Part shown: in pieces, positions 1-64,000 of the stretch
Position numbering within the stretch: position 1 is the stretch's first letter
How the letters are laid out: every line of letters begins with the position of its first letter
Assembly: GCA_043797125.1 (NCBI GenBank)
Contig: JAZDPX010000023.1
Span: 67,098 to 131,097, forward strand
Reading direction: 5' to 3'
Source of the DNA: Candidatus Omnitrophota bacterium
Lineage (GTDB): Bacteria > Omnitrophota > Gorgyraeia > JABMRG01 > JAFGKX01
Length of the DNA stretch: 64,000 nt
The notes under the pieces: generated by a model
What the model saw: the letters and a program-made list of their open reading frames with translations, nothing else
Database searches by the model: none
Told to the model about the DNA's origin: nothing
Made by a program: the position numbers and the translations under genes

Positions 1-65
1 GAGCACTCACGATAACTAAAGATTTAAATTCTCATATAGGGGGACGTCGGAAAATATCAAGTATA

Positions 66-614
66 TTGGAAAGTTTGTGCAAATATTTTTCAAGCGAAAA
101 ATCGTTTCATAGCGATGATGCGTTTGATAAAGATCTTGCGTATAAAATAGAATTATATCTAGAAGGGATTATTGAAAAGATATGGGAATGGTTTGAAGAA
201 AAAAGCGTAGACCATATTAGTGATGCAACAGAATGTATTCGGTCAAAAGAACCGCCTAGAAAAAAAGCGTTAGTTTTTGATGCCAGAATTAAAAAGTGCA
301 AATCCGAAAATATTAGATGTAAACTAAATGAGTTTTTTCATAAAAATGAGGATGAGTTTAAAAAAATAAAAGAATATATCGAGGGCTTGAAAGATCCAGA
401 AAAAAAGAAGCCTGAGGAATTGAATCGGATTGCTTCGATTATTGAAGAAGGCATAAAGAACCCAAATAATTTATATGATTCAAAAAATTGCAAAGGATTA
501 GGTGATGCGTTAGTGGCAGTAGAGTCGAAGTCTTTTAACGAATTGTTCACTAAAGATGTTGACCAGTCTAAAGTAATATGTGAGGCTATTAGTCTAAAGT
601 CGATTTTACTCTAA
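66..614 (+). CDS. hypothetical K/E-rich protein; frame is open back to position 3, so the true 5' end may lie upstream of the window
   Basis: ORF track 66..614 (TTG start), no stop in frame upstream; no recognisable motif. Confidence 0.3.
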   Translation: MESLCKYFSSEKSFHSDDAFDKDLAYKIELYLEGIIEKIWEWFEEKSVDHISDATECIRSKEPPRKKALVFDARIKKCKSENIRCKLNEFFHKNEDEFKKIKEYIEGLKDPEKKKPEELNRIASIIEEGIKNPNNLYDSKNCKGLGDALVAVESKSFNELFTKDVDQSKVICEAISLKSILL

Positions 615-639
615 ATTTAACCAAAATCTACCATTGAGG

Positions 640-1000
640 CATTTTTGATCTTTGTCCGTTCTTTTGGCAAAAAGGCAATTTTGCCCCCGCCCAAAATTGC
701 CTTTTTGCCTGCGTCTTTCGGTTGAGGGCTCGGCAATCCCGCCTCGTGTAGTTTTCCTTTAATAGGCGGGGTGCGGACGAGCCTTTAGATGGTGGGGCAG
801 ATTCCCGCTTTCGCGGGAATGACATTGGAAGCAAGTAGGGCGAGGACGCAAACGTGCCTGCACTTGATGTTATTCTTACCTGCTTAGCTTCTACGTGCAG
901 GCAGGCACGTGCCGAGCCATATACGTTAGTGGTTTGGATTCCCGCTTTCGCGGGAATGACACTGTTTAAATTTTTTCTTCAGGGGTACCCCTGAAGATAG
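640..1000. repeat. intergenic cluster of palindromic (REP-like) repeats: two copies of GATTCCCGCTTTCGCGGGAATGACA (800-824, 937-961, each an 8-bp stem hairpin), long imperfect hairpin ACGTGCCTGCAC...GTGCAGGCAGGCACGT (852-910), perfect 20-bp palindrome CTTCAGGGGTACCCCTGAAG (977-996)
   Basis: read directly; related copies at 14749-14774 and 38270-38465. Confidence 0.6.
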
Positions 1001-1094
1001 TTCGAACAAGGCGGAGAACACACCGCCAGTAATTTAACTTCCATAACTACTTACCTTGAAACAAGTAAAGAAAACATCTTAACAGGCAGAAGGT

Positions 1095-2504
1095 ATGAAA
1101 AAAATAAACAAATATATTAATTTCTTTATGTTACTATTGTTGATTTCGTTAATGATCGCATTGATAGGATATATTTCTTACGGCCATAACCTTATTAAAA
1201 GCATGTATGAAAAAAAATCGCTGGAGATACTGGATAGGATTATTGAGTATCGAGCAATTTTATCTCTGGAATATTATCTCATAAAAGGAGATGTGTATAT
1301 AATTTTTATTTCTCTTTGCGTGCTGTTTTTATTTTTAGTATATATTCTTCCTGTAGAAATAAAACTTTCTATAATAAGCGTAGTAATGTGCATAGCAATT
1401 CTAGAAATAATATTTCTATCATATGATGTCTATTTAGACCATGAATATCCAGAAATTAATGAACAGGAAAAGATGCTATGGGAGTACGACCCGCTATTAG
1501 GCTGGAGATGGAAAACAAATTGTGAAAAGGAATTTATAGTTAAAAGAGATAAGATAAAAGTGAAAATAAAAAGAAACGCAAAAGGGCTGAGAGGCAAGGA
1601 CTATGATTATAAAAAAAATAAAAATATAAATAGAATTTTGATTCTGGGTGATTCATGTGCTGCCGGCCTTGAGGTAACACACGATAATTTATTTAGCACT
1701 GTATTGGAAAAATTATTAAGACAGCATGGTAAAGATGAAGTCATAAATGCTGGAGTAAGAGGATACGGTACAGACCAATCATATTTATATCTTAAAAATA
1801 AAGGATGTAATTATAATCCCGATATAGCTATTTATCTTTTTTGTAGTAATGATCCAAAAGACAACATAGTTTTTCGAGATCCATATAAACCATTTAATAA
1901 ATCATGCTATATTATCAATAAAGAGGGGGACCTTGTTTTGAAAGGGATGCCAATTCTGATTCCGACACGGTCTATACAACATGAAAAATGGATCATGACA
2001 GATAAAAAAGCAGAATTATTTTATAATGAAAAGAAGCAACGCACAACCATATTTGCACAGGCAATCATAGACATTTTATATCAATCTCACTTGTACCGTT
2101 GGGTTATGTTAAGAATTGAAGATAGGATAATAAACTTGCGCAGGGAAAAGATTCCTCATTTTGTAGTTAAATATCAATGGAGCGTTACAGAAAAATTGAT
2201 AGAAAAAATGAAAAATTTCTGCACTTCTATAAATGCAAAATTTATTATTTTTGAGTTTTCAAACGGTGCAGCTTATGAAAAAAAAGATGAAACATTAGCT
2301 GCAATTTGTAGTAATTTAAGTGTTAATTACCATAACCTATATAATGATTTCCACGAAGCCTCTGGCGGAAAAAGATTTTTTTGTTTTCCGCATGATAATC
2401 ATTGGAATGTAGAAGGGCACCGCTTTGCAGCTGATAGGTTTTATGAATATCTATTAAAAAATAAACATGTAGCAAAAGGCATTTTGTTAAAAAGTGACAA
2501 TTAA
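1095..2504 (+). CDS. membrane-anchored SGNH/GDSL-type hydrolase or acyltransferase (AlgX/AlgJ-like DxHW motif)
   Basis: N-terminal ~4 hydrophobic helices; block I LILGDSCAAG, block II NAGVRGYGTDQ, CSNDPKDN, C-terminal PHDNHWN. Confidence 0.65.
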   Translation: MKKINKYINFFMLLLLISLMIALIGYISYGHNLIKSMYEKKSLEILDRIIEYRAILSLEYYLIKGDVYIIFISLCVLFLFLVYILPVEIKLSIISVVMCIAILEIIFLSYDVYLDHEYPEINEQEKMLWEYDPLLGWRWKTNCEKEFIVKRDKIKVKIKRNAKGLRGKDYDYKKNKNINRILILGDSCAAGLEVTHDNLFSTVLEKLLRQHGKDEVINAGVRGYGTDQSYLYLKNKGCNYNPDIAIYLFCSNDPKDNIVFRDPYKPFNKSCYIINKEGDLVLKGMPILIPTRSIQHEKWIMTDKKAELFYNEKKQRTTIFAQAIIDILYQSHLYRWVMLRIEDRIINLRREKIPHFVVKYQWSVTEKLIEKMKNFCTSINAKFIIFEFSNGAAYEKKDETLAAICSNLSVNYHNLYNDFHEASGGKRFFCFPHDNHWNVEGHRFAADRFYEYLLKNKHVAKGILLKSDN

Positions 2505-2654
2505 TCTTCCCCCACAAAAAGTGACAATCGGGTAAAATCAGAAAAAATCTTGTAAGACCATAAGACCAGTAGAATCCTTAACCCCTTGACAAAAAACAAG
2601 TTATATTATAACCTATTATCCTACGGAGAGTGAGGGAACTCTGTTTATTCAAGC

Positions 2655-3776
2655 ATGGTGTTTATGAAAAAATTGACAAAGTTAATTATTTATTTTGTTT
2701 ATCTGACAATAGCAGCATTAATCTTAGTAGAATGCTGTTTAAGGATTTTTGGTTTTCATAGCGATGGAGGAAATACTATAATAGACCATCATAGTTTGCT
2801 CGGATGGATTTTTAAGCCGAATCAAGTTGCAATATGTGTAGGCCTTGAATGGAAGGTGAAGTATAGTGTTAATGAATATGGAATAAGAGAAAAGACGAAC
2901 ATAGGCAAGAAGCAGGATGGGGTCTATCGTGTATTAGTTTTAGGCGATTCTTTTACGGAAGGATTTGGAATTCCACAGGATAAAAGATATACGCACTTAG
3001 CAGAAATTTTATGCAATAAAAGGGATTCAAGAAAAGTTGAAATAATTAATGCAGGAATTAGAGGGTATAACCTAACGCAATACTATTTGCTTTTCCAAAT
3101 ATTATATGGAAAATATAATCCAGACTTAGTCGTTATTGCTGCCGTTCATGGCGACTTAAAAGTAAAAGGAGATGCCATGGCTGGGAAAAATGTAGTTTTT
3201 GGCAAGGAAAAATATAGTATCCCATACTACATATTAGAAGATGAAAAGATAGTTTTAAAGGGAGTCCCCGTGCCTTTGCCGGACAAATCCGCATATACCG
3301 AAGGCAAATTAGAAGTGCTTAAAAAATATTTAAAAAAATCAACACTATACTGCTTTGTGCGAAGCGCGTATAGAAACAACACCTTTATAAGAAAAATAAT
3401 CAACTGGTCTTACCCGGAGCATTTCTTCGATGAAAAAATGCTAAGCAATACACCTGACGACATGCAAGCGGAGCAGCAAATAGCTAAACTAATAATTGAA
3501 AATATGAAATCTGTATTATCGCATGACAACAATAAGATTGCTATTTTCTTGTTGTTCGATGACTCAGCAGGATATGATGTAGCATTTTATTCCAAAATTG
3601 CTAAAGAGCTGCAGATTCCATATATGTGTTTTTCAGAAGTTAATGATAAATATAAATTAGACAAAAGTAAGCATCATTTTAAATATGATGGCCATTTAAA
3701 TGAAAAAGGTAATGTGCTTGTTGCAGAATCATTATATAATTTTTTCGAACAATGCGGGATGTTTGATAGTAGCTAA
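2655..3776 (+). CDS. SGNH/GDSL-type hydrolase, paralogue of upstream gene
   Basis: N-terminal TM anchor; VLVLGDSFTEGFG, INAGIRGYNLTQ, YDGHLNEKGN motifs. Confidence 0.65.
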   Translation: MVFMKKLTKLIIYFVYLTIAALILVECCLRIFGFHSDGGNTIIDHHSLLGWIFKPNQVAICVGLEWKVKYSVNEYGIREKTNIGKKQDGVYRVLVLGDSFTEGFGIPQDKRYTHLAEILCNKRDSRKVEIINAGIRGYNLTQYYLLFQILYGKYNPDLVVIAAVHGDLKVKGDAMAGKNVVFGKEKYSIPYYILEDEKIVLKGVPVPLPDKSAYTEGKLEVLKKYLKKSTLYCFVRSAYRNNTFIRKIINWSYPEHFFDEKMLSNTPDDMQAEQQIAKLIIENMKSVLSHDNNKIAIFLLFDDSAGYDVAFYSKIAKELQIPYMCFSEVNDKYKLDKSKHHFKYDGHLNEKGNVLVAESLYNFFEQCGMFDSS

Positions 3777-3964
3777 AAAGCGCACATCTAATTTGTGCTC
3801 AGGCTTCTCCCTGCCTCTTTGCCAAGTCTGCTTCGCCTTGCGATATAGAAAAAGGGTCACCTATTTTCCATGACAAGATTCGGATGCATAAAAGATAAGT
3901 TCGATGATAGAGATTATTTAATGCGGGTGTATCTTCCTGCAGTAAAGCCCCCAGTTAATTCTGC

Positions 3965-3993
3965 TTGACATGCACGATAGCTAGGCATATAAT
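3965..3993 (+). promoter_or_regulatory. sigma70-like promoter: TTGACA, 17 bp spacer, TATAAT, upstream of the RRM protein gene
   Basis: TTGACA 3965-3970, TATAAT 3988-3993. Confidence 0.45.
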
Positions 3994-4029
3994 TATTCTG
4001 TAAATATGAGTGAATAATAGAAATTGATA

Positions 4030-4068
4030 CCGCAGGGCAAAAACAACCAGCCTTGCGGTTTTTTGTTT
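4030..4068 (+). promoter_or_regulatory. terminator-like hairpin (CCGCAGGG...CCTTGCGG followed by a T-run) inside the 5' leader of the RRM gene; possible attenuator
   Basis: stem 4030-4037/4051-4058 followed by TTTTTTGTTT, 20 nt before the RBS AGGAG. Confidence 0.35.
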
Positions 4069-4084
4069 CTAGAAAGGAGACAAA

Positions 4085-4408
4085 ATGCAGTCAGGTAAGC
4101 TTTATGTAGGAAATCTTACGTATTCCGTGACAAAGGAACAATTGCAGCAATTGTTCTCAAGCCATGGAAGCGTTCAAAACATTACCATAATTGACGGTAA
4201 GGGTTTTGGATTCGTTGAAATGTCGACTCCCGCAGAGGCCGAGGCGGCAAAGACAGCATTGGACGGCACTGAATTTGAAGGCCGGACACTGAAGATAGAC
4301 GAAGCGCGCCCGCCGAAAAGCAGGGATTCGAGGGACTCTAGAGACAGAGGCGGCTTTGACAGAGGCGGCAACAGGGGCGGCGGCCGCGGTTTCCGCGACA
4401 GATATTAG
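4085..4408 (+). CDS. RNA-binding protein with one RRM domain and an RGG/RD-rich tail
   Basis: RNP-2 LYVGNL and RNP-1 KGFGFVEM motifs; C-terminal RDSRDSRDRGGFDRGGNRGGGRGFRDRY; RBS AGGAG. Confidence 0.85.
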   Translation: MQSGKLYVGNLTYSVTKEQLQQLFSSHGSVQNITIIDGKGFGFVEMSTPAEAEAAKTALDGTEFEGRTLKIDEARPPKSRDSRDSRDRGGFDRGGNRGGGRGFRDRY

Positions 4409-4433
4409 AATAGCCTAGGAGGCATATAGCAAT

Positions 4434-5015
4434 ATGGCAAAAGAGATAGTACTGGCTTTTATACCTATTTTTGTGGCTGTCGACGCTATAGGAGTTTTGC
4501 CTATTTTTGTATCCCTTACGCACGGGGTTAGCAAAAAAGGCAAAGTTAAGATAATATTTCAATCAGTTATAACAGCCCTGTGCCTTGCTGTAGGGTTTAT
4601 CTTTTTAGGCAAGGCGGTATTTAGGTTTTTAAATATTACTATCGGAGATTTTATGATAGCCGGAGGCGCGCTTCTTTTCTGTATAGCCATATCGGATATT
4701 ATGAGCCCTACAGAAAAAAGGCGCCAGCCGATCAATGAATTAGGGGCAGTCCCAATAGGAACGCCTCTTATTGTCGGCCCGGCGGTATTGACAACATCGC
4801 TTATAATAATCGGCGAATATGGTTTAGCGCCCACTTTAGTTTCTGTCTTAATCAATATTTTGCTGGCAGGGGTAATTTTTCTATTTTCAGAATATATTAT
4901 TAAGCTATTAGGCGTTGCAGGAACGCGGGCCTTGTCAAAAATCATGAGCCTGTTATTGGCCGCCATAGCAGTTATGATGATAAGAAAAGGCGTATTTAAT
5001 ATCTTGCATATGTAG
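4434..5015 (+). CDS. MarC-family (UPF0056) integral membrane protein
   Basis: ~6 hydrophobic helices; N-terminus IPIFVAVDAIGVLPIF is typical of MarC. Confidence 0.65.
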   Translation: MAKEIVLAFIPIFVAVDAIGVLPIFVSLTHGVSKKGKVKIIFQSVITALCLAVGFIFLGKAVFRFLNITIGDFMIAGGALLFCIAISDIMSPTEKRRQPINELGAVPIGTPLIVGPAVLTTSLIIIGEYGLAPTLVSVLINILLAGVIFLFSEYIIKLLGVAGTRALSKIMSLLLAAIAVMMIRKGVFNILHM

Positions 5016-5037
5016 GTTTATAGAAAAGGGAGGATGT

Positions 5038-5511
5038 ATGGAAACCATTAGGGATATATTAAAACAACATTCTTTTTTTAAAGACCTTAAACCGGAATAT
5101 CTTGATTTTATCGCCGGCTGTGCGTCCAATGTCAGCTTTAAGGCAGGAGAGGTCATACTTAGAGAAGGAGAAGATGCTGATAAATTTTATGTCATCCGGC
5201 ACGGAAAGATATCAATCGATATCGCCACAAGCAGGCACAACTCTATTACAATACAGACCATAAAAGACGGCGATATACTTGGCTGGTCGTGGCTTATCCC
5301 GCCGCATAAACACCGCTTTAACAGCCGCGCCATTGAAGATACGCGCGCGACCGCATTGGATGGAAAGTGCCTCAGAAACAAGTGTGAGGAAAACCACGAT
5401 TTAGGGTATGAGCTGCTTAAAAGGCTTGCAGTTGTTTTTACTCAGCGCCTCGAAACAACCAGGCTGCAGCTTTTGGATATGTATAATATTAACGCAAAAC
5501 ACAAAGAATAA
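5038..5511 (+). CDS. cyclic-nucleotide-binding (cNMP/Crp-type effector) domain protein without an HTH
   Basis: FKAGEVILREGEDADKFYVIRHGKISI beta-roll signature. Confidence 0.6.
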   Translation: METIRDILKQHSFFKDLKPEYLDFIAGCASNVSFKAGEVILREGEDADKFYVIRHGKISIDIATSRHNSITIQTIKDGDILGWSWLIPPHKHRFNSRAIEDTRATALDGKCLRNKCEENHDLGYELLKRLAVVFTQRLETTRLQLLDMYNINAKHKE

Positions 5512-5522
5512 AAGGCTTAGTT

Positions 5523-7187
5523 TTATTTAAATTCAGGGAAATCAATCTTTAGCTGATTTTGTCTTTCTTGATCAGAACCTTCAGAAAACTGCCCGGCATT
5601 TTCTAATACAGAATCGAATCCTGAGAATCTTATTCGCAATTCTAAACCGCGAGTGTTTCCCTGTAAACCCGGCACAATGCGTGAAATCAGAACAATTTCT
5701 ACGCCATTGGTTTTCCATTCAAGCGTGCTTCCCTTTATAATATTGGGTTGAGCCCAATCAGGCTCTATGCGGCTGCGCCATGGTTTGCCATAAAGGCTTG
5801 TGAATTTTTCCAGAAGCTGCGTTCTGAGTTTCTCGGTTCCGGTAAATGCCAGAAAAGCCCCCTGGATCATCTTGCCCTTATAAAAATAGTACATGCCGGT
5901 AAACCAGCCTTCCTTAGACCAATCCCCTCCGGACAGCTGTTTCTCGGTATATACTACCGGAATGCTGCCCTGCTCGTCTATTGCGGCAATCTCATTTGTC
6001 TTGGCATTTGGCCTTATGCTGGTTAGCGCTTCGGCAGTTATGCCCAGGTATACGCCTTCCACCACAGCAGGAAACAGCGAGCGAGTCCATTCTTGCGCCT
6101 CGATTGTCTTAGGCGTTTCGCTCTCTGCTTGCTCTATATCTTCATTCATGTGTTCGTAAGCGCGTTTTATATTTTCAGGTTGTTCTTGAGTTTGTATTCC
6201 CTTTGTAGCATTTTCCCAGGCATTGCGCTGCCAGTTGCGGGCCTCCCAAACTTTCTGCGTGCGTATACGTTCGCTTTGAGCGTCTTTATCCGCAGTTATG
6301 CCGGCCCATTCACGCAAATCAATAGCTAAAAGCATACGCGCGCTCATTCTATCCTCTATATCAAATACCTTGCGAAAGAAAAGATGATCCTCGGGGATCA
6401 TCTTACCCTGCATAATTTTAATAGTTGCCTGCGTAATTTGTTCCTGAACCTTTTGCCAGTCTGCATCTTCCTGTTTCTGGAGCCTGGCAAGCTCATCAAG
6501 CGTCTGCTTGACTCGTGATTTCATATCCTTCTCTTTTTCCGACCTCCAGCTTTGCGCCTGCTCCTTACTTATCTGGCCGCTTATTGCCTGAGCATAACCT
6601 TTTACCAGTTGGCCCTCTATTTTTTGGCCGGCGATGACAGAAGAAACATCTTGCCCCATGCCTTGTGTTATTATTCCGTTGTTCACCGAGACAAGGGATG
6701 AGCCGTCGTTTGCTCCGGCTACAAGAAACCCAGTTCCTGTTACCCCGAGAACAGCAACAGGAGTGGTAACGCGAAATTGTTTAGTTTTATCAGGAAGTTC
6801 TCCTTGCGCATGGAACAATCCGCGGCTTAACGCAACTCCTGAAATATCAAAAACAGACGCTGTTATGAGCAATGTGGACTCCGGTTCAATTGTTATGGTA
6901 AAGCCGGCGTTGTGTTCTATTATCGCGTGTCCGGCTGAGGGTGTTTTTACAATATCGCAAACAAATAAACCTTGGCCGTAAGAAGCAAAGCCAATGGCGC
7001 CTTTACTGTATACAGCAACAACTCCGGACACTTCTTTGAACTTGGCAACGGGTTTTGAATCCTGGGCATTGGCAGGAGAGATTATAAGGAAAAAGATGAA
7101 GGTACTAAAAAAAATACAAAATTTTAATTTATTTTTATAGTTAATTAGCATGTGCATATCATAAAACGAATAGCAGGCCATAGTCAA
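5523..7187 (-). CDS. secreted FecR-domain protein with a C-terminal uncharacterised domain (start probably at the internal Met, MLINYK..., giving a signal peptide)
   Basis: signal peptide FIFFLIISPANAQD; FecR-like TPVAVLGVTGTGFLVAGANDGSSLVSV. Confidence 0.55.
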   Translation of the reverse strand: MTMACYSFYDMHMLINYKNKLKFCIFFSTFIFFLIISPANAQDSKPVAKFKEVSGVVAVYSKGAIGFASYGQGLFVCDIVKTPSAGHAIIEHNAGFTITIEPESTLLITASVFDISGVALSRGLFHAQGELPDKTKQFRVTTPVAVLGVTGTGFLVAGANDGSSLVSVNNGIITQGMGQDVSSVIAGQKIEGQLVKGYAQAISGQISKEQAQSWRSEKEKDMKSRVKQTLDELARLQKQEDADWQKVQEQITQATIKIMQGKMIPEDHLFFRKVFDIEDRMSARMLLAIDLREWAGITADKDAQSERIRTQKVWEARNWQRNAWENATKGIQTQEQPENIKRAYEHMNEDIEQAESETPKTIEAQEWTRSLFPAVVEGVYLGITAEALTSIRPNAKTNEIAAIDEQGSIPVVYTEKQLSGGDWSKEGWFTGMYYFYKGKMIQGAFLAFTGTEKLRTQLLEKFTSLYGKPWRSRIEPDWAQPNIIKGSTLEWKTNGVEIVLISRIVPGLQGNTRGLELRIRFSGFDSVLENAGQFSEGSDQERQNQLKIDFPEFK

Positions 7188-7273
7188 GAAGTTTTATCTT
7201 GATTTGCCGCTACTATATGTGTATTATATACTAAAACAAAGAAAAGGCTATTGTAATAAACCCGTAAGCACAG

Positions 7274-7645
7274 GTGAAGATAATGAGCAAAAAAATATTG
7301 ATAATTGATGACGAGGAATATGACAGAAATGCAATGTTAGCCGCCCTTAAAAGGGAGGGCTACCATGACGTTGAATGTTCTGACTCGGGATGCGGCGGTT
7401 TAGAAAAAATCAAGTCTTTTAAACCAGATATCGTACTGGTTGATGTGGTGCTTCAGGATATAGACGGCATTGAGGTATGCAAACAGATTAAATCTATGGA
7501 AGAAATAAGCCCCAAAGTCATTATAATAACAGGCCACCTTGATGCCATTGATGCCAGGAGGGCAAGGACTTCCGGGGCCGATGAAATTATTGAAAAGACA
7601 GTCGGATTTTCCAATATAGGCAAGACCATCAACAAGCTTAAGTAA
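7274..7645 (+). CDS. single-domain response regulator (CheY-like receiver)
   Basis: KILIIDDEE...DIVLVDVVLQDIDGIEVCKQIK, conserved Asp pocket. Confidence 0.8.
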   Translation: MKIMSKKILIIDDEEYDRNAMLAALKREGYHDVECSDSGCGGLEKIKSFKPDIVLVDVVLQDIDGIEVCKQIKSMEEISPKVIIITGHLDAIDARRARTSGADEIIEKTVGFSNIGKTINKLK

Positions 7646-7667
7646 TCTCCAAAGGTAAACCTGCCAT

Positions 7668-9323
7668 ATGCCTAACAAGAATAGTAAAATAGTATTTTTA
7701 TCCGTCTTATTAATAGCTGTTTTAGGTATTATTGTATACGCAAATTCGCTGCACGGAGAATTTTTATGGGATGATTATCATTTGGTAAAGGACAATACCT
7801 TTATCAGGGACCTCTCTAATATAACAAAGTATTTTACCGGCAGTATTGGGGCCGGCGCTCAAAGGGCATACCATTTCTACAGGCCTTTGCAGACACTGAC
7901 GTACGCAATTGATTATGTTTTCTGGAAGCAGGATGTGACAGGGTATCATTTAACAAATATGCTGTTGCATATCTTAACTGCGCTAAGTGTTTATTGGCTT
8001 ATCAACGTGCTTTTCAAGGATAATCTAATAGCGTTGTTTACGGGGCTGTTTTTTGTCGCGCATCCTTTGCATACCGAGGCAGTTGCATACATAGCCGGGC
8101 GTTCTGATTCGCTTGCGGCAATGTTCATGTTTCTTTGCATGGTCTTTTATGTAAAAAACGCTGAAAGAAAAAGCGCTTCATTGCGCATAATAATGGCATT
8201 GGCTTATATTGCGGCATTGCTTTCCAAGGAAAGCGCAATGTTTTTACCGATGCCTTTGCTTTTATACCATTATACTTTTAAGAAAAAGATAAACGCTATT
8301 GATTTTGGATCTCTTTTAGCGATAGCCATTTCATATATTATCGTTAGAGCCACAGTGCTTAAAGGCATGCTTACAGATATTATAAATAACACGACTATTG
8401 CAGACAGGATGCCGGGTTTTTTTGTCGCTATATTTAATTATATAAAACTGCTTTTATTTCCTTTTGGCCTGCACATGGAGTATGCGGAAAAGCTGTTTTT
8501 CTGGAGCGACCCCAAGGCATTTTTGGGGACGCTGCTTGTTTTTTTGTGCGTAGGGTTTGCGTTCAAAAAAAAGAAGGCCAACAACCTTATATTTTTTTCC
8601 ATTCTCTGGTTTTTTCTTCTGCTTACGCCTTATTCAAATATCTATCCCATTAACGCCTATATGGCTGAACACTGGTTATATGTGCCTTCGGTTGGGTTCT
8701 TTTTGCTCATCGCGTATGGATTCAGGTTGTCGTATAAGATTGAAAGGTTTAAATATATCACCATTGCCTTAATTATTGGCCTTTTGTCTTTTTATTCTGT
8801 CCTGGCAATAAGACAAAACGTATCCTGGGGCAACCCGTTTCTTTTTTACAACAGGCTGCTTAAATATGTCCAGGATAGCGAGACAGTGTATAATAACCTG
8901 GGCGTGCTTTATGCGCAAAAAGATGATTACCAAAAAGCGATAGAGATGTTCAAAAAATCGATAGACATAAAATTTTATTATGACGACCCGTATTTTAATC
9001 TCGGCAAATCCTATAAGATGCTGGGCAGATATAAAGAAGCTATAGATTTTTACGAAAAAGGCCTGCAATATACCAAAAATCCTGTTAAGCTCGGCACATA
9101 TTATGACATGGGTGAGGCATATACAAACGCGGGTAAATACCCTCAGGCAATAAGTATATATAAAAAGATCATAGAAGTAAATCCCGTTGATGGCCACGCC
9201 TTTCACAATTTAAGCGTAATCTATCTTCAAAAGGGCGAACGCGATTTGGCCATGCAATATTATAATGAGGCGGCAAAGCGGGGGCTTAATGACCAAGCCC
9301 TTTTAGAAAGCATTCGTTCCTAA
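7668..9323 (+). CDS. polytopic membrane protein (PMT/ArnT-like N-terminus) with C-terminal TPR repeats
   Basis: YANSLHGEFLWDD motif, ~10 TM helices, then TPR-like NLGVLYAQKDDYQKAIEMFKKSIDI etc. Confidence 0.6.
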   Translation: MPNKNSKIVFLSVLLIAVLGIIVYANSLHGEFLWDDYHLVKDNTFIRDLSNITKYFTGSIGAGAQRAYHFYRPLQTLTYAIDYVFWKQDVTGYHLTNMLLHILTALSVYWLINVLFKDNLIALFTGLFFVAHPLHTEAVAYIAGRSDSLAAMFMFLCMVFYVKNAERKSASLRIIMALAYIAALLSKESAMFLPMPLLLYHYTFKKKINAIDFGSLLAIAISYIIVRATVLKGMLTDIINNTTIADRMPGFFVAIFNYIKLLLFPFGLHMEYAEKLFFWSDPKAFLGTLLVFLCVGFAFKKKKANNLIFFSILWFFLLLTPYSNIYPINAYMAEHWLYVPSVGFFLLIAYGFRLSYKIERFKYITIALIIGLLSFYSVLAIRQNVSWGNPFLFYNRLLKYVQDSETVYNNLGVLYAQKDDYQKAIEMFKKSIDIKFYYDDPYFNLGKSYKMLGRYKEAIDFYEKGLQYTKNPVKLGTYYDMGEAYTNAGKYPQAISIYKKIIEVNPVDGHAFHNLSVIYLQKGERDLAMQYYNEAAKRGLNDQALLESIRS

Positions 9324-9492
9324 AAAGCGGCGAGTAGATTTTTTTATTTTTTTCTTTACATATCAATGATAATCTGATATTCTTAAAATAAGATACGTAT
9401 ATATATAAATCTCGGTGGAGTGGGGGAATTTCTACGGAGATTCCTTTTTTATTTAAAAAGAGCTTGCCTCGTGGCAGGCAAGGAGGAACAAA

Positions 9493-10323
9493 ATGGTAAG
9501 AGTGTCGGTGGGTATCATTTTATTATTATTTGTCTGCGCAATAGCTTCAGCAGCTCCGGCTGGCAATACTTCAGATCCTACAATACCTTACGGCGACGGA
9601 TTTGCGAACCTGAAGGATTCTATAGGCAGTGTAAAGGTGAGCTTTGACGCAGAGACTATTTTTGAAAGAGACCTTGAAGGCGCAAGCGATGTTACACAGG
9701 GAAGCATTGACGGACAATGGTATTTTCTTTCGTTTGCCTATCCCCTGATGGAGCAGCGGTTTGAACCGTATATAAAGGTCGGAGCATCGCATCTTACAGC
9801 CAGTTGGTGGGAAAACAACACTACTGTCAGGGTAAAGGGCGATAATGAGATGGCATGGGGTTTGGGCGCAAAATTTTTAGCTTATGAAATTCCGGATTAC
9901 AGGGTCAAGTTTACGCTTTCAGGCGAATACCGCAATACCCACCCTGATTTTGACGACGTAGAGCTTGAGCAGCCTTCAAGAAGTGTAGCTGCCTCAGAAT
10001 TTAAGGTGCAGGAATGGCAGGTAGGTGGCATTGTAAGCATGGAATTCCAGCTTGGCAGCAAAAAACGCTATCCAAAAACAGCCATTTACTCTTTAATACC
10101 GTATCTTGGGTTAGCTTATAGCGATTGCAAGGTAGAAAACAGGTTTATAAGGACCGATGTAGCCCCCAATACAGGCTTTGATATAGGTGATGCAAAAAGC
10201 GATAAAAAAGCCGTATTTATAGCAGGTTGCGACCTCACTTGTCCTGAAAACATATCTTTAAACGTAGAAGGCAAGCTGCTTGGCGAGAAATCGGCAAGCG
10301 CAGGCGCTACAGTGAAATTCTAA
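9493..10323 (+). CDS. secreted protein, probable small outer-membrane beta-barrel
   Basis: signal peptide ending AIASAAPA; alternating hydrophobic pattern; C-terminal ...GATVKF (terminal Phe). Confidence 0.45.
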   Translation: MVRVSVGIILLLFVCAIASAAPAGNTSDPTIPYGDGFANLKDSIGSVKVSFDAETIFERDLEGASDVTQGSIDGQWYFLSFAYPLMEQRFEPYIKVGASHLTASWWENNTTVRVKGDNEMAWGLGAKFLAYEIPDYRVKFTLSGEYRNTHPDFDDVELEQPSRSVAASEFKVQEWQVGGIVSMEFQLGSKKRYPKTAIYSLIPYLGLAYSDCKVENRFIRTDVAPNTGFDIGDAKSDKKAVFIAGCDLTCPENISLNVEGKLLGEKSASAGATVKF

Positions 10324-10338
10324 CCTTAAGTCCTATTT

Positions 10339-10416
10339 GGCCCTATAGTCTAGCCTGGCCTAGGACATCGCCCTCTCACGGCGAAGACACGGGTTCAAAT
10401 CCCGTTGGGGCTACCA
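10339..10416 (+). tRNA. tRNA-Glu (anticodon CUC), encodes its 3' CCA
   Basis: cloverleaf folded by hand: acceptor GGCCCTA/TGGGGCT, T-arm ACGGG-TTCAAAT-CCCGT, anticodon loop CTCTCAC. Confidence 0.75.
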
Positions 10417-10511
10417 AACTTTGCGAAGCAAAGTTTGCCCCGAAAACACGACGAACAGAAGTGTTAGAGGGGCTTAATCCAGGCGCATTAACCAATCATC
10501 TATTTTTTTAC

Positions 10512-10541
10512 TTGACATATAGCTCTTTTTTTTTGTATAAT
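10512..10541 (+). promoter_or_regulatory. sigma70-like promoter (TTGACA, 18 bp spacer, TATAAT) ending 9 nt before ATG 10551; implies a leaderless or near-leaderless transcript
   Basis: TTGACA 10512-10517, TATAAT 10536-10541. Confidence 0.45.
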
Positions 10542-10550
10542 GTATATACA

Positions 10551-11069
10551 ATGAATATACAACGTAAATATACTGTATCTGAACTATCTATAACGCTTGG
10601 TTTGTCAACATCTTGGATTAACAAGATAGATAGGAAAATAGGCATCACAGCAGGGGCAAGAAAAGATTACAAGAAACCATGCTTCAGACAAGATGATTTA
10701 TTTATTTTTAGGAATATCAAGCTATTAAGGATTTTGGGGTATAGCATTCCTGATATAAAAAAGATATATGATGTGGAAAAAAAGATGCTTTCCTGTAGGG
10801 CAATAGTTTCTAAATACCAATCGATAGTCCCAAAACATGGATACCATTACATACTTCACCCATATAATTTTACCTATGATGAGCATGCCCATCCTGGCCA
10901 GGATATGAAGGAATATGACTCAGAAATCATAGATTATAAGGGGTGGGCAGAGTTTCTATATACGCATTCGCTTGAAATAGAAAAGCGCGCTAAACAGCTG
11001 CAGGATGAGATTACAAGCCTTGCAGAGGCAATATCAAATAATGCTCAAGCAGGAAAGAACATAGGTTAG
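10551..11069 (+). CDS. MerR-family HTH transcriptional regulator (start moved from track 10461 to ATG 10551)
   Basis: YTVSELSITLGLSTSWINKIDRKIGI...YKKPCFRQDDLFIFRNIKLLRILGYSIPDIKKIY matches the MerR HTH pattern. Confidence 0.5.
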   Translation: MNIQRKYTVSELSITLGLSTSWINKIDRKIGITAGARKDYKKPCFRQDDLFIFRNIKLLRILGYSIPDIKKIYDVEKKMLSCRAIVSKYQSIVPKHGYHYILHPYNFTYDEHAHPGQDMKEYDSEIIDYKGWAEFLYTHSLEIEKRAKQLQDEITSLAEAISNNAQAGKNIG

Positions 11070-11076
11070 ATGTGTA

Positions 11077-11100
11077 AATGATACGGTTATGATACGGTTA
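11077..11100 (+). repeat. tandem direct repeat ATGATACGGTT x2; the 24-mer AAATGATACGGTTATGATACGGTT is identical to 38131-38154 and related to 27040-27080
   Basis: read directly. Confidence 0.7.
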
Positions 11101-11148
11101 TTTATGAATATTTAGGTTTTTTTAAATATAGCAATATTTGGAGTAAAT

Positions 11149-12291
11149 ATGAATAAAGACGCAAACGACAATAAAGAGCCCCCTAAAAAGCAGCCTTTAA
11201 ACACGAACAGTGAAGTTGGGAGAGTCTATTCTATACCTTACCTTCCCCTGGATAATTATGCAATTGATGATTGCATAATTGATCTTGTGCCTGTGGAGAT
11301 TGTGAAAAAATATTCAATTATGCCGGTTGATAAGCTTAATGATAACCTGTCATTGGTAATGGAAAACCCGCTTGATGAAAAAGCTATAAAAGCTGTTGAA
11401 GATATAACGGGGTGTAAAGTAAGAAGATTGTTAGGCACCCACGAAGAAATACAATTGTCCATAAAGCAATATTATGGACGCAGGATAAAAATTGAAGAGC
11501 CTGTTCAAGAAAAAGAAAAAACAGTTATCAGCACCGTTAAAAAAGAACAGGAAAAACTGCCTCCTGCTCCTGCGCAGCCGGCGGCTGACGCTAATATTTC
11601 CGATGCCGATACAGGAGAAAAAAGAGGCTTTTTTAGATTCAAACGCAGCATAACTATATCTTTTCCGGCAGAAGGGAGTTATCAGCAGAGCGAAACATTT
11701 GACATAAGCTACAGCGGGCTTTCGTTTAAATCGCTCGTTCCAATTTCTGTTGGCAGCTACATGGTTGTTCAATTGGGGCCTTTCCGCAGGGATTCGGACT
11801 GCCCTATTGTTTTGCTTGTCCAGGTCATGAGGCGCATACAAATAGACGAAAAGGCGTTTTTTATAGGCGCAAGAATTTTACAGACAACGAAAGAAAATAT
11901 TAATAAAATTGTTAATTATGCAAGCTCCCATGAAATAGACGCTTATTCGCCGTTTGACAGAATAAATCGCAGGAAATATCCCCGCTTTAAGACCAAGTTC
12001 GATTTGTGGTTTCCGGACAAAGATGACTACAGCAAGGCAGAGACTACAGACGTGGGCTTTGCAGGCATATCCTTTACAACAAAACATGCCTTAAAAGTAG
12101 GCTCATACCTGCCTTTGCAAATGGCATTGCCCGAAGATATCTGTAAACATCCTTTGGCGCTCTTAGTCCAGGTTGTCAGGTCAAGGTCTGTGCAAAGCGG
12201 AATCTTCCAAATAGGGGCTAAAATAATTAATGTAGGCGAGAGCGAAATAGAAGAACTGATAAAATATATCAGCAGAAACGAAAATTTATAA
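11149..12291 (+). CDS. c-di-GMP receptor-type protein: GspE/MshE N-terminal (MshEN) domain plus two PilZ domains
   Basis: MshEN-like VYSIPYLPLDNYAIDD...IMPVDKLNDNLSLVMENPLD; PilZ motifs RFKRSITISF...DISYSGLSFKS and RFKTKFDLWF...DVGFAGISFTT. Confidence 0.65.
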   Translation: MNKDANDNKEPPKKQPLNTNSEVGRVYSIPYLPLDNYAIDDCIIDLVPVEIVKKYSIMPVDKLNDNLSLVMENPLDEKAIKAVEDITGCKVRRLLGTHEEIQLSIKQYYGRRIKIEEPVQEKEKTVISTVKKEQEKLPPAPAQPAADANISDADTGEKRGFFRFKRSITISFPAEGSYQQSETFDISYSGLSFKSLVPISVGSYMVVQLGPFRRDSDCPIVLLVQVMRRIQIDEKAFFIGARILQTTKENINKIVNYASSHEIDAYSPFDRINRRKYPRFKTKFDLWFPDKDDYSKAETTDVGFAGISFTTKHALKVGSYLPLQMALPEDICKHPLALLVQVVRSRSVQSGIFQIGAKIINVGESEIEELIKYISRNENL

Positions 12292-12375
12292 CAAACTAAA
12301 TTATCTTGATTTTTATCTTGGGTTGTAGTAATCTGTTCACTAATCATTAGTATATTTAAAATAGAAGGTGTTATT

Positions 12376-12756
12376 ATGAAAACAATATATGCGTTTATCG
12401 TAATTTACCTCATTGGCGGTTTATATTTTTTAGGTCTTGTTAAGGCTGAAACCCTTCAATCAGTAGAAGGCCAGCGCGCGAAGGTTGTGCAGACGAATGT
12501 TAAAAGGACAACCACTGATGTTGACGGGCATGTTTTGTTAGACAGCAACACAGACCGCAATATTAAGCTAGGGTATATTATGGCTGCTATAGATACCATA
12601 CATTCTCTGCAGCCGGACTTTTTCAAAAAAAAATATCCTGGCGCAACCAGAGGCAATATTATAGATGCGGTGTTTGAATACTACAACGAGCATTTTACAA
12701 GAAGGCATATCAGGGTAATCGATCTGATCCTGTCAGGTGAATTAGAGCATAGATAG
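12376..12756 (+). CDS. small secreted hypothetical protein
   Basis: N-terminal signal/TM segment IVIYLIGGLYFLGLVKA; no motif. Confidence 0.35.
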   Translation: MKTIYAFIVIYLIGGLYFLGLVKAETLQSVEGQRAKVVQTNVKRTTTDVDGHVLLDSNTDRNIKLGYIMAAIDTIHSLQPDFFKKKYPGATRGNIIDAVFEYYNEHFTRRHIRVIDLILSGELEHR

Positions 12757-12782
12757 CAAATATCCTTTTTATTTTTATGCGT

Positions 12783-12857
12783 GCCGGGGTAGCTCAGTGG
12801 TAGAGCGCGGCCAGGAAAAGGCCGGCGTGGGCGGTCCGATTCCGCCCCCCGGCACCA
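12783..12857 (+). tRNA. tRNA-like gene folding as tRNA-Phe (GAA) but with non-canonical A32-G33 and C55; possibly divergent or a pseudogene
   Basis: acceptor GCCGGGG/CCCCGGC, D-arm GCTC-AGTGGTA-GAGC, anticodon stem CGGCC/GGCCG, loop AGGAAAA, T-arm GGCGG-TCCGATT-CCGCC, CCA encoded. Confidence 0.5.
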
Positions 12858-13035
12858 CGAACCACTCGCCTGTAAGAAAAATTAGGGCTCGGGTTCGTGG
12901 CGCGGCCATAAACCGCGCAGGATTAATAATGTAGATATAGGCGAGTGGTGAAGTGCCCCGTACCTGAGGAGCGAAGCCCTAAACCACATAGGGTTTAGGG
13001 CAAGCGACGAATGGTTCGGGGCTAATTGGTTTCCC

Positions 13036-13111
13036 GCCCACGTAGCTCAGCTGGTAGAGCAGGGCTTTCGTAAAGCTCAGGTCGTCCGTTCAAGTCGGAC
13101 CGTGGGCTCCA
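13036..13111 (+). tRNA. tRNA-Thr (anticodon CGU), CCA encoded
   Basis: acceptor GCCCACG/CGTGGGC, anticodon loop TTCGTAA, T-arm GTCCG-TTCAAGT-CGGAC. Confidence 0.85.
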
Positions 13112-13226
13112 TCCGCCTTCGTGTATCGGGTAGTTCGTAGTAGATAGCCTTCGGCGGATGTGTCCGCCGTACGTTATCTACAACGAAGTTCAGAAGCCAG
13201 GAAGGCGGACCGAACCCTAATCTTTT

Positions 13227-14501
13227 ATGCCCAAGATACGAGACATTCTAATAAACAGGAATTTCTTTTTTCTCTGGGTAGGGCAGATTATCTCGCAATT
13301 CGGCGACCGCCTTACCCAAATGGCGCTGATAAAACTTATCTACCAAAAGGCCCCCGGCTCTGCCTATGAGCTAGCGAAACTTTTTATTTTTGTCATCATC
13401 CCTGTTTTTATTATCGGACCTGTAGCAGGCGCTTATTCGGATAGGTGGAATAAGAAATACACTATGATTATAAGCGACCTGATACGCGCAGTTCTTGTGT
13501 TCCTAATTCCCGTATATTATTTTCTAGTTCCAACCCTGCAGCCTATTTTCCCGATTTATATTATTGTTTTTATTGTGTTTTCCATGGTGAGGTTTTTCCT
13601 TCCTGCTAAAATGTCCATTATCCCGGAATTGGTTTCGCAGGATAAGCTGCTTCTTGCGAATTCTTTAATAACTACAACAGGAATGATAGCAGCTGTTCTG
13701 GGGCTTAGTATCGGCGGGATATTTATCCTCCCAATTTTTGGCGTAAGGGCTGCATTTGCCATTAATTCAATGACATTTTTGATATCGGCGTTTTTTTTGT
13801 TTTTCATGAAGACAAATCATAAAAAGGGCGCAATAAAAGACAGTATTTATTACATAAGCAGAGGAATAAAAAAAGCTGTTGGAAAATCCATATTTCTTGA
13901 AATAAAAGAAGGCATAAGGTATATGCTGCAGTATAGAAAGATACACTTTGTAATTGGAATATTATTTACTTTATGGAGCGCCATAGGAGCAAGCTATATA
14001 GTGATTATAGTTTTTGTGCAGCGGGCCCTGGGAACCGCTACCGAACATCTTGGGCTTTTAGCTGTCTTCTTCGGCGCCGGGATGTTTTTAGGCTCTATAA
14101 TATACGGCAGGACTGGGCATTTAGTTTCAAAAACAAAAGCTATTTTTTTAAGCCTTGCCTTAAGCGGCGTTTCTATTGTTCAATTTGTTATTTTTGTGAC
14201 GATATATTCAAATTTTAGCGTAGCAGCCGCACTCGCGTTGGCGTTCGGGGTATTTATTGCGCCGGTTATGATATCATCCAACACCATAGTGCACGAGCTT
14301 ATGCCTCAAGAATTGCGCGGAAGAGCGTTTTCTTCTTTGGAGGCTGTTATGCATTTGGCCTTTTTAATATTTATGCTTATAGTTTCTATATTAGCAGAGT
14401 TTATAGATATGTTTTTTATATTGATTGCAGTAGGAATTTTATGCGCTTATGCGGGAATTCTTGGCTTAAAGCACGCTGCAGGCAGAAGAGAGGGTTATTA
14501 G
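13227..14501 (+). CDS. MFS (major facilitator superfamily) transporter
   Basis: 12 predicted TM helices; N-terminus FLWVGQIISQFGDRLTQMAL is typical of MFS_1 efflux proteins. Confidence 0.8.
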   Translation: MPKIRDILINRNFFFLWVGQIISQFGDRLTQMALIKLIYQKAPGSAYELAKLFIFVIIPVFIIGPVAGAYSDRWNKKYTMIISDLIRAVLVFLIPVYYFLVPTLQPIFPIYIIVFIVFSMVRFFLPAKMSIIPELVSQDKLLLANSLITTTGMIAAVLGLSIGGIFILPIFGVRAAFAINSMTFLISAFFLFFMKTNHKKGAIKDSIYYISRGIKKAVGKSIFLEIKEGIRYMLQYRKIHFVIGILFTLWSAIGASYIVIIVFVQRALGTATEHLGLLAVFFGAGMFLGSIIYGRTGHLVSKTKAIFLSLALSGVSIVQFVIFVTIYSNFSVAAALALAFGVFIAPVMISSNTIVHELMPQELRGRAFSSLEAVMHLAFLIFMLIVSILAEFIDMFFILIAVGILCAYAGILGLKHAAGRREGY

Positions 14502-14510
14502 CGTTAGGGG

Positions 14511-14681
14511 TTATTTCTTGTCTTTTGTAGGCCCTTTTTTGTTTTGCTGATTTTCCTTCAGGCATAGTTTGAAAAAATCGCACCTGTCGCAGCAGATGTC
14601 TTCCTCGCCGCGCTCCCCGCGATACCATTTTGTATCGCAACTCCAGAAAAACTGGCATCTTTTACAGCAGGCCATAGACAT
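14511..14681 (-). CDS. small Cys-rich protein (56 aa, 8 Cys: MSMACCKRCQFFWSCDTKWYRGERGEEDICCDRCDFFKLCLKENQQNKKGPTKDKK), not in the ORF track (<60 aa)
   Basis: ATG at 14681 with GAGGT Shine-Dalgarno 7 nt upstream on the minus strand; stop at 14511. Confidence 0.35.
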   Translation of the reverse strand: MSMACCKRCQFFWSCDTKWYRGERGEEDICCDRCDFFKLCLKENQQNKKGPTKDKK

Positions 14682-14787
14682 TTTTGTTTACCTCTAAGTA
14701 ATATTATATTATCAATATGATAGTGTGTCAATAAGTCAGAAAAAATAGATGCTCGCTTTCGCGGGCATGACATATGCATTTATGATG

Positions 14788-14816
14788 TTGACAAAAAAGG
14801 CCCTATTTAATACAAT
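14788..14816 (+). promoter_or_regulatory. sigma70 consensus promoter (TTGACA, 17 bp spacer, TACAAT) for the rnf operon; -10 ends 10 nt before rnfC ATG (near-leaderless)
   Basis: TTGACA 14788-14793, TACAAT 14811-14816; REP-like element copy (GCTCGCTTTCGCGGGCATGACA) lies just upstream at 14749-14774. Confidence 0.5.
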
Positions 14817-14825
14817 GTAAAGATT

Positions 14826-16145
14826 ATGAAAACATTCCCCGGAGGAATCCATCCTCCGTATTTAAAAACAACAAAAAGCCTTAGTATACAGAAGGCAAAA
14901 CTGCCAAAGCAGGTCGTTATACCGTTAAGCCAGCATATAGGCAGCTTCTGCGAACCTGCGGTTTCCGTTGGCGGAACAGTAAAGACAGGCGCGCTTATAG
15001 GCAAATCGGATAAATTCGCATCCTGCTTAGTGCATTCTTCTGTTTCAGGGACGGTAAAAACTATAGAGCGAAGGCTCCATCCTACGCTTGGGGTGTGTAA
15101 TGCCGTTGTAATAGATTCTGACGGCAAGGATGAAAATGCTTTTACAGTTAAAACAAACAATATAGATAAGCTGACACCTGAACAGATAATAGATATAGTA
15201 AGGCAGGCAGGCATTGCGGGTTTAGGCGGCGCCTGTTTTCCCACCCACATTAAGCTAAAACCCCCGGAAGAAAAGAAAATAGACACTTTTATATTAAACG
15301 GGGCAGAATGCGAGCCGCGCCTTTCGTGCGACCACAGGCTTATGCTGGAACGCGCCGATGAAATAATAAAAGGCGCTATTTTAATGATGAAAGCTGTAGG
15401 AGTTAATAAAGGCATAATTGCCATAGAGGATAACAAGCCCGACGCAGTTGAATCGATGAAAAAGGCATTAAACAGCGTAGAGCGTAGAGCGTATAGCGTA
15501 GAGGTAATTACTTTAAAAACCAAATACCCCCAAGGCGGCGAGAAGCAGCTTATAAAGGCCCTCCTGAACCGCGAAGTTCCGCCCGGAGATTTGCCTTTTG
15601 ATATAGGATGCATTGTTGATAATGTAGGAACCGCCGCTAGCGTATATGAAGCGGCCCAGTTTAGCAAACCTTTGTACGAGAGGGTCGTAACCGTATGCGG
15701 CGACGCTATAGCAAATGAAGCAAACCTGCTTGTAAAAATAGGCACGCCGTTAAAGGATTTAATAGACTCCTGCGGCGGGCTTAAAAAAGAATTAGGAAAG
15801 ATAATTTTTGGGGGACCTATGATGGGCCTTTGCCAGTTTACCGACGAGGTACCTGTCGTAAAAGGGACATCAGGCGTTATTTTTGTAAGCAGAGAAAAGA
15901 TTAGCGCGCCGCAGCAAGGCCATTGCATAAGATGCGGCAAATGCATACAGTCCTGCCCTGTGAACCTTATACCCACAACCATTGCGCTTGCTTCGGAAAA
16001 AAACAGGCTGGATGTCGCGGCTGAGTTTAATGCAGCAGATTGCATTGAATGCGGGGCCTGCGCTTATGTATGTCCGTCAAAAATATCCCTGCTTCACCTT
16101 ATAAAACAGGCAAAGAAAGGCCTGCTATGCCAGATAGTAAAATAA
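14826..16145 (+). CDS. rnfC: Rnf electron-transport complex subunit C
   Basis: MKTFPGGIHPP start; NADH/FMN-binding GGACFPTHIKL; two 4Fe-4S motifs CIRCGKCIQSCP and CIECGACAYVCP. Confidence 0.9.
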   Translation: MKTFPGGIHPPYLKTTKSLSIQKAKLPKQVVIPLSQHIGSFCEPAVSVGGTVKTGALIGKSDKFASCLVHSSVSGTVKTIERRLHPTLGVCNAVVIDSDGKDENAFTVKTNNIDKLTPEQIIDIVRQAGIAGLGGACFPTHIKLKPPEEKKIDTFILNGAECEPRLSCDHRLMLERADEIIKGAILMMKAVGVNKGIIAIEDNKPDAVESMKKALNSVERRAYSVEVITLKTKYPQGGEKQLIKALLNREVPPGDLPFDIGCIVDNVGTAASVYEAAQFSKPLYERVVTVCGDAIANEANLLVKIGTPLKDLIDSCGGLKKELGKIIFGGPMMGLCQFTDEVPVVKGTSGVIFVSREKISAPQQGHCIRCGKCIQSCPVNLIPTTIALASEKNRLDVAAEFNAADCIECGACAYVCPSKISLLHLIKQAKKGLLCQIVK

Positions 16146-17089
16146 TAGTATCAGCATCACCCCACATTAGAGACGATGAACATTATGTAAAGATTATGTG
16201 GGCTGTGTTTTTAGCGCTCCTGCCAAGCGGAATATGGGGAGTGTACGCTTTTGGTTTTAAAGCCTTGAGCCTTATACTGGCTTCTGTATCCTGCTGCGTC
16301 CTGGCCGAAGCATTATTTTTGAAGCTTCGCCGCAAACCCATTGCTATTTCAGATGGAAGCGCTGCAATAACAGGGCTTTTGCTTGCATATAATGTCAGCC
16401 CACGGTTGCCTATATGGTGCATGTGCGTTGGCGCGGTTTTTGCTATCATTATCGGTAAACAGGTGTTTGGTGGCCTGGGCAGAAATATATTTAATCCCGC
16501 TCTTGCAGGCAGGGCATTTTTGATGGCGTCGTGGCCCGCGCATATGGTGATCTTTAATAATCCCCGCTGGCAGCCGGATGCAGTTACAAGCGCAACGCCC
16601 CTTACCATAATAAAACATAATTACACGTATCCTTTGCCTTCATATCTTGATTTGTTTATCGGAAACCGCGGCGGCTGCATAGGAGAGGTTTGCGTTGCAG
16701 CGCTTCTTCTGGGCGCGTTGTTTTTATTATATAAAAAATATATAACCTGGCACATTCCGCTTACATATATTTTTACAACAGGGCTTTTAAGCTGGATGTT
16801 CACCGGACAGAAAGCATTTAGCGGCGACTGGCTTTTTTATATTTTAAGCGGAGGCTTAATATTAGGCGCATTTTTTATGGCGACAGACATGGCAACGTCC
16901 CCTATTATCAGCAAAGGTAAAATAATATTTGCCGTAGGCTGCGGCGTAATAACCTTTGCCATCAGAAAATGGGGCGGATACCCCGAGGGCGTGTCTTATT
17001 CAATATTAATGATGAACGCGGCAACCCCTATTATAGATAGGTTCACCAGGCCAAAGCGGTATGGGGTGAAAAGAGGCGTAAAGATATGA
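16127..17089 (+). CDS. rnfD: Rnf complex subunit D (start at ATG 16127 overlapping the rnfC stop, not 16049)
   Basis: MPDSKIIVSASPHI start typical of RnfD/NqrB; polytopic; TSPIISKG near C-terminus. Confidence 0.85.
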   Translation: MPDSKIIVSASPHIRDDEHYVKIMWAVFLALLPSGIWGVYAFGFKALSLILASVSCCVLAEALFLKLRRKPIAISDGSAAITGLLLAYNVSPRLPIWCMCVGAVFAIIIGKQVFGGLGRNIFNPALAGRAFLMASWPAHMVIFNNPRWQPDAVTSATPLTIIKHNYTYPLPSYLDLFIGNRGGCIGEVCVAALLLGALFLLYKKYITWHIPLTYIFTTGLLSWMFTGQKAFSGDWLFYILSGGLILGAFFMATDMATSPIISKGKIIFAVGCGVITFAIRKWGGYPEGVSYSILMMNAATPIIDRFTRPKRYGVKRGVKI

Positions 17090-17613
17090 TACGATTAATA
17101 GTAATCCTGACATTGGTTTGCACTGTGGCAGCTTTTGTCCTTGGGATTACTTACAAAAGTACCGCGCCGTTAATAGCCGCGCAAAAGGAAAAGCAGATAA
17201 AGCAAGCCCTTAACCAGGCAGCTCCGGACGCCGATGAATTTAAAGAAAAAAAGTCCGACGACAATGTATACTATGAGGCGTATAAAAACGGGCAATTGAC
17301 AGGTTATATTATATTTGCTAATGCAAGCGGATATTCAGGCGATATAGAAATGATGGTGGGTCTCGATAAAAATGGCCAAATAACAGGAATACAGATTTTA
17401 AGCCAGGAGGAAACCCCGGGTTTAGGCGCGCGCTGCAATGAAATAAAATACGGCGAAAAAGACCAATGGTTTACAAGGCAGTTTAAGCAAAAAAGAGCGC
17501 AAGACTTAAGCCTTAAAAATATTCAGGCAATAACCGGGGCTACAATTACCACAGAGGCCGTAATAAAAGGGGTCAAGGAGTCAGCCGAGGTTTTTTTCAA
17601 AAAAATAAAATGA
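17086..17613 (+). CDS. rnfG: Rnf complex subunit G (FMN-binding)
   Basis: N-terminal TM; FMN_bind motif ITGATITTEAV. Confidence 0.85.
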   Translation: MIRLIVILTLVCTVAAFVLGITYKSTAPLIAAQKEKQIKQALNQAAPDADEFKEKKSDDNVYYEAYKNGQLTGYIIFANASGYSGDIEMMVGLDKNGQITGIQILSQEETPGLGARCNEIKYGEKDQWFTRQFKQKRAQDLSLKNIQAITGATITTEAVIKGVKESAEVFFKKIK

Positions 17614-18206
17614 GAAAGCTGTTTTTCGAATTCATAAAAGGTATAATTCAGGAAAACCCGGTATTTGTACTGGTCTTGGGCCTTTGTCCTACGTTGGCAA
17701 TTTCAACCAGCGTTATAAATTCAATAGGCATGGGAATTGCAGCTACATTTGTTCTTGTTGGTTCCAATGTAATTATCGCTAGCCTGCGTAACCTTATACC
17801 TGATAAGGTGAGAATACCGTGCTATATAGTGGTTATTGCGACTTTTGTTACTATTGTCGAACTTTCGCTTAAAGCGTATTCTCCGGTGCTGGACAGGGCG
17901 CTGGGCATATATGTGCCGTTAATAGTTGTAAATTGTATTATTATGGCCAGGGCAGAGGCTTATGCCGCTAAACAACCTGTTCTTAATTCATTGCTTGACG
18001 GATTAGGCATGGGTATAGGCTTTACCATATCCATCATTTTTATCGCGGCAATAAGAGAATTTTTAGGTTCAGGCACTTTTCTTGGAATGCCTGTGATAAA
18101 AGGTTTCGAGCCGGCGATATTTTTTGTGCTTTCGCCGGGGGCGCTGCTTGTCATGGGTTGTTTATTGGGAATGTTTAATTATATTAAGGCTCGAGGAAAA
18201 AACTAA
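17610..18206 (+). CDS. rnfE: Rnf complex subunit E
   Basis: RnfE/NqrD-like polytopic membrane protein; 4-nt overlap with rnfG. Confidence 0.85.
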   Translation: MRKLFFEFIKGIIQENPVFVLVLGLCPTLAISTSVINSIGMGIAATFVLVGSNVIIASLRNLIPDKVRIPCYIVVIATFVTIVELSLKAYSPVLDRALGIYVPLIVVNCIIMARAEAYAAKQPVLNSLLDGLGMGIGFTISIIFIAAIREFLGSGTFLGMPVIKGFEPAIFFVLSPGALLVMGCLLGMFNYIKARGKN

Positions 18207-18212
18207 ACCGAC

Positions 18213-18821
18213 ATGGATTTCGCAAAAATTATGACGATAGCAATAAGCGCAATGTTTATAAATAATTTTGTCGTTGCGCGCTTTCTGGGACTGTGCCCTT
18301 TTATGGGGGTTTCAAAGCAGACAAGGCCCGCGTTATGCATGTCAGCCGCTGTTATTTTTGTTATATCCGGCTCGTCAGTTATAACTTGGCTTTTATATAA
18401 TTACATGCTTATACCTTTGAAGCTGGAATATATGAGCACCATAGCCTTTATATTGGTTATAGCTGTTTTTGTGCAGTTTGTGGATATGGCTATGCTGAAA
18501 TTTTCAGCTCCCCTGCACAGGGCATTGGGAATATACCTTCCTCTGATAACAACGAATTGCGCTGTCTTGGGAGTAGCTGTGCTTAACGTAAATATGTTTT
18601 TTAAAGACGGCCGCCCGTTACAAAATTCATTGGCTAATTCCTTTTTTCAGGCCTTTTTTGCGAGCTTGGGATTCGCGCTGGCTATGATGCTTATGTCCGG
18701 CATAAGAGAAAGGCTGGATTTGGAAGACGCGCCAAAATCTTTAGAGGGCCTACCGCTGGCATTTATTGTGGCAGCGCTTATGTCCATAGCATTTTTAGGT
18801 TTCTCGGGATTTAAATTCTAA
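18213..18821 (+). CDS. rnfA: Rnf complex subunit A
   Basis: RnfA/NqrE-like polytopic membrane protein. Confidence 0.85.
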   Translation: MDFAKIMTIAISAMFINNFVVARFLGLCPFMGVSKQTRPALCMSAAVIFVISGSSVITWLLYNYMLIPLKLEYMSTIAFILVIAVFVQFVDMAMLKFSAPLHRALGIYLPLITTNCAVLGVAVLNVNMFFKDGRPLQNSLANSFFQAFFASLGFALAMMLMSGIRERLDLEDAPKSLEGLPLAFIVAALMSIAFLGFSGFKF

Positions 18822-18822
18822 T

Positions 18823-19632
18823 ATGGCTATATTAATACCGACAATAGTATTAGGCGGGCTAGGTCTTATCTTCGGGCTTTGGCTGGCATTTGCGCTTAAG
18901 ATATTTCACGTAGAGACAGACCCGAGGGCTGAGCAGATACTAAAAATCCTGCCCGGGGCAAACTGCGGCGCGTGTGGGTTTGCCGGATGCCAGGGATTTG
19001 CAGAAGCGCTTATAAGAGGTAAGACAGAGCTTAGTTGTTGCGCATTGTGCGGAAATGAAATGCGCGAGCGTTTAGGAACTATTTTAGGCGTTGAGGCAAC
19101 GCAAAAAATAAAGCGATTAGCCACTTTAAAATGCGGCGGCGGCACAAGGTGCGCTGACAAATATGATTATTCAGGCCCTGAGACATGCATGGCTGCAGAG
19201 ATGCTGTTAGGCGGCAATAAGGCATGCCACTATGCGTGCCTTGGTTTCGGCGATTGCAAGCTCGTCTGCCCTTTTAATGCTATTACGATGGGAGAAGACA
19301 GGCTCCCGTCTATAAATCCGGAGAAATGCACTGCCTGCGGCAAATGCGTTACAGCCTGCCCAAAAAAAGTTCTTGTTTTAACGCTTTTTGATAAATTATA
19401 TCATATAAAGTGCAGTTCAAGGGACAAAGGCGCTAAGGTTATGAAGATTTGCAAGGTAGGCTGTATCGCCTGCGGCAAATGCGCAACTACATGCCCTACG
19501 AAAGCCATTGTAATAAAGGATAATTTAGCTGTTATAGATTATGAGAAATGCATAAATTGCGGGGCGTGTTTTAAGGTATGCCCCACGCACGCGATAGAGC
19601 AAGGGAGGCAAAATGAGCGAAGGGATAATTGA
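18823..19632 (+). CDS. rnfB: Rnf complex subunit B (polyferredoxin)
   Basis: N-terminal membrane anchor; GANCGACGFAGCQGFAEAL; multiple CxxCxxCxxxCP ferredoxin motifs. Confidence 0.85.
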   Translation: MAILIPTIVLGGLGLIFGLWLAFALKIFHVETDPRAEQILKILPGANCGACGFAGCQGFAEALIRGKTELSCCALCGNEMRERLGTILGVEATQKIKRLATLKCGGGTRCADKYDYSGPETCMAAEMLLGGNKACHYACLGFGDCKLVCPFNAITMGEDRLPSINPEKCTACGKCVTACPKKVLVLTLFDKLYHIKCSSRDKGAKVMKICKVGCIACGKCATTCPTKAIVIKDNLAVIDYEKCINCGACFKVCPTHAIEQGRQNERRDN

Positions 19633-19938
19633 GCTGACAGACAAGAATTTTAAATCCAACATTGAAAAGGGAATAATCCTTGTAGACTTCTGGGCTTCCT
19701 GGTGCGCTCCGTGCCATATGATAGCGCCGATTGTTGAAGAAGTTGCAAAGGAATATAAAGACAAGATACGCGTCGGAAAACTTAATGTTGATGCCAACCA
19801 GTTAACTGCAGCTGATTTGGAATAGTAAGTATTCCGAGCCTCATACTTTTTAAGGAAGGCAGGGAAGAGGCCAGGATAATAGGCGTCGTCCCGAAAGCCA
19901 AGATAATGGAAAAGATAGACCCGCTTATCGAGACATAG
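19613..19938 (+). pseudogene. trxA: thioredoxin with an apparent 1-nt frameshift near 19814-19820 (N-terminal part 19613-19825 with WCAPC, C-terminal part continues in another frame: FGIVSIPSLILFKEGREEARIIGVVPKAKIMEKIDPLIET)
   Basis: both halves match the thioredoxin consensus; inserting one base after GCTGA restores ...NQLTAAxFGIVSIPSLILFKEG. Confidence 0.6.
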
Positions 19939-19940
19939 GC

Positions 19941-21137
19941 ATGAATCACTTGACGCTTGTTTTAGATGTCGGCACCACCACTGTTAAAGGGCTTTTAATA
20001 AAAAAGCCTAAAGAAAAAGAGCTGGCCTCGGAGTTTGTTTTAAATGAGCAGATTAAATACGGCGAAGATATTATAACCAGAATAGATTTTGCTTTAAAAA
20101 GCCACGAGAATGCGGATAAATTAAAAAAAGCCGTACTTGGTTCTGTAAATGAGCTGGTTAAAAAACTTGTAAGCCAGCTTGCATATAAAGCACATGATAT
20201 AAAAGAGGCGGTGGTTGTCTGCAACACTGCCATGCATCATCTGTTCCTGGGTATTTCCGCAGCCACGCTGATAAAACCGCCTTATAAAGCATTACAAAAA
20301 TCAGAAATTATAATAAACGCTCGCGAGGCAGGCATTGATATATCTAAAGATGCGCCTGTAATAATTTTGCCGAACATCGGCGGCTTTGTGGGCTCAGATG
20401 CCATAGGCCTTATAATTGCATCAGGCATATACAAAGATAATAACGTTAAGTTGGCAATAGACATAGGCACTAATGGTGAAGTTGTATTGGGTTCGGCGCA
20501 GGAGATTCTGGTAACATCCACCGCCGCAGGGCCTGCATTTGAAGGCGGGTATGTAAGCTGCGGCATGCCAGCTGTAAATGGCGCAATCGAAAAAGTAAAG
20601 ATACTTAAAAACGGCTCAGTGAAAATATCCACAATAGGCAGCGTGGCTCCAAAAGGAATATGTGGCAGCGGCCTTATAGATTTGGTAGCGGAAATGTTCA
20701 GAACAGGGCTAGTCGATAAAACCGGCAAGATGAAAGAGCAAAGTTTTAATTTATATAAAAAAGGCAATACAGCTATTTTCATAACGCAGGCAGATATAAG
20801 AAAATTGCAGCTTGCAAAGGCAGCCATATATGCGGCTGCCAAGATTTTGATGAGGCATATGAATATAGAAAAATCAGAAATTTCCAAAGTTATAATGACA
20901 GGCTCTTTCGGCAGTTGTGTAGACCCGAAAAACGCCCTTTTGTTAGGGCTTTTGCCGGGCGTTTCCGCATCGCGTGTGGAGTTCATAAAAGACGCAAGTC
21001 TAATCGGCGCAAAAAGATATATATTATCGAAAGAAATACAAAATCAGTTAATCTCTGTTTTAAGCAAGGTCAAAAGGATTCCGCTTGCAGGTAAAAGTTT
21101 TCAAGATATATATGCGGATTCCATGGCGTTTGCGTAA
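19941..21137 (+). CDS. ASKHA-fold (sugar-kinase/actin-like) ATPase, DUF4445/BadF-like
   Basis: LVLDVGTTTVKG phosphate-1 motif; IGGFVGSDAIG; ICGSGLIDLV; glycine-rich ASKHA signatures. Confidence 0.45.
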   Translation: MNHLTLVLDVGTTTVKGLLIKKPKEKELASEFVLNEQIKYGEDIITRIDFALKSHENADKLKKAVLGSVNELVKKLVSQLAYKAHDIKEAVVVCNTAMHHLFLGISAATLIKPPYKALQKSEIIINAREAGIDISKDAPVIILPNIGGFVGSDAIGLIIASGIYKDNNVKLAIDIGTNGEVVLGSAQEILVTSTAAGPAFEGGYVSCGMPAVNGAIEKVKILKNGSVKISTIGSVAPKGICGSGLIDLVAEMFRTGLVDKTGKMKEQSFNLYKKGNTAIFITQADIRKLQLAKAAIYAAAKILMRHMNIEKSEISKVIMTGSFGSCVDPKNALLLGLLPGVSASRVEFIKDASLIGAKRYILSKEIQNQLISVLSKVKRIPLAGKSFQDIYADSMAFA

Positions 21138-21153
21138 TTAAGAAAGGCGCAAC

Positions 21154-21756
21154 ATGAATATAGCTGTATTTTGCTCAGGTAACGGCACCAATTTCCAGGC
21201 AATTGTCGATGCCTCCAAGAAAAAAGTTTTTAACGCTACTATATCGATTATGGTTTGTGATAATAAAGACGCCTTTGCCCTGGAGAGGGCAAAAAGCGAA
21301 GGTATAGAGACCCTGCTTGTATTAAGGGAGAATTTTAATACGCAGCAGGAGTTTGAAAGCAAGATAATCGCCTGTCTTAAAAAAGAGGATATAAAACTTA
21401 TATGCTTAGCCGGTTTTATGAGGATTTTAAGCCCCGAATTTGTCAACAAATATGAAGCGAGAATAATAAATATTCATCCGGCGCTTTTACCTTCATTTAA
21501 GGGAGCCCATGCTATAAAAGACGCTTTTGAATATGGCGTTAAGGTAACCGGGGTGACAGTGCACTTTGTTACCGACGAGCTTGATTCTGGACCCATTATT
21601 CTTCAGGAGCATGTGAAAGTTGAAGAAAAAGATACTCTGAAGAGTTTGGAAAAGAAGATACACAAGATAGAACATAAACTATATCCTGAGGCCATAAGGC
21701 TTTTTACAGAAGGCAAATTAAGAATAAAAGGAAAAAAGGTCGAGAGTAAAAAATGA
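21154..21756 (+). CDS. purN: phosphoribosylglycinamide formyltransferase
   Basis: MNIAVFCSGNGTNFQAI, INIHPALLPSFKG, VTVHFVTDELDSGPII. Confidence 0.9.
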   Translation: MNIAVFCSGNGTNFQAIVDASKKKVFNATISIMVCDNKDAFALERAKSEGIETLLVLRENFNTQQEFESKIIACLKKEDIKLICLAGFMRILSPEFVNKYEARIINIHPALLPSFKGAHAIKDAFEYGVKVTGVTVHFVTDELDSGPIILQEHVKVEEKDTLKSLEKKIHKIEHKLYPEAIRLFTEGKLRIKGKKVESKK

Positions 21757-23201
21757 TAAAGTTCGGCACATCCGGCTGGAGGGCGATTATAAGCGATGAG
21801 TTTACGTTTGATAATGTGAAGCTAGTGACACAAGCAATTGCAAATATGCTAAAGAAAAGCCCACAGCCCACAGCCCACAGCCCACAGCTAAGTGTAGTGG
21901 TCGGGTATGATACGAGGTTTCTGTCGAAAGAATTCGCGCAAGCCTGCGCAGATGTTTTAGCTTCAAACAATATCGAGGTTTTACTTTGCGATAGAGATAC
22001 GCCGACGCCGGTGATTGCTTATCAAATTCTAAAAAATAAAGCAGCAGGGGGCATAAACTTTACAGCAAGCCATAATCCCCCGGAGTATAACGGGATAAAG
22101 TTCTCGCCGGAAACAGCAGCCCCTGCTCCGCCGGAGGTTACCAAGCAAATCGAAGAGGAGATTTGCAGGTTGCAGAGCTCACAGCCCAGTGCGAAGCGAA
22201 GCGAAGCCTCCCCGAAGGGGACAGCCCAGAGCCCACAGCAAAAATACATTAAAACCTTTGACCCCAAGCCCGAATATTTTAAACAGATAAAGAAACTAAT
22301 AAATTTCACCGCCATTAGGAAGGCGAAGCTAAAAATCGCTATTGACTGCCTTTACGGCACATCAAGGGCTTACCTGGATACGCTGCTTAAAGACGCGAAT
22401 TGCAAAGTGGAAGTCCTGCACGACTGGCTCAACCCGTCTTTTGACGGCAAAAGGCCGGAGCCCGCAGAAGAAAACATACAGGCCCTGATTGAATGCGTAA
22501 AAAAGAGGAAGATGCATATAGGCCTATCCTGCGACGGCGATGCCGACAGATTTGGCATTGTTGATTCTGACGGCACTGTCATATCCGCTAACCAGGTTAT
22601 ATCGCTTTTGCTCTATCATTTAATTAAAACAAGACCGCTCAAGAAACATCCTACAGCTGCGCGCACAGTCGCGACCACTCATATGGTAGATAAAATCTGC
22701 GAAAAATTCGGCGTAAAAGTGCATGAAACCCCGGTAGGCTTTAAGTATTTCGCAGAATATTTAATCGGTGAAAATTGTGTTATTGCCGGCGAAGAATCAG
22801 GCGGGCTTTCAATTTCAGGACATGTGCCTGAAAAAGACGGGATACTTGCCTGTCTTTTAATGGCGGAGATGGTGGCAATTAATAAAAAACCGGCAGGAAA
22901 ATTATTGGAGGCTTTATATAAAGAATTCGGATATTTTTATTTTGAAAGGCTTGACCTTGCCATGAGCGAGGATAAAAAGAAAAAGCTCATGGACGGCCTG
23001 ATGAATAATACGCCGCAAACCTTTGCAAATCAGAAGATAGCCTCGGTGAATAAAAGCGACGGGTGCAAACTGCAGTTTGAGGATGAGTCGTGGGCATTAT
23101 TCAGGGCTTCGGGCACAGAACCTATTGTGCGTTGTTATTTCGAGGCCAGGACCTCAAAAAGGCTGAAAGAACTGATAGCCGCCGGAAAAGGGTTGACATA
23201 A
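21753..23201 (+). CDS. alpha-D-phosphohexomutase (phosphoglucomutase/phosphomannomutase family) with low-complexity inserts
   Basis: FGTSGWRA, catalytic TASHNPPEYNGIKF, GDGDADR metal loop; inserts encoded by CCCACAGC tandem repeats (21876-21897) and 22180-22240. Confidence 0.85.
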   Translation: MIKFGTSGWRAIISDEFTFDNVKLVTQAIANMLKKSPQPTAHSPQLSVVVGYDTRFLSKEFAQACADVLASNNIEVLLCDRDTPTPVIAYQILKNKAAGGINFTASHNPPEYNGIKFSPETAAPAPPEVTKQIEEEICRLQSSQPSAKRSEASPKGTAQSPQQKYIKTFDPKPEYFKQIKKLINFTAIRKAKLKIAIDCLYGTSRAYLDTLLKDANCKVEVLHDWLNPSFDGKRPEPAEENIQALIECVKKRKMHIGLSCDGDADRFGIVDSDGTVISANQVISLLLYHLIKTRPLKKHPTAARTVATTHMVDKICEKFGVKVHETPVGFKYFAEYLIGENCVIAGEESGGLSISGHVPEKDGILACLLMAEMVAINKKPAGKLLEALYKEFGYFYFERLDLAMSEDKKKKLMDGLMNNTPQTFANQKIASVNKSDGCKLQFEDESWALFRASGTEPIVRCYFEARTSKRLKELIAAGKGLT

Positions 23202-23213
23202 AATTTAGATTAA

Positions 23214-24527
<1,314 letters not shown>

Positions 24528-24542
24528 CACCGCATAACAGGT

Positions 24543-24815
24543 ATGTTAAACTTCAGCAGGACAGATATAATTATTTTTTCGATAATTATCGCGGTTGTAT
24601 TGGCTATTTTTATCCCAGGATATTCAAAATTACAGAAACTTAAGAGCGAAAATCAGGGCTTGACAGAACAGATAGAACGCCTTACAATAGAGAACACCAA
24701 GCTGGCTAAAGAAGCCACAAAATTGGAAAAGGACCCTCTTCATATAGAGGGCGTCGCCCGGGAAAAGATGGGCATGAGTAAAAAGGGCGAATTGATCTAT
24801 AAAATAGAAGAATAA
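24543..24815 (+). CDS. septum-formation initiator (FtsB/DivIC-like) small membrane coiled-coil protein
   Basis: single N-terminal TM followed by a coiled coil; lies immediately downstream of eno. Confidence 0.5.
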   Translation: MLNFSRTDIIIFSIIIAVVLAIFIPGYSKLQKLKSENQGLTEQIERLTIENTKLAKEATKLEKDPLHIEGVAREKMGMSKKGELIYKIEE

Positions 24816-24821
24816 AAACGA

Positions 24822-24898
24822 TGCGGGGTGGAGCAGCCAGGTAGCTCGACAGGCTCATAACCTGTAGGTCCTCGGTTCAAATCCGAGCCCCGCTACCA
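24822..24898 (+). tRNA. tRNA-Met (CAU), initiator-like (position 1:72 unpaired; acceptor, D and T arms closely resemble bacterial tRNA-fMet), CCA encoded
   Basis: TGCGGGG...CCCCGCT acceptor with 1:72 mismatch, anticodon loop CTCATAA, T-arm CTCGG-TTCAAAT-CCGAG. Confidence 0.85.
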
Positions 24899-24908
24899 AA
24901 ATGAAGAC

Positions 24909-24954
24909 AAGGCTTACGGAGTCCCGACGCTTCGGGACGACGTAAGCCTTTTGT
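24909..24954 (+). terminator. intrinsic terminator: 10-bp stem AAGGCTTACG...CGTAAGCCTT plus TTGT; contains and is followed by a 22-nt direct repeat GAGTCCCGACGCTTCGGGACGAC / GAGTCCCGACGCTACGGGATGAC
   Basis: read directly. Confidence 0.6.
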
Positions 24955-25052
24955 CTGAATTTTGTCCCGAGGAGTCCCGACGCTACGGGATGACGAGGGA
25001 CTTCGAGGATGTAATCCTTTACAATCTCGCTTTTTGCGAGTATAATAAACCA

Positions 25053-25178
25053 GTGAAAAAAATTGTTACTTTAATCCTCATAATAGTCATGCCGATATGG
25101 TTAAGCGGATGCGCGTTGATAGGAACAGCGCTAAGTGTTGCAGCTGCATACGGTTTATACAAGGCATTTGAAAAATAG
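25053..25178 (+). CDS. tiny lipoprotein (~41 aa, lipobox LSGC), GTG start 7 nt after a TATAAT box; track ORF 24951-25178 is probably too long
   Basis: VKKIVTLILIIVMPIWLSGCALIG...; upstream part of the track ORF overlaps a terminator hairpin. Confidence 0.35.
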   Translation: MKKIVTLILIIVMPIWLSGCALIGTALSVAAAYGLYKAFEK

Positions 25179-25201
25179 ATTTTTTACCAAAGGTATAAAC
25201 G

Positions 25202-25555
25202 ATGGAATATACAGGCAAAGAAAAAAGAAAATTTCCACGAACCGACCATGCCTATACAATAAGTTTTAAAAAACACAATGACCCGGCTGCTGATTGGGAT
25301 ATAAGCAATACCATGGATTTAAGTTTAGGCGGCGCGTTTTTTATAAGTAGAGAATTTTTACCTCCCGATACGGAACTGGATATAAATCTGAAGATCCCTT
25401 CGCAGAAAGAAGATTGTAAATGCCTTGCGCTCGTAAAAAGATGCAATGGCCCGGTTAAAAATACATATTATAAGATAGCTGCAAACTTCAAACATCAAGA
25501 TAAACTTTTCCAAGAGCCTCTTAAGAGATCCCTGGATTTCTTTCTAAATCAGTAA
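25202..25555 (+). CDS. stand-alone PilZ-domain protein (c-di-GMP binding)
   Basis: RKFPRTDHAY (RxxxR) and DLSLGGAFF (DxSxGG) motifs. Confidence 0.7.
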   Translation: MEYTGKEKRKFPRTDHAYTISFKKHNDPAADWDISNTMDLSLGGAFFISREFLPPDTELDINLKIPSQKEDCKCLALVKRCNGPVKNTYYKIAANFKHQDKLFQEPLKRSLDFFLNQ

Positions 25556-25597
25556 TAACTAATAAAAACTATTTACTATTGTATCTGAATTTTTCAG

Positions 25598-25626
25598 TTG
25601 ACAAAAACGACTTTTTTTGCTATGAT
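25598..25626 (+). promoter_or_regulatory. sigma70-like promoter: TTGACA, 17 bp spacer, TATGAT, for the ROK gene
   Basis: TTGACA 25598-25603, TATGAT 25621-25626. Confidence 0.5.
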
Positions 25627-25682
25627 TTATAAAGAGTTTTTAAAAATATGCTCGCCACAGGGCGAAGCAGGGAGGTAATAAA

Positions 25683-26915
25683 ATGACTATACGGCAAACT
25701 TTATTTAGGGATCAGGTACTTTCTGATCGGGAAAGGAAAAATCTCGCTATTCTGGATATCATAAGGAAAAGCGGGCCTGTAACAAGGACAGAAATTTCAA
25801 GGATAACCAAGCTAAACATAGTAACTGTTTCGAATTATGTAAACAGCTACATTGACAAAGACCTGGTTGTGGAGAAGGGTTATGATGTCTCAACAGGAGG
25901 CAGAAAGCCTACGCTGGTCGAGCTTAATTCAAAACAGGGTTATGTAATAGGCATAGACATAGGCCCTGTGAATATGACAGCTGTTTTGACTGACCTATCA
26001 AATAATGTGCTAAGTAAGATTAAGAAGCCGCGCCCGGAAGGCCCAATGAATGAGGTAATAACCAGTTCAATAGAGATGGTTTATGAGATAATTGAAAAGT
26101 CTAAGGTTGATAAGGCTAAAGTAAAAGGGGTTGGGTTGGGGATATCGGGCGTAATTGACGCTGTAGCAGGCACTGTAAGGGATACAGATCCAACGAGGGG
26201 ACAGACCACCGGTAGTTATGTTTCTGTGAAATCCATGGTTGAAAAAGAGTTTAATATGCCTACTTTTGTCGGCAATGATGCTACTGTAGCGGCATTCGGC
26301 GAAAAACGCTTAGGCCTTGAGCAGGAAATTAATGATATGCTTTATGTTTACTCGGATGTAGGCTGCGGCATAATAATCAAGGGTGAGATATATTGCGGAG
26401 CCGGAGGCAGCGCCGGAGAACTGCAACTTGCAACAGACAACCCATATGCCGAGAAATTCACATACTGGCAGAAGGATCCGACATATTTAAGGCCGTGGGG
26501 AGTTGATTTAGGCATAACTAACGAGGCTAAGAAGATTCTTACCAAGGAAAAGTCTTCCTCAAAAATACTGGATTTGGCCGGTGGCAATGTTGATGACATA
26601 AACATTGATATGGTAATCGAGGCAGCCAAGGCAGATGATAAGATAGCATTGGAATTGCTTGAGAATGCAGGACATCACTTAGGCGTGAGAATAGCTTATC
26701 TTATAAATCTGTTTAATCCGGAAATAGTGGTTGTAGGCGGCGGCGTAGAAAGAGCTGGTGAGCTATTCCTTGGGCCGATAAGGCAGGCTGTAAGAGGCCT
26801 GGCTTATGAAGAGCCTGCAAATACCGTTAAGATTATACCATCCAGGTTAGGTGATAGCGCTGTAGCTCTTGGCGCAGCAGCTTTGGTGTTAAGAGAGATT
26901 TTCGCCAGGATGTAG
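25683..26915 (+). CDS. ROK-family transcriptional regulator / sugar kinase (NagC/XylR-like)
   Basis: N-terminal wHTH RKNLAILDIIRKSGPVTRTEISRITKLNIVTVSNYV; ROK fold IGIDIGPVNM, GCGIIIKGEIYCG. Confidence 0.8.
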   Translation: MTIRQTLFRDQVLSDRERKNLAILDIIRKSGPVTRTEISRITKLNIVTVSNYVNSYIDKDLVVEKGYDVSTGGRKPTLVELNSKQGYVIGIDIGPVNMTAVLTDLSNNVLSKIKKPRPEGPMNEVITSSIEMVYEIIEKSKVDKAKVKGVGLGISGVIDAVAGTVRDTDPTRGQTTGSYVSVKSMVEKEFNMPTFVGNDATVAAFGEKRLGLEQEINDMLYVYSDVGCGIIIKGEIYCGAGGSAGELQLATDNPYAEKFTYWQKDPTYLRPWGVDLGITNEAKKILTKEKSSSKILDLAGGNVDDINIDMVIEAAKADDKIALELLENAGHHLGVRIAYLINLFNPEIVVVGGGVERAGELFLGPIRQAVRGLAYEEPANTVKIIPSRLGDSAVALGAAALVLREIFARM

Positions 26916-26938
26916 GAATATATCAGCAATAAAAAAAA

Positions 26939-26972
26939 GTAGGGGAGGCTTAAGCCTCCCCTACTTTTTGCC
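26939..26972 (+). terminator. intrinsic terminator AGTAGGGGAGGCTTAAGCCTCCCCTACT + TTTTTG
   Basis: 12-bp GC-rich stem, 4-nt loop, T-run. Confidence 0.75.
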
Positions 26973-27037
26973 CTTCAAAAAAACTCACAAAATCGCTACA
27001 AAATCCTTGACACAGTATACACTGTATGATACAGTTA

Positions 27038-27080
27038 TTATACAGCTTGTGATTAGATGATACTGTTGTGATACGGTTAA
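27038..27080 (+). repeat. three degenerate direct repeats (TGATACAGTT, ATGATACTGTT, GTGATACGGTT) overlapping the putative promoter, 5' leader and RBS of the efflux operon; same family as 11077-11100 and 38134-38157
   Basis: read directly; TTGACA at 27007-27012. Confidence 0.6.
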
Positions 27081-27092
27081 AAAAAGGAGACG

Positions 27093-29632
27093 GGGTGGGA
27101 CGTCTTTTTCTTTTTATATGTGTATTATTATGTGTCTTATTAGTTTCAAGCGGTGAGCTTTCTGCAGAGACCAGCCCTTATTTATTAGCAGATTTAAGTT
27201 ATGAAGTTATGCAGGGGCATGCCGACGTTATATTAGCAATCAACGAAAAAGTAGATTACATATATTCGCAATTTGAAGACCCCTATCGGATAGTAATTGA
27301 TCTGGTAGGGGTTATTTACTGCGAGCTCGAACAAAAAATCGAATTTCAAGAAGGGCCTGTTGAATCAGTTGCAATTGTTGAAAACAGCAATGCGCCAAGG
27401 CCCGAAGGCCTGGATAAATATTTTTATGCCGTTGACTATCTTATCATTCAATTGCGCCAGGGCTATCCGTATAATGTTTTTAGTTCTAATGACGGCAAGG
27501 TTATTATAGCCCAGGTAAAAACAGAAACGCCTGGCGCGCAAACTAGCGCAAAAGAAGAAACCCAGGCACTACCCTCTCTTAATAAACGCGATGTTCTTAC
27601 CATGCCTGCCAGAGACCAGGCGCAAATTATCCACAAAGAAAAACCGGCAATTTTGGAAGACCTTGAGTACGAGGTTAATCCTAATTCATCCATTGTTTCT
27701 ATCATATCCAGCAAGGATTTGCAAACAACTATTTACGAGCAGTACGACCCGTATAGAATAACAATAGTCCCTTCGTGCGATGTCTACTGCGAATTGCAGG
27801 AAATAATAGAGCCCATAGATGGTTTAATTCACTCAATATCAATCAATCGCGATATTTCTGATAAAGAACTGGAAAATCTGGATGAGTTTTTTTACCCGGT
27901 CAAAGACATAACCATCGAACCTGTAATACAGATACCCTTTACAGTGCACAACGCCGAGAGCGGGGCCATTATAATTGTGCGCTTGGAAAAACCTAAGGCA
28001 TCCGAAGAAAAAAAATTAGAGCTTGTTATGGAAGTGCCTCAAAAAAGCCAGGAGCTAGAAACGCCAGAGACAAAGGCGCCGGAACTACTCCAAGCAGGAT
28101 TAACAACGGATGATAAAGAAAAAATAGTCCAACAGATTACCGACAGGCTGCATGAAAAACAACAGCAGCTTTTTGATAGCAAGGAAGAACAAGAACACAG
28201 AGACAGGCTCATCAGAGAGGCAAGAGATAAGGCAATGGCTATCAGGGAAGTAGAAAAGATAGGCATGGAGCAGCTTGAGGATTTAATGGTAAGGGGCGAG
28301 GGGACAATTAAGCTTGGCTATTGCCAGGATATGGCCCTTTCATATAGCGAGGATGCAAAAGTAGCGCAAGAAGAGATCAAACTTTCCTCGATGAAGCTTA
28401 AAGAAAATTTCCGCGCGCTATTTCCGAACGTAAAGCTCAAAGGTTCAAAAACAACAGGGGATGTATTGGGCGTAGATTTTATTGAGAAGCTCTATGGCGT
28501 TGAAGCAGAATATCCTATTTATCAAGGCACAAGGCTCTGGAGCGCCTATCAGCAGAGCAAGGTTAATCTGAATTTATCTAAGGCGAGGTATGATAAGGCG
28601 GTTAACGACGTCGACTATAAAGCAGCGGATGCTTATTACAGCAGCGTTACCGCGACAATGAACCTGAGGCTTCAAAAAGAACTGCTTAAGAAAGCGGAAG
28701 AGATTTTAGCCATGGCCGAAAAAAGGCGCTCAACGGGCCTAAGCACGGATCTTGAGCTTTTTAACGTAAAATCCCAGTATAACCAGGTCCAGTTTCAGTT
28801 AGCGTCCGCGGAAAGAGACCTCGCCCTGGCAAAATTTAAATTAGAGCAGGCAATGGGATTTGATATTGCCAAGCAACGCATCGGCACGGAAGAAATAGAG
28901 ACAGAATTAAAATTTGAAATTGTCAGCATAGACCTCAATAAATGCCTGGAACTGGCGCAGGACTACCATCCCGACATCTTGGTCAACGAGTTATTGGTTG
29001 AGTCCAATGAATATGACGAAAAGATAGCCAAGTCCAAAGATGATTTTAAGGTGGATCTGACGGGATTCTACGGAAGGTCCGGCTCTCATTATGAAACAGA
29101 GCCGGATAAGATGGATAAAGACTGGAATGTGGGCGTTAAGGTAAGCAAGCCGTTCTGGGGCAATACCGCCAGCTATTCATTTACCAGGGAGGAAACAAAG
29201 AGAAAAGTGGGCCAGACCGACAGACAAGGCACGATAGTAAATTCCGGAGAATTCTCCATATTGGATGCCATGGATGTCGGTTCAGGCATGCAAGAAGCGC
29301 GCATAAAAAGGCATAAGGCGCAGAATGAGCTTCTTGAAACCCGCCGTCAGGTCAATATGGATGTAAAAGAGGCATATTACAACTGCCAGGAAGCTATAAT
29401 ACAGGTTAAAAACGCGCTGGAAAAAGTGAGGTATCAGAAAGAGGCTCTCAAAACCGCCAGGATGCAGGCGCAACTTAACGAGGCGTTGCAATCCCAGGTA
29501 ATTGAAGCGGAGATAAAATTGGCGGACGAGAGATCACAGCACATAAAGGCCCTGTCAGATTACAGTTTTTCATTAGTAAAGCTTAATAAGGCGGTGGGAA
29601 TAAAAGATTATTTTAACATGGAATCAAAATAA
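27093..29632 (+). CDS. TolC-family outer-membrane efflux protein with two N-terminal AMIN-like repeat domains (start probably GTG 27093 with RBS AGGAG, not track 27068)
   Basis: signal peptide MGRLFLFICVLLCVLLVSSGELSA; repeated ...DPYRIVIDLVGVIYCELEQ / ...DPYRITIVPSCDVYCELQE modules; C-terminal OEP repeats. Confidence 0.65.
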
Positions 29633-29636
29633 GGGG

Positions 29637-31094
29637 TTGAAAATGAAATTTTTTAATTTTTTTAAGAAAAAGTTTTCAAAGCCAAAAAACGAAATCAGAA
29701 AACCTTTTGGCGAAACGGCGCAGGAGCCTCCAAAGGAAATTGTCAAAAGCCCAGAACCACCAAAAGAAAAACCCTCGCCTCTGAAGGGGAAAATAACCCA
29801 GGTCCTTATGAAGCTGCAGCCAAAGAAAAAGGCGCCGACGCAGCAAAAAGAGCCGGCCAGGCCCCTCCCAAAGAGCCCGAAAAAGTTATTCGCCGCCAAA
29901 TTTAAACCCAGCAAGATGAAGCTTATGCTTCTCTTGGTTGTGTCCGCGATATTTTTAGCAGGGCTTGCCCTTAGAATTATTCCGATATACGTGCCTAAGG
30001 TTATTTCCGGCATCAAAGGAATAAAGGCGAAGGCCCAACAGCAGGAACTTGTAACCGCTCCGGAAGAAGCGGCCGAAGAGGTAGCTTCCGTAAAGGTCTA
30101 CAGGGTGGCGAAGGTGGACTTTATCGACATTTTGCCCGCGATGGGCACGGTAAAAGGCGACAGGGAGGTGGAACTGCGTTTTTCCGCCAACGGCATAATT
30201 GATTCAATTAATTTTTACGAAGGCGATATTATAAAAAAGGGCGATATCATCGCTACGCTGGACCAGAAAGAAGTATTGCTGAAGTTAGAATACGCTAAAA
30301 GCAAGCTAAAAACAGCGGAAGTGGCGGAAATGAGCTCGGAGAAAAAATTAGAGGTGCATAAAAACCTTTTCGAGCAGGGTATTATTATAGAATCAAAGCT
30401 GGATGAGGCCAGGTTAGAATATGAAAGCGATAAAACAAAAGTTGTCTCGGCTCAGAAAGAGGTGGAGTTTTCGCTGTCGGAGCTTGACAAAACGTATTTG
30501 TACGCTCCCATGGACGGAGTGATGGGGACAAGGGACGCGGAAGTCGGCGAGTTTGTCACATCCAATGTTAAAATCGCCAGCATATATGATGTTGATTATA
30601 TTTTGGTGGAATTCGGGGTAATAGAAAAAGACGTAAACAGAATAGCCTTAGGGCAGGAAGTCAAAGCGAATGTGGATACTTATCCCGGGGTTGATTTCGC
30701 CGGCAGCGTCGATAATGTTGCCCCGATAATAGAAGGTAAATCCAGGACGCTTACGGTAAAGGCAAGGCTTAAAAATGATAATCCGAAAGGGACGCTTCTG
30801 CCCGGAATGTTTGCCAGGGTCTGGGTATCCGTCTACGAAAAGAAGGACGTCATAAAGGCCCCGTCCGAATGCCTGTATGATTTGGACAATAACGGGGAAT
30901 TCGATTCTGTGTATGTTGTCGATGAAAACAATATTGCGCATGTAAGGCCTATAAAGATCGGCTATATAACTACGGATTTTGTGGAGATAACAGACGGGCT
31001 TAAAGAGGCAGAGCAGATTGTTTCCGAGGCGATGGCGGAATTGAAGGATGGCTCTAAGGTTGAAATCGTAGAGACGCAGGAAGCGCTGTTTTGA
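29637..31094 (+). CDS. RND efflux periplasmic adaptor (membrane fusion protein) with a Pro/Lys-rich cytoplasmic N-terminal extension
   Basis: N-terminal PKEIVKSPEPPKEKPSP low complexity, one TM, HlyD-like hairpin and beta-barrel, YAPMDGVMGTRDAEVGEFV. Confidence 0.75.
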   Translation: MKMKFFNFFKKKFSKPKNEIRKPFGETAQEPPKEIVKSPEPPKEKPSPLKGKITQVLMKLQPKKKAPTQQKEPARPLPKSPKKLFAAKFKPSKMKLMLLLVVSAIFLAGLALRIIPIYVPKVISGIKGIKAKAQQQELVTAPEEAAEEVASVKVYRVAKVDFIDILPAMGTVKGDREVELRFSANGIIDSINFYEGDIIKKGDIIATLDQKEVLLKLEYAKSKLKTAEVAEMSSEKKLEVHKNLFEQGIIIESKLDEARLEYESDKTKVVSAQKEVEFSLSELDKTYLYAPMDGVMGTRDAEVGEFVTSNVKIASIYDVDYILVEFGVIEKDVNRIALGQEVKANVDTYPGVDFAGSVDNVAPIIEGKSRTLTVKARLKNDNPKGTLLPGMFARVWVSVYEKKDVIKAPSECLYDLDNNGEFDSVYVVDENNIAHVRPIKIGYITTDFVEITDGLKEAEQIVSEAMAELKDGSKVEIVETQEALF

Positions 31095-31462
31095 AAAAGA
31101 ATATACTATTTACCATAGCAGGCCTGATTTTATTTTTAGCCGTCATATTTTTTTTAAAATATCCCCCGCAAACCGATAAAAGTAACCAGTTTAACCCCGC
31201 GGCAAAAACGCTTTGCGAATCAGCGGTTTCGTATATGGAAAAGGGTGATTTTACAATTGCGATCGAGAATTTAAAAAAGGCAATAAAAATAGACCCTAGG
31301 TATCCTAAGCCGGAATACGCCCTGGCGGTTTGTTACCTCCGCATGGAGCCGCCGGATTTAAATGCGGCAAAAGAGCATTATGAGAAATCAAAAGGGCTGG
31401 GTTATCATCCGCCGGAATGGTTCGAAAGGCATTTGAGGAAACTGGAAGGAAAAGAAAAGTAA
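31091..31462 (+). CDS. small TPR-like protein with an N-terminal TM or signal
   Basis: SYMEKGDFTIAIENLKKAIKIDPRYPKPEYALAVCYLRM. Confidence 0.45.
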   Translation: MKKNILFTIAGLILFLAVIFFLKYPPQTDKSNQFNPAAKTLCESAVSYMEKGDFTIAIENLKKAIKIDPRYPKPEYALAVCYLRMEPPDLNAAKEHYEKSKGLGYHPPEWFERHLRKLEGKEK

Positions 31463-31471
31463 AACAAAACA

Positions 31472-34400
31472 ATGGCGCTGCCTGATTTTGCGGTAAAAAG
31501 GCCGGTTACCACGGCCATGATTTTTTTATTTACGCTGCTTTTAGGGGTTATATCCTTAAGCCGGCTGCCTCAGGAATTGTACCCTCCGATAACATATCCT
31601 CAATTAACAATAGTCACATTTTATAAAGATGCCGCGCCCGAAGAGATGGAGATACTGATAACGAAGAAGGTCGAGGAGGCGGCCGGCACGGTAAGCGGAG
31701 TGCGCCGCATAAACTCAACATCAAAAGAAGAACTGTCTTTAGTTATAGCCGAATTTTCCTGGGGCACGGATATGGATTTTGCGGGCTTGGGGGTGCGCGA
31801 AAAGATAGACCTGATCAAGGAGTCCCTGCCAAGAGGCTGCGAAGACCCGGTTGTGATGAAATATAACCCGTTTGAGCTCCCCGTCGTAGTTTTGAACATA
31901 ACAGGAGAAGATATCGCCCCGGGAGATCTGCAACACACCGTAAGAAACATTATTAAAAATGAGCTGGAAAAAGCCGACGGCGTTGCGTCGGTCAACATCT
32001 TAGGCGGCGCGACAAGGGAAATTTTGGTTGAAGTAAACCAGGATAAAATGATGTCCAAAGGCCTCGCAATCACGGATATAACAGAGGCCCTGAATAAGGC
32101 CAACTTGAATTACCCGGCAGGGACGGTGGAAGAGCAATTTTACGAATACCTTATAAGGACAATGGGCGAATTTAAAGTGGTTCCGGAAATAAAAGAAGTG
32201 GTTGTCGGCATAGACGACAGGACAAAAAAAGACAGATTCCAGGAATACGGACAGGAAGACCAGAAGGAGAAACAGGAACGCAGCGTCCAGAATAAACGCC
32301 TTATAATGTTAAAAGAAATAGCGGCCATAAAAGACACTTTCAAGGAAAAAACCTCCGTATCCAGGTATAACCAAAAAGACAGCATATCCATCTCAATTCA
32401 AAAGCAGGCAGGCACAAATACCGTCGCGGTCGCCAACAGCATAAAGGGAGTTTTAAAGCAGCTCAAAGAAATGCTGCCTGCCGGCATAAAGATAAATCTT
32501 GTCTATGACCAGTCTAAGTTTATAAAAGGGGCTATAGCCGGGGTAGGGGATGCGGCGTGGCAGGGCGGCATATTGGCCTTTTTGGTATTGTATTTTTTCT
32601 TAAGGAATTTTTGGAGTTCGTTCATAGTAACCCTTAATATCCCCATTTCGATTATGGTTACTTTCGCCCTTATGTATTTCAGCGGCATTACGTTGAATAT
32701 GATATCTTTAGGAGGCCTTGCGTTAGGCGTAGGCATGCTGGTGGATGCCGGCATCGTTGTAATAGAAAATATATATAGGCATACCCAGGAAGGCAAAAGT
32801 TCGAAAGAGGCAAGCATATACGGCACAAACGAAGTCGCAGGGGCGATAGCGGGTTCTATCCTGACCACAATAGCGGTTTTTTTGCCGATGATATTTGTGA
32901 TAGGAATAGCCGGGCAGTTGTTTAAGGAGCTGGCCTTTACCGTAACATTTTCTCTTTTGGCTTCATGGGCAGTGTCTTTGACGCTTATGCCGCTTTTCGC
33001 TTCCCGCCAACGGCGCATACCTGAAGTTGAAAAAACCAAGAATCAGACAGGGGCGTTGGTTAACATCCTTGACAACATACACAAATTAAACGATAAGGCG
33101 CTTCTTATCTTTTTAAACCACAAAGCAATTGCCCTGACAGCCGTATTTTTTATATTTTTAACAGCCTGTGTTTTATTGCCGTTTATAGATAAGGAATTAT
33201 TACCGCGCGTAGACCAAGGGCAATTTATAATAAAGCTTAATATGCCCCCAGGCACGAAACTCGAGACCACAGATTCGGTGGCGAAGAAAATAGAAAATAG
33301 TTTATTTGATTGCACGGAGGTTAAAGAAGTAACGGTGAGCATAGGTTCCAGCAAGGAAAAAAAAGGCGAACAGCTGCTTGAAACTATGGGGCCGCATCAG
33401 GGGCAGATAATAGTTACGTTAAAACCAAAAGCCCGCCTGGGCAGAACCGGAGCGGGGTATCGCACAAAATCCACTTCACAGGTTGTGCAGAGGCTAAAAA
33501 GTTCGCTTAGCGGGCAAAATCTGTCGGGCGCGGACGTTAATTATATATTGCAGGAGAGCATCTTCGGCGGGGCATTTCAGTCGGGTAAGCCGATTGTGAT
33601 AGAGGTTAAGGGGCAGGAAATAGCGAAACTAAAGGAAATTTGTGACGAGATAAAAACAGAATTAAAAAGAATAACCGGCCTTTACGGGATAGAAGACGAC
33701 CTTGTTCCCGCCTCCCCCGAAATCAAAGCGAATGTGAACAAAGAAAAGGCCTCTAACTACAATCTTTCAGTAAGCGATATAGCGTTGACGGCGCAGACCG
33801 CGGTCAAGGGTTATACGGCCACCAAATTTAAACAGGAAGGAAGAGAGATAGATATAACCGTAAGGCTAAGAGAAAAAGACCGCAATAGAATGGAAAAGGT
33901 AAGGCGGCTAAGCCTGCATTCGCCGTTGGGTATGGATGTGCCTTTGGCCGAAGTCGCGTATTTAACAAAGGGCACAGGCCCTACGGAAATAAAAAGGCTG
34001 GATCAGCAAAGAACCGTCTTGATAACCGCCAGCATACTTAACAGAAGTTTTAACGAGGCATCTTCGGATGTTGAATCTGCGCTGAAAAAAATAAAAACCC
34101 ATCGCGGGTATTCGGTAGAATTAACCGGCGAAAAACAGGAAATGCGGGAATCATTCAGCAGCTTAATGTTCGCGCTGATACTTTCGGTTGTTTTGGTTTA
34201 CATGATTATGGCCGCGCAATTCGAATCTCTGTGGCAGCCGGTTATTATAATGTTTACCATACCATTGTCCCTGATAGGCGTCATACTGGTGCTTTTTGTG
34301 ACCCATACCCCCATAAACGCGATGGTTATTCTTGGCGTTATTATATTAGGCGGCGTAGTGGTGGATAACGCCATCGTGCTTATAGATTATGTAAATACAC

Positions 34401-35053
34401 TTAGAAAAGAAGGGCTGCCTGTTTATGAAGCCTTGGTTAAAGCAAGCCATACAAGGCTCAGGCCGATTCTTATGACTTCGCTTACGACAATTTTCGGCCT
34501 GATACCTCTTGGCCTCGGAATAGGCGAGGGCGCGGAGCTGCAGCGGCCCATGGCCATAACGATTATGGGAGGCCTTACAGTGGCCACCTTTTTCTCTTTA
34601 GTCGTAATTCCCACTTTATACCTGAGCTTTGAGGGCATCGGAGCAAGGTTTAGAAGGCCGCAGCCAGTTGTAGAAGCGGCGGAAGAAAAGCCTTCCGAAC
34701 CCATGCCCATGGAAATAAAACCTCCGCAGAAATTTGAAATACTTCTGCCTCCGAAAGAAGAGCCAAAAAAGCTAATAGAACTTCCTCCACCGGCAAAAGA
34801 AACACCGACGCCCGCTACCGCAGAAAGAGGCGGCATTCCAGTTGAAATATGGAATTCCTTAACAACAAGGCAGCAGGAGTTGGTAGAATATTTAAGGAAG
34901 AACCTTAAGGTTACAAGAAAACAATATTCTGATATCTTCAATATTTCCATACCCACCGCAGCCAGAGACCTGAAATTCCTTACGGACAGCAATATCCTGG
35001 AATTTAAGGGCCCGGCAGGGCCTGGCAGATATTATATGCTTAAAGGACTTTGA
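31472..35053 (+). CDS. RND (AcrB/HAE1-type) efflux permease with an ~180-aa C-terminal tail ending in a DeoR-like winged-helix motif
   Basis: 12-TM AcrB architecture (MALPDFAVKRPVTTAMIF..., DNAIVVIENIYRH); tail ...TRQQELVEYLRKNLKVTRKQYSDIFNISIPTAARDLKFLTDSNILEFKG. Confidence 0.85.
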   Translation: MALPDFAVKRPVTTAMIFLFTLLLGVISLSRLPQELYPPITYPQLTIVTFYKDAAPEEMEILITKKVEEAAGTVSGVRRINSTSKEELSLVIAEFSWGTDMDFAGLGVREKIDLIKESLPRGCEDPVVMKYNPFELPVVVLNITGEDIAPGDLQHTVRNIIKNELEKADGVASVNILGGATREILVEVNQDKMMSKGLAITDITEALNKANLNYPAGTVEEQFYEYLIRTMGEFKVVPEIKEVVVGIDDRTKKDRFQEYGQEDQKEKQERSVQNKRLIMLKEIAAIKDTFKEKTSVSRYNQKDSISISIQKQAGTNTVAVANSIKGVLKQLKEMLPAGIKINLVYDQSKFIKGAIAGVGDAAWQGGILAFLVLYFFLRNFWSSFIVTLNIPISIMVTFALMYFSGITLNMISLGGLALGVGMLVDAGIVVIENIYRHTQEGKSSKEASIYGTNEVAGAIAGSILTTIAVFLPMIFVIGIAGQLFKELAFTVTFSLLASWAVSLTLMPLFASRQRRIPEVEKTKNQTGALVNILDNIHKLNDKALLIFLNHKAIALTAVFFIFLTACVLLPFIDKELLPRVDQGQFIIKLNMPPGTKLETTDSVAKKIENSLFDCTEVKEVTVSIGSSKEKKGEQLLETMGPHQGQIIVTLKPKARLGRTGAGYRTKSTSQVVQRLKSSLSGQNLSGADVNYILQESIFGGAFQSGKPIVIEVKGQEIAKLKEICDEIKTELKRITGLYGIEDDLVPASPEIKANVNKEKASNYNLSVSDIALTAQTAVKGYTATKFKQEGREIDITVRLREKDRNRMEKVRRLSLHSPLGMDVPLAEVAYLTKGTGPTEIKRLDQQRTVLITASILNRSFNEASSDVESALKKIKTHRGYSVELTGEKQEMRESFSSLMFALILSVVLVYMIMAAQFESLWQPVIIMFTIPLSLIGVILVLFVTHTPINAMVILGVIILGGVVVDNAIVLIDYVNTLRKEGLPVYEALVKASHTRLRPILMTSLTTIFGLIPLGLGIGEGAELQRPMAITIMGGLTVATFFSLVVIPTLYLSFEGIGARFRRPQPVVEAAEEKPSEPMPMEIKPPQKFEILLPPKEEPKKLIELPPPAKETPTPATAERGGIPVEIWNSLTTRQQELVEYLRKNLKVTRKQYSDIFNISIPTAARDLKFLTDSNILEFKGPAGPGRYYMLKGL

Positions 35054-38000
35054 CCATGGGCCTTCCGCAAGTTTCCGTCAACCGGCCTGTAACCATATTA
35101 ATGATATTCTCGGCAGTTATTATGGTCGGGACTATCGGCCTTCTGCATTTGCCTATCGAACTTCTACCGAATTTTAGTTTCGGCGACATATCTATTTTTA
35201 TAAATATACGCGGCGGAATACCGCCGGAAGAAGTAGAAGCCCAGGTAAGCGTGCCCATAGAAGATGCCGTAGGCAGCGTAAGCCACCTGCGAGACTTGGT
35301 CTCCATATCGGAAGAGGGACAGTCAAGAGTTGTAATGCGATTTGAGCCGGGCATAAACATGGATTACGCCGCCTTAGAGGTGAGAGAAAAATTCGGCAGG
35401 ATAAGAAGCAAGCTCCCAAAACAGATAGAAAAGCCCGTCATAGCCAAATTTGAGCAGCAGGATTACCCTATCCTGATAACCGCTGTTACCGGCGGAATAA
35501 ACTACACGCCGGAGGCGCTAAGAAAGATAGTTGACGAGACCATAAAAGAACAGATATTACGGGTTGAGGGCGTCGCCAATGTTGACGTAGGGGGAGGCAG
35601 AGAGCGCAAAATTTTAGTGGAGGTTGACCAGACGAAACTTCAGGCCTACAGGCTGCCCATAGGCAAAGTAATAAATGCCTTAAATTTGAATAACCTCGAT
35701 TTGCTTTTAGGGGAACTTGAAAGAAAGAGGGATAAATACCTTATACGCGTCCTGGGCGGCTTCAGGAATATCGATGATATAAAGTCTGTCGGCGTGGCGA
35801 CTACGCCGAGCGGCTCTATCATTAAAGTCAGCGACGTAGCAGAGGTCAAAGATTCGTATCTTGAGGCAACCAGTTATGCGAGGGTCAATGTGTTGCCCGT
35901 AGTATCTTTATATATTCAAAAAGAATCGCAGGCAAACACAGTCGAGGTGATAAGAAAGATACAAAAAGTAAAGGAAGCCCTGACATTCGGCGTGCTTGAT
36001 AAAAGAATTAGGTTGATAGATACTTACAACCAGGCCAACTCAATAATCCAGGCTATTGACGGCGTAAAGACGAGCTTGATATATGGGGCATTTTTGGCCA
36101 TTCTGGTGCTGTGGTTATTTTTGAGGGATGCCCGCTCTACCTTTATTATCGCTACGGCCATTCCCATTTCGGTTATCGGCACTTTTATCCTTATGTTTTT
36201 TCAGAAGATAACATTGAATGTTATGACATTAAGCGGCCTGGCTATCGGCGTGGGCATGCTTGTCGATAATGCCATTGTGGTATTGGAGAATATATCGACG
36301 CTGAAGGAAAAAGCCGTAGAGAGGGTAAAGGCATCGATAGACGGCTGCCAAGAGATGACCCTGGCCATTGTAGCCTCTACCCTGACTACAGTCGTTGTGT
36401 TTTTGCCGATCGTCTTTGTAAATAAAGAGATACGCATTCTATACAGCGGCCTGGCATTTACAGTAGCCTATTCTTTATTAGCCTCTTTGATCGTCGCGCT
36501 TACCCTTGTGCCTATGTTATCGGCGCGGCTGCCCGCCTTGCGTTTGATCAGGCGCAAGAGTCCGCCGCGGGCAAAAAGGCGGTTACGCGCTAAAACCTTC
36601 CTGACATTTTTCAAAAGGGCGTATCGTAAAATGCTGGCAGGCGCGTTAAGGTGGCGTTATATACTGCTCGCGGTTGCATTTTGTATTTTTGCCGTAGCGG
36701 TTTTTTTAATAGTATTTAAGATTGACAAGGAATTTGTGGGCACAACCGAACAGCAGGATTTTACCATATTTATAGAATTGCCGACGGGAGCAAAATTAGA
36801 CATTTCCGACAAGGCGGTAAAGGGCGTTGAGGAGATATTGCAGACGATCCCAGAGATTAAGCAGTTTTCATCCAGGGTCGAAAAATGGTCGTCCAAGGTT
36901 TATTGTAAATTGGTCCCAATGGGGCAACGTTCGCGTTCCACAAAAGACATTATAGACGATTTAAGGACCAGGATAGAGGACGTGGAAAGAAAATACAGAG
37001 AGGCATTCATATATTTTGAAGAGCCGCAGGAAGTCGAGACAAACGAGATTATTGTCGAGATATTCGGTTATGATTACAAGGTCCTGAATGAGCTCGCGAT
37101 AGAGATGCTTACCAAGATGCAGTCCGTGGACGGCCTGGTTGATTTGAAAATTAGATGGAGAAAAGGTCGCCCCGAATGGTGGATTATGGTAAACAGGCAG
37201 AAGGCGGCGCTGTATGGTTTTTCCGTCGACGAAATTGCCAATACCGTCCACGCCCAGATGAGGGGCCTAAGGGCTACGTTATATCATACCGAAGGCAAGG
37301 AAGTTGAAGTTATCGCGAGACTGCAGGAGAAAGACCGCCGCACGCTGGATGCCTTGCGTAAGCTTACCATGATAAGGCAGGACGGGACGGCGGTTTATCT
37401 TGATCAGATGGTGGATTTCTCGCCGGATATGGGCCCGAGCAAAATATGGAGAAAAAATAAATCCAGGATGATTCAGATAAGCGCAAACAGGGGAAGGCTC
37501 GCGTTCGGAACAGCGGCGCAAAAGATTAAAAAGGCGCTGGCTGATATGAAAATGCCGAAGGATTATTATTATAGCTTCGGGGAGAATTACTGGAGAATGA
37601 TACAGAATCAAAAGGAACTTATGTTTGCCCTCAGCCTCACTATTGTATTGATCTATCTGGTGCTGGCTTCCTTATTCGAGTCATACGCGCAGCCGTTTAT
37701 CATAATGATAACAGTTCCGTTAGCGGCTATCGGTGTCTCGGCAGCTTTGCTTATCACTAAAAAGACAATAAACGTCGGTATGCTAATGGGCGCAATTATG
37801 CTCGGGGGAATAGTGGTGAATAATGCAATTATACTTGTCGATTATATTAACCGGTTAAGAGAAAAAAAGATAGCGTTTTTAAAGTGTATTTTGAAGGCCT
37901 CGCAGGACAGGCTAAGGCCTATTATGATGACCACCGGCACAACTGTTTTAGGGCTTCTTCCTATGGCAATGGATAAAAGCGAACAAGCCAACCTTTGGTC

Positions 38001-38136
38001 ACCGCTGGCTATAACTGTTATGGGCGGACTTATTAGCTCAACAGCATTAACCTTATTTATAGTTCCTGGTATGTACCTAATTTTCGGTGATATCGGCAGA
38101 TATATCTCGTTTAATACAAAGAAGTTATGGAAATGA
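35050..38136 (+). CDS. second RND (AcrB-type) efflux permease, overlaps upstream gene by 4 nt
   Basis: MGLPQVSVNRPVTILMIF..., two large periplasmic loops, 12 TM. Confidence 0.85.
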   Translation: MTMGLPQVSVNRPVTILMIFSAVIMVGTIGLLHLPIELLPNFSFGDISIFINIRGGIPPEEVEAQVSVPIEDAVGSVSHLRDLVSISEEGQSRVVMRFEPGINMDYAALEVREKFGRIRSKLPKQIEKPVIAKFEQQDYPILITAVTGGINYTPEALRKIVDETIKEQILRVEGVANVDVGGGRERKILVEVDQTKLQAYRLPIGKVINALNLNNLDLLLGELERKRDKYLIRVLGGFRNIDDIKSVGVATTPSGSIIKVSDVAEVKDSYLEATSYARVNVLPVVSLYIQKESQANTVEVIRKIQKVKEALTFGVLDKRIRLIDTYNQANSIIQAIDGVKTSLIYGAFLAILVLWLFLRDARSTFIIATAIPISVIGTFILMFFQKITLNVMTLSGLAIGVGMLVDNAIVVLENISTLKEKAVERVKASIDGCQEMTLAIVASTLTTVVVFLPIVFVNKEIRILYSGLAFTVAYSLLASLIVALTLVPMLSARLPALRLIRRKSPPRAKRRLRAKTFLTFFKRAYRKMLAGALRWRYILLAVAFCIFAVAVFLIVFKIDKEFVGTTEQQDFTIFIELPTGAKLDISDKAVKGVEEILQTIPEIKQFSSRVEKWSSKVYCKLVPMGQRSRSTKDIIDDLRTRIEDVERKYREAFIYFEEPQEVETNEIIVEIFGYDYKVLNELAIEMLTKMQSVDGLVDLKIRWRKGRPEWWIMVNRQKAALYGFSVDEIANTVHAQMRGLRATLYHTEGKEVEVIARLQEKDRRTLDALRKLTMIRQDGTAVYLDQMVDFSPDMGPSKIWRKNKSRMIQISANRGRLAFGTAAQKIKKALADMKMPKDYYYSFGENYWRMIQNQKELMFALSLTIVLIYLVLASLFESYAQPFIIMITVPLAAIGVSAALLITKKTINVGMLMGAIMLGGIVVNNAIILVDYINRLREKKIAFLKCILKASQDRLRPIMMTTGTTVLGLLPMAMDKSEQANLWSPLAITVMGGLISSTALTLFIVPGMYLIFGDIGRYISFNTKKLWK

Positions 38137-38157
38137 TACGGTTATGATACGGTTGTA
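38134..38157 (+). repeat. ATGATACGGTT x2 direct repeat overlapping the RND stop codon (24-mer identical to 11074-11097)
   Basis: read directly. Confidence 0.7.
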
Positions 38158-38159
38158 GC

Positions 38160-38520
38160 TCGTAAGCCATTCCCGTAAAAACACGCTCCAGATTTGGGCA
38201 AAACTATAGTCGTTCGGCCGGGGCCCCTCCGAAATTCCCTCGTGGGTTTTTACAGAGAAGAAGTCCTCGGTCAGTTTCGGTGTCCCCAGCCTGCCTGCCT
38301 GACGGTAGGCAGGCACTCCTATGTTTTGCCTACAACCAAAACTAGCAAGCCAAATCTTCCGCTATTGTTTTTACGGGAATGGCTTATTCGCTTTGGGTGC
38401 AAAAGATTTGGAAAATTTTTTTATGTCTCGCTCACAATGCCCCTTCGCTGTCATTCCCGCGAAACCTGTCCCCGCGAAAAAGGGGAGCGAGGATGACAAG
38501 CTGTTGCTTGTACTTTTTTA
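38160..38520. repeat. intergenic REP/MITE-like palindromic elements: 17-bp inverted repeat GCCATTCCCGTAAAAAC (38168) / GTTTTTACGGGAATGGC (38378); hairpin GCCTGCCTGCCTGACGGTAGGCAGGCAC (38285-38312); inverted copy of TTTCGCGGGAATGAC at 38450-38464; segments similar to 640-790
   Basis: read directly. Confidence 0.55.
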
Positions 38521-38548
38521 TTGACAATATAATTATTATATATATAAT
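38521..38548 (+). promoter_or_regulatory. sigma70 consensus promoter (TTGACA, 16 bp spacer, TATAAT) ~270 nt upstream of the giant ORF; second candidate TTGACT, 17 bp spacer, TATACT at 38666-38694
   Basis: read directly. Confidence 0.45.
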
Positions 38549-38818
38549 ATGAATAGATAAGCTTCATTATCGAGCGAATCACATTCGCTTTAATTGTTTG
38601 TAATTGTCAGGAGTAGCGCAGAAGACAAACACATCAGAAAAATTATCCAAATTAAGCTCGGAACCTTGACTTTTCTAGTTAAATATGTTATACTTACTAC
38701 GGGACTTAAAAAAGCATTTAATAATAAATAAAAAAATATGAAATAAAGACGATAAAACAATTTTCCATCTTCCACAATAAAGAAATAAATTTAGTCTCCT
38801 AAGGGGGTTAGGGGCAAA

Positions 38819-41800
38819 ATGATAAAACAGGCTACGGGAAGATATAGTTTTATTTTAAAAGCTATAAGTCTTACTATAGCCTTTTGTTTTACTATACAGC
38901 AGATCTGCTGGGGCGCAGACGGAACGCATCTTTGGAGTTTGATAAAAGGCAACCAGGTATTAAATGCTCAAGCAAGCGATTTCGTTAAGCTTCGCGATAT
39001 TTCCATCCCCGAAGATTACGGCATTGTCAGAGAAATTTTTGATGCCGGCAACAACCGCGTAATAATCCACATACAAGACGCGCACTCGAATTTAGGCGCG
39101 CAGGAATCTATAAGCAGGCTCCTTGACGCTTTAGAAAAAAGCTACAACCTCAGACTGGTTTCTCTTGAAGGCGCCTACGGTTTCGTGGATACCTCTACGC
39201 TTTCATGCCATCCGGATAACAGCACAAGAAAAGACCTTGCCAGGTATTTCCTGAATCGCGGCAAAATTAACGCCGCGGAATACTATAAAATAACATCAAA
39301 ATCCAGAGTGAAATTATACGGCGCAGAAACCCCCCAACTTTACAGGGATAATATCGCCGCTTATGTGGAATCGCTTGCCAATAAAGGCGAAATTCACAAA
39401 GCAATTATTACGCTAAAAAAGACATCTCAGGATTTGAAAGAAAAGGCCTACACAAAAAGCTTATTGGAACTGGATGCGAAAAGCATAGCCTATAAAACCG
39501 AAGGCATATCCTTTAAAGAATACTGGCAATATTTGGGCAACATAGCCCGTTCTTTATCGATAGATATATCCGGATATGAAAACGTGTCCCTGCTTCTTAA
39601 GGCATCCGCCTTGGAGGAAAAGACTGATTTTAAAAAAGCCGAACAGCAGCGAAAGGAGCTTATAGATATAATTTCGGATAAGCTCCCAAAGGATGACATA
39701 AAAGGACTGCTTGAAGAAAGCGTGTCTTTCGGATTGAATAAAATCCCGGCCTCCACCTTTCATAAGCACCTATTCGATTTAGCCGCAAAGGCCGGAACAG
39801 ACCCGGCAAAGTATCCGGACATCAGCAATTACGGCCAATATATCAATATGCACGAGTCCATATCCCAGGACAGGCTTTTTGAGGAAATTGATGAATTGGC
39901 GCTGCAGATAGAGGAAAAGTTATTCCAGAACGACGAGCAAAGACAGCTCGCAAAAGTGGCAAGAAACGCTGATATATTAGTAGACCTTCTGGACGCAAAG
40001 ATAATAAATAAAGACCTCGCGTATTATAAAACCCACCGCGATGAATTTATTCCCCAGGCGATAGCGCATAAGCTTACCAAGCTGATGGTAAAGCATAATA
40101 TAACCGCGAATCTGGTGCCTGATATGAGGGTTGTGGCAAAGGCCCTTCCGGTAGTAGAAAGATTTTACGATGTCGCCGAAAAAAGAAACAAGGCCCTGGT
40201 TGAAAACACCCTTGCCAAGATGGAAAAAGATAAGCGCCAGTTGTCGGTTTTAATAACAGGCGGTTTTCATACGGAAGGAATAAAGGAATTGCTGAAAGAC
40301 AAAGGCGTCTCTTACGTAGTCGTGCTTCCAAAATTCTCCCATAACGCGTTAGAGAGGCCGTATGAGGATGTCATCTTAAATAAGAAAGAGCCGTTTGAGG
40401 AAATACTTTCAAATAACGAATACTACCTCGCCCCCGCAAGCATATTCTCTAATTTTCAAAACAATCTTGAAATTCTTGTTGCCATGGCTACGTTAGGCAT
40501 GTACCTGGGCGTAACCTGGATAAAAGAAAATAAAGACCCAACCGAGCAAATACCCGCCTTGCTGAATATTTTAGGGTTAGAAAGACAGAGCATAATAAGA
40601 GAGGGCGAAACCCCCGGGCCAGTTGAATTAAGCCAGATAAAGAATGCTTTTAGTTTCGACTTTGTATTTGAAAATGAAAACGATAAAGGAACTTCTATTT
40701 TGGCGCATTTTCACAATAATTTTTTCAGGATAACAAGGTATAAAAACCCGGAACAGCAAGAAAGGCCTTTCGATATACTGCTTCTGGAAGGCGATGAAAA
40801 AATATCTGCCGCGGCATCGTTTAAGAAGCCCGCGTTAGCAGCTAAACAGCCCAGCGAAGAGGCCCAGCAGATAGTTGACAGCCTTGTTTTAGCGCAAAGG
40901 AGCATTACTAAAGAGGCCGATGAAAAACTTCAGGCGCAGTTTAAAATTAAAATATTGGAGCTTTTGGATGCAATAGAAACACCGGACGATTTTGAGGGCG
41001 CTACATTTAAAATCAAGCTGGGTAAACTTGTAAGGAATTATGATTTTAACGAAACTCTTAAACAGCAGATAGTTGATGATTTTATAAAAAGGAAAAAAGA
41101 TGAACTGAAGCCTGGACTTACTCAATCCTTTAAGAGAAAAGAAGCAGAGAGAAAAAAGGCGGAGCAAATAGAAGAGAAAATAGTAAAAAGCATAAGAATC
41201 AAGACAGAGGAGCTTAGTAAAACCGATCAGGCTGCGCTTGCGGATATCGTAGCGATTCATAATTCGCTTTACGATTTAAAAAAGAGCCTGCTTGAGGTAA
41301 GGCAAGAGCTAAAGGCTTTGCGAACCGACTGTTTTGATGCAGGCGCAATAATTGACTGGAACGAATGGGAGTACGACCCTGATAATCCCGACCGGATCTA
41401 CCAGATAAAAGCCCCAGAATCATACACAGCTACAAGAAACCCTGAAGACGGAAAATTTTATGTTAATACCGACGCGGGCGGCAGAGGATACGGGCCTGCA
41501 ACACCCAGCCCTGATGAGCTTGAGGAAGCCGAAGCAGTAAAAGCTATTCAAGAAAAACTGAATGAACTGTTTGAGCAAGCGAAAGAAGCGCATAAGAAAA
41601 CTTTAGAGATATTCAAAGAAAAGGCACCGCATGCGACTTTGCTGGGCAAGATTTTAAACGAAAGGAAGAGTGACACAACTAAGGCCTTCTATGCATACAA
41701 GCAACAGCTGTCAGGCCTGCAAAGCAAATCCAAAAACAAGGACAGGTTTGACAGTATAATAAACGGCCCTGTTAAAAAGATAGATGAATATTTTTCGGAA

Positions 41801-44800
41801 ATTGATAACGAGATAGAACTTCTCGTTGAGCTTTTTACAGACACAATAAAGCAGCCGACAGAAGGCTTAAACTCTGCGCTGGCGTCAATAGAAACGCAAG
41901 AATTGCCGGATATCATAAAGTTGATAAACAAGGCAATCGATGAGTACGAGTCAATACAAAAGGCTTATGAGAAGGCAGTGCTTGAATTAGGAATCTGGCG
42001 GCAGTTTGAAGAAAACAACCCGGATAAACAGGTTGCAGAAAAAATTGAGAAAATGCTATTAAGCATTAAAAACGTCAACACCGTGTATAAAAACGCGACA
42101 GGCGAAATGTATAAAAGCGACAAAATAACTGATCGTATAAAAAGCGCCTACGAAAATGCGCAGAAATTGTTTGAAGCCGAAGCGGACGAGGCTAAAGAAG
42201 CGCTAAAGACAGAGCAAATCCGTAAGACCCTAAAGCCGAAAGACCCTACCATAAAAGGGCTAGCTGAATTGTTAACGCTATATTCAAAAAAACACAACAA
42301 ACAACTTTTTTCGTATTCATACGCAGACATGGAAACAATTGTGGAATTAGCAAAACTGGTTAATCTGCCGGTTGATTGTACGCACGTATTCGATGTTATA
42401 GATAAAAAGCGCAAGGAACATAGGCAAAAAGTAGATGCTGAATTCCAGAATTTGGTGAATGAAGCAATAGGAAATACGGTTGCCGAAGCAGAACAGATAG
42501 CTACTGAGGCAAAAAAGGAAGTTATTGCTGGGTTTGAGCCAGAAAAGGTTACAGCATTTATTGACATGCTTGCCGAGAAACAAAAAGCAATAATGGAATC
42601 CGGCATGGTCCCAGGGTATGAAAATTTTATAGCAAATTCGGAAGTGTGGTTTGCCTTTGATGGCAAAACCGGCGAAGAGTCACGAGACATTACAGCAGAA
42701 AAATTTCATGATTTAATGGATAAGGCAATGGGTCTTAGTCTGAGCATAGATCAGCATATAGCAAGTCAGATAATAGATAATGCCGAAAATCTACTACAGG
42801 AACAGGAAATAAACCCGGATGTAGCCAAAAGTAAAATAACGGAGATTTTTGACATAGCTGAACGACACTTTGAAGCTAAAAAAAAGGAATACTGGTTTGA
42901 CGGCGCTCTACAAGAGCTATCAGAAGAACAAGGTATTTTATTTAACTCTATAACTACAGAGTTAGTGCAAAAAAAGAAGGAATGCCTTGATAAAATTGAG
43001 AAATTAGAAAAAACCCAAGAAACAATTGAAGGAGAAGAGACGCCTCTGACATCTGTTGATCTGGAGAAAGAGATAAATGAAATCCTTGAAAAGGAAGAAG
43101 AGAAGCCCCCTGTTATCGAGGAGGACGTATTCGAACTCATTGAAAAAATAGAAGAGAAAGAAGACGAGACACAAAAGGAAGAAGAAAAACTGGAAAGAGA
43201 AACCGAGCTTAAGGATTTGATTAAGCAGGAAAAAGAAAGGCAAACAAAAGCAGAAGACGAACAGAAGCCAAAAATCGAAGAAACAACAACGGAACAATTA
43301 GCGAAAGAAGTTGAAAAATTAGTAAGCGGGCTTTCCGATGGCGAACTTAAGGCCATAGAAGAGCTCAGGGTAATGTTGTATGAAAACGAAGACAACGCTG
43401 AAAACGCAAAGTTTCTTGAGCTTTACAATAAGGCAAAGCAGGCTTTTGAAAAGGCCATGGAGGCGGCATTAGGCAAAGACTACGAAGAAGGTTTGAGGCC
43501 ATGGCAAGAGGCAGGGGCAAAAGCGCTTTTATCAGGCAGGCTGCTTAAGCTCAAGGCGGGTAAAGGTAAGACATTGTCAGCGGAACTGGCGTTTTATATT
43601 ATGGCGCTCGGCATAATAGAAAGGCATAAAAGAAAAGACTTAAAAACCCAAAAAGACGCCATTATATTCACCGCGCATAACGAGAAAATGGCCAGGGATA
43701 ATGCGAAAGAAGCGGCAAAGGTGCTGGGCTGTTTACACGAGGAAATTAAAATAGTGCGCCTCAAGCCTAACCCAGAAGGCGGGGAGCCGCTGGCGTATAT
43801 CTACGATAAACATGGCGACGCTACGTCAATAACGCTTAAAAGCGCCTTTGAACAAGGCACTATTTTTGTCGGCACGCCTGATGTGTTTATCCACCGCGCC
43901 GGTACAGAGAGAAGAACGGCGGACAGCGACGAAATTTATTTTTTGAAGAGAGAATATAATTTGGTATGTGATGAAGTTGACCTGCCCGCCATGTATAACC
44001 TGGCGATGCCTCATAATATAGCGATGCCGGTTGACCAGGGAAGCGACCATTATAAATACGGTGTAGCCTTTGCCGAGAAGGCAATGGAAATAGCGTTAGC
44101 AATGCAGGGCTTACCCGGCCAATATTATGAGATCCCTGAGGGTTCTAAAACCGTTATATTGACAGAAGGAACGTTTGGCAAAAACGGAGTGAAATTTACG
44201 CGGGAGTTTATTAAGGAAGATACCGAAATACAAAATATCGATTATCTTAGAAACTTAAGCATTGACGAATGGGTAGAACAGGTTGAGGCATCGCTGGCCG
44301 CGTTAAAGTGTTTTCGTATAGATGATGATTACAGAATAGAAAACGGCGAAATTGTTATCATATGTAAAGTAACAGGCGCTTCCCTGCGCGGCAGCAGGTG
44401 GAATTACGGTATTCATACCGCCGTAGAAGTAAAAGAGGTTGTGATAAATCAACAAAAGATTGAAATACATCCTCCTGCTTCAGAAACAGCTGTGTCTATG
44501 GCATTTAATACATTCTTGCGCGTAAACAATATAAAAGGCAGGCCCCTTATAAAAAGAGACAGTACAGCAGAATCAACAAAAGGAAAATTCACAGGCATGA
44601 GCGCTACTATTGACGAGGTGTTTTTCATTAAAATTCATGGTTTAAAAACAGCGGATATGGGAGATATTGTAGATAAATGGGAAAAGAAAAATGGCTATCC
44701 GGAACTTGATATAGAGCCAACCGAGCTATATATGACAAACAACGAAAAATGGGCTGCTATACTGGCAAAGGTAAAACAGATTCATACTGATGAAGAAAGC

Positions 44801-47800
44801 AAGGAATATAGAAGGCCTATATATATGCATGTTGAGGATAAGGATATAGATTATGCGAAAGAAGTGATAACCAAATTAGGGCTTATTGACGCAGAGATAA
44901 AAGTGATAAAGGCAGCTTACAGCGAAGAAGAAATAAAAGATATGAGAAAAGAGTTAGGCTTGCAAAAAAGATCTGACATAAGCAACGATGAAATTGAGGA
45001 AAAGGCTATTGATAAATACCTAGAGAAAGCCGGTTTCCTTGGCAGAATAACGCTTGTTACGCATTTAGGTGGTCGCGGCGTTAATCCCAAACTGCCGAAA
45101 GAAGGCAGCCTAGAAAGAGATTTTGTAATCAAAGCAGGCGGCCTTCTGACAATCTCTACTTCTGTTGATGAACTTGAAGATACGGAAATACAGTTCCAGA
45201 ACAGGGCCGCGAGAAACCAGGAACCCGGCGGTTACAAAGCATACTGGTCTATGCAGGATACTCTTATAAGCGTAGAAGCCAAAAAGGCACTTTCTGAGTC
45301 ATATCCTAAACTGGAGAATATTTTAAGCAGGGATAAACCAGATAAAAAGCTGATTAAGAAAATAGTCGGGCGTATACGTGAGGTTATAAAAGAAAAAAGG
45401 ATATATAGCGCGACTGAGCAGGAACAGATGCAGGAGGAGCTTGATAAATATAACGATGAATTTTTAAGAGGGTTTGCCCTTCTGCGGAATAAACAAGGAT
45501 TCTATGATGACGTAGTAATGCAAGCTGCGGATAACAAAGCTTACATTGAAAAGGCAGCAAGTGAAATAGCTGAAATTATAACGCAAAAAGACGAAAAGGA
45601 TAAAAAGGCGGAACTGGCAACGCAGATTAAACGCAGGATTATGAATGTAAGCGAGGCTGCGCAATTGAATATGGGCGAGCAGGAGCGTAATCGCCTTGAT
45701 TCAGCCTGTAATTTTATGGCTGATAAATTGTTATCAGAAGCAAATAAGGCGTCCCTAACAGGCGCGATTACCCGCTATATCGAAGAATACATAAGAGAGC
45801 AATTTATACATATAACGGAAGAAGGCTCAGTCAGCTTCTTAAGCAGGGCTGAAAAATTAAAATTCCAGTTAGACAGATTTATTACAAGGTATGGCGAATT
45901 AAACCAGCAAGCCTTGCCTTTTGACAAGGTTAGCGCGTATAAGGTGCTGATTAAGCAATTTGCGTATGAAGAAAAACTCAAGATGGACAAGGAAAAGGCC
46001 GCCATATTATATTCATTCACGGAAAAAGGCGCCGAAGAATATAAAAAGGCGATTGAGAAAAAGGCCGCGTTAGACGCTCAAATGAACCGGCATATAGACG
46101 GGGTATTTAAGGATATTCAGGAATTGACGTCAGAGTTAGCAAGCATCGCGGCAGAACTCATCGAAATTTATGTAGAAATGGAAAAATTCATCGAAGAGAC
46201 AGCGAGTGAGATAGCTGAAATTGTAACGCTGGCAGAAGACGCCGCGAAAGAGCTGGCAACGCAGATTAAGCGCAGGATTATGAACGTAGACGAAGACACA
46301 GAGAACAATATGGACAAGGAAAAACGCGACAAGCTCAATTTATACTGCCTTGCTACAGCAGTTAACTTGTTGCTTGAGATGACAATAAGCGAAGCGCCGT
46401 TAAAAGATGTAATCGCCGGCTGGATTGCGCAATACATAAAAAAGATATCCAAGCAGATGGAAGGAAAAGAGATTAAAGAAGAAGAGATTGAAGAAAAAGA
46501 AGAAGTCCCTCCCGAAGAAGAAGTTGAAGAAGCGCCCGAAGAGTTGCCTGTTCCTGAAGAAATAACAGAAATAGAGGCTCCTGTTTCGGGCCTGAAGTAT
46601 TTTTGGACAAGGCTTCTGCCCTTAGCGTCAATTTTTGGAATTGGATGGCTATTATACAGGTGGCTGTTTAATTTTATAGGGCTAAACACAATAATTAAAA
46701 TGGCCGCGCAAGGAGATGTTGGCGGTATAGGAAGCATTATACCAAATATTTTATCAGGCAATACAGGCATTCCTATGTGGGTTTTGATTGCGGTAATAGG
46801 AATTTCACTTGCCATATACTTTATTACCAAGCCCCTTATGGAAAAATTTAACAGCATAAAAGCGGAAGCTCCGGTAAGAGAATATTTTGGTGGCGTGCTC
46901 AAGTTTTCTCCGGCAGCTTTACCAACAGTTTTTTTATTTGTTACGACAATCTTATCCATCGGTTTATTTTTTCCGAGCATTATAATTGTAGTGCTTGCGA
47001 CAATAAAAGGCGTGTCTGTAGCGGGGGTTTTAGCAGGAGCGCTTAACGCAGTCGCAATATTAAGCGTTTTGGCTGCGGCCTCACAATTAATAATGGTAAG
47101 GATGTATTACAGCGCCAATAAGGAGACACCACAGCAGCAAATAGGCAAGCCAAAAAGATTCTTCAGGGCTTTTACAGCCTCTGTTATGGCTTCCGCAACC
47201 ATATTTTTGCCTTTTGTCATCTTAACTTATGCAAATCCAATTGCGTATGTTCTCAGCGTATTTTTGGCAGTAGTGTGGTATATAGCTGTTCTTGCGCACA
47301 GGGCAATAAGGGCAGGATTATATAAAGGCTTATCGCAGTTTATGCGCGATGTAATAGGAGGGGAAAGGTTTATTCAGCCTGAAGCGCATATGAAATGGTC
47401 TTATACCGGGGTGATAACAGGCGTCGCATTTTATACGCTGCTTTTAAGAGTTTCGCTTGCAGCCTGGGCAATGCCTGCGGCGATATTTTTATTAGGCATT
47501 TTTACCATTAACCTGATTTTTTATTTAAAGGCGCAATATACACAGTCAAAACTAATGTCTAAATTTGTAGACGCAGACACGAAATTCAAATTTATTATTC
47601 AGGATGCAATAATCTACTGCAGGAAACTCGTGCCGTCCGCGGCAGCTGCCGGCTCTGCGGCAGGTTTTCTGTGGGATACGTTGACCAAGGACATGACTCC
47701 CATATCTTCCACAACCCTCTTAGTGATAGGCGCTGTTTTGGTAGGCGTGCTTTTAATATCCATCGCGGCAAAATCGCGTATTCATACCCGGCTTTCCTAT

Positions 47801-50800
47801 AAATTCGGCGCGCAAGAAGTCTCAGAAAAATTGAAAGAAGCGCTTGGTAAAAGCGATATTAAACCGATATGCGTGACTATGGGTATATTGGAAACAGAGA
47901 TAAAGAAATATAAAGAGGAAAGGTCGAATAAGCCCGTATCATACAATTACGAATACGCTATGAAAGTGTTAGATGATATGGGTAAAACCGATATTGTGCT
48001 AAGAGTAATCGCGGAAAAGATAAATACGGCGCATACAGATACGAAATACGCCGGAAAGATAGAAAAAGATATGGCGCTTGAAGCCATTGAAGACGGCATA
48101 TCAAAGGCCTTGTTGGAAAACAGCAAAATATTCACAGAAGAACTAACCGATACCGATGCGAGAAAAGGGGCCCTTATAGCGTCTTATCTTGCGATACTCA
48201 AAGAGCTGGACCTTATTATTACCCCCGTTGACAAAATCGCGAAAACCCTCTCTGACCCCAAAAAACTTCAGGACTTACTAAATATATTCTCCAACGCAAC
48301 CATATCAGTGCAATCTGCCGGCGGATACACCCTCGGCAACGAAATCGCAATAATACATAATCTTGTAAAGCAGGACACTGCAATAACGATGCGCAGGGTC
48401 TCGGTTTCGCCTCCGGCAGCTGTTTTGGACAGTTTCTTAAAGATAATCAACGCCTTTGAGCAAAAAGGCCCGCAAATAACCGAAGAACCCAAAGGCGTAA
48501 CTTTCGAAGCCGCGGCAGAAGACCTTATTCAGCTTGATGACGTAGCGCATATCGCTGACGGCCATATTATAAGCTGGGCAAGCGCCGCCATGGAGAAAAA
48601 TAATAAAGAGTTAGATAAACTTATGCCGTTTTTAGAAAAAGCCGACGCGCCCAAAGATAAGATTGCCGAAAGAAACGAACTTGCCGATAAAAACGAAAAT
48701 CTGCAAAAGATAATCCGCATCGCGGCCGAAAGGGCGCAAATGCATATGCAGGCAGGCACGCACAATGAAAACCTGAAAAAATTACACAAACTAGAGAAGC
48801 AAATACCGGCACAGATCACATGGCTTGAACAAAAGGGGTATCTGACTAAGGAGTCATGCGGCGGCGAGAAAGGCGAACAAGGCTGGTCTAAGCAGCAGAT
48901 AGACACAGCGCTTCTTGCCGGTATTCAAAACAACTCTTTAAATTCATGGGTTAAGGTCGAGATGGCGAACGCGTGGAAAAACACGACAGAGACCGAATTA
49001 TTAAAAGCGCAAATTGAATTAACAAATCTAAGAATCGAGCAATACACAAATAACTTAAATACAAAGATTCTTAGGGTGAAGATATTAAACAACGACAAAC
49101 TCTCCTTCGATGAAAAGGCCGCCATCATAAGCGAAATAAATATTTTAGGCGAAGAAAGAGATTCGGCGATTTCGGAAAAGACAAACCTTGCAAACCAGAA
49201 GGCCGCAGAATGCAATGAGATTTTATTGAAAATAATGGGCCTTTCTGAAAAATTAGACACGCTGGTTTACGGGGCAACAGCGGCCCGGCCGGTTGAAGCG
49301 GGCATTATACCAGGCTCGATATTCGCAAACGAAACTAAATCTGAGTTTTATTTAAGCGGAAACATCCCGGACGAAAAAATCCAAGCCATTATGGAAACCG
49401 ATTATTACGCGAAATTCAGCGACGCGCCGTCTTCGGACGAGATTAAAAATATTGACGATGAAATAAACAAGACCGGCTTATTCAGCGACGCCAGGAGAGC
49501 GCTTGAAAAAGAAAAAGTGGAAAAGATGCGCAACCGCGATAAATACGTATGCATGGCAATAGAATTATTTTTAAGAGAAAATGAGGGCCTAAGGTCAAAG
49601 AACACATTTACAGAGAAAGCGTACAGCGCACTTACGGCCGGCACAGTAAAAGACATAACCGATGATATTACTAAAAGCCTTGAGAAATTCGAGAAGGCTA
49701 CGCAGGGACAACAGCAAGATCTGTGGAGTGAGGCTCTTGCGCAGGTAATGGAAGATGAAAAGCCCTTCACGCAGGATGAGCTCTTTGACCAAAGAGAACA
49801 GGCGCTTTTAGAAGGGAATCTGGAAAAGGTGAAGGAATTAAAAGATATACACAAAAAGATTAAAGAAACGATGGATAAGATTCGGGAGGACAGAAGGCAA
49901 AAGCAAGAGCAAGAAAAGCAGGAAAAAGAGGCGAAAGAAAGGCAGGAAAAAGAAGCGCAAGAGAAACTAAAAAGCCCGGAAGAAAAGCAAAAAGAAATAG
50001 AAAAGCAGCTTGAAGAGAAAGAGAAAGAAGAAGAACAGCAAAGGCAAAAACAAAAAGTTGTTTTAGAGGTTCAAAGGGATTTCTATTCGCAAAAAGGCCC
50101 GTCATGGTTTACTTTCACCCTAAACAGGCTCAGGCCATATGAGATATACGAAGGGATAACGAAGAACGAGGCTGAGTTAAAGATATGGGGCCTGAACGAA
50201 AAAAAGATAAGCCTCCAAAAGCAGCTGGATAAGATGAAAGACGCTAAGGCAAAGACAGAAAAAGACAAAAAGGCAGAGATAGACGAAGAAGCAAAGATAA
50301 ACAACAAAATAACAGAGATAAACAAAAAAATTGAAGTAATCAATAACGCAATCGAGGACTTAGAAAACCCGGCGGAACAGGCCTACACAAAAGCGCAGAT
50401 TGATGCCATAAAACTTGTTACCGAGGCTTGCCCGACAGCCGAGGAGATAGATGCATATATAGAGCGGCAGGATTACGCTAAGACATTCAAAGACAAACAG
50501 GAATTATACGAATATTTCCAGAAAAAGATAATAAAGGCCGAACATAGAGACCGCAAAGGGCTTTACTCGTTTGACAACGGCGAATACAGAAACAGGGTGT
50601 GGCAGTATATGCGCGATGAGGCGTTTAAGAAATTATTTCAGCTTGATTGCGCAAGAAAAGCAACGCTGCTTGAATCAGAGATAAACCGGAAAAAGGCTGA
50701 ATTAGAAGCGCTGCAAAAAGAGAAAGATAAAAAGAGCGATTATATCAAAATACTTGAGGATGATATAAAAAATCTTGAGAAAAAAGTTGAAAAAGAAAGG

Positions 50801-53800
50801 TTAGATTCGGTCGCAACACCTCCCGCGGGCGTCGCCACCTTAATGGTTTATTATATGTCAGGCGTATTTTCGCTTTTTGAAAGATTAGGGATTGATTATG
50901 AAAAAGGCCCGGCGGAAACAGGTTTTTGGTTTTCCGCACAAGAGATGCTGGAAGACATAAAGAGCTACTTTTTTACATATAAGAAAATAAAAGAATGGGG
51001 GACAAAGCGGGGTAATATTTCGCACTTCAAAGAAGAGATTAGTTCTTATGAAGCCTTGAGAAAGCCCCTACAAGAAGAATATGCGGAATTCTCGGAAGCA
51101 GAGAAGAGGTTAGGCGAGATAGCCGCTTTGATGGAAGAACATAAAGACGCAACCGGCCTGCCGGAATATAAGGAAATCGAGGATGAGATAAACAGGGCCT
51201 TGGCAGACTATAGGCAAGAAGACGAATCCAAAAAAGACGCGTTTGCTTTATACCGCGATGTTAGAAATAAAAGGGCCAGGGCAGAGGCTGAGCTTGAGGC
51301 TGTAAACCTTAAGCTTGAAGTTTTGAAGATGCAGGAAGAAAGCCTGCGCGCAAACGATACTTCGCCTGAGTATCCGGTGCTTATCCAGCAAATAAAGATA
51401 AAAGAGGCAGAATCAGAGATAGCCAAGAAAAAACGCGATTTGGGCATCGCGGTATTGCTTCTGGAATTTGAAGACATAAAAAAGGCCAAAGGCATCTTTT
51501 CGGATGAGGCGAAAAAGAAAGAGATTGAAATCGCGGACGCGGAAAGAGAAATAGATATCTTAAACAGCGAAAAGGCGCAGCGGGAGCGGGAGCTTGAAAT
51601 AGCAAGATACGATGCGCAGATGGAAACCGGAAGACAGGCAATTCCGTTATCAGCCGGATATGTAGGAAGCGAAGTGCTGGGGATAGTGGAACTTATTAAA
51701 AAGTACGAGCCCCTGAAGAACCATCCGGCGCTTACGGACGCGAGGCTGACAACGCGTTTTGCGATATTTACGGATGAGCTTAAGGATGTAGTTAAAATAC
51801 TGCAAAAAGACTTGGGCCTTGCGGAAACCGGCATATTTGACGAGAAGACGAGAATAGCGCTTATTGACGCATTAATAAAGCAACTGGAGAAGCAAAACAA
51901 TGACGAAGCTGACTGGATTAAGTTTTTAGAGACAGAAGAATACAGGCAGTTAAACAGAGAAAAGGTGCATAAAAAGCACCTGGTGGCGGATGGCGTAACA
52001 AAGGCTGTGCCCGGCCTTGAGAAAGCAAAAATTATTTCGCAAGAAGATCTCGCGGAGGCCCTTAATGCGGACAGCGTAGAAATAAGGCAATTGTTTGAAG
52101 AAATCCTTAAAAAGGCGCAAGATAAACAGAATCGTGAAATAGCGCGGCAGATAAAGGATATTATATCGCGAATCATAGATCTGGAAATCATGCAGAAAAA
52201 AATAGAAAAGGCCGGCACCGAATACAACCAGAAAGAATATGAAAAAGAAGAAAGAGACCTGCGCATACTCATACTCACCGCAGAGATAGACAAATTAAAT
52301 GCCGAAAAGGCGTTATTGGAGAATTCCGCAAACAAGCCGGCTTTGGTGGATAAAAATAACGCGGAAGCCGCCGTTAGCGCATTGGAAATCTTGTCGAAAT
52401 CCCCGACAAAGGCGCAGACAAGGTTCCTTACGGGTATTAAAAAACAGATAAAAGAGTTAGAGAGAGAACAGTGTTATGCCGCCTTCTGCAAGATGCTTTT
52501 GGGGTATGACGAAAAGAAGGACTCAGCGGGCGCCGGCTGCATCAGATGGTTTATGCAGCATATAACCGATTTAAAGCTGGAAGACAACGAAATTATGAAA
52601 GAGGCGTTTATTCAATTTTTAACCGAGCCAGGCAATATCATGTTGCCTTTCGCGCCTTTAAGGCAGGTTTTGATGGAAAAGGAATTAAGCGGGTTTTTAA
52701 ACAACGAAAAATTGCGCACGCAAAAGGCGAGGGAATTTTATTCGATAGAGTTGCAGGTTCAGGCAAGGGTAAAGGTTTTAACATTAAAAGACAAGGTTGA
52801 TGAAAGCGCTAAAGAATATGCGGATAAAGCCATCGAATTATTTAAAAAAGACGCAAAATACATAACCGACATAGATAAAATTACCCTGCTTAGATTTGCC
52901 GCCATACACCATAAAAACATAGCTGATTACGCCCTGGCTTATTATTCCGAACTTCATCAAAAATGGCTTGTCAGAAACCAGGTTCAAGAAGCGGGCCCGT
53001 CGGTTAGCAGCGAAGCTGCCAAGGTATTAAAAGAGGCGACTGAAAAAGGTTTTGAGATAGCAGAAAGAGAAATTAAATTTATTCTTGAATCAGAAAAACT
53101 AACAGCAAAAGAAAAAGAATTAGAAGAAAAGATAAAAAACAACAGCGTTGAAAATGCGGATTATCTTGAGTATTGGAGCCTTAAACTTCAATACTTAATT
53201 GAATGGCGCAACATAGTAAAACAAAAGTTTGAAAACCCGGTTTACTTGGATTGGGCATTGCCTATAATGGAAAAGCACCCCCATGTATACACTGACGCAG
53301 ACAAGCAAAATTACGCTCAGCTAAAAGATATATCTAAAGACGAAAAGGCCAAAGATGACTTTAATAGAGACATAATGCAGCATCAGGAGGCATTCGCGTG
53401 GGTAAATAAACGCATTGAGATCGATAAAAAAGAACAGGCCATAGCGGCTATTAAAGACAAAGATTCGATAGAGTTCGCGCTGGCGGATGCCGGCCTTGCG
53501 GTAAAACAGGCAGAGTTAAAAATAACGGAACTTTCTCCTTTGTTTATTCTTTGGCTTACCGGGGTAATAACGCTAAAAGATAAGGACGGTATTATACAAG
53601 ACCCTATCCTGGGCGAAGCCCAAAAGAGGTTATTGAGTTATATCAAAATGACAGGCACTAATACCGATACTCTTATACGCCTGGCGCGCGAACTTGCAGA
53701 AGGAACACAAAATTCCGAATATTTAAAATATGCCGTTGGCACAGAGGCTATCGCGGCCGAAAGCTGGCTGAAGTTTATTGAGGCCAAAAAGGCGGGCGTT

Positions 53801-56800
53801 GAAATCACAAAACAGATGCAAAAGCCGGACATCGACGCCATAGAAAAATCCTTTAAGAAAGCGGAGCTCGCGTTTCAGGAATTCAAAACAGATTTAGCGG
53901 GCATCGACGCGCTGCTTTCCATAAGCGAGGCATTGAAAATGCACGCATTTTATCCCAAGGAAACAAAGCAGAGGTGGGCCGGACAGATAGAAGGGATAAT
54001 AGAAAGGCTTAAGTTAAGAAAAAGCTCGCTTGAGAACGCCAAAAGAGGGGCGAAAACCGAAGAGGAAAGTTTTATTATTGATAATGAAATCAGGCTGATA
54101 GAGGAAACTCTCGATATAGCGGGGTATATCCTGAAGCAGCTCGATGGCAGCGGCCTCGCGCAGGAAGCAAGGGAGAAGATAGACTCAATAAGCCAAAAAA
54201 TAAAAGGCGAGATATACAGGCTTAGCTGGCTTAAGTTTCAGATAGAAGAATATGAAAAAAGGCTCAAAAAGGCAAAAGACGAAAAGGAAAAGGAAGACCT
54301 CGCCGTAAAAATAAACAGACTATGGCTTGAAGTGGCGGAAATAATAATCCAGCAAAAAAGAGAGCTCGCGCACAAAAAATACGAGGAGGCGGCAAAGCGA
54401 AACGATAAAAGGGCCTGCCTCGATATAATAAAAGCCCTTGTGGTAGAAGAACGGGCCTTCAGCAAGACAAAAGAGCGCCTAACAGGATACCCTGCCCATG
54501 CCGCAGATACCGGGCTTAGAGATTTTGTTTATAAAAACCTTTCAAACGACAGGGCGCATTTTGCGGATAAGGGATACGCCAAACTCATAGATTCAATACA
54601 GGACTCAAAAGCGCAAGGCAAGATGTTGACGCTGTCTTTTTTGCGCGAAAAGATAGAAAAGGCGGGTTTAAAAGGCGAGGAAGCCGAGGATATGTTAAAC
54701 CATATCCTTGTTTCAGCGTCAGCGGGCATAAATCCTAATGTCATAAAAATGGCCTACGAATTGATAAGCTCGCTGGATAATAAGCTGGCAAACGAGATAT
54801 CAATAGCCGCTTTCATAGACCCTGTAAGCTTCTCGAGGCTTGCTGAAGGGCTTTTTGCGGGATTTGTTGAATTCGGAGGCGTCGCGGAAGAACTTGATTA
54901 TACCGCAAAACTCATATCCAGCCTGTATCAGGAAAAAAGCCAGGTTGTGGCGCTTGAGAGCATGCAGGCTTGCCTACTCGATACAATTACCGATATGTTA
55001 GACAAACCCGGCGTTTTTAGGGATGCTTACCAAAAGTTTAAGGATGCGCAAACAGGCCTTATTAAGGACTTAGGCCTGGATACCAACCTCATAAACTCCG
55101 TAATAAGCCTGTCATTTGGTTATGAGATGCCTGACGGCGAAAACGAAACACAGATTAACGCGACCATAAGTTTTAAGAGCGGTGAAGTATCCTTGGCCAA
55201 AAAGACGGTGAGCCTAAGCATTTTGCAGGGCTATCTTGAGGCGTTACATAATCTTAAAACCCAGTTAGCCCGCGCAAAACAGGATATACTGATTTCATAC
55301 CTTTATATGCAGGAGACAAAAATAACGGCAATCCAACTGCAAGCCTTGGCGGAACAAATACGCCTTGAAAAGGATTTTGAGAAAGGCAGTGTTGATGAGT
55401 GGCTGTTTGATATCCACGAACAGCTTCTGCTCGCAAAAGCGGATGACAGCGCAGCTACTGCTGTGCAGCAATATAACGAGAGGGCAGCCCAAAAGAAGAA
55501 TATCAAGCTAAGCCTGCAAGAGATACGCAACATCGAAGACATAACAGAGGAAGCGCTTCAGGTAAAAGAATATGATATGCCTGACGGCGAACTTAAATTT
55601 GCCGCTGAGGTAAGAAAAGGCGCGGAATCTTTAATAGGAAGGCTGAGGTTGAGTTTCGGGCTTGAGGCGGAAGGCAATTTAGAGCAGATAAGCGAGGCAG
55701 ACTTAAGCGCGTTCTTAAGGTTTAAATGGGACCTTTATAACAGCCACGACGATGAGCGCAGGAAATTAGCTGAGGCGCAATATAATAAGACGCTTGCGGA
55801 TATTGATAACAGAATAGACCAGATAGATAAAAAGCTGGTCGAGCTTAAGGGAGCTGCTGCGCAGGATGCAGAGGAGCTGGATAGGCTAAGGACAATGTCG
55901 GAAAAGGAGACAGCAGAAGGATATATCGCGATATTCAAAAAGATATACGCAAATCTTAAAAGCAAAGAAGGTTTGCTGCTTGGTTCTGATGTAACAGGCC
56001 AAATAGGCCTTTTAAAAGCGACTACAGAGATGGCCATTCTTGACAGAGAGAGGCAAAACCTCATAAAAATGAGGAACGATATTAAGAATGCATGGGACAG
56101 AGGCGGGAAAGAAAAGGCAGCGGGAAAAGAGAGTAAAAAAGAACTTAAAAAAGAACTTAAAGCGGAAAAGAAGCGAGCAAAAGAACAAGAACAAGAAAGA
56201 GAAGCTAAAACCGCCACTATGATGGCAACTGTTAAAAAGGCTTCAAGAGAACGGATAGATGACATAGAGATAATGACAGAGAGTGACTTTGGGCGCCTTA
56301 AAGAATTGCTTGATGGCCTGGAACAGTATAAACGCAGGCTTTATCTGACAGATGAATATAAAAACAATAAAAAAGAGTTTGACGATTTAATAAACCCCAT
56401 TTACGAGGGCGCCGAAGGCAAAGCATTAGACTCTCTTGAAAATTCCAGGAACGCGGAAACCCTGTTAAAACTTCTGCCGGATCTGTTGCGCGCTTTAAGA
56501 TACGAAAGGTTATCCGCGGAAGATAGACAGAATGCGCTGAAAAAATGGACAAAGGCAATAGAAGCCAACGAATCAATCGAGGATAAAGAGAAATTTAGAA
56601 AGACGATAACCGATTTCTTTAAAACAGAATACGGCGAGAACGCTTTCAATAGCGAATATAAGCCATTATTCAGAAAGCTAAAGAGGGCCGATAGCGTAGA
56701 AGAGGTTATTGCCTGCCTCAAAGAGTTCGATGCGTTAAAGGGAAAATACGGATATCTTAAAAATATCGCAGCGGATAAAGAAAACGAATTTTGCGTAAGA

Positions 56801-59800
56801 GCCCACGAGGAGGCTGTCAGGTTTGTTGTCCCGCATCTTGCGGGAGATATGGAATTAACGTATAGCAATCAGAGCCGGATTCTGCCTTTATTAACAAAGC
56901 TATCAGCATATAAACTTAGAGCGCCGGAACGGGAAAAGCTCTATAAGCTATGGATGGATACCCTGCTGAAAATAGCTGAAAACGATAAACAGATATCCGA
57001 GAAATACCTCAAGCCGATACGCAAAGAGATTAAGGAAGCGCCGGAGATTATTAAGGCGCTTCTTTCAGAGTTAGAAAAAAATATCGAGACATCTTTGGAA
57101 AAATACATTGTTCTAAAGGCCCTGCTTGGCGCGTTGAATAGATGCCTTATGCAGGAAGAGGCAGGCAGCAAGGTGGAGGATGAGGCAGGCCGCGCCACGC
57201 TGCAGCTTAAAGCAAAATTAGGTAGAATAAAAGAAATTTTAGCGGCGATTGACAAAGACATCGCGTTTTTAAGAACGAATATTATCCCCAATGAAAAGGA
57301 ACTCGCGTTTATTTTAGGGAACATAAAATCAAATATGCTTGATTGCCAGAAGATAATGAGAACCGGTATTCCGGAGCTTATGGTAAAGGCAGGAAACCGG
57401 GACTATGCCACCCGGGCGCAGGAGCTAAATAACGAACTAAATGGAAAATACTATCATATAAAAGAGGCGCTTAAGTTTTCATTTATGAGTTATATAAATA
57501 CGGTTCAAAACGAAGAAAAAAGGCTCTATATCTTCCATTTATTTAGCGTTGATTTAACCGATAAATATAACATTTCCTATAACGAGGACGATCTAAAGGC
57601 TATTATAGGCAGCATGAAAGCTTCTGCGCAAAGTAAAGAAGCTTATTTAAAAATAGCCATTGAAAGAAGAGAGATGTTTGTAGTCGCGAAGATAAGAGAC
57701 TATTTAAAGGAATTGCAAGGCACTAGTTCCCTTATGGCCATAGATGAAATAACAAGAACGCTTGATGAGCTTTTTAAGGAAGCTGAAGGCTACAGAAATA
57801 TAGATTATAAGATAACCCAGCTGGAAGATAAATATGAAAATATTAAAGCCGCTGTTAATGGAAAGAAGGAAAATGCGGTGGCGGCATTTAACAGTTTATA
57901 TAAGGTAAACATAGGACTGCTTGATTACAAAAACAGCACATCAACTATCCGCGATGCCTGGTACGCCATAAGCAAGGCCGCGCTGGCGGCAGTAAGGCTT
58001 ACCACAGGCGCGCAGAGGCAGGATATCATTGACAAAACCACCCAGGCATATAATAAATACAGCGCGGCGGAAAAGGACAGGACGCAAAACAAGAGCCTGT
58101 TCCGCGATGCCTATAATAAGCATAGCGAGGATTTGAATAATATCAGAAACATAAAGCCCGCAAAAAGGATTGTCGAAATATACCGCATATTGAATGATTT
58201 CTCCATAGATGAACAGGAGGCTAAAGGCTTGTTTGAGGGAAGCGATATGCCCGTATTTAACAAGGACTGTTATGGGCTAAGAAACACCGCGCACATTATC
58301 CTGACAGACACCCTCAGCGAGAAAGACGCTATAAAGAGGAAAGACAAAGACAATATACTTAGTAATTTAAAAGAGATAATAGGCTTACTCAACATAGAGG
58401 AATTGGAGAAATTCGGCATAGAGGTTGAAAACAGCAGGATGGAGCGCTGGATGAGGGTATTTGAAAAATGGCGCGGGAACGAAACATTTACGGAAAGCGA
58501 GATAGCGAAAATTGAAAATACCCTAAAAGAAAAATTCGGCACGCAAAAAACTACGGCAGAAAGCCCCATAGACACAAATACGGCTGACTTAATTGATATA
58601 GTTAAAAGCGTAAGAACGAAGTTTTATGAGGAGCGCACATATAAAGCTGATATGAGGGAAGCCGACGCCATGAAAGGGCTTGCCGGATTTGAGTGGGGGC
58701 TGGGCATTGAAGGCACCCTGGGCCCGGTTGATTTATTCGACGGCTTTTTGAAAATAGATTTTATATGGTCTCCCGAGGCGGAAAAAGAGCACGCCGAGTT
58801 ATATAAAGATTTTGTCAACATCAGGCAGAGCCTGGCAAACAAAAGGGCTAATATGGCTTCGGTCAGGCACCTGCTCGATTATTTCAATATCGTGATACAA
58901 CTGGATCAGCTTGAAAAAGACACTGCCAGGAAAAACGCGCTTTTGGAAAAAAAGAGAATGTTAGAGGCCCATTTGCCCGCGGGAGTAATAGATAACATAG
59001 AAATGGCAAGCAGCTACTTGAATGCAGACGCTGATAAGATATTTGCGGCGGTATTATCGGAGCTTGATAAGACTTATTACTGCGCGGAAGTATCAACGCA
59101 TGACATGATGGATTTATTGGAGAGAATGCAGAAGGTTAACATAGAATGCAAACTCAAAGGCAAAACAGCCATAACTGTTTCCATAGGGCCGAACATATTA
59201 GCTTCTGTATTAAGGACGCTTTTGCCTCTGTTTCCGATGCTTTTCGGTAAATCAGGTTCTGAAACACGGACCCAGGCCAATGAACAGGCAGACAGAGCGC
59301 TTGAGTCGCTGATAAATTATGAGATACAGCTTAGGAAGGAGAAAGAAGCCGCAGTAATTTTATACGCGTATACCAGCCAAAACCTGAGCATAGCCCAAAA
59401 ATACTATAACAAGGCCAAACCTGATAAAAAAGACGCCGCGCTGAAGGCTCTTATCGTGGCGCAGGAGGCCTTTATTAACGCTCGCCTTGCGGTCATAAAC
59501 TCGGGGGCAGATTTAGACGGTGAATCAAGCAAAGCTATTATCGCGCAAATGAGCGAGTATCTCGAAAAACGCCAGGATATATTTAAGGAAATTCTCACGG
59601 CAGATAATCTTGCGGAAAAGAGTTTAGAAAATATTTTGCAGGAAATTGACGAAAAGATGGCCAGGGCAAAGGACGAATTTCTAAACGCTATCGAAGACAC
59701 GCAAGGCCCCGCAAGTGTTTTCACGGACTGGATAGAAGATGATTCTGCCAGGGCTATCATACAGGCATATTTGGCAAGCGAGGATGATACGGGGGTGTTT

Positions 59801-62800
59801 AGTTATGAGGATTTTATGGATTCCTCGGAAATCGCCACTGTAAGCAAAGGCCCCGGTTACCATGTATTGGTTCCTGTATCGGGCGCGGAACCTGGCCAAC
59901 AGCAGCAACTCAGGGGTTATCTGGAAAAAGAATTTAAAATCTCGGATATGTATAAATTTGTGTATGACTTTAGCGTCAACAGCGCCACGGATGATTTTAT
60001 TAATATGGTAGATGACGCAACAACCGCTAATACCGGGCTTGCGCTTATAGTAGATTTAAAAGACGGTTCGCAAATGCGTTTTCCGCTTAATGTCTCCTAT
60101 GATAGTGACGGCAATCTGCAGTATACGATGAGCGGCGGATACAGCAATCCCAAGGTAACTGCCGAGCTCGGGGCTGATTTTGGAGACGGCACGGACCCAT
60201 CCTGGTGGGCAAACATCAGCCAAAAATTTGAGAAGGCAAGCATCGGCCTGTATTATACCGGCGCAGCAGGCGAGTCGGAGAAGGAAGATGTCACCGTGAG
60301 TTTCGTGTATATGCCGGTCAATCTTTTTACGTTCGGCGCCAACGCAAAGTATGATTTCATAGGCAGTGAAGCGGGCAGCGACATATTTGTCAGCGTAAAA
60401 CCGCAGAAGAATGTAACAATAACCGTTGCCGGCTCCTATAGCGATAGTTCGGGTTTTGCGTCGAGCGGCAATGTAGCATACTTTTTACAGAAGACGGGCA
60501 CAAGATTAGATTTTGATATTAAGTCCGCAAAAAACCAGGATATCGAAGCGAGCGTAAACGGCAAGCAGAGAATATTAAAGATAATGGATATTATTTTTAG
60601 CGCGAGCCAGGAGGAACAGACCTTCGGAGTAGAGGTGCGCACCTGGAAGGAAGCATTGCAGTTTAAGGTCCAGACAAGCACAGACCAGACGCATGAGGCG
60701 CAAGTAAAACATCATGCTAAACGCACTGACGCCAGCCTCGGTTTTGAGTTTGGGCCGGAAGGTGATGCAACCGTAGAGGCAGAACTTAGTTACAGGCTTG
60801 GGGGTCCGAAAGCCACCACGCCGTCAGACTACTTCCCTGAAACCGAAGACTTTAACGATTCTACTATATTAGAAGACCTGGATTCAGGAGGCCAAACCCC
60901 GTTCTATGATAAACAAGGCCAACCGCAAGAGGAAACCAAAATACCGGATACGCCGGATATCCAGCAGGCAGAATCAACGCCGCCTCTTTCTACTATGCCG
61001 GTAGAAATGCCGCCTGAGGAGGTAGAAGAAGAGAAATGGTCGGTATGCGAGCGCGTCCTTGAGATTTATTCCGGTACAAAGAATCTAAAGGAATTAAGAA
61101 ATAAAGAAATAGCCGGGCTCTTTGAAGCCGCGGAAACAGCGATCAACGAATATAATACATCAAAGAAGTCTTTTGAAGACACATTGCAAGAGTTAGAAGA
61201 AATAGAAGAGAAGGTCAGGCTTACCGGCCTCGGCGCGAATGAGCTTAGACTTAAAATTGAGGACGCGCGCGATAAGTTAACCGAACTGCGAGACAAAATT
61301 ATAGGCTTAAATAACGTTATTAACGTGAGAAGAGCGCAGCGCAAGGAACTGCCGGAAGAATTGACCGAGTTTAGCGGCAATTTCGAAGAATTAATGACTG
61401 TCATCGGTAATATCCTGCTGGAATTAGACAAGCAGCTTGCCCGATTTAAGACTGCCAAAGAAGCTTCAGGCGCGCGGCTATCACCGATAATAATAGACGC
61501 AAAAACAGAGTCAGATTCATATCTTAAATACCTCACAGATTCGGTCAATGGCTGGCAGGAGTTAAACGGCAGGGTTGCTGGCCAGCTAAACGAAGACGAA
61601 TCCAAAGAATCTGAGGCAGTGAAAAAGTGGAACGGCTTATCTGAGGGAAAACAACATAGCCTTCAGGCGGAAATAGACAAAATCGCAAATGATTTAAAAG
61701 CGGGATACGCTGAGTTTTTCTCCTATGCGGCTAACAGCGAGAGTGAAATACGTTATTGGGCCAGGCTTATTGCTTCAGGAGGAGTTTCCAAAGAGTGGGT
61801 GATAGAGCGCATAAAACAATTAGGCTACCTTGTAAACAACACGCAATTGCAAAAATACCTGCTTAAAAATAACAAGCTGGATGGTTCATATAACGGCGCG
61901 GATAGGCAATCTCTGCGATACTGGGCAGCGGTGTTAAGCATAAAAGGCAAGGAATGGGCCAAAGATGAAATTGCCTTCAGGGTAGAACTTTTAGATGTAA
62001 TCAAGGCTGTATATGGATTTAAGGAAAAGGAATTTAATCCGGATTGCGCCTCTGACAGAGAAAAGATAGCCGCGTTTTCAGGAATGGCGGCTTTCGCGGG
62101 GGCTGATAAAGCAGGCCTGTTAGAGACGCTGGCCGCGATAAAAGATAACCAGCAGTATCTTAAGCAGATATTAGAAATGCGCCAGCAGGATAAATTCGAG
62201 ATTTCCCAGACCATTGCGCTTCTGAGATGGGCCGCGCTTATAAAGAAATGGGAACAGGCCGGCATAAACGCGCAGCTTATCTTGCAGTGCGTGATATTAT
62301 TAAAGGGCCATTATAAAAAGGCAAGCGAAGCGCTCAAAAGCTTAAGCGACAGCGCATATAATGATATTCTGAAAAATCCGTTTGCCAAGGAAATATACGA
62401 GCTTATTCAGATAGCGTCTATGGCGCAGGAAGGCGATGCTCTCGCAAATAATTCTTACGACGCGGAGTTTTTAAAGGTTTACCTTGATTCGCAGGCAACG
62501 CACTTAGGGGCCATAAAGCGCCTTATAGGACTTAAGCGCGATGACTCTATTATGTCCGCGCCAAAGGCGTATTTTTCAATACTTCAGGCGCTGCAGGAGG
62601 AATGGTCGAAAGATAAATCTCCGTGGACGCAGGAAGGGGTTATTGATGTAGCGCTGCTTATTGATAGGATGAATTACATAAAGACAGACACCGAGGCAAT
62701 AAGATCAATTTTCGGCAAAACATTAGACCTCACGAATGCCGAAGACCTGAGCAGACTTGCGTGGCTTGGCATGGCAAGTATAGGCGTCGGTAATCTGTCA

Positions 62801-64000
62801 GGCCTTGGAATGAATATAAAGGATTTTATGGCTTCATTAAGCCGTCTTAAACAGCCGCTGGGAGAATTTTTAGGAACAACCTCTATAGACTGGAAGACAG
62901 ACAAGGATGTGTGGGCATATTGGGCAGGCCAGGCTGTTCTGCAGGATGAAATAGGCGGCGACGGCGCCGCTGTAATAGAAGATATTTTAAAGACTATGAC
63001 GCGCAATAAAAACAAACTGGCGCAGATTAGCCCGCTAAAAGGCGCTTATACAGCGGATTATCTAAGAAACATACGGATAAAAGATAATTCATTGCTTAGC
63101 TTAGAAATCGCCGAGCCTATCCTAAGAGGAATAAGCGCAAGCAGCATAAACGAAAAAATAGATACAGCCGGCAAGATTAACAGAGATTTGCAATTGGTAT
63201 TTAAAGAAGGCAATGCCGGCTCTGTCGTTGATAACGCGGAATACAGGGATATTCTTTTCGGCCTTGCGGAAAAGGCGGTTTCGGGCGAGATAAAAGACGC
63301 AGAAAAATTCGCCAAGGCAATGGCTGATATTTCCAATTCCGCCGGCTTTCACAAGCTTCTGCCTTCGGGAATTTCGGTCTCCGATATAAAAGACCAAAAG
63401 AAACTCGCCATGCTTGAGTATTTTGCGCGGCTTAGCCTTGAGTATGAGTCTGTCAATATAAACATGGACACGCTTATGAACGACGTATCGACGCTTTCAC
63501 AAAGAAATGATTTTGGCTGGACCGCTCTGACATCGGGCAAGCTGGATATATTAGACGCAAGCCAGAGAGAAATTCTGGTATATTTTGCGCGACTCACCCA
63601 AACCGATAAAGGCGCCAAGGCTTTGGGCATATCCGAAATATCAAAGATCCTTGACATTATAAGCCTGAACGAAAACAGAATCCTTATCGCGCAATTGCTT
63701 AATCAGCAGGCGTTGGAAGGGCTAAATGATATAAACAGCGCCAATTTCATAAAACTTGTTAAAACCGCCGCGACCTTGCACGTATACAACATAAAAAGCG
63801 CGCAAGACCTTAAAAAGGCCGTGTCTATAAAAGATATGCTGGATAAGCTTTATAATCTGGAAGGCGCAGACAGGCTTTCTCTGTCAAATACAGATGACGA
63901 AACACTGATATTGAAATGGGTCGCTTTCGCAAACGCGCGGGACTTCGACTCTGTAAAGATTCTGGAAAAGATGCTCGAGTTTAAGCCGATTATAGAAGAC
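38819..64000 (+). CDS. giant gene, 5' end and at least 8,394 codons, 3' end beyond the window: Lys/Glu-rich giant membrane protein with an embedded SecA-like ATPase, an internal polytopic membrane module, repeats and a beta-rich segment
   Basis: ATG 38819 with RBS AAGGGGG; frame verified open by manual codon parsing to 64000; no complete plus-strand ORF in the track over this 25 kb, consistent with one frame never terminating; N-terminal hydrophobic anchor [22 protein letters not shown]. Confidence 0.8.
   Translation, partial: [8394 protein letters not shown]
43480..45270 (+). other. SecA-like motor ATPase region inside the giant ORF (NBD1, preprotein cross-linking domain, NBD2)
   Basis: [23 protein letters not shown] vs SecA [91 protein letters not shown] vs SecA [115 protein letters not shown] vs SecA [45 protein letters not shown]. 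Confidence 0.8.
45558..46290 (+). repeat. internal duplication within the giant ORF: ~100-nt near-identical segments at 45558-45655 and 46201-46290 encoding ASEIAEI(I/V)T...[13 protein letters not shown](S/D)E, part of a ~110-aa repeated module
   Basis: GAACTGGCAACGCAGATTAAACGCAGGATTATGAATGTA vs GAGCTGGCAACGCAGATTAAGCGCAGGATTATGAACGTA. Confidence 0.7.
46596..47775 (+). other. polytopic membrane module inside the giant ORF (~10 hydrophobic helices within ~390 aa)
   Basis: [179 protein letters not shown]. Confidence 0.7.
60040..60810 (+). other. beta-strand-rich segment inside the giant ORF (alternating hydrophobic/polar pattern, Gly/Ser/Thr-rich) followed by a Pro/Thr/Glu-rich linker (60810-61030)
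   Basis: [67 protein letters not shown]...[20 protein letters not shown]...[24 protein letters not shown]. Confidence 0.5.

Follow-up and report, generated by a model that had tools for sequence, protein, structure and literature searches.

A giant Omnitrophota gene encoding a SecA-like ATPase, a multi-helix membrane block and a predicted TIKI-like N-terminal head

The window, i.e., the whole 64,000-nt stretch of DNA analysed here, carries Rnf genes, central-metabolism genes and an RND efflux operon in its first 38 kb, followed on the same strand by one reading frame that stays open to the window edge:

27068–38136, + strand: RND-type tripartite efflux operon (Pfam and synteny)
27068–29632, + strand: OEP/TolC-like gene (Pfam)
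29637–31094, + strand: HlyD-like gene (Pfam)
31472–35053, + strand: first AcrB-like gene (Pfam)
35050–38136, + strand: second AcrB-like gene (Pfam)
38521–38548, + strand: promoter-like TTGACA-16-TATAAT, 12/12 consensus, 270 nt 5' of the giant start (consensus match only)
38666–38694, + strand: second, weaker promoter-like site (consensus match only)
38801–38814, + strand: Shine-Dalgarno-like AAGGGGG (38801–38807) and AGGGG (38810–38814), read from the sequence
38819–64000, + strand: giant ORF of at least 8,394 codons, cut by the window edge (translation, stop counts and codon usage)

No type II secretion or pilus genes were found in the 38 kb upstream, where the sole related item is a MshEN/PilZ protein (11149–12291). 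For the AcrB-like gene at 35050, ATG 35056 is a likelier start than the TTG. The neighbouring AcrB is 80–84% identical to Candidatus Omnitrophota MAG contigs, and homologues of the N-terminal head of the giant protein carry Omnitrophota names, which together indicate an Omnitrophota origin of the DNA. Two of the best AcrB loci are labelled "uncultured Planctomycetia", read here as a binning label.

In-frame translation from ATG 38819 (+2 frame) gives 8,394 codons without a stop. The closest upstream in-frame stop is at 38792, the window contains no N, and its second-longest open stretch has 1,196 codons. Over the same 25 kb, the other two plus-strand frames contain 697 and 677 stops, and the three minus-strand frames 174–450 each; at this stop frequency (2–8% per codon), 8,394 stop-free codons are not expected by chance (roughly e^-170 or less). 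A codon-usage score trained on 21 upstream genes is positive for the giant frame (log-odds +0.18 to +0.24) and negative for the other two plus-strand frames in 16 of 16 windows of 1.5 kb, and GC at the three codon positions is 0.50/0.32/0.46 in the giant ORF vs. 0.48/0.35/0.45 in the upstream genes. The start is supported by the two Shine-Dalgarno-like sequences and by homologues aligning from residue 1. The last 61 nt of the window had no match among JGI metagenome contigs, and the gene end lies beyond the window. No large internal repeats were found within the ORF, the sole pair (45544–45649 vs. 46189–46288) covering 106 nt at 75% identity. The first-pass annotation had described a single never-terminating frame, a multi-module product rather than a repeat array, and codon usage like that of the upstream genes, all of which is borne out. 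The candidate promoters that it listed are present as sites, but they are consensus matches only, six being observed in 1 kb vs. 2.7 ± 2.1 in shuffled sequence.

The encoded protein can be divided as follows:

38840–38920, + strand: N-terminal hydrophobic helix as signal anchor or signal peptide, aa 8–34, with K3 and R8 in front (Kyte-Doolittle 1.66; helix 8–34 in the structure model)
38996–40408, + strand: conserved head domain, aa ~60–530, with a predicted TIKI/TraB/ChaN/EreA-like alpha/beta core (structure model, family alignments)
39065–39085, + strand: head motif IHIQDAH, aa 83–89 (sequence)
39161–39181, + strand: head motif SLEGAYG, aa 115–121 (sequence)
40259–40270, + strand: head motif GGFH, aa 481–484 (sequence)
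40463–40528, + strand: candidate second TM helix, aa 549–570 (Kyte-Doolittle 1.69; model helix with pLDDT ~70)
40736–43228, + strand: helix-favouring, highly charged spacer, aa 640–1470 (hydropathy, composition)
43283–45328, + strand: SecA-like motor ATPase, aa 1489–2170 (Pfam, NCBIfam and PDB matches, motifs)
43556–43573, + strand: Walker A AGKGKT, aa 1580–1585, within NBD1 from aa 1489 to at least 1597 (motif)
Within the SecA-like module: DEVD box, aa 1718–1721 (motif)
Within the SecA-like module: PPXD, aa 1766–1870 (Pfam PF01043)
Within the SecA-like module: NBD2, aa ~2056–2170, with LGGRGV at aa 2083–2088 and QNRAARNQEPGG at aa 2127–2138 (motifs)
45539–45799, + strand: ~85-aa duplication, copy 1, aa 2241–2327 (nucleotide self-comparison)
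46184–46441, + strand: ~85-aa duplication, copy 2, aa 2456–2541 (nucleotide self-comparison)
46604–47770, + strand: polytopic membrane block of 9–11 hydrophobic helices, aa 2596–2984 (hydropathy)
47816–59818, + strand: ~4,000 aa of helix-favouring, K/E/L/A/I-rich sequence, aa 3000–7000 (composition)
59936–60808, + strand: beta-favouring block, aa ~7040–7330 (composition, hydropathy)
60809–61066, + strand: Pro/Gly/acidic linker, aa 7331–7416 (composition)
61067–64000, + strand: helix-favouring sequence, aa 7417–8394, running past the window (composition)

In the structure model the head has an alpha/beta core with a parallel beta-sheet, split by a helical insert of ~300 aa (aa 172–470). Residues D87, H89, and E117 are invariant in all four head alignments, while H484 is invariant in two of these and reaches at least 90% conservation in the remaining two. 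These positions follow the 2His/2Glu pattern of the superfamily literature (E3900/H3902/E3930/H4030 in RRSP; H85/E113 in Bcr135), including E-x-H, the E at +28 and the late H, except that the first acid is Asp instead of Glu. Foldseek of the head against the PDB gave nothing significant (best E 0.095), and the head profile had no match among PDB sequences. Pfam at E≤1 returned no family for aa 1–1100, and thus none of the models of the superfamily, such as TraB_PrgY_gumN, Cofac_haem_bdg, and Erythro_esteras. Judged from the model and the conserved residues, the head probably has a TIKI-like fold; that it acts as a hydrolase, protease or esterase, is predicted with about even confidence.

Relatives of the head are numerous, amounting to 8,235 cluster representatives at E≤1e-3. 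Among the best 150 of these, all but two have a head that starts by about residue 80, and protein lengths reach 7,792 aa. A hydrophobic segment at the N-terminus is found in 130 of 172 head-family members, whereas the candidate second TM helix is not conserved, only 5 of 144 longer relatives having a hydrophobic segment at aa 500–700. In one locus (L014) the head starts two adjacent giant genes of 7,013 and 7,759 aa, one head-bearing protein (P0088) is present on 7 contigs, and several samples have yielded contigs, the longest of 261 kb, on which giant genes with this head are complete. Some head-bearing proteins carry strings of unrelated enzymes (PGM, PFK, transaldolase). The novelty lies in this head, in that residues 1–530 are predicted to make up a hydrolase-like domain with which thousands of other very long proteins begin as well.

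The spacer has no Pfam, NCBIfam, or PDB match over aa 640–1470, and a stretch with at least 55% charged residues (aa 1391–1507) lies at its end, overlapping the start of the SecA-like module. The latter is matched by Pfam PF01043 (49 bits), PF21090 (28 bits), and PF07517 (17–19 bits, under the cut-off), by PDB SecA chains with E of 1e-13 to 6e-17, and by NCBIfam SecA models with 58 bits vs. a cut-off of 814. Scaffold/wing (PF07516), SEC-C motif (PF02810), and two-helix-finger were not detected in it by Pfam, while canonical SecA matches have PF07516 and PF02810. The NCBIfam score and the missing PF07516 match indicate that the module is SecA-derived, and not a SecA orthologue. A word-index homologue search with aa 1400–3050 retrieved three canonical SecA proteins only, the sole PHROGs match was an unnamed family on PPXD, and PADLOC gave no defence-system match.

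The membrane block starts ~430 aa past the SecA-like module. It showed no detectable similarity to Pfam families, PDB sequences, or SecY, and hhalign against the corresponding blocks of three relatives (P0035, P0075, P0127) gave a probability of 0.2. A single-sequence AlphaFold model of the block is all-helical and too poor for a fold search (pLDDT 51, pTM 0.29). A built-in SecY-like channel is neither supported nor excluded by these comparisons. The order of SecA-like module and ~10-helix block is the same in four relatives, the three named above and the ORF of locus L003.

More than 5,400 aa follow the membrane block without detectable relatives. Over aa 3000–7000 the only match is a sub-threshold PG_binding_1 near aa 4316–4348, and stretches with at least 55% charged residues lie at aa 3644–3762 and 5736–5829. 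The beta-favouring block contains ~16–18 short amphipathic strands rich in G/S/T/D and aromatic residues and by its sequence resembles an outer-membrane barrel, which makes the barrel a candidate fold; a word-index search with aa 6961–7500 found nothing, and Pfam had no match. Back-translated pattern scans retrieved no relatives for aa 7394–8393 in genomes or for aa 3001–4200 in metagenomes, and PDB sequence searches with aa 641–1470 and 3001–8393 found nothing. Adhesion, carbohydrate-active, or enzyme domains were not seen in the tail with Pfam, NCBIfam, or PDB sequences.

Most of the segments had been proposed from the letters of the DNA and its translation. The N-terminal anchor agrees with hydropathy and the structure model, the SecA-like ATPase with database matches and motifs, and the 10-helix membrane block with the hydropathy of aa 2596–2984; likewise, the ~4,000 aa of helical sequence with charged coiled coils is helix-favouring and K/E-rich, with three stretches of at least 55% charge in the protein as a whole, and the beta-rich block with Pro-rich linker is found at aa ~7040–7416. 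Of the ~1,000 aa of helical sequence placed after the anchor, the later part stands as the helix-favouring spacer, but the first ~530 aa are better described as the predicted alpha/beta domain with its helical insert. A duplication exists, but internal comparison shows ~85 aa only, and a large duplicated module is ruled out. HMM searches segment by segment matched the SecA-like module, but gave no significant Pfam match for head, spacer, membrane block, or tail.

A survey of related genomes for giant ORFs at the same place, which had also been suggested, was partly successful. The order of AcrB followed by a head-bearing gene is kept in three other Omnitrophota loci (L003, L004, L013), and the OEP-like gene upstream is kept in L003 and L013. 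The L003 ORF, which likewise lies 3' of this AcrB pair, runs without a stop for at least 2,390 aa up to where its contig ends. Its layout is colinear with that of the giant: a head with 53% identity comes first, a SecA NBD2 match second, and a membrane block third. On the other side, the close relative CP070655.1 has a head gene of 620 aa only at this locus, and another close relative (L002) has no head-bearing or giant gene there. An assembly gap hiding a giant body in CP070655.1 was considered and dropped: its N runs are exactly 100 nt, and the L003 frame crosses such a run. These runs look like masked sequence instead of gaps of undefined length, in which case the 620-aa head gene is truly short.

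Proteins of this kind have been reported from Omnitrophota. Divergent SecA DEAD and PPXD domains without scaffold/wing, adjoining TM regions, were described in Omnitrophota giants (West-Roberts, 2023), and an architecture cluster with PF07517 was reported among long proteins of the phylum (Nielsen & Lui, 2026). A protein of at least 10 kaa is present in 93.8% of complete Omnitrophota genomes (Nielsen & Lui, 2026). The size classes in use are "long protein" for at least 10,000 aa (Nielsen & Lui, 2026) and "giant" for more than 30,000 aa (West-Roberts, 2023). By hydropathy only, the present protein has the N-terminal hydrophobic segment (aa 11–29) and multiple TM helices (aa 550–568 and ~10 between aa 2596 and 2984) of the published proteins. 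A Pfam scan of nine overlapping pieces of the 8,394 aa at E≤1, together with NCBIfam, revealed no glycosyl transferase/hydrolase, methyltransferase, NUDIX, dockerin, or TSP3 domains in the visible part, which thus lacks the hallmarks of the Archaeovorin-type (enzyme set) and Dockerin-type (dockerin/TSP3 repeats) subclasses. The locus very probably holds a real giant gene belonging to the known Omnitrophota class. The first-pass annotation had mentioned multi-10-kb ORFs in this phylum, rightly so, but its suggestion of a novel system has to be given up, because giants with divergent SecA and many TM helices are already described and most complete Omnitrophota genomes carry them.

The features may be combined in a model of how such a protein works. 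The positively charged N-terminus and the hydrophobic helix would insert the chain into the inner membrane. The next ~470 aa are predicted to fold as a TIKI/TraB/ChaN/erythromycin-esterase-type hydrolase keeping D87-x-H89, E117, and H484, most likely a protease or esterase outside the cytoplasm, which would trim its own chain or act on an envelope or prey substrate. After the charged spacer come the SecA-derived ATPase with its PPXD clamp and the ~10-helix block. This pair could be a built-in, membrane-tethered motor that spends ATP on moving the remainder of the protein, downstream of it, through or into the inner membrane by way of the adjacent helices or of SecYEG, a view that follows West-Roberts et al. 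The weakest step concerns the tail of 5,400 aa or more, which would serve as an extended structural arm within the envelope or at the surface. The explanation as a whole, i.e., a genuine chromosomal Omnitrophota gene for a membrane-embedded giant of more than 8,394 aa with SecA and many TM helices that works as modelled, is held to be moderately probable. The self-export role of the SecA-like/TM pair is put forward tentatively, and export of the tail, rather than a cytoplasmic location, is given somewhat less than even confidence. A more doubtful extension is that long and giant proteins of Omnitrophota share the TIKI-like head as a hallmark "leader" that has gone unrecognised, and that the head, the SecA-derived motor and the tethered ~10-helix block together make a self-sufficient unit by which the giant chain is first exported and afterwards processed.

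Alternatively, the protein could be a cytoplasmic or membrane-associated scaffold, in which the tail would remain inside the cell as a spacer-like coiled-coil skeleton and the SecA-like module would have taken on a general ATPase or chaperone role in place of translocation. The K/E/L/A-rich composition and the highly charged stretches resemble single alpha-helix or coiled-coil proteins, no domains of extracellular type were seen in the tail, the SecA scaffold/wing was not detected, and sugar-phosphate enzymes of cytoplasmic type occur in relatives that have this head. The count of 9–11 helices permits odd or even parity of the membrane block, and K and R are abundant in the flank past its final TM helix, which the positive-inside rule would place in the cytoplasm, as fits a cytoplasmic tail. 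However, the best-conserved piece of the SecA-like module is PPXD (49 bits), the very part that clamps preproteins, the pairing of the module with a membrane block is conserved, and the beta-rich block looks like barrel strands; moreover, published topology predictions put most giant-protein domains outside the membrane. A scaffold is considered rather unlikely.

The chain could also be a polyprotein, cut into many working proteins by its own head or another protease, so that the giant would be a means of delivery or of fixing stoichiometry and would not function as one machine. In its favour, the His/Glu set of the head is of protease/esterase type, and other head-bearing proteins carry PGM, PFK, and transaldolase in strings of unrelated enzymes. 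MARTX toxins, which are known to autoprocess, are large multi-effector toxins with the TIKI-type RRSP. Cutting of the chain has likewise been proposed for C39 and S8 peptidase domains at the N-termini of other giants (West-Roberts et al.). Against this, neither cleavage sites nor repeated linker motifs were seen, the tail here has no recognisable enzymes to release, and a head beyond the membrane could not reach cytoplasmic segments; a polyprotein is considered improbable. An assembly artefact, with a false open frame produced by chimeric joining or by the collapse or expansion of a repeat, would agree with the lack of relatives for the three body parts queried and with the short head gene of CP070655.1, but is hardly credible. 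A mis-join would need to leave all 8,394 codons without a stop and the frame-specific host codon usage uniform on either side of it, the ORF has no repeats that could have collapsed, the architecture of the first ~3,000 aa is colinear in the independent L003 assembly, and complete same-head giants are found on contigs of up to 261 kb in several samples.

The existence of the gene alone changes little, as it is a further example of a documented Omnitrophota trait. It does offer a clean, repeat-free giant with a readable order of head, spacer, SecA-like motor, membrane block, and long tail. Published surveys describe the N-terminal region of such giants as "lacking identifiable domains"; here, according to the model, this region would be occupied by a conserved domain similar to TIKI/TraB/ChaN, its catalytic set intact. 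If so, the head could be used as a marker to find and classify giants even on contigs that cut them short, it would lead to a definite biochemical proposal, namely that the chain starts with a protease or esterase, and it would be a small expressible piece for experiments on proteins that are otherwise too large. Were the more doubtful reading of a self-exporting chain with a processing "leader" true as well, the field would gain a sequence handle and two testable enzyme activities.

Like the published giants, the present protein comes from an Omnitrophota host, is encoded by one ORF tens of kb long, begins with a hydrophobic segment or signal peptide, has SecA DEAD and PPXD without scaffold/wing beside TM helices, and has a mostly unannotatable body of unique sequence. 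Its length in view is 8,394 aa and still open, the published bins being at least 10 kaa and more than 30 kaa. It differs in its neighbourhood, an RND efflux operon without the type II secretion genes that are a frequent, but not a strict, feature of published loci. Its N-terminal domain appears TIKI-like and is not C39 or S8, and neither paper mentions a TIKI-like domain. Archaeovorin of Velamenicoccus archaeovorus, ~39,700 aa long, is likewise a membrane-associated Omnitrophota giant and is proposed to act at the cell surface. It is the type sequence of the "Archaeovorin" class, with proteomic support for its expression (West-Roberts, 2023); compared by description, not by sequence, the class-defining enzyme-domain set is absent from the visible part here.

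With canonical SecA, the module shares the GKGKT Walker A, DEVD, PPXD, the NBD2 GRG and arginine motifs, and the SecA order. Canonical SecA needs scaffold/wing and two-helix-finger to push its substrate, and neither was detected here; the present module is instead built into a giant chain, which also supplies the membrane block that tethers it. The TIKI/TraB-PrgY/ChaN/erythromycin-esterase superfamily includes RRSP of MARTX toxins, HopBA1, Bcr135/136, and EreC. The head differs from these in having no Pfam model match, no significant Foldseek hit and Asp as the first acid, in the ~300-aa insert that splits its core, and in its fixed N-terminal place on very long proteins behind a hydrophobic helix.

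The plus-strand frame opened by ATG 38819 runs to the window edge at 64000 through 8,394 codons with zero stops on in-frame translation; the closest in-frame stop 5' of the ATG is at 38792, and the window contains no ambiguous bases. All other open stretches of the window stay at or below 1,196 codons. In the 25 kb spanned by the giant frame, stops number 697 and 677 in the remaining plus frames and 174–450 in the minus frames, so that a chance origin of the giant frame is excluded. Scoring by codon log-odds, with the 21 genes upstream of the giant gene as training set, gives positive values in the giant frame and negative values in both shifted frames in 16 of 16 windows of 1.5 kb, and GC at codon positions 1/2/3 is 0.50/0.32/0.46 in the giant frame vs 0.48/0.35/0.45 in the upstream genes. 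Large internal repeats are absent: self-comparison gave no repeat at E<=1 for the protein (protein BLAST) and a single 106-nt pair of 75% identity for the gene (nucleotide BLAST), and Tandem Repeats Finder reported only seven small arrays of 28–68 nt. The first-pass annotation, which had described a giant stop-free frame with the codon usage of its upstream neighbours and a product other than a repeat array, is borne out on all three points. On the minus strand, many ORFs of 100–375 aa lie within the giant gene (40889-63657; e.g., 51208-52335), and in one antisense frame stops number just 174 over 8,393 codons. These minus-strand ORFs appear to be shadows of the K/E-rich coding strand rather than genes.

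The sequences AAGGGGG and AGGGG precede ATG 38819, and homologues of the giant protein can be aligned starting at residue 1. The start that had been proposed from the AAGGGGG ribosome-binding site is thus credible. Of the upstream promoters proposed with it, a perfect TTGACA-16-TATAAT is present 270 nt 5' of the start, its standing being that of a mere consensus match. The gap between the AcrB gene and the giant gene is 680 nt and contains a 100-aa TTG ORF at 38194-38496 without family match. Terminator-like hairpins at 38496-38511 and 38572-38590 stand on either side of the consensus promoter, which suggests that the giant gene may be transcribed apart from the pump operon.

Features of the giant gene and its 5' flank
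27068-38136, plus strand: RND-type efflux operon (OEP/TolC-like, HlyD-like and two tandem AcrB-like genes), directly 5' of the giant gene
aa 8-34, plus strand: N-terminal hydrophobic helix, preceded by K3 and R8
aa ~60-530, plus strand: head domain, conserved
aa 549-570, plus strand: candidate second membrane helix from hydropathy; not conserved in relatives
aa 640-1470, plus strand: strongly charged, unassigned spacer
aa 1489-2170, plus strand: SecA-derived ATPase (Pfam, NCBIfam and PDB matches)
aa 2241-2327 and 2456-2541, plus strand: ~85-aa duplication (self-comparison)
aa 2596-2984, plus strand: membrane block of 9–11 hydrophobic helices (hydropathy)
42989-43339, 49748-50104 and aa 5736-5829, plus strand: three charged stretches, 55–68% E/K/R/D (composition)
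aa ~7040-7330 (59936-60808), plus strand: strand-favouring block, rich in G/S/T/aromatic residues
up to aa 7416, plus strand: Pro/Gly linker (composition)

The 38 kb 5' of the giant gene carry ordinary chromosomal genes, including an Rnf operon, RACo, PurN, phosphoglucomutase, enolase, a ROK protein and four tRNAs. In the efflux operon, the OEP/TolC-like gene encodes 854 aa with a long N-terminal extension, and the second AcrB has 80–84% identity to contigs of Candidatus Omnitrophota MAGs. Unusually for an RND pump, the 1,193-aa product of the first AcrB-like gene (31472-35053) is extended at its C-terminus, where a DeoR-type HTH model matches marginally at aa 1133-1176 (21.6 bits vs a cut-off of 21). 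An OEP-like gene and an AcrB pair also precede the head-bearing gene in the comparison loci L003 and L013, and L004 retains an AcrB gene.

The head is the widely conserved part of the protein. It shares 66% identity with the gene in the same post-AcrB position of CP070655.1 (L004), 53% with the start of the L003 ORF and 55% with the L013 gene. HMMER, run exhaustively against 1.84 billion cluster representatives, gave 8,235 relatives at E<=1e-3, of which 3,019 remain at E<=1e-30, and the match begins within the first ~80 residues in 148 of the best 150. These, pooled with further homologue-search hits, have a median length of ~2,050 aa and a maximum of 7,792 aa, many of them ending at contig ends. 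In the alignments, D87, H89, Q95 and E117 are invariant throughout, and Q86, G481, G482 and H484 are invariant or at least 90% conserved, within the motifs IIHIQDAH, EGA.G and ITGGFHT. Pfam has no model matching the head. An AlphaFold2 model (pLDDT 80.2, pTM 0.71; 25-sequence alignment) has a parallel-sheet alpha/beta core into which a helical segment is inserted (aa 172-470), and Foldseek against the PDB gave no significant match for the model. The head was set beside the proteins that the RRSP structure paper counts in the TIKI superfamily.

TIKI superfamily members set beside the head, with the value for each
HopBA1: 11.1
ChaN: 10.4
TraB-family protein: 10.1
Two Bcr135-type 'succinoglycan biosynthesis' proteins: 9.9 and 9.1
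EreC: 8.9
RRSP: 7.7

The 2His/2Glu set of this superfamily comprises E3900, H3902, E3930 and H4030 in RRSP, and H85 and E113 in Bcr135 (RRSP structure paper). Placed on the model, the corresponding pattern of the head is D87-x-H89, E117 and H484, the last following the final core strand, and E117 is exactly 28 residues past H89, as in both RRSP and Bcr135. The modelled head is accordingly assigned as a predicted TIKI-type domain with a conserved catalytic set.

The spacer leads to the SecA-like module, and Glu and Lys make up 17% and 12% of aa 1001-1500. The module scores 49 bits for PPXD and 28 bits for NBD2 in Pfam; NBD1 is under the Pfam cut-off and contains AGKGKT and DEVD, and NBD2 retains LGGRGV and QNRAARNQEPGG. 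PDB SecA chains are matched at E 6e-17 to 1e-13. The SecA equivalog model gives 58 bits vs a cut-off of 814, and Pfam and NCBIfam searches found no scaffold/wing and no SEC-C match. From these scores the module is judged SecA-like, not a SecA orthologue; it is a SecA-type motor in which the nucleotide-binding motifs are intact and a PPXD is present. The N-terminal anchor, SecA-like ATPase and membrane block of about ten helices of the first-pass annotation were all recovered, as the helix at aa 8-34, the module just described and the 9–11 helices at aa 2596-2984.

The L003 ORF follows the same OEP, AcrB, AcrB order and reaches the contig end without a stop, a span of at least 2,390 aa. It runs colinear with the giant: a head comes first, next a weak SecA NBD2 match (24% over 377 aa, E 1e-7), and last a hydrophobic block. 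In the head-bearing proteins P0035, P0075 and P0127, a SecA-like domain is followed 170–260 aa further on by ~10 hydrophobic helices. Their membrane blocks share 34–39% identity among themselves and have no detectable relationship to that of the window protein, for which a PDB sequence search gave no relative either; SecA-like module and membrane block thus keep their order but not their sequence. On a 217 kb contig (L014 1-41042; ENA ERZ27256770 k141_541867), three consecutive giant genes on the same strand encode 17,420 aa (start beyond the locus), 7,013 aa (P0088, complete and present on seven contigs, the largest of 261 kb) and 7,759 aa. The head stands at the start of both the second and the third, at 33% and 31% identity to the window protein. 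Further head-bearing proteins contain metabolic enzymes in series (PGM, PFK, transaldolase and PEP-utilising domains) and match the 'multi-enzyme' class of Nielsen and Lui (bioRxiv 2026).

What the locus contains varies between close relatives. L002 has no head-bearing gene after AcrB. CP070655.1 (L004 12625-14753; Candidatus Omnitrophota bin81 chromosome) has only a 620-aa head gene there, similarity to the window protein extends 13 codons past its stop, and the ordinary genes PNPOx, rubrerythrin, Ogg, Rex-like and NadA follow, which suggests that the giant body may have been lost in CP070655.1 or gained in the lineage of the window. A masked stretch of 100 N (L004 14527-14626) blurs the junction after the head gene.

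No family, PDB or homologue match was obtained for aa 3000-8394 (homologue searches: aa 3001-4200, 6961-7500 and 7394-8393). Its composition favours helix, except for the strand-favouring block and Pro/Gly linker. The block, for which homologue search and Pfam were both without match, consists of ~16–18 short strands of alternating hydrophobicity that end in aromatic residues, with turns of G/D/S/N, and in sequence resembles an outer-membrane beta-barrel set mid-chain. The three charged stretches are typical of single alpha-helix or ER/K spacers and may be rigid rulers between modules. A sub-threshold PG_binding_1 match at aa ~4316-4348 (51764-51862; E 0.002, 18.7 bits vs a cut-off of 23) would, if real, place that part of the tail in the periplasm. 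Elsewhere the predation model is supported by adhesion or carbohydrate-active domains; domain searches of the tail detected neither kind.

The analysis establishes a real gene for a protein with an N-terminal helix, a TIKI-type head, a SecA-type motor and an adjoining polytopic block. By the positive-inside rule the head would lie outside the cytoplasm, and the SecA-like ATPase would by necessity be cytoplasmic. In the reading judged most likely, the motor, tethered by the following helices, would feed the downstream part of the protein through or into the inner membrane, as proposed by West-Roberts et al. (bioRxiv 2023). The helical tail and beta-rich block would form a long envelope or surface arm, and the head could be a protease or esterase acting on its own chain or on an envelope or prey substrate. 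This self-export reading is weakened by the result that Pfam search did not find the substrate-pushing parts of SecA in the window protein. Rival explanations are a polyprotein cut into pieces and a cytoplasmic scaffold with a re-purposed ATPase. An assembly artefact is much less likely beside the uniform codon signal of the frame. The TIKI-like head is the part that deserves follow-up, conserved across thousands of long proteins and of bench-testable size.

Omnitrophota ORFs reach 85,804 aa, all with many transmembrane regions; the majority carry divergent SecA DEAD and preprotein-binding domains without the SecA scaffold/wing, and their N-terminal regions 'generally lack identifiable domains' except C39 or S8 peptidases (West-Roberts et al., bioRxiv 2023). 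Of 176 complete Omnitrophota genomes, 165 encode one or more proteins of at least 10 kaa; the 916 catalogued long proteins, 94% with TM helices or a signal peptide, are mostly sequence-unique, and the SecA DEAD-like group is one of the two largest architecture clusters (Nielsen and Lui, bioRxiv 2026). The window gene therefore belongs to a known kind, and the first-pass annotation was correct in linking giant ORFs to Omnitrophota; its interpretation was right in substance, but the novelty claimed for the system was overstated, giant SecA-bearing proteins being already published. TIKI, TraB, ChaN and erythromycin esterase are unmentioned in both studies, and the TIKI-like head is apparently new in the giant-protein context. 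An MshEN and PilZ domain protein is encoded at 11149-12291, 27 kb upstream of the giant gene; the conserved pilZ genes near published giant genes are located downstream of them (West-Roberts et al., bioRxiv 2023). Published giant loci have type II secretion genes nearby, whereas the giant gene of the window has an RND efflux operon instead.

Follow-up and report, generated by a model that had tools for sequence, protein, structure and literature searches.

A SecA-like motor core embedded in a giant membrane protein from a putative Omnitrophota genome

Comparisons by Pfam, PDB search, hhalign and Foldseek agree with one another and confirm, at the level of sequence, that a giant membrane protein contains a SecA-type motor core some 1,550 aa from its N-terminus, as an earlier note on this DNA had claimed. 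The protein is encoded in a window of 64,000 nucleotides, by which we mean the whole stretch of DNA analyzed in this study. Its module is assigned by sequence to a divergent clade of SecA-like motors found in giant membrane proteins of Omnitrophota. An Omnitrophota host is also supported for the window itself: the three best matches of its enolase are Omnitrophota MAGs (74-76% identity), and the relatives of the motor module are annotated as Omnitrophota. An embedded SecA-like motor was already described in 2023, and the window provides a new, very divergent example.

The ORF scan of the window revealed that the frame 38795-64000 (plus strand, frame 2) is free of stop codons over 25.2 kb. A gene boundary flanking the module was looked for and, since the frame holds no stop, none exists. 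All of the peptide strings quoted in the earlier note were found in this frame, each at the coordinates assigned to it, and the segment then attributed to SecA (nt 43480-45270) corresponds to aa 1555-2151 as numbered from the ATG at 38819. This ATG is preceded by a G-rich, RBS-like stretch, and the upstream neighbour of the giant ORF is an RND efflux operon. The hydrophobic helix close to the N-terminus resembles a signal peptide or an N-in anchor, and the N-termini of two relatives (P0245 and P0271) are similar to it. Pfam and PDB were both searched with the conserved N-terminal domain and gave no match. Dockerin, glycosyl hydrolase, C39 peptidase and other type-defining domains were not detected in the 8,394 aa of the giant protein that the window encodes, and no canonical secA was found within the 64-kb window. 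The positions of all features were listed in Table 1.

Table 1. Features of the giant ORF and its upstream region (nt, position in the window; aa, numbered from the ATG at 38819)
Feature	aa	nt	Strand	Remarks
Terminator-like hairpin		38496-38511		directly before the promoter-like site
Promoter-like site, TTGACA-16-TATAAT		38521-38548	+	perfect consensus, consensus match only; ~270 nt 5' of the giant-ORF start
Giant ORF	at least 8,394 aa	38819-64000	+	runs past the window end
N-terminal hydrophobic helix	11-29	38849-38905	+	hydropathy 1.66
Conserved N-terminal domain, 'IHIQDAH' motif	62-543	39002-40447	+	matches P0271 residues 68-556, E=6e-75
NBD1, first part	~1540-1745	43436-44053	+	SecA_DEAD E=2e-4; E. 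coli K108, D209, E210, D212 retained
Wider Walker A motif block	1578-1586	43550-43576	+	
Walker A, AGKGKT	1580-1585	43559-43573 (G1581-T1585)	+	aligns with E. coli K108/T109
Walker B, DEVD	1718-1721	43970-43981	+	aligns with E. coli D209-D212
PPXD	~1746-1905	44054-44533	+	Pfam match aa 1766-1870, nt 44114-44428
NBD1, second part		44534-44698	+	
Motif III, GMSAT	1926-1930	44594-44608	+	in NBD1, second part
NBD2	~1961-2160	44699-45298	+	P-loop_SecA match; E. coli R509, Q570, R574, R577 retained
Motif V, GGRGVN	2084-2089		+	in NBD2
Motif VI, QFQNRAAR	2125-2132	45191-45214	+	in NBD2
Helical region after NBD2	~2161-2390	45299-45988	+	predicted helical, low pLDDT
Polytopic membrane domain	2603-2987	46625-47779	+	~8-11 hydrophobic helices, from hydropathy

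The module occupies aa ~1540-2160 with a collinear NBD1-PPXD-NBD2 order. Upon Pfam analysis of the giant protein, SecA_PP_bind (50.2 bits, E=4.6e-13, cutoff 23.5) and P-loop_SecA (33.1 bits, cutoff 27) exceeded their cutoffs, whereas SecA_DEAD (21.0 bits) remained slightly under its cutoff of 24.6; the latter model scored 32-68 bits in the relatives. The SecA_PP_bind match sits between Walker B and motif III, that is, as a PPXD inserted into NBD1. The PPXD is specific to SecA and makes its polypeptide clamp. In the PDB sequence search, all 25 matches were SecA or SecA2 (best E=4.7e-17), arranged in three collinear blocks of which the PPXD scored highest; the SecA2 matches scored below the SecA matches, and this search gave no sign that the module is closer to SecA2 than to SecA1. 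The profile of the clade aligned with that of canonical SecA over 688 columns (hhalign, E=3.1e-68). The module shares 26% identity with E. coli K-12 SecA at 659 aligned positions, compared with 49-60% among canonical SecAs. The resemblance to SecA in these comparisons far exceeds what chance would produce. Structure prediction, proposed earlier as a check, pointed the same way: the top 36 Foldseek PDB matches of the AlphaFold model were SecA or SecA2 (E=4e-25 to 1e-11), a fold match that is partly circular because the input alignment consisted of canonical SecAs, and that was obtained with a mediocre model (pLDDT 61, PPXD below 50).

To call the module a complete SecA, as had been done, was an overstatement, since only NBD1-PPXD-NBD2 is clearly present in the sequence. 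Neither the window protein nor any of three relatives gave a Pfam match to SecA_SW or SEC-C, and a wing-region HMM was not significant on the clade sequences. The region after NBD2, when compared alone with canonical SecA, gave a collinear hhalign match (probability 71%, E=3.9e-5), and the canonical scaffold and finger HMMs reached just 2-6 bits on clade members, which is not significant, though at the expected positions. This region may possibly be a remnant of a degenerate SecA scaffold and two-helix finger.

An exhaustive HMMER search covered a library that stands for about 15 billion proteins. Its top eight matches were embedded modules with 82-156 bits, and canonical SecAs scored 77 bits or less. 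The relatives' modules are located inside long proteins of Omnitrophota MAGs (up to 5,423 aa, mostly truncated by contig ends), and the window protein shows at most ~31% identity to any relative in the library. In the NJ phylogeny, which had likewise been suggested as a check, the embedded modules were split from canonical SecA in 100 of 100 bootstraps, with long-branch attraction possible in such a distance method.

A membrane domain of about 8-11 helices is joined to the motor by a helical linker in every sufficiently long relative, and the TM cluster starts 235-520 aa past motif VI in all ten members long enough to show it. These domains are homologous; the TM-domain profile of the relatives matched the window protein with 31 bits (E=1.1e-9), as against 4.5 bits or less for 200 shuffles. 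SecY (PF00344) or any other Pfam family was not matched at E<=1 by the TM domains of eight members, and the AlphaFold model of the domain (pLDDT 47.5) was too poor for fold comparison. As for topology, P0245 and P0271 have no second hydrophobic segment N-terminal to the motor, so that together with the signal-peptide-like N-terminus a naive prediction would place the ATPase outside the cytoplasm. The positive-inside count (159 versus 105 overall, 38 versus 8 in the cleanest member) is only suggestive.

Taken at its most probable, the module is an active Omnitrophota SecA-like motor, held at the membrane by the fused TM domain, which would export or insert its own giant protein; we favour this reading with reasonable though far from full confidence, the ATPase activity and the substrate both being putative. 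The motor would be a cytoplasm-facing ATPase, tethered to the membrane by the TM domain in place of the usual C-terminal domains of SecA, and its PPXD clamp would grip an unfolded polypeptide. It would power the export of parts of its own giant protein, or their insertion into the membrane, via SecYEG or assisted by the fused TM domain. The self-export engine suggested in the earlier note coincides with a role proposed in the literature for giant proteins with SecA-like domains (West-Roberts et al., bioRxiv 10.1101/2023.11.21.568195). The position of the cassette varies among the giant proteins; because it lies close to the C-terminus in P0121 and in the proteins of West-Roberts et al., a scheme in which the motor is made first and the cargo follows cannot be general.

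There is a smaller chance that motor and TM domain work in trans, as a dedicated accessory system for export analogous to SecA2/SecY2; the cargo would then not be the giant protein but other ones, for example effectors or enzymes that degrade the cell wall. The motor and the homologous TM domain are indeed kept as a unit while their position and flanking domains vary, and P0245 carries both in only 1,726 aa, which leaves little cargo; however, P0245 is annotated as partial, the TM domain has no similarity to SecY or another Pfam family, and no conserved neighbouring substrate or chaperone genes were seen, the upstream genes of the window and of the related locus L082 not being alike.

The earlier note had also suggested that the module may be degenerate or regulatory, and a pseudo-ATPase serving solely as a polypeptide-binding, structural or regulatory scaffold would be the corresponding alternative. 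Substitution is extensive: of the 247 SecA columns that are near-invariant, 130 carry substitutions and 20 are deleted, SecA_DEAD falls under its Pfam cutoff, and two segments of canonical SecA, IDEARTPLIIS and [10 protein letters not shown], are rewritten. Motif V carries D512 to N and motif VI carries R572 to Q, G573 to N and G576 to A; at D512 and R572 most relatives keep D and R, unlike the window copy, which could be weakened by these two changes. Nevertheless, alignment to K-12 SecA showed that E. coli K108, D209, E210, D212, R509, Q570, R574 and R577 are all kept. Of the strings quoted for E. coli, six of seven were exact against K-12 SecA, the inexact one being that of motif VI, and here the motif was misjudged: R565, R566 and R572 are lost, but the GRxGR-core arginines R574 and R577 persist as R2129 and R2132, leaving the Q...R..R core intact. 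All catalytic positions are conserved in ten relatives although identity is only about 25-31%, and this speaks in favour of a working ATPase. The Walker A Lys, Walker B DE, motif III, motif V RG and motif VI Q..R..R, intact across a clade with ~31% identity, bear the signature of selection on catalysis, and even the rewritten stretches carry conserved motifs particular to the clade (PLxYxxxxPFxxSGG and [ST]xxDExE..IQF) and hence are not decaying. The module is therefore probably not degenerate as judged from these residues, and we regard the pseudo-ATPase as improbable.

Control of the putative active motor probably differs from that of SecA. Gate1, a D217-R566 salt bridge that couples preprotein binding to ATPase activation, holds canonical SecA off until channel and preprotein engage (bioRxiv 10.1101/2021.01.18.427065; PMC3101351). 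The module has Y1726 in place of D217 and D2121 in place of R566, and it is the replacement of both residues that makes a different ATPase control likely. The D217 column holds Y or F in nine of ten aligned clade members and G in the remaining one (P0128), and no aligned clade member has Arg in the R566 column. An ATPase without this pair might, for example, stay primed at all times or be controlled by the membrane domain tethered to it. A bolder version, to which we give little credence, is that the motor and the TM domain of ~8-11 helices would constitute a self-contained, SecYEG-independent translocon, in which the motor and its channel are one covalent unit. With the Gate1 lock gone, it would thread tens of thousands of residues of its own polypeptide through the membrane; if true, the cassette would be no anchored SecA but a protein-export machine of a new type.

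It is very unlikely that the module is a nucleic-acid motor of the SF2 helicase type: P0245 weakly matches generic DEAD and Helicase_C models and SF2 helicases occur among the distant fold matches, but the SecA-specific PPXD is the best-conserved part, and generic helicases enter the Foldseek list only from E=2e-6, more than five orders of magnitude behind the weakest SecA match (~1e-11). The idea of an ordinary stand-alone secA that an artefact of assembly or frameshift has joined to the adjacent genes is effectively refuted by the uninterrupted frame, the low identity to E. coli SecA, the lack of SecA C-terminal domains, the recurrence of the embedded architecture in independent assemblies, and the ORFs of 800-990 aa, unlike that of the window, at metagenome loci with canonical SecA.

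Canonical SecA is a free-standing gene product of about 800-1000 aa. Compared with it (E. coli b0098; PDB 2fsf, 3jux and 3din), the module has the same collinear domain order, Walker A/B, motifs III, V and VI, and the PPXD core GxRWxxGxHxAxExKE; it differs in being part of a chain that exceeds 8,000 aa, where SecA is free and ~900 aa long, in that wing domain, C-terminal linker and SEC-C zinc finger were not detected, in its Y/D residues at Gate1, and in its fusion to a polytopic TM domain of its own. SecA2 (PDB 6sxh and 4uaq) is likewise a divergent, additional paralogue of SecA whose C-terminal region is reduced and which serves special substrates, and its structures are among the sequence and fold matches of the module, but it is a free soluble protein with a recognisable scaffold and no TM fusion.

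The arrangement, called highly unusual in the earlier note, is so relative to textbook SecA, but two preprints already place it in Omnitrophota and in some actinobacterial giant proteins (bioRxiv 10.1101/2023.11.21.568195; Nielsen and Lui, bioRxiv 10.64898/2026.06.07.730766). West-Roberts et al. (bioRxiv 10.1101/2023.11.21.568195) described divergent SecA DEAD and preprotein-binding domains without scaffold or wing in Omnitrophota giant proteins; these form long branches apart from normal-length SecA, and their hosts also have a normal secA elsewhere. The window protein resembles theirs in having such domains in a many-TM protein of several thousand aa, with TM regions adjoining the module, no Pfam scaffold or wing, a separate long-branch clade and an Omnitrophota host. 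It differs in that the cassette lies ~1,550 aa from the N-terminus instead of near the C-terminus, and in its upstream RND efflux operon, type II secretion or carbohydrate import genes being emphasised there. TM-domain homology, Gate1 loss and catalytic-residue conservation were not found in the consulted passages of the preprint.

It is an open question how cells insert and export proteins that are tens of thousands of residues long, and the most concrete clue at hand is a SecA-like motor built into such a protein. The headline has been public as a preprint since 2023 and gains little from the window example, which nevertheless sharpens three testable points: the catalytic residues are under selection, the Gate1 pair is replaced clade-wide, and the motor always occurs with one homologous polytopic membrane domain. 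These points together define a compact unit of ~1,500 aa (aa ~1500-3000 of the giant protein) that could be expressed and assayed alone.

A frame without stop codons runs on the + strand from 38795 to 64000 and reaches the end of the window. Its first ATG (38819) lies 3' of a G-rich stretch resembling a ribosome-binding site, and the protein read from it (the giant protein, numbered from this ATG) is at least 8,394 aa long, the ORF continuing past the window end. Segment 43480-45270, described in an earlier note as a complete, possibly degenerate SecA inside this protein, corresponds to giant aa 1555-2151 and holds all the peptides quoted for it; no stop codon flanks the segment, and the scenario of a stand-alone secA does not apply. 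Pfam analysis of this sub-region gave matches to SecA_PP_bind (50.2 bits, E=4.6e-13, cutoff 23.5) and P-loop_SecA (33.1 bits, cutoff 27), and SecA_DEAD fell slightly below its cutoff (21.0 bits, E=2e-4, cutoff 24.6). In a sequence search of the PDB all 25 matched chains were SecA or SecA2 (best E=4.7e-17, three collinear blocks). When aligned with 60 canonical SecAs, the module (NBD1-PPXD-NBD2, giant aa ~1540-2160) was collinear across its three domains and kept 97 of the 247 near-invariant SecA columns, with 27% identity vs 60% among the canonical SecAs, and a profile built from the module together with ten relatives aligned with a canonical SecA profile at E=3.1e-68. The AlphaFold2 model of aa 1500-2400 was mediocre (mean pLDDT 61; NBD1 and NBD2 ~70-85, PPXD <50). 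In a Foldseek search of the PDB with this model, SecA or SecA2 structures filled the first 36 places (E=4e-25 to 1e-11) and generic SF2 helicases appeared from 2e-6 only, a result that is partly circular because the input alignment of AlphaFold2 consisted of SecAs. The HMM, PDB sequence and fold matches bear out the SecA-like motor of the earlier note, and the assignment of the module as a SecA motor core is solid.

The word "complete" was too strong, as neither SecA_SW nor SEC-C was detected by Pfam in the giant protein. The region 3' of NBD2 is predicted to be helical; in a profile alignment this region alone ran collinear with the scaffold and two-helix finger of SecA, the support being modest (probability 71%, E=3.9e-5), and HMMs built for the scaffold, wing and two-helix finger of canonical SecA gave no significant match to the sequences of the module's relatives. 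A remnant of the scaffold may lie 3' of NBD2; SecA's wing and C-terminal tail were rated absent from the module. A two-helix finger is not claimed despite the suggestive "QQDPYVKF" (canonical "QRDPLVEY"), because these HMMs were not significant.

When 1.84 billion cluster representatives were searched exhaustively with HMMER, 1,964 of them matched, and the eight best were modules at ~30% identity inside long proteins, not canonical SecAs, including P0121 (3,269 aa), P0122 (5,115 aa), P0126 (5,423 aa) and P0127 (2,701 aa). Nearly all of the best relatives were annotated as "hypothetical protein, partial" in Candidatus Omnitrophota MAGs, and several span their whole contig and are therefore fragments of giant genes. 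None of the representatives in that library is a close relative of the giant protein, identity never exceeding 31%. In the three relatives scanned with Pfam, SecA_DEAD reached its threshold (32-68 bits) and SecA_SW was found in none. In all 100 bootstrap replicates of a neighbour-joining analysis, a distance method with which long-branch attraction is possible, nine embedded modules, including that of the window, were set apart from 36 canonical SecAs; identity was 31% inside this clade, 49% within the canonical set and 25% between the two. Clade members were retrieved by the exhaustive HMMER search only: word-indexed searches returned canonical SecAs at ~25% identity for the module alone, no match for aa 2150-3000, and two canonical SecAs with no clade member for the clade alignment. 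A scan of genome contigs with the module found no relative, and in a scan of metagenome contigs, based on one pattern that also matches canonical SecA, L082 was the only clade locus among the 31 of 80 loci examined; its ORF is identical to the relative P0271. The HMMER matches also contained SecA-like proteins of 1,250-1,400 aa, longer than canonical SecA (P0170, P0184, P0210, P0212, P0228 and P0247), which might be intermediate architectures or fusions.

The SecA of E. coli K-12 itself was used as the reference for catalytic residues, and six of the seven E. coli strings given in the earlier note matched it exactly. The module retains Walker A (E. coli K108 and T109, here K1584 and T1585), Walker B (D209, E210 and D212; D1718, E1719 and D1721), motif V R509 (R2086) and the motif VI core (Q570, R574 and R577; Q2125, R2129 and R2132), whereas D217 (Y1726), R220 (A1729), D512 (N2089), R565 and R566 (E2120 and D2121) and R572 (Q2127) are replaced. 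The proposed loss of the motif VI arginines thus holds for R565, R566 and R572, but not for R574 and R577 of the GRxGR core. In canonical SecA, D217 and R566 pair up as the Gate1 salt bridge, whose breakage is required for activation of the SecA ATPase (bioRxiv 10.1101/2021.01.18.427065; PMC3101351), and both partners are among the replaced residues. Across relatives at ~31% overall identity, Walker A keeps the form GK[T/S] and Walker B the form DE[A/V/G]D, motif III, motif V RG and motif VI Q...R..R are likewise conserved, and two canonical segments are substituted by conserved clade-specific motifs, PLxYxxxxPFxxSGG standing where canonical SecA has SILIDEARTPLIIS and [ST]xxDExE..IQF standing in for the second. 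D512N and R572Q are private to the window copy, most relatives keeping both positions. With catalytic positions kept and altered segments conserved in the relatives, "degenerate" was an overstatement; this is the pattern that a functional, differently regulated ATPase would leave, rather than a decaying one.

A cluster of hydrophobic helices begins 235-320 aa past motif VI in the ten members long enough to show one, and this gap is 519 aa in the window protein. A profile made only from the relatives' TM domains matched giant aa 2603-2987 (E=1.1e-9, 31 bits; best of 200 shuffles 4.5 bits), so motor and polytopic domain travel as one unit. No Pfam family, SecY included, matched the TM domain at E<=1 among eight members, and its AlphaFold model (pLDDT 47.5) was too low for fold comparison. 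The N-domain of the giant protein (see table) is uncharacterised, has no match in Pfam or PDB and is common to at least two giant proteins; given its match to the N-terminus of P0271, that relative shares the entire layout, from the N-terminal helix and N-domain through the motor to the TM domain. The giant protein thus contains a SecA-type motor core whose catalytic residues are intact, followed by a conserved polytopic membrane domain to which it is fused.

The module would be an active ATPase at the cytoplasmic face, tethered by its own TM domain, which would replace the lipid- and SecY-binding C-terminal parts of SecA. The PPXD would clamp unfolded polypeptide and the motor would drive export or insertion of the giant protein's own parts, probably under altered control because Gate1 is missing. 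Topology is the main weakness of this mechanism. The N-terminus is signal-peptide-like and the relatives P0245 and P0271 have no second hydrophobic segment 5' of the motor, so a naive topology would put the ATPase outside the cytoplasm; an N-terminal helix without a clear second TM segment creates a paradox for an ATP-dependent motor. The positive-inside count of TM-domain loops leans to a cytoplasmic motor (K+R 159 vs 105 overall, 38 vs 8 in the cleanest member), and is unreliable because the TM segmentation is crude. A rival explanation is that the motor exports other proteins in trans. That the module is a pseudo-ATPase scaffold is opposed by the catalytic motifs and altered segments conserved across the clade, and a nucleic-acid helicase by the SF2 helicases trailing SecA/SecA2 in the Foldseek search. 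An assembly artefact is countered by the lack of a flanking stop codon.

Other features of the window are listed in the table. The hairpin and sigma-70 consensus suggest that the giant gene may be its own transcription unit. The RND operon encodes a TolC/OEP-like protein, a HlyD-type adaptor and a pair of AcrB paralogues. The TolC/OEP-like protein is 854 aa long, and its N-terminal extension of ~400 aa has no Pfam match; the first AcrB shows a borderline HTH_DeoR match at its C-terminus. A conserved gene neighbourhood was ruled out, lipid-metabolism genes lying upstream of L082 instead of the RND operon. The three best GTDB-genome matches of the enolase were Omnitrophota MAGs (74-76% identity), which makes Omnitrophota the most likely host, and the Rnf genes and RACo-like protein suggest anaerobic, ion-motive energy metabolism of the host. 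The MshEN-PilZ gene sits among four tRNA genes (10339-13111 and 24822-24898).

Features of the window around and within the giant gene
Feature	Position	Strand	Remark
MshEN + PilZ domain protein	11149-12291	+	c-di-GMP-binding combination
RnfC, RnfD genes	14826-17089	+	Pfam
ORFs continuing Rnf cluster	17086-19632	+	by position
RACo-like ASKHA protein	19941-21137	+	3' of Rnf cluster
Tripartite RND-type efflux operon	27068-38136	+	directly upstream of giant gene, same strand
Terminator-like hairpin	38496-38511	+	followed by sigma-70 consensus
Perfect sigma-70 consensus TTGACA-16-TATAAT	38521-38548	+	~270 nt before giant gene ATG
Signal-peptide-like N-terminal helix (or N-in anchor)	38849-38905, giant aa 11-29	+	similar at P0245 and P0271 N-termini
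N-domain with "IHIQDAH" motif	39002-40447, giant aa 62-543	+	match to P0271/L082, E=6e-75

The giant gene (38819-64000, +) shows a strong A-over-T skew (0.2-0.35), and Glu plus Lys make up as much as 31% of residues per 500-aa block. No hydrophobic segment was found beyond aa 2984 and nothing beyond aa 3000 matches the ten relatives. The sole other Pfam signal across 8,394 aa is a weak, sub-threshold PG_binding_1 match (51764-51862, +, giant aa 4316-4348, 17.6 bits vs cutoff 23), which, if real, would place the region 3' of the TM domain outside the cytoplasm.

For giant proteins that come mainly from Omnitrophota, West-Roberts et al. (bioRxiv 10.1101/2023.11.21.568195) describe SecA DEAD and preprotein-binding domains without scaffold and wing domain; these SecA domains form a separate clade with long branches, may be anchored to the membrane by neighbouring TM regions, and occur also in some actinobacterial giant proteins, and normal secA and secYEG are found elsewhere in those genomes. 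Among the long proteins of Omnitrophota, Nielsen and Lui (bioRxiv 10.64898/2026.06.07.730766) list a PF07517 architecture cluster of 20 proteins. The window module shares with the giants of West-Roberts et al. the DEAD and preprotein-binding domains, no detected SecA_SW and the separate clade, so the finding and interpretation of the earlier note rediscover a known phenomenon. The passages of both papers that were consulted contain no mention of homology of the post-motor TM domain, clade-wide loss of both Gate1 residues or residue-level conservation of the catalytic site. The window module is a further, very divergent case of already described embedded SecA-like motors, whose biology is striking but would no longer surprise a specialist.

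Follow-up and report, generated by a model that had tools for sequence, protein, structure and literature searches.

How tiny-celled bacteria make, insert and export proteins of 10,000 to 150,000 residues is an open question, to which embedded SecA-like domains offer the only mechanistic clue so far. In the window analysed here, a 64,000-nt stretch of a Candidatus Omnitrophota contig, such a motor lies within a giant open reading frame and is directly followed by a compact, conserved membrane module, a natural place to search for the membrane partner of the motor. An earlier note had raised the possibility that motor and module form a SecY-like translocation unit. Were the module to prove a channel or to dock SecYEG specifically, self-export of giant proteins would be explained. 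We asked what this membrane block is. Our best reading, to which we assign a probability of about one half, is a polytopic inner-membrane anchor or dock for the motor.

The open frame starts at nt 38795 and runs for 8,402 codons to nt 64000; from the ATG at 38819 (38819..64000, plus strand, as are all features below) it encodes at least 8,394 aa, with no stop codon before the window end. Residues are numbered from nt 38795, the first codon past the upstream stop, and lie 8 higher than when counted from the ATG. Six neighbouring proteins in the window are exact NCBI entries in the range MFH0732151-182, annotated 'MAG: ... [Candidatus Omnitrophota bacterium]'. A Pfam search across all 8,394 aa returned only SecA domains and a sub-threshold PG_binding_1 match, and PDB sequence searches with the remainder of the protein gave no matches. 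The N-terminus bears a signal-anchor or signal peptide (38849..38905, aa 19–37), with K and R residues ahead of a hydropathy peak of 1.66. A second membrane helix (40466..40522, aa 558–576; Kyte-Doolittle 1.69, simple insertion energy 2.2 kcal/mol), missed when the block was described as the sole strongly hydrophobic stretch apart from that anchor, has no K/R in the 15 preceding residues and two after it, and probably leads the chain back to the cytoplasm. That large domains flank the membrane on either side is plausible because the signal-anchor is followed by ~520 aa and then by this helix. The block itself, from which the two-sided arrangement had been argued, gives no basis for it, with helix parity at nine or ten. 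That the giant is an integral, polytopic membrane protein is supported.

The domain upstream of the block (43442..45748, aa ~1550–2318) is a genuine but divergent SecA-type ATPase, comprising NBD1, the preprotein cross-linking domain (PPXD) and NBD2. It was matched by Pfam SecA_PP_bind (E 2e-11), PDB SecA chains (E 4e-16) and NCBIfam SecA models (E 2e-20), and a SecA HMM built in this analysis aligned to aa 1571–1887 and 2099–2318. Walker A (GKGKTL), DEVD and the GRG motif were invariant in the domain alignment (A2). An AlphaFold2 model of the region, made with 11 SecA sequences, reached a pLDDT of 48.3, and its top Foldseek matches were all SecA (E 2e-21). Similarity was solid over NBD1, PPXD and NBD2, the last ending at ~aa 2220, and weak beyond it (accuracy 0.58) up to ~aa 2318. 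Our SecA HMM revealed no convincing scaffold, wing or two-helix finger in the region; a partial scaffold is possible, as the alignment of one NCBIfam SecA model extends to position 725 of its 814. The placement of the block after a SecA-like motor was thus correct, at a distance to the first helix of about 290–385 aa rather than the ~430 aa given previously. This interval holds a helical cytoplasmic domain (45614..46030, aa 2274–2412), a shorter diverged copy of it (nt 46196–46444, aa ~2468–2550) and, directly before the block, an acidic Glu/Pro-rich linker (46472..46594, aa 2560–2600). The core ELATQIKRRIMNV is duplicated, at nt 45623 in the helical domain and at nt 46262 in the copy. The helical domain is kept in the sole relative found, with 41% identity over 144 aa (alignment A3), and an acidic linker is present there too.

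Kyte-Doolittle and Hessa-type scans placed the dense hydrophobic block at nt 46610–47770 (aa 2606–2992). The interval 46596–47775 of the earlier note bracketed it almost exactly, albeit one base out of frame, and its '9–10 helices' was a fair count: eight helices are robust and one or two marginal, giving a realistic range of 8–10. Seven are strong (B, C, D, E, F, H and J) and G is fairly good; the marginal elements are A and a possible split of C at ~aa 2720. Helix A (46610..46672, aa 2606–2626) is of marginal hydrophobicity and carries a conserved Arg (YRWLF, against FRWIF in the relative). Helix B (46763..46828, aa 2657–2678) has a hydrophobic counterpart at the equal position of the relative. 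Helix C (46916..47005, aa 2708–2737) is best taken as one long helix, two short ones being less likely; it was single in a low-confidence AlphaFold2 model, and a single span is consistent with the charge rule. Helix D (47018..47092, aa 2742–2766) is rich in Ala and Gly. Helices E and F form a hairpin with a one-residue turn (47168..47296, aa 2792–2813 and 2815–2834) and the conserved motifs MASA[TS]IFLPFV, Y-x-N-P and WY..LAHRAI (alignment A1). The cytoplasmic F–G loop (47297..47395, aa 2835–2867) contains six K/R and the motif FI.PEA.M. It leads into a conserved YTG motif at the start of helix G and the G/H hairpin (47396..47518, aa 2868–2884 and 2886–2908), with conserved AFY and AMPA. Segment I (47627..47674, aa 2945–2960) is Ala/Gly/Ser-rich and only weakly hydrophobic; with an insertion energy of about +8 kcal/mol on a simple scale, it is too polar to insert by itself. 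Helix J (47702..47770, aa 2970–2992), the most hydrophobic of the block, is followed by KSRIHTRLSYK.

Such clustering goes well beyond what chance would give. Nine non-overlapping 19-aa windows with a mean hydropathy ≥1.6 fell inside 400 aa, compared to a maximum of five, and usually one to three, when the residues of the giant protein were shuffled (n=1000; 0/1000 above five). Hydropathy scans to the window end found no membrane helix in the 5,400 aa downstream of the block. For anchoring as such, one helix would suffice, a counterpoint to the anchor reading.

The helices are laid out as four tight hairpins (A/B, C/D, E/F and G/H) and the last helix J. Periplasmic turns comprise 1–4 residues, except for an A–B loop of ~30, and cytoplasmic loops are Lys/Arg-rich and 25–61 residues long. 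Loops on the presumed cytoplasmic side hold 5, 6, 6 and 8 K+R, and those on the presumed periplasmic side 1, 1, 0 and 1. By loop charge, the best topologies start in the cytoplasm, the entry side also expected because SecA-type ATPases need cytosolic ATP. Nine helices would put the C-terminus of the block outside, and ten inside; whether segment I spans the membrane therefore decides the side of the following 5,400 aa. The ten-helix model gave the best charge bias (29 K/R in, 4 out), and amino-acid composition did not separate the regions of the giant protein before and after the block.

These features bear on the idea of a protein-conducting channel in cis with the SecA-like motor, either a SecY diverged to an extreme or a fold unrelated to it; the giant protein would then have a built-in translocon for exporting its downstream chain. 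Motor and polytopic domain do share one polypeptide, about 300–385 aa apart, and with segment I included ten helices and an N-in/C-in arrangement would equal SecY, with the best charge bias. The first periplasmic loop, at ~30 aa, matches the length of the SecY loop that bears the plug, and the best-conserved part of the block is a cytoplasmic loop that could be a motor dock. Against this, the segment needed for a tenth helix is too polar to insert unaided, the SecA-like part has no recognisable two-helix finger, and four periplasmic turns are just 1–4 residues long. Helices B–J contain no Asp, Glu, Lys or Arg, leaving eight of nine helices uncharged, and Asn, Gln and His occur only four times across all nine; one conserved Arg (Arg2622) lies in helix A, and the A window has a second Arg at its cytoplasmic end. 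No internal repeat was detected among the hairpins (all pairwise z-scores <1.1). The two halves of SecY are themselves dissimilar in sequence, and the lack of a sequence repeat says little. According to West-Roberts et al. (bioRxiv 10.1101/2023.11.21.568195), Omnitrophota genomes that encode such giants also carry canonical SecA and SecYEG.

Family searches gave the channel no further help. Neither SecY nor any other family matched the block in Pfam or NCBIfam (hmmscan, E≤10, a reach limited by HMMER filters that drop many matches above E ~0.1) or in PHROGs (E≤1), and phmmer against PDB chains (E≤10) returned only a chance match to PsaL (E 0.2). PF00344 normally detects SecY and Sec61 in all domains of life. 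The conserved basic F–G loop bears no sequence resemblance to SecY loops. An AlphaFold2 model of the block made without an alignment scored pLDDT 51.6 and pTM 0.29, and Foldseek found nothing for it below E 3.7. A SecY-like channel gained no positive support; sequence searches linked the block neither to SecY nor to another known family, and we consider a channel in cis very unlikely. The two outcomes that the note had named as refuting the motor-plus-channel idea did not appear either: the helix count did not fall far below that first described, and no clear homology to an unrelated transporter or lipid-handling family emerged. The narrower proposal of a new-fold conduit for polypeptide conduction or membrane insertion, acting as a self-exporting, SecYEG-independent translocon with the F–G loop as motor dock, strikes us as highly improbable.

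The same data were weighed for a second alternative, a membrane module that works independently as an enzyme, transporter or sensor, for example in lipid or glycan handling, and lies near the SecA-like domain only incidentally. Omnitrophota giants combine many unrelated enzyme domains in mosaic fashion, and the Pro, Asn-Pro and His-Arg motifs conserved where helices end recall functional polytopic proteins. Yet the searches that failed to find SecY (Pfam, NCBIfam, PHROGs and PDB) found no enzyme or transporter family either. GT-C-type glycosyltransferases, ligases and polymerases need large outer loops, and the block has almost no periplasmic exposure. With B–J devoid of charge, no intramembrane catalytic or ion-coupling residue is obvious, the conserved Arg of helix A excepted. 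Such a module is unlikely. Two specific candidates were rejected by such reasoning: a GT-C-type glycosyltransferase or polymerase, which would be at odds with the near absence of outer loops, and an ion-coupled transporter, which would be at odds with uncharged helices B–J.

Homologs of the block were scarce. Across 1.84 billion representative proteins, phmmer found one, a 72-aa metagenome fragment. A word-indexed search of 5.8 billion proteins gave nothing with the block alone or with a two-sequence profile (A1), and the SecA-like region plus block as query recovered only ordinary SecA proteins of 884–1125 aa from the same set. Scans of GTDB genome contigs, JGI metagenomes and viral contigs brought up no relative of the block, nor did tblastn against plasmids; five motif-pattern matches in JGI metagenomes proved by tblastn to be chance. 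As a query, the giant protein never recovered itself from the protein databases searched. Very long proteins seem to be missing from them, and the 'orphan' status of the block may therefore be partly a database artefact.

In the sole relative, BART01007099.1, the unit of helical domain, acidic linker and helices A–H is kept at 37–48% identity, as judged by a single pairwise comparison, the relative being a chimeric contig of 1.4 kb. Best conserved were the cytoplasmic F–G loop (55%) and helices E, G and H, at 55–59% (59% for E; F reached 45%), versus 36–38% in helices neighbouring these parts. Conserved positions showed no significant helical periodicity, as judged from this one relative. The conserved loop and helices suggest a cytoplasmic interaction surface. 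This pattern and the compactness of the block bear on a further reading, in which it is one of many helix clusters that stitch Omnitrophota giants to the membrane, serving retention and topology switching with no specific partner. Giants of ≥10,000 aa average 22 helices, and ~2% of residues are helical-membrane at any length (10.64898/2026.06.07.730766). As 80% of giants are sequence singletons at 30% identity, an orphan block would be expected, and finding only one relative among the representative proteins agrees with that. However, nine helices are packed within 390 aa instead of being spread out, the next 5,400 aa contain no further one, and conservation of particular motifs and of a cytoplasmic loop is well above that of neighbouring helices. 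Stitching without a partner is possible, although doubtful.

We favor a lineage-specific anchor or dock by which the SecA-like motor would be tethered in cis to the inner membrane. Helices that are almost all uncharged, with abundant Ala, Gly and Ser and with Pro residues conserved, have the look of a packed anchor bundle and not of a polar conduit, and no family, structure or repeat signal points toward a transporter, channel or enzyme. The block enters the membrane from the cytoplasm, passes through four tight hairpins and ends in the very hydrophobic helix J. It would hold the SecA-like ATPase and the adjoining conserved helical domain at the inner membrane, presumably beside the ordinary SecYEG/YidC machinery of the cell; adjacency in the chain suggests its coupling to the motor. 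It may also set the topology of the downstream chain. With nine helices, J would act as an internal export signal for that chain, and with ten, segment I spanning, the chain would be returned to the cytoplasm. The number of helices (nine), the conserved Pro and Asn-Pro motifs and the conservation of a cytoplasmic loop hint at a role beyond passive anchoring.

Several known systems resemble this arrangement in part. SecY and Sec61 have ten helices, N-in/C-in, in two inverted halves of five, with an hourglass, plug helix, pore ring and lateral gate, and the cytoplasmic loops C4 and C5 of SecY bind SecA. Shared with SecY/Sec61 plus SecA are a SecA-type ATPase with a polytopic domain that starts from the cytoplasm, perhaps ten helices, and cytoplasmic loops that are long, basic and conserved. 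Unlike SecY, the block has no sequence or profile similarity to that family, no detectable two-fold repeat, very short periplasmic turns and uncharged helices B–J; unlike the canonical Sec translocase, motor and membrane domain are covalently linked, and a two-helix finger is not recognisable. FtsK/SpoIIIE and EccC/EssC likewise hold a translocation-type ATPase at the membrane by helices of the same polypeptide. Those are RecA-like hexameric FtsK-type ATPases with a 2–4-helix anchor before the motor, and their polytopic N-terminal domain is mainly an anchor. Here, in contrast, the motor is SecA-type, and the anchor has 8–10 helices and comes after it.

Closest are the Omnitrophota giants, in which divergent SecA DEAD and preprotein-binding domains without scaffold or wing occur with many transmembrane helices, adjacent transmembrane regions being proposed to anchor the SecA domain (West-Roberts et al. 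2023, bioRxiv 10.1101/2023.11.21.568195). The present protein shares with them its Omnitrophota origin, a length above 8,000 codons, a signal or anchor at the N-terminus, helices adjoining a SecA-like ATPase that lacks a convincing scaffold or wing, almost no other recognisable domain, and extreme sequence uniqueness. A 'SecA DEAD-like only' architecture cluster comprises 20 proteins (bioRxiv 10.64898/2026.06.07.730766). None of the 'Archaeovorin' or 'Dockerin' domain sets (glycosyl transferases, hydrolases, methyltransferases, NUDIX; dockerin, TSP3) was found in the 8,394 aa of a gene that runs past the window. The giants as published differ from the present one, in which a single compact 8–10-helix block is followed by at least 5,400 helix-free residues. 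Both preprints count helices, but a block of this type is neither described nor folded in them, and transmembrane regions were left out of structure prediction by West-Roberts et al. (bioRxiv 10.1101/2023.11.21.568195). The block is best read as an anchor of the kind already noted in these proteins. To a phenomenon already described, with no new mechanism established, it adds a defined module with coordinates, motifs and two candidate topologies.

The hydrophobic block of the giant ORF, placed by the earlier note at 46596–47775, proved real; those coordinates bracket it, though one base out of frame. Kyte-Doolittle and Hessa-type scans set it at aa 2606–2992 (nt 46610–47770, residues counted from nt 38795). 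Nine non-overlapping windows with hydropathy of at least 1.6 fall inside 400 aa, against at most five when the giant's residues were shuffled 1000 times, and this excess clustering confirms the original observation. Segment A (aa 2606–2626) is marginal and G (2868–2884) fairly good, while B (2657–2678), C (2708–2737, possibly split at ~2720), D (2742–2766), E (2792–2813), F (2815–2834), H (2886–2908) and J (2970–2992) are strong. The Ala/Gly-rich segment I (2945–2960), at about +8 kcal/mol, is not expected to insert by itself. Helices B–J carry no charged residue, and Asn, Gln and His amount to only four over all nine helices; A contains Arg2622, which is conserved, and another Arg at its window's cytoplasmic edge. 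Ala, Gly and Ser are abundant in the helices, and Pro occurs in six of them (A, B, C, E, F and H). The block is not the sole hydrophobic stretch besides the N-terminal anchor, as had been claimed, since another good helix lies at aa 558–576 (window 40466–40522), and the gap from the SecA-like motor, put at ~430 aa, measured ~290–385 aa.

Because SecA-type ATPases act in the cytoplasm, the chain enters the block from that side. The N-terminal layout agrees, with a signal-anchor (aa 19–37), ~520 aa and helix 558–576 leading back inward; it also implies that the ~520 aa between the two, which precede the SecA-like region, are extracytoplasmic. Loop charges alternate cleanly, with K+R of 1, 1, 0 and 1 in the presumed outside loops (A–B, C–D, E–F and G–H) and 5, 6, 6 and 8 in the presumed inside loops (B–C, D–E, F–G and H–J). 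This alternation indicates four hairpins, A/B, C/D, E/F and G/H, whose outer turns span 1–4 residues except for the 30-residue A–B loop. A nine-helix topology leaves the C-terminus outside (K/R 26 in, 7 out) and would carry across the membrane a flank whose 11 residues include four positive charges. A ten-helix topology, with segment I spanning, returns the C-terminus to the cytoplasm and has the strongest charge bias (29 in, 4 out), and it requires a segment too polar for insertion alone. The side of the 5,400 aa after the block is ambiguous between these models, and amino-acid composition gave no help in placing them. A match to the peptidoglycan-binding domain PG_binding_1 at window ~51765–51865 (aa ~4324–4356) fell below threshold (E 0.004; 17.6 bits, cut-off 23); were it genuine, the stretch following the block would be extracytoplasmic.

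The motor preceding the block is a real SecA-like ATPase, as first suggested. The giant ORF matched Pfam SecA_PP_bind (E 2e-11), PDB SecA chains (E 4e-16) and NCBIfam SecA models (E 2e-20), and the Walker A (GKGKTL), DEVD and GRG motifs are invariant when the region is aligned to 11 ordinary SecA proteins. Both arginines of the NBD2 'ESRRID' motif (aa ~2120–2130, window ~45090–45130), nearly invariant among those 11, are replaced (DELEDTE), so ATP turnover may be altered. Similarity to SecA past NBD2 was weak, and the scaffold, wing and two-helix finger therefore cannot be demonstrated. The AlphaFold2 model of the region was poor (pLDDT 48.3); its top Foldseek matches were nonetheless all SecA (E 2e-21). 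Outside the SecA domains the giant ORF was almost entirely without matches in Pfam and PDB sequence searches. A short internal duplication lies between the SecA-like domain and the block (window 45560–45670 and 46196–46310), where ASEIAEI..ELATQIKRRIMNV is present twice (aa ~2255–2290 and 2468–2503; core 36/39 nt identical); the related contig described next has one copy only.

Across the databases searched the block is nearly an orphan. No homolog was found in a word-indexed search of 5.8 billion proteins, by single sequence or profile, and no relative in GTDB genome contigs, JGI metagenomes, viral contigs or plasmids. The sole protein match, from an exhaustive search of 1.84 billion representatives, was P0012, a 72-aa fragment (55% identity, E 3e-10) encoded on the 1,455-bp contig BART01007099.1 of assembly GCA_001682575.1. 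On its plus strand, nt 3–584 encode a homolog of aa 2725–2918 (47% identity over aa 2725–2914); on its minus strand, nt 1454–564 encode a homolog of aa 2274–2678, comprising the helical domain, acidic linker and helices A and B. The two pieces converge at nt 561–584; evidently this is a chimera, folded back on itself, of neighbouring parts of one gene and not a real gene arrangement. Despite the chimera, the unit from helical domain through acidic linker to helices A to H is conserved. Identity is highest (55–59%) in helices E, G and H and in the F–G loop on the cytoplasmic side, and lower (32–38%) in helices C and D and the D–E loop. The prolines of C, E, F and H, the four such helices in the two-sequence alignment, are all kept, and shared motifs include MASA[TS]IFLPFV, Y-x-N-P, WY..LAHRAI, FI.PEA.M, YTG, AFY and AMPA. 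The giant protein itself was never recovered in protein database searches; very long proteins are thus apparently missing from them, which makes the lack of relatives in part a technical matter. Such isolation also fits a published figure, by which 80% of the Omnitrophota proteins reaching 10,000 aa or more count as singletons at the 30% identity level (10.64898/2026.06.07.730766).

The block is real, and at least one relative shares it as a conserved module. We favor, at a probability of about 0.5, a lineage-specific polytopic anchor or dock, which would tether the cis SecA-like motor to the inner membrane and set the topology of the chain that follows. Generic stitching helices with no specific partner are a possible but less likely alternative.

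The frame of the giant ORF, on the plus strand, begins at nt 38795 and remains open to the window end (8,402 codons); a GGGGG-rich stretch precedes its first ATG, at 38819. Upstream genes on the same strand encode an Rnf cluster, RACo, phosphoglucomutase, enolase and a ROK protein, and six upstream-encoded proteins exactly match NCBI entries (range MFH0732151–182) from a 133,936-bp contig of a Candidatus Omnitrophota bacterium MAG. Directly upstream, on the same strand, lies a complete RND efflux set (window 27068–38136). Its outer-membrane factor is unusually long at 854 aa; the other members are a membrane-fusion protein and two tandem AcrB-type pumps, of which the first has a weak C-terminal DeoR-type helix-turn-helix match (E 2e-4). 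The Rnf-type cluster (14826–19632) encodes RnfC-like and RnfD-like proteins and an Fe-S protein (18823–19632); a 412-aa antisense ORF overlapping the rnfC-like gene (14807–16045) is probably spurious. Two long minus-strand ORFs within the giant gene, of 270 aa (46168–46980, facing the Glu-rich linker and the block's first helices) and 375 aa (51208–52335), most likely arise from biased codon content. G+C is 34–35% in window 1–4000, which contains two GDSL-type hydrolase genes, versus 40–46% elsewhere in the window.

Omnitrophota giant proteins are reported to combine numerous transmembrane regions with SecA DEAD and preprotein-binding domains of divergent sequence, in which scaffold and wing are missing; adjacent transmembrane regions may anchor the SecA domain, and that study's structure predictions left transmembrane regions out (West-Roberts et al., 10.1101/2023.11.21.568195). 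Giant ORFs with many helices are reported phylum-wide (Seymour et al., PMC10066038), and a 2026 preprint gives helix counts for 916 giant Omnitrophota proteins and a 20-protein cluster whose sole Pfam content is a SecA DEAD-like domain (10.64898/2026.06.07.730766). The present protein is sequence-unique, yet of a kind already described. A compact polytopic block 3' of the SecA-like domain is uncharacterised in these three studies, and it gives the study of giant-protein export a concrete target.

Searches with the block returned no SecY/Sec61 or any other family from Pfam and NCBIfam (E≤10) or PDB sequences (E≤10), and no family from PHROGs (E≤1); no internal repeat was detectable. An AlphaFold2 model built without an alignment was all-helical and unreliable (pLDDT 51.6, pTM 0.29), and the best Foldseek E with this low-confidence model was 3.7. 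An unrelated membrane enzyme, transporter or sensor module appears doubtful. Less probable again is the self-contained channel proposed by the earlier note from a motor followed by a membrane domain with a SecY-like helix count, and its SecY-like identity in particular gained no support. Compared with a SecY-like conduit, the block has minimal outer turns and very hydrophobic helices, B–J being uncharged, and compared with canonical SecA, the giant's motor has no recognisable two-helix finger; these features argue against a SecY-like conduit and leave room for a channel of another fold.
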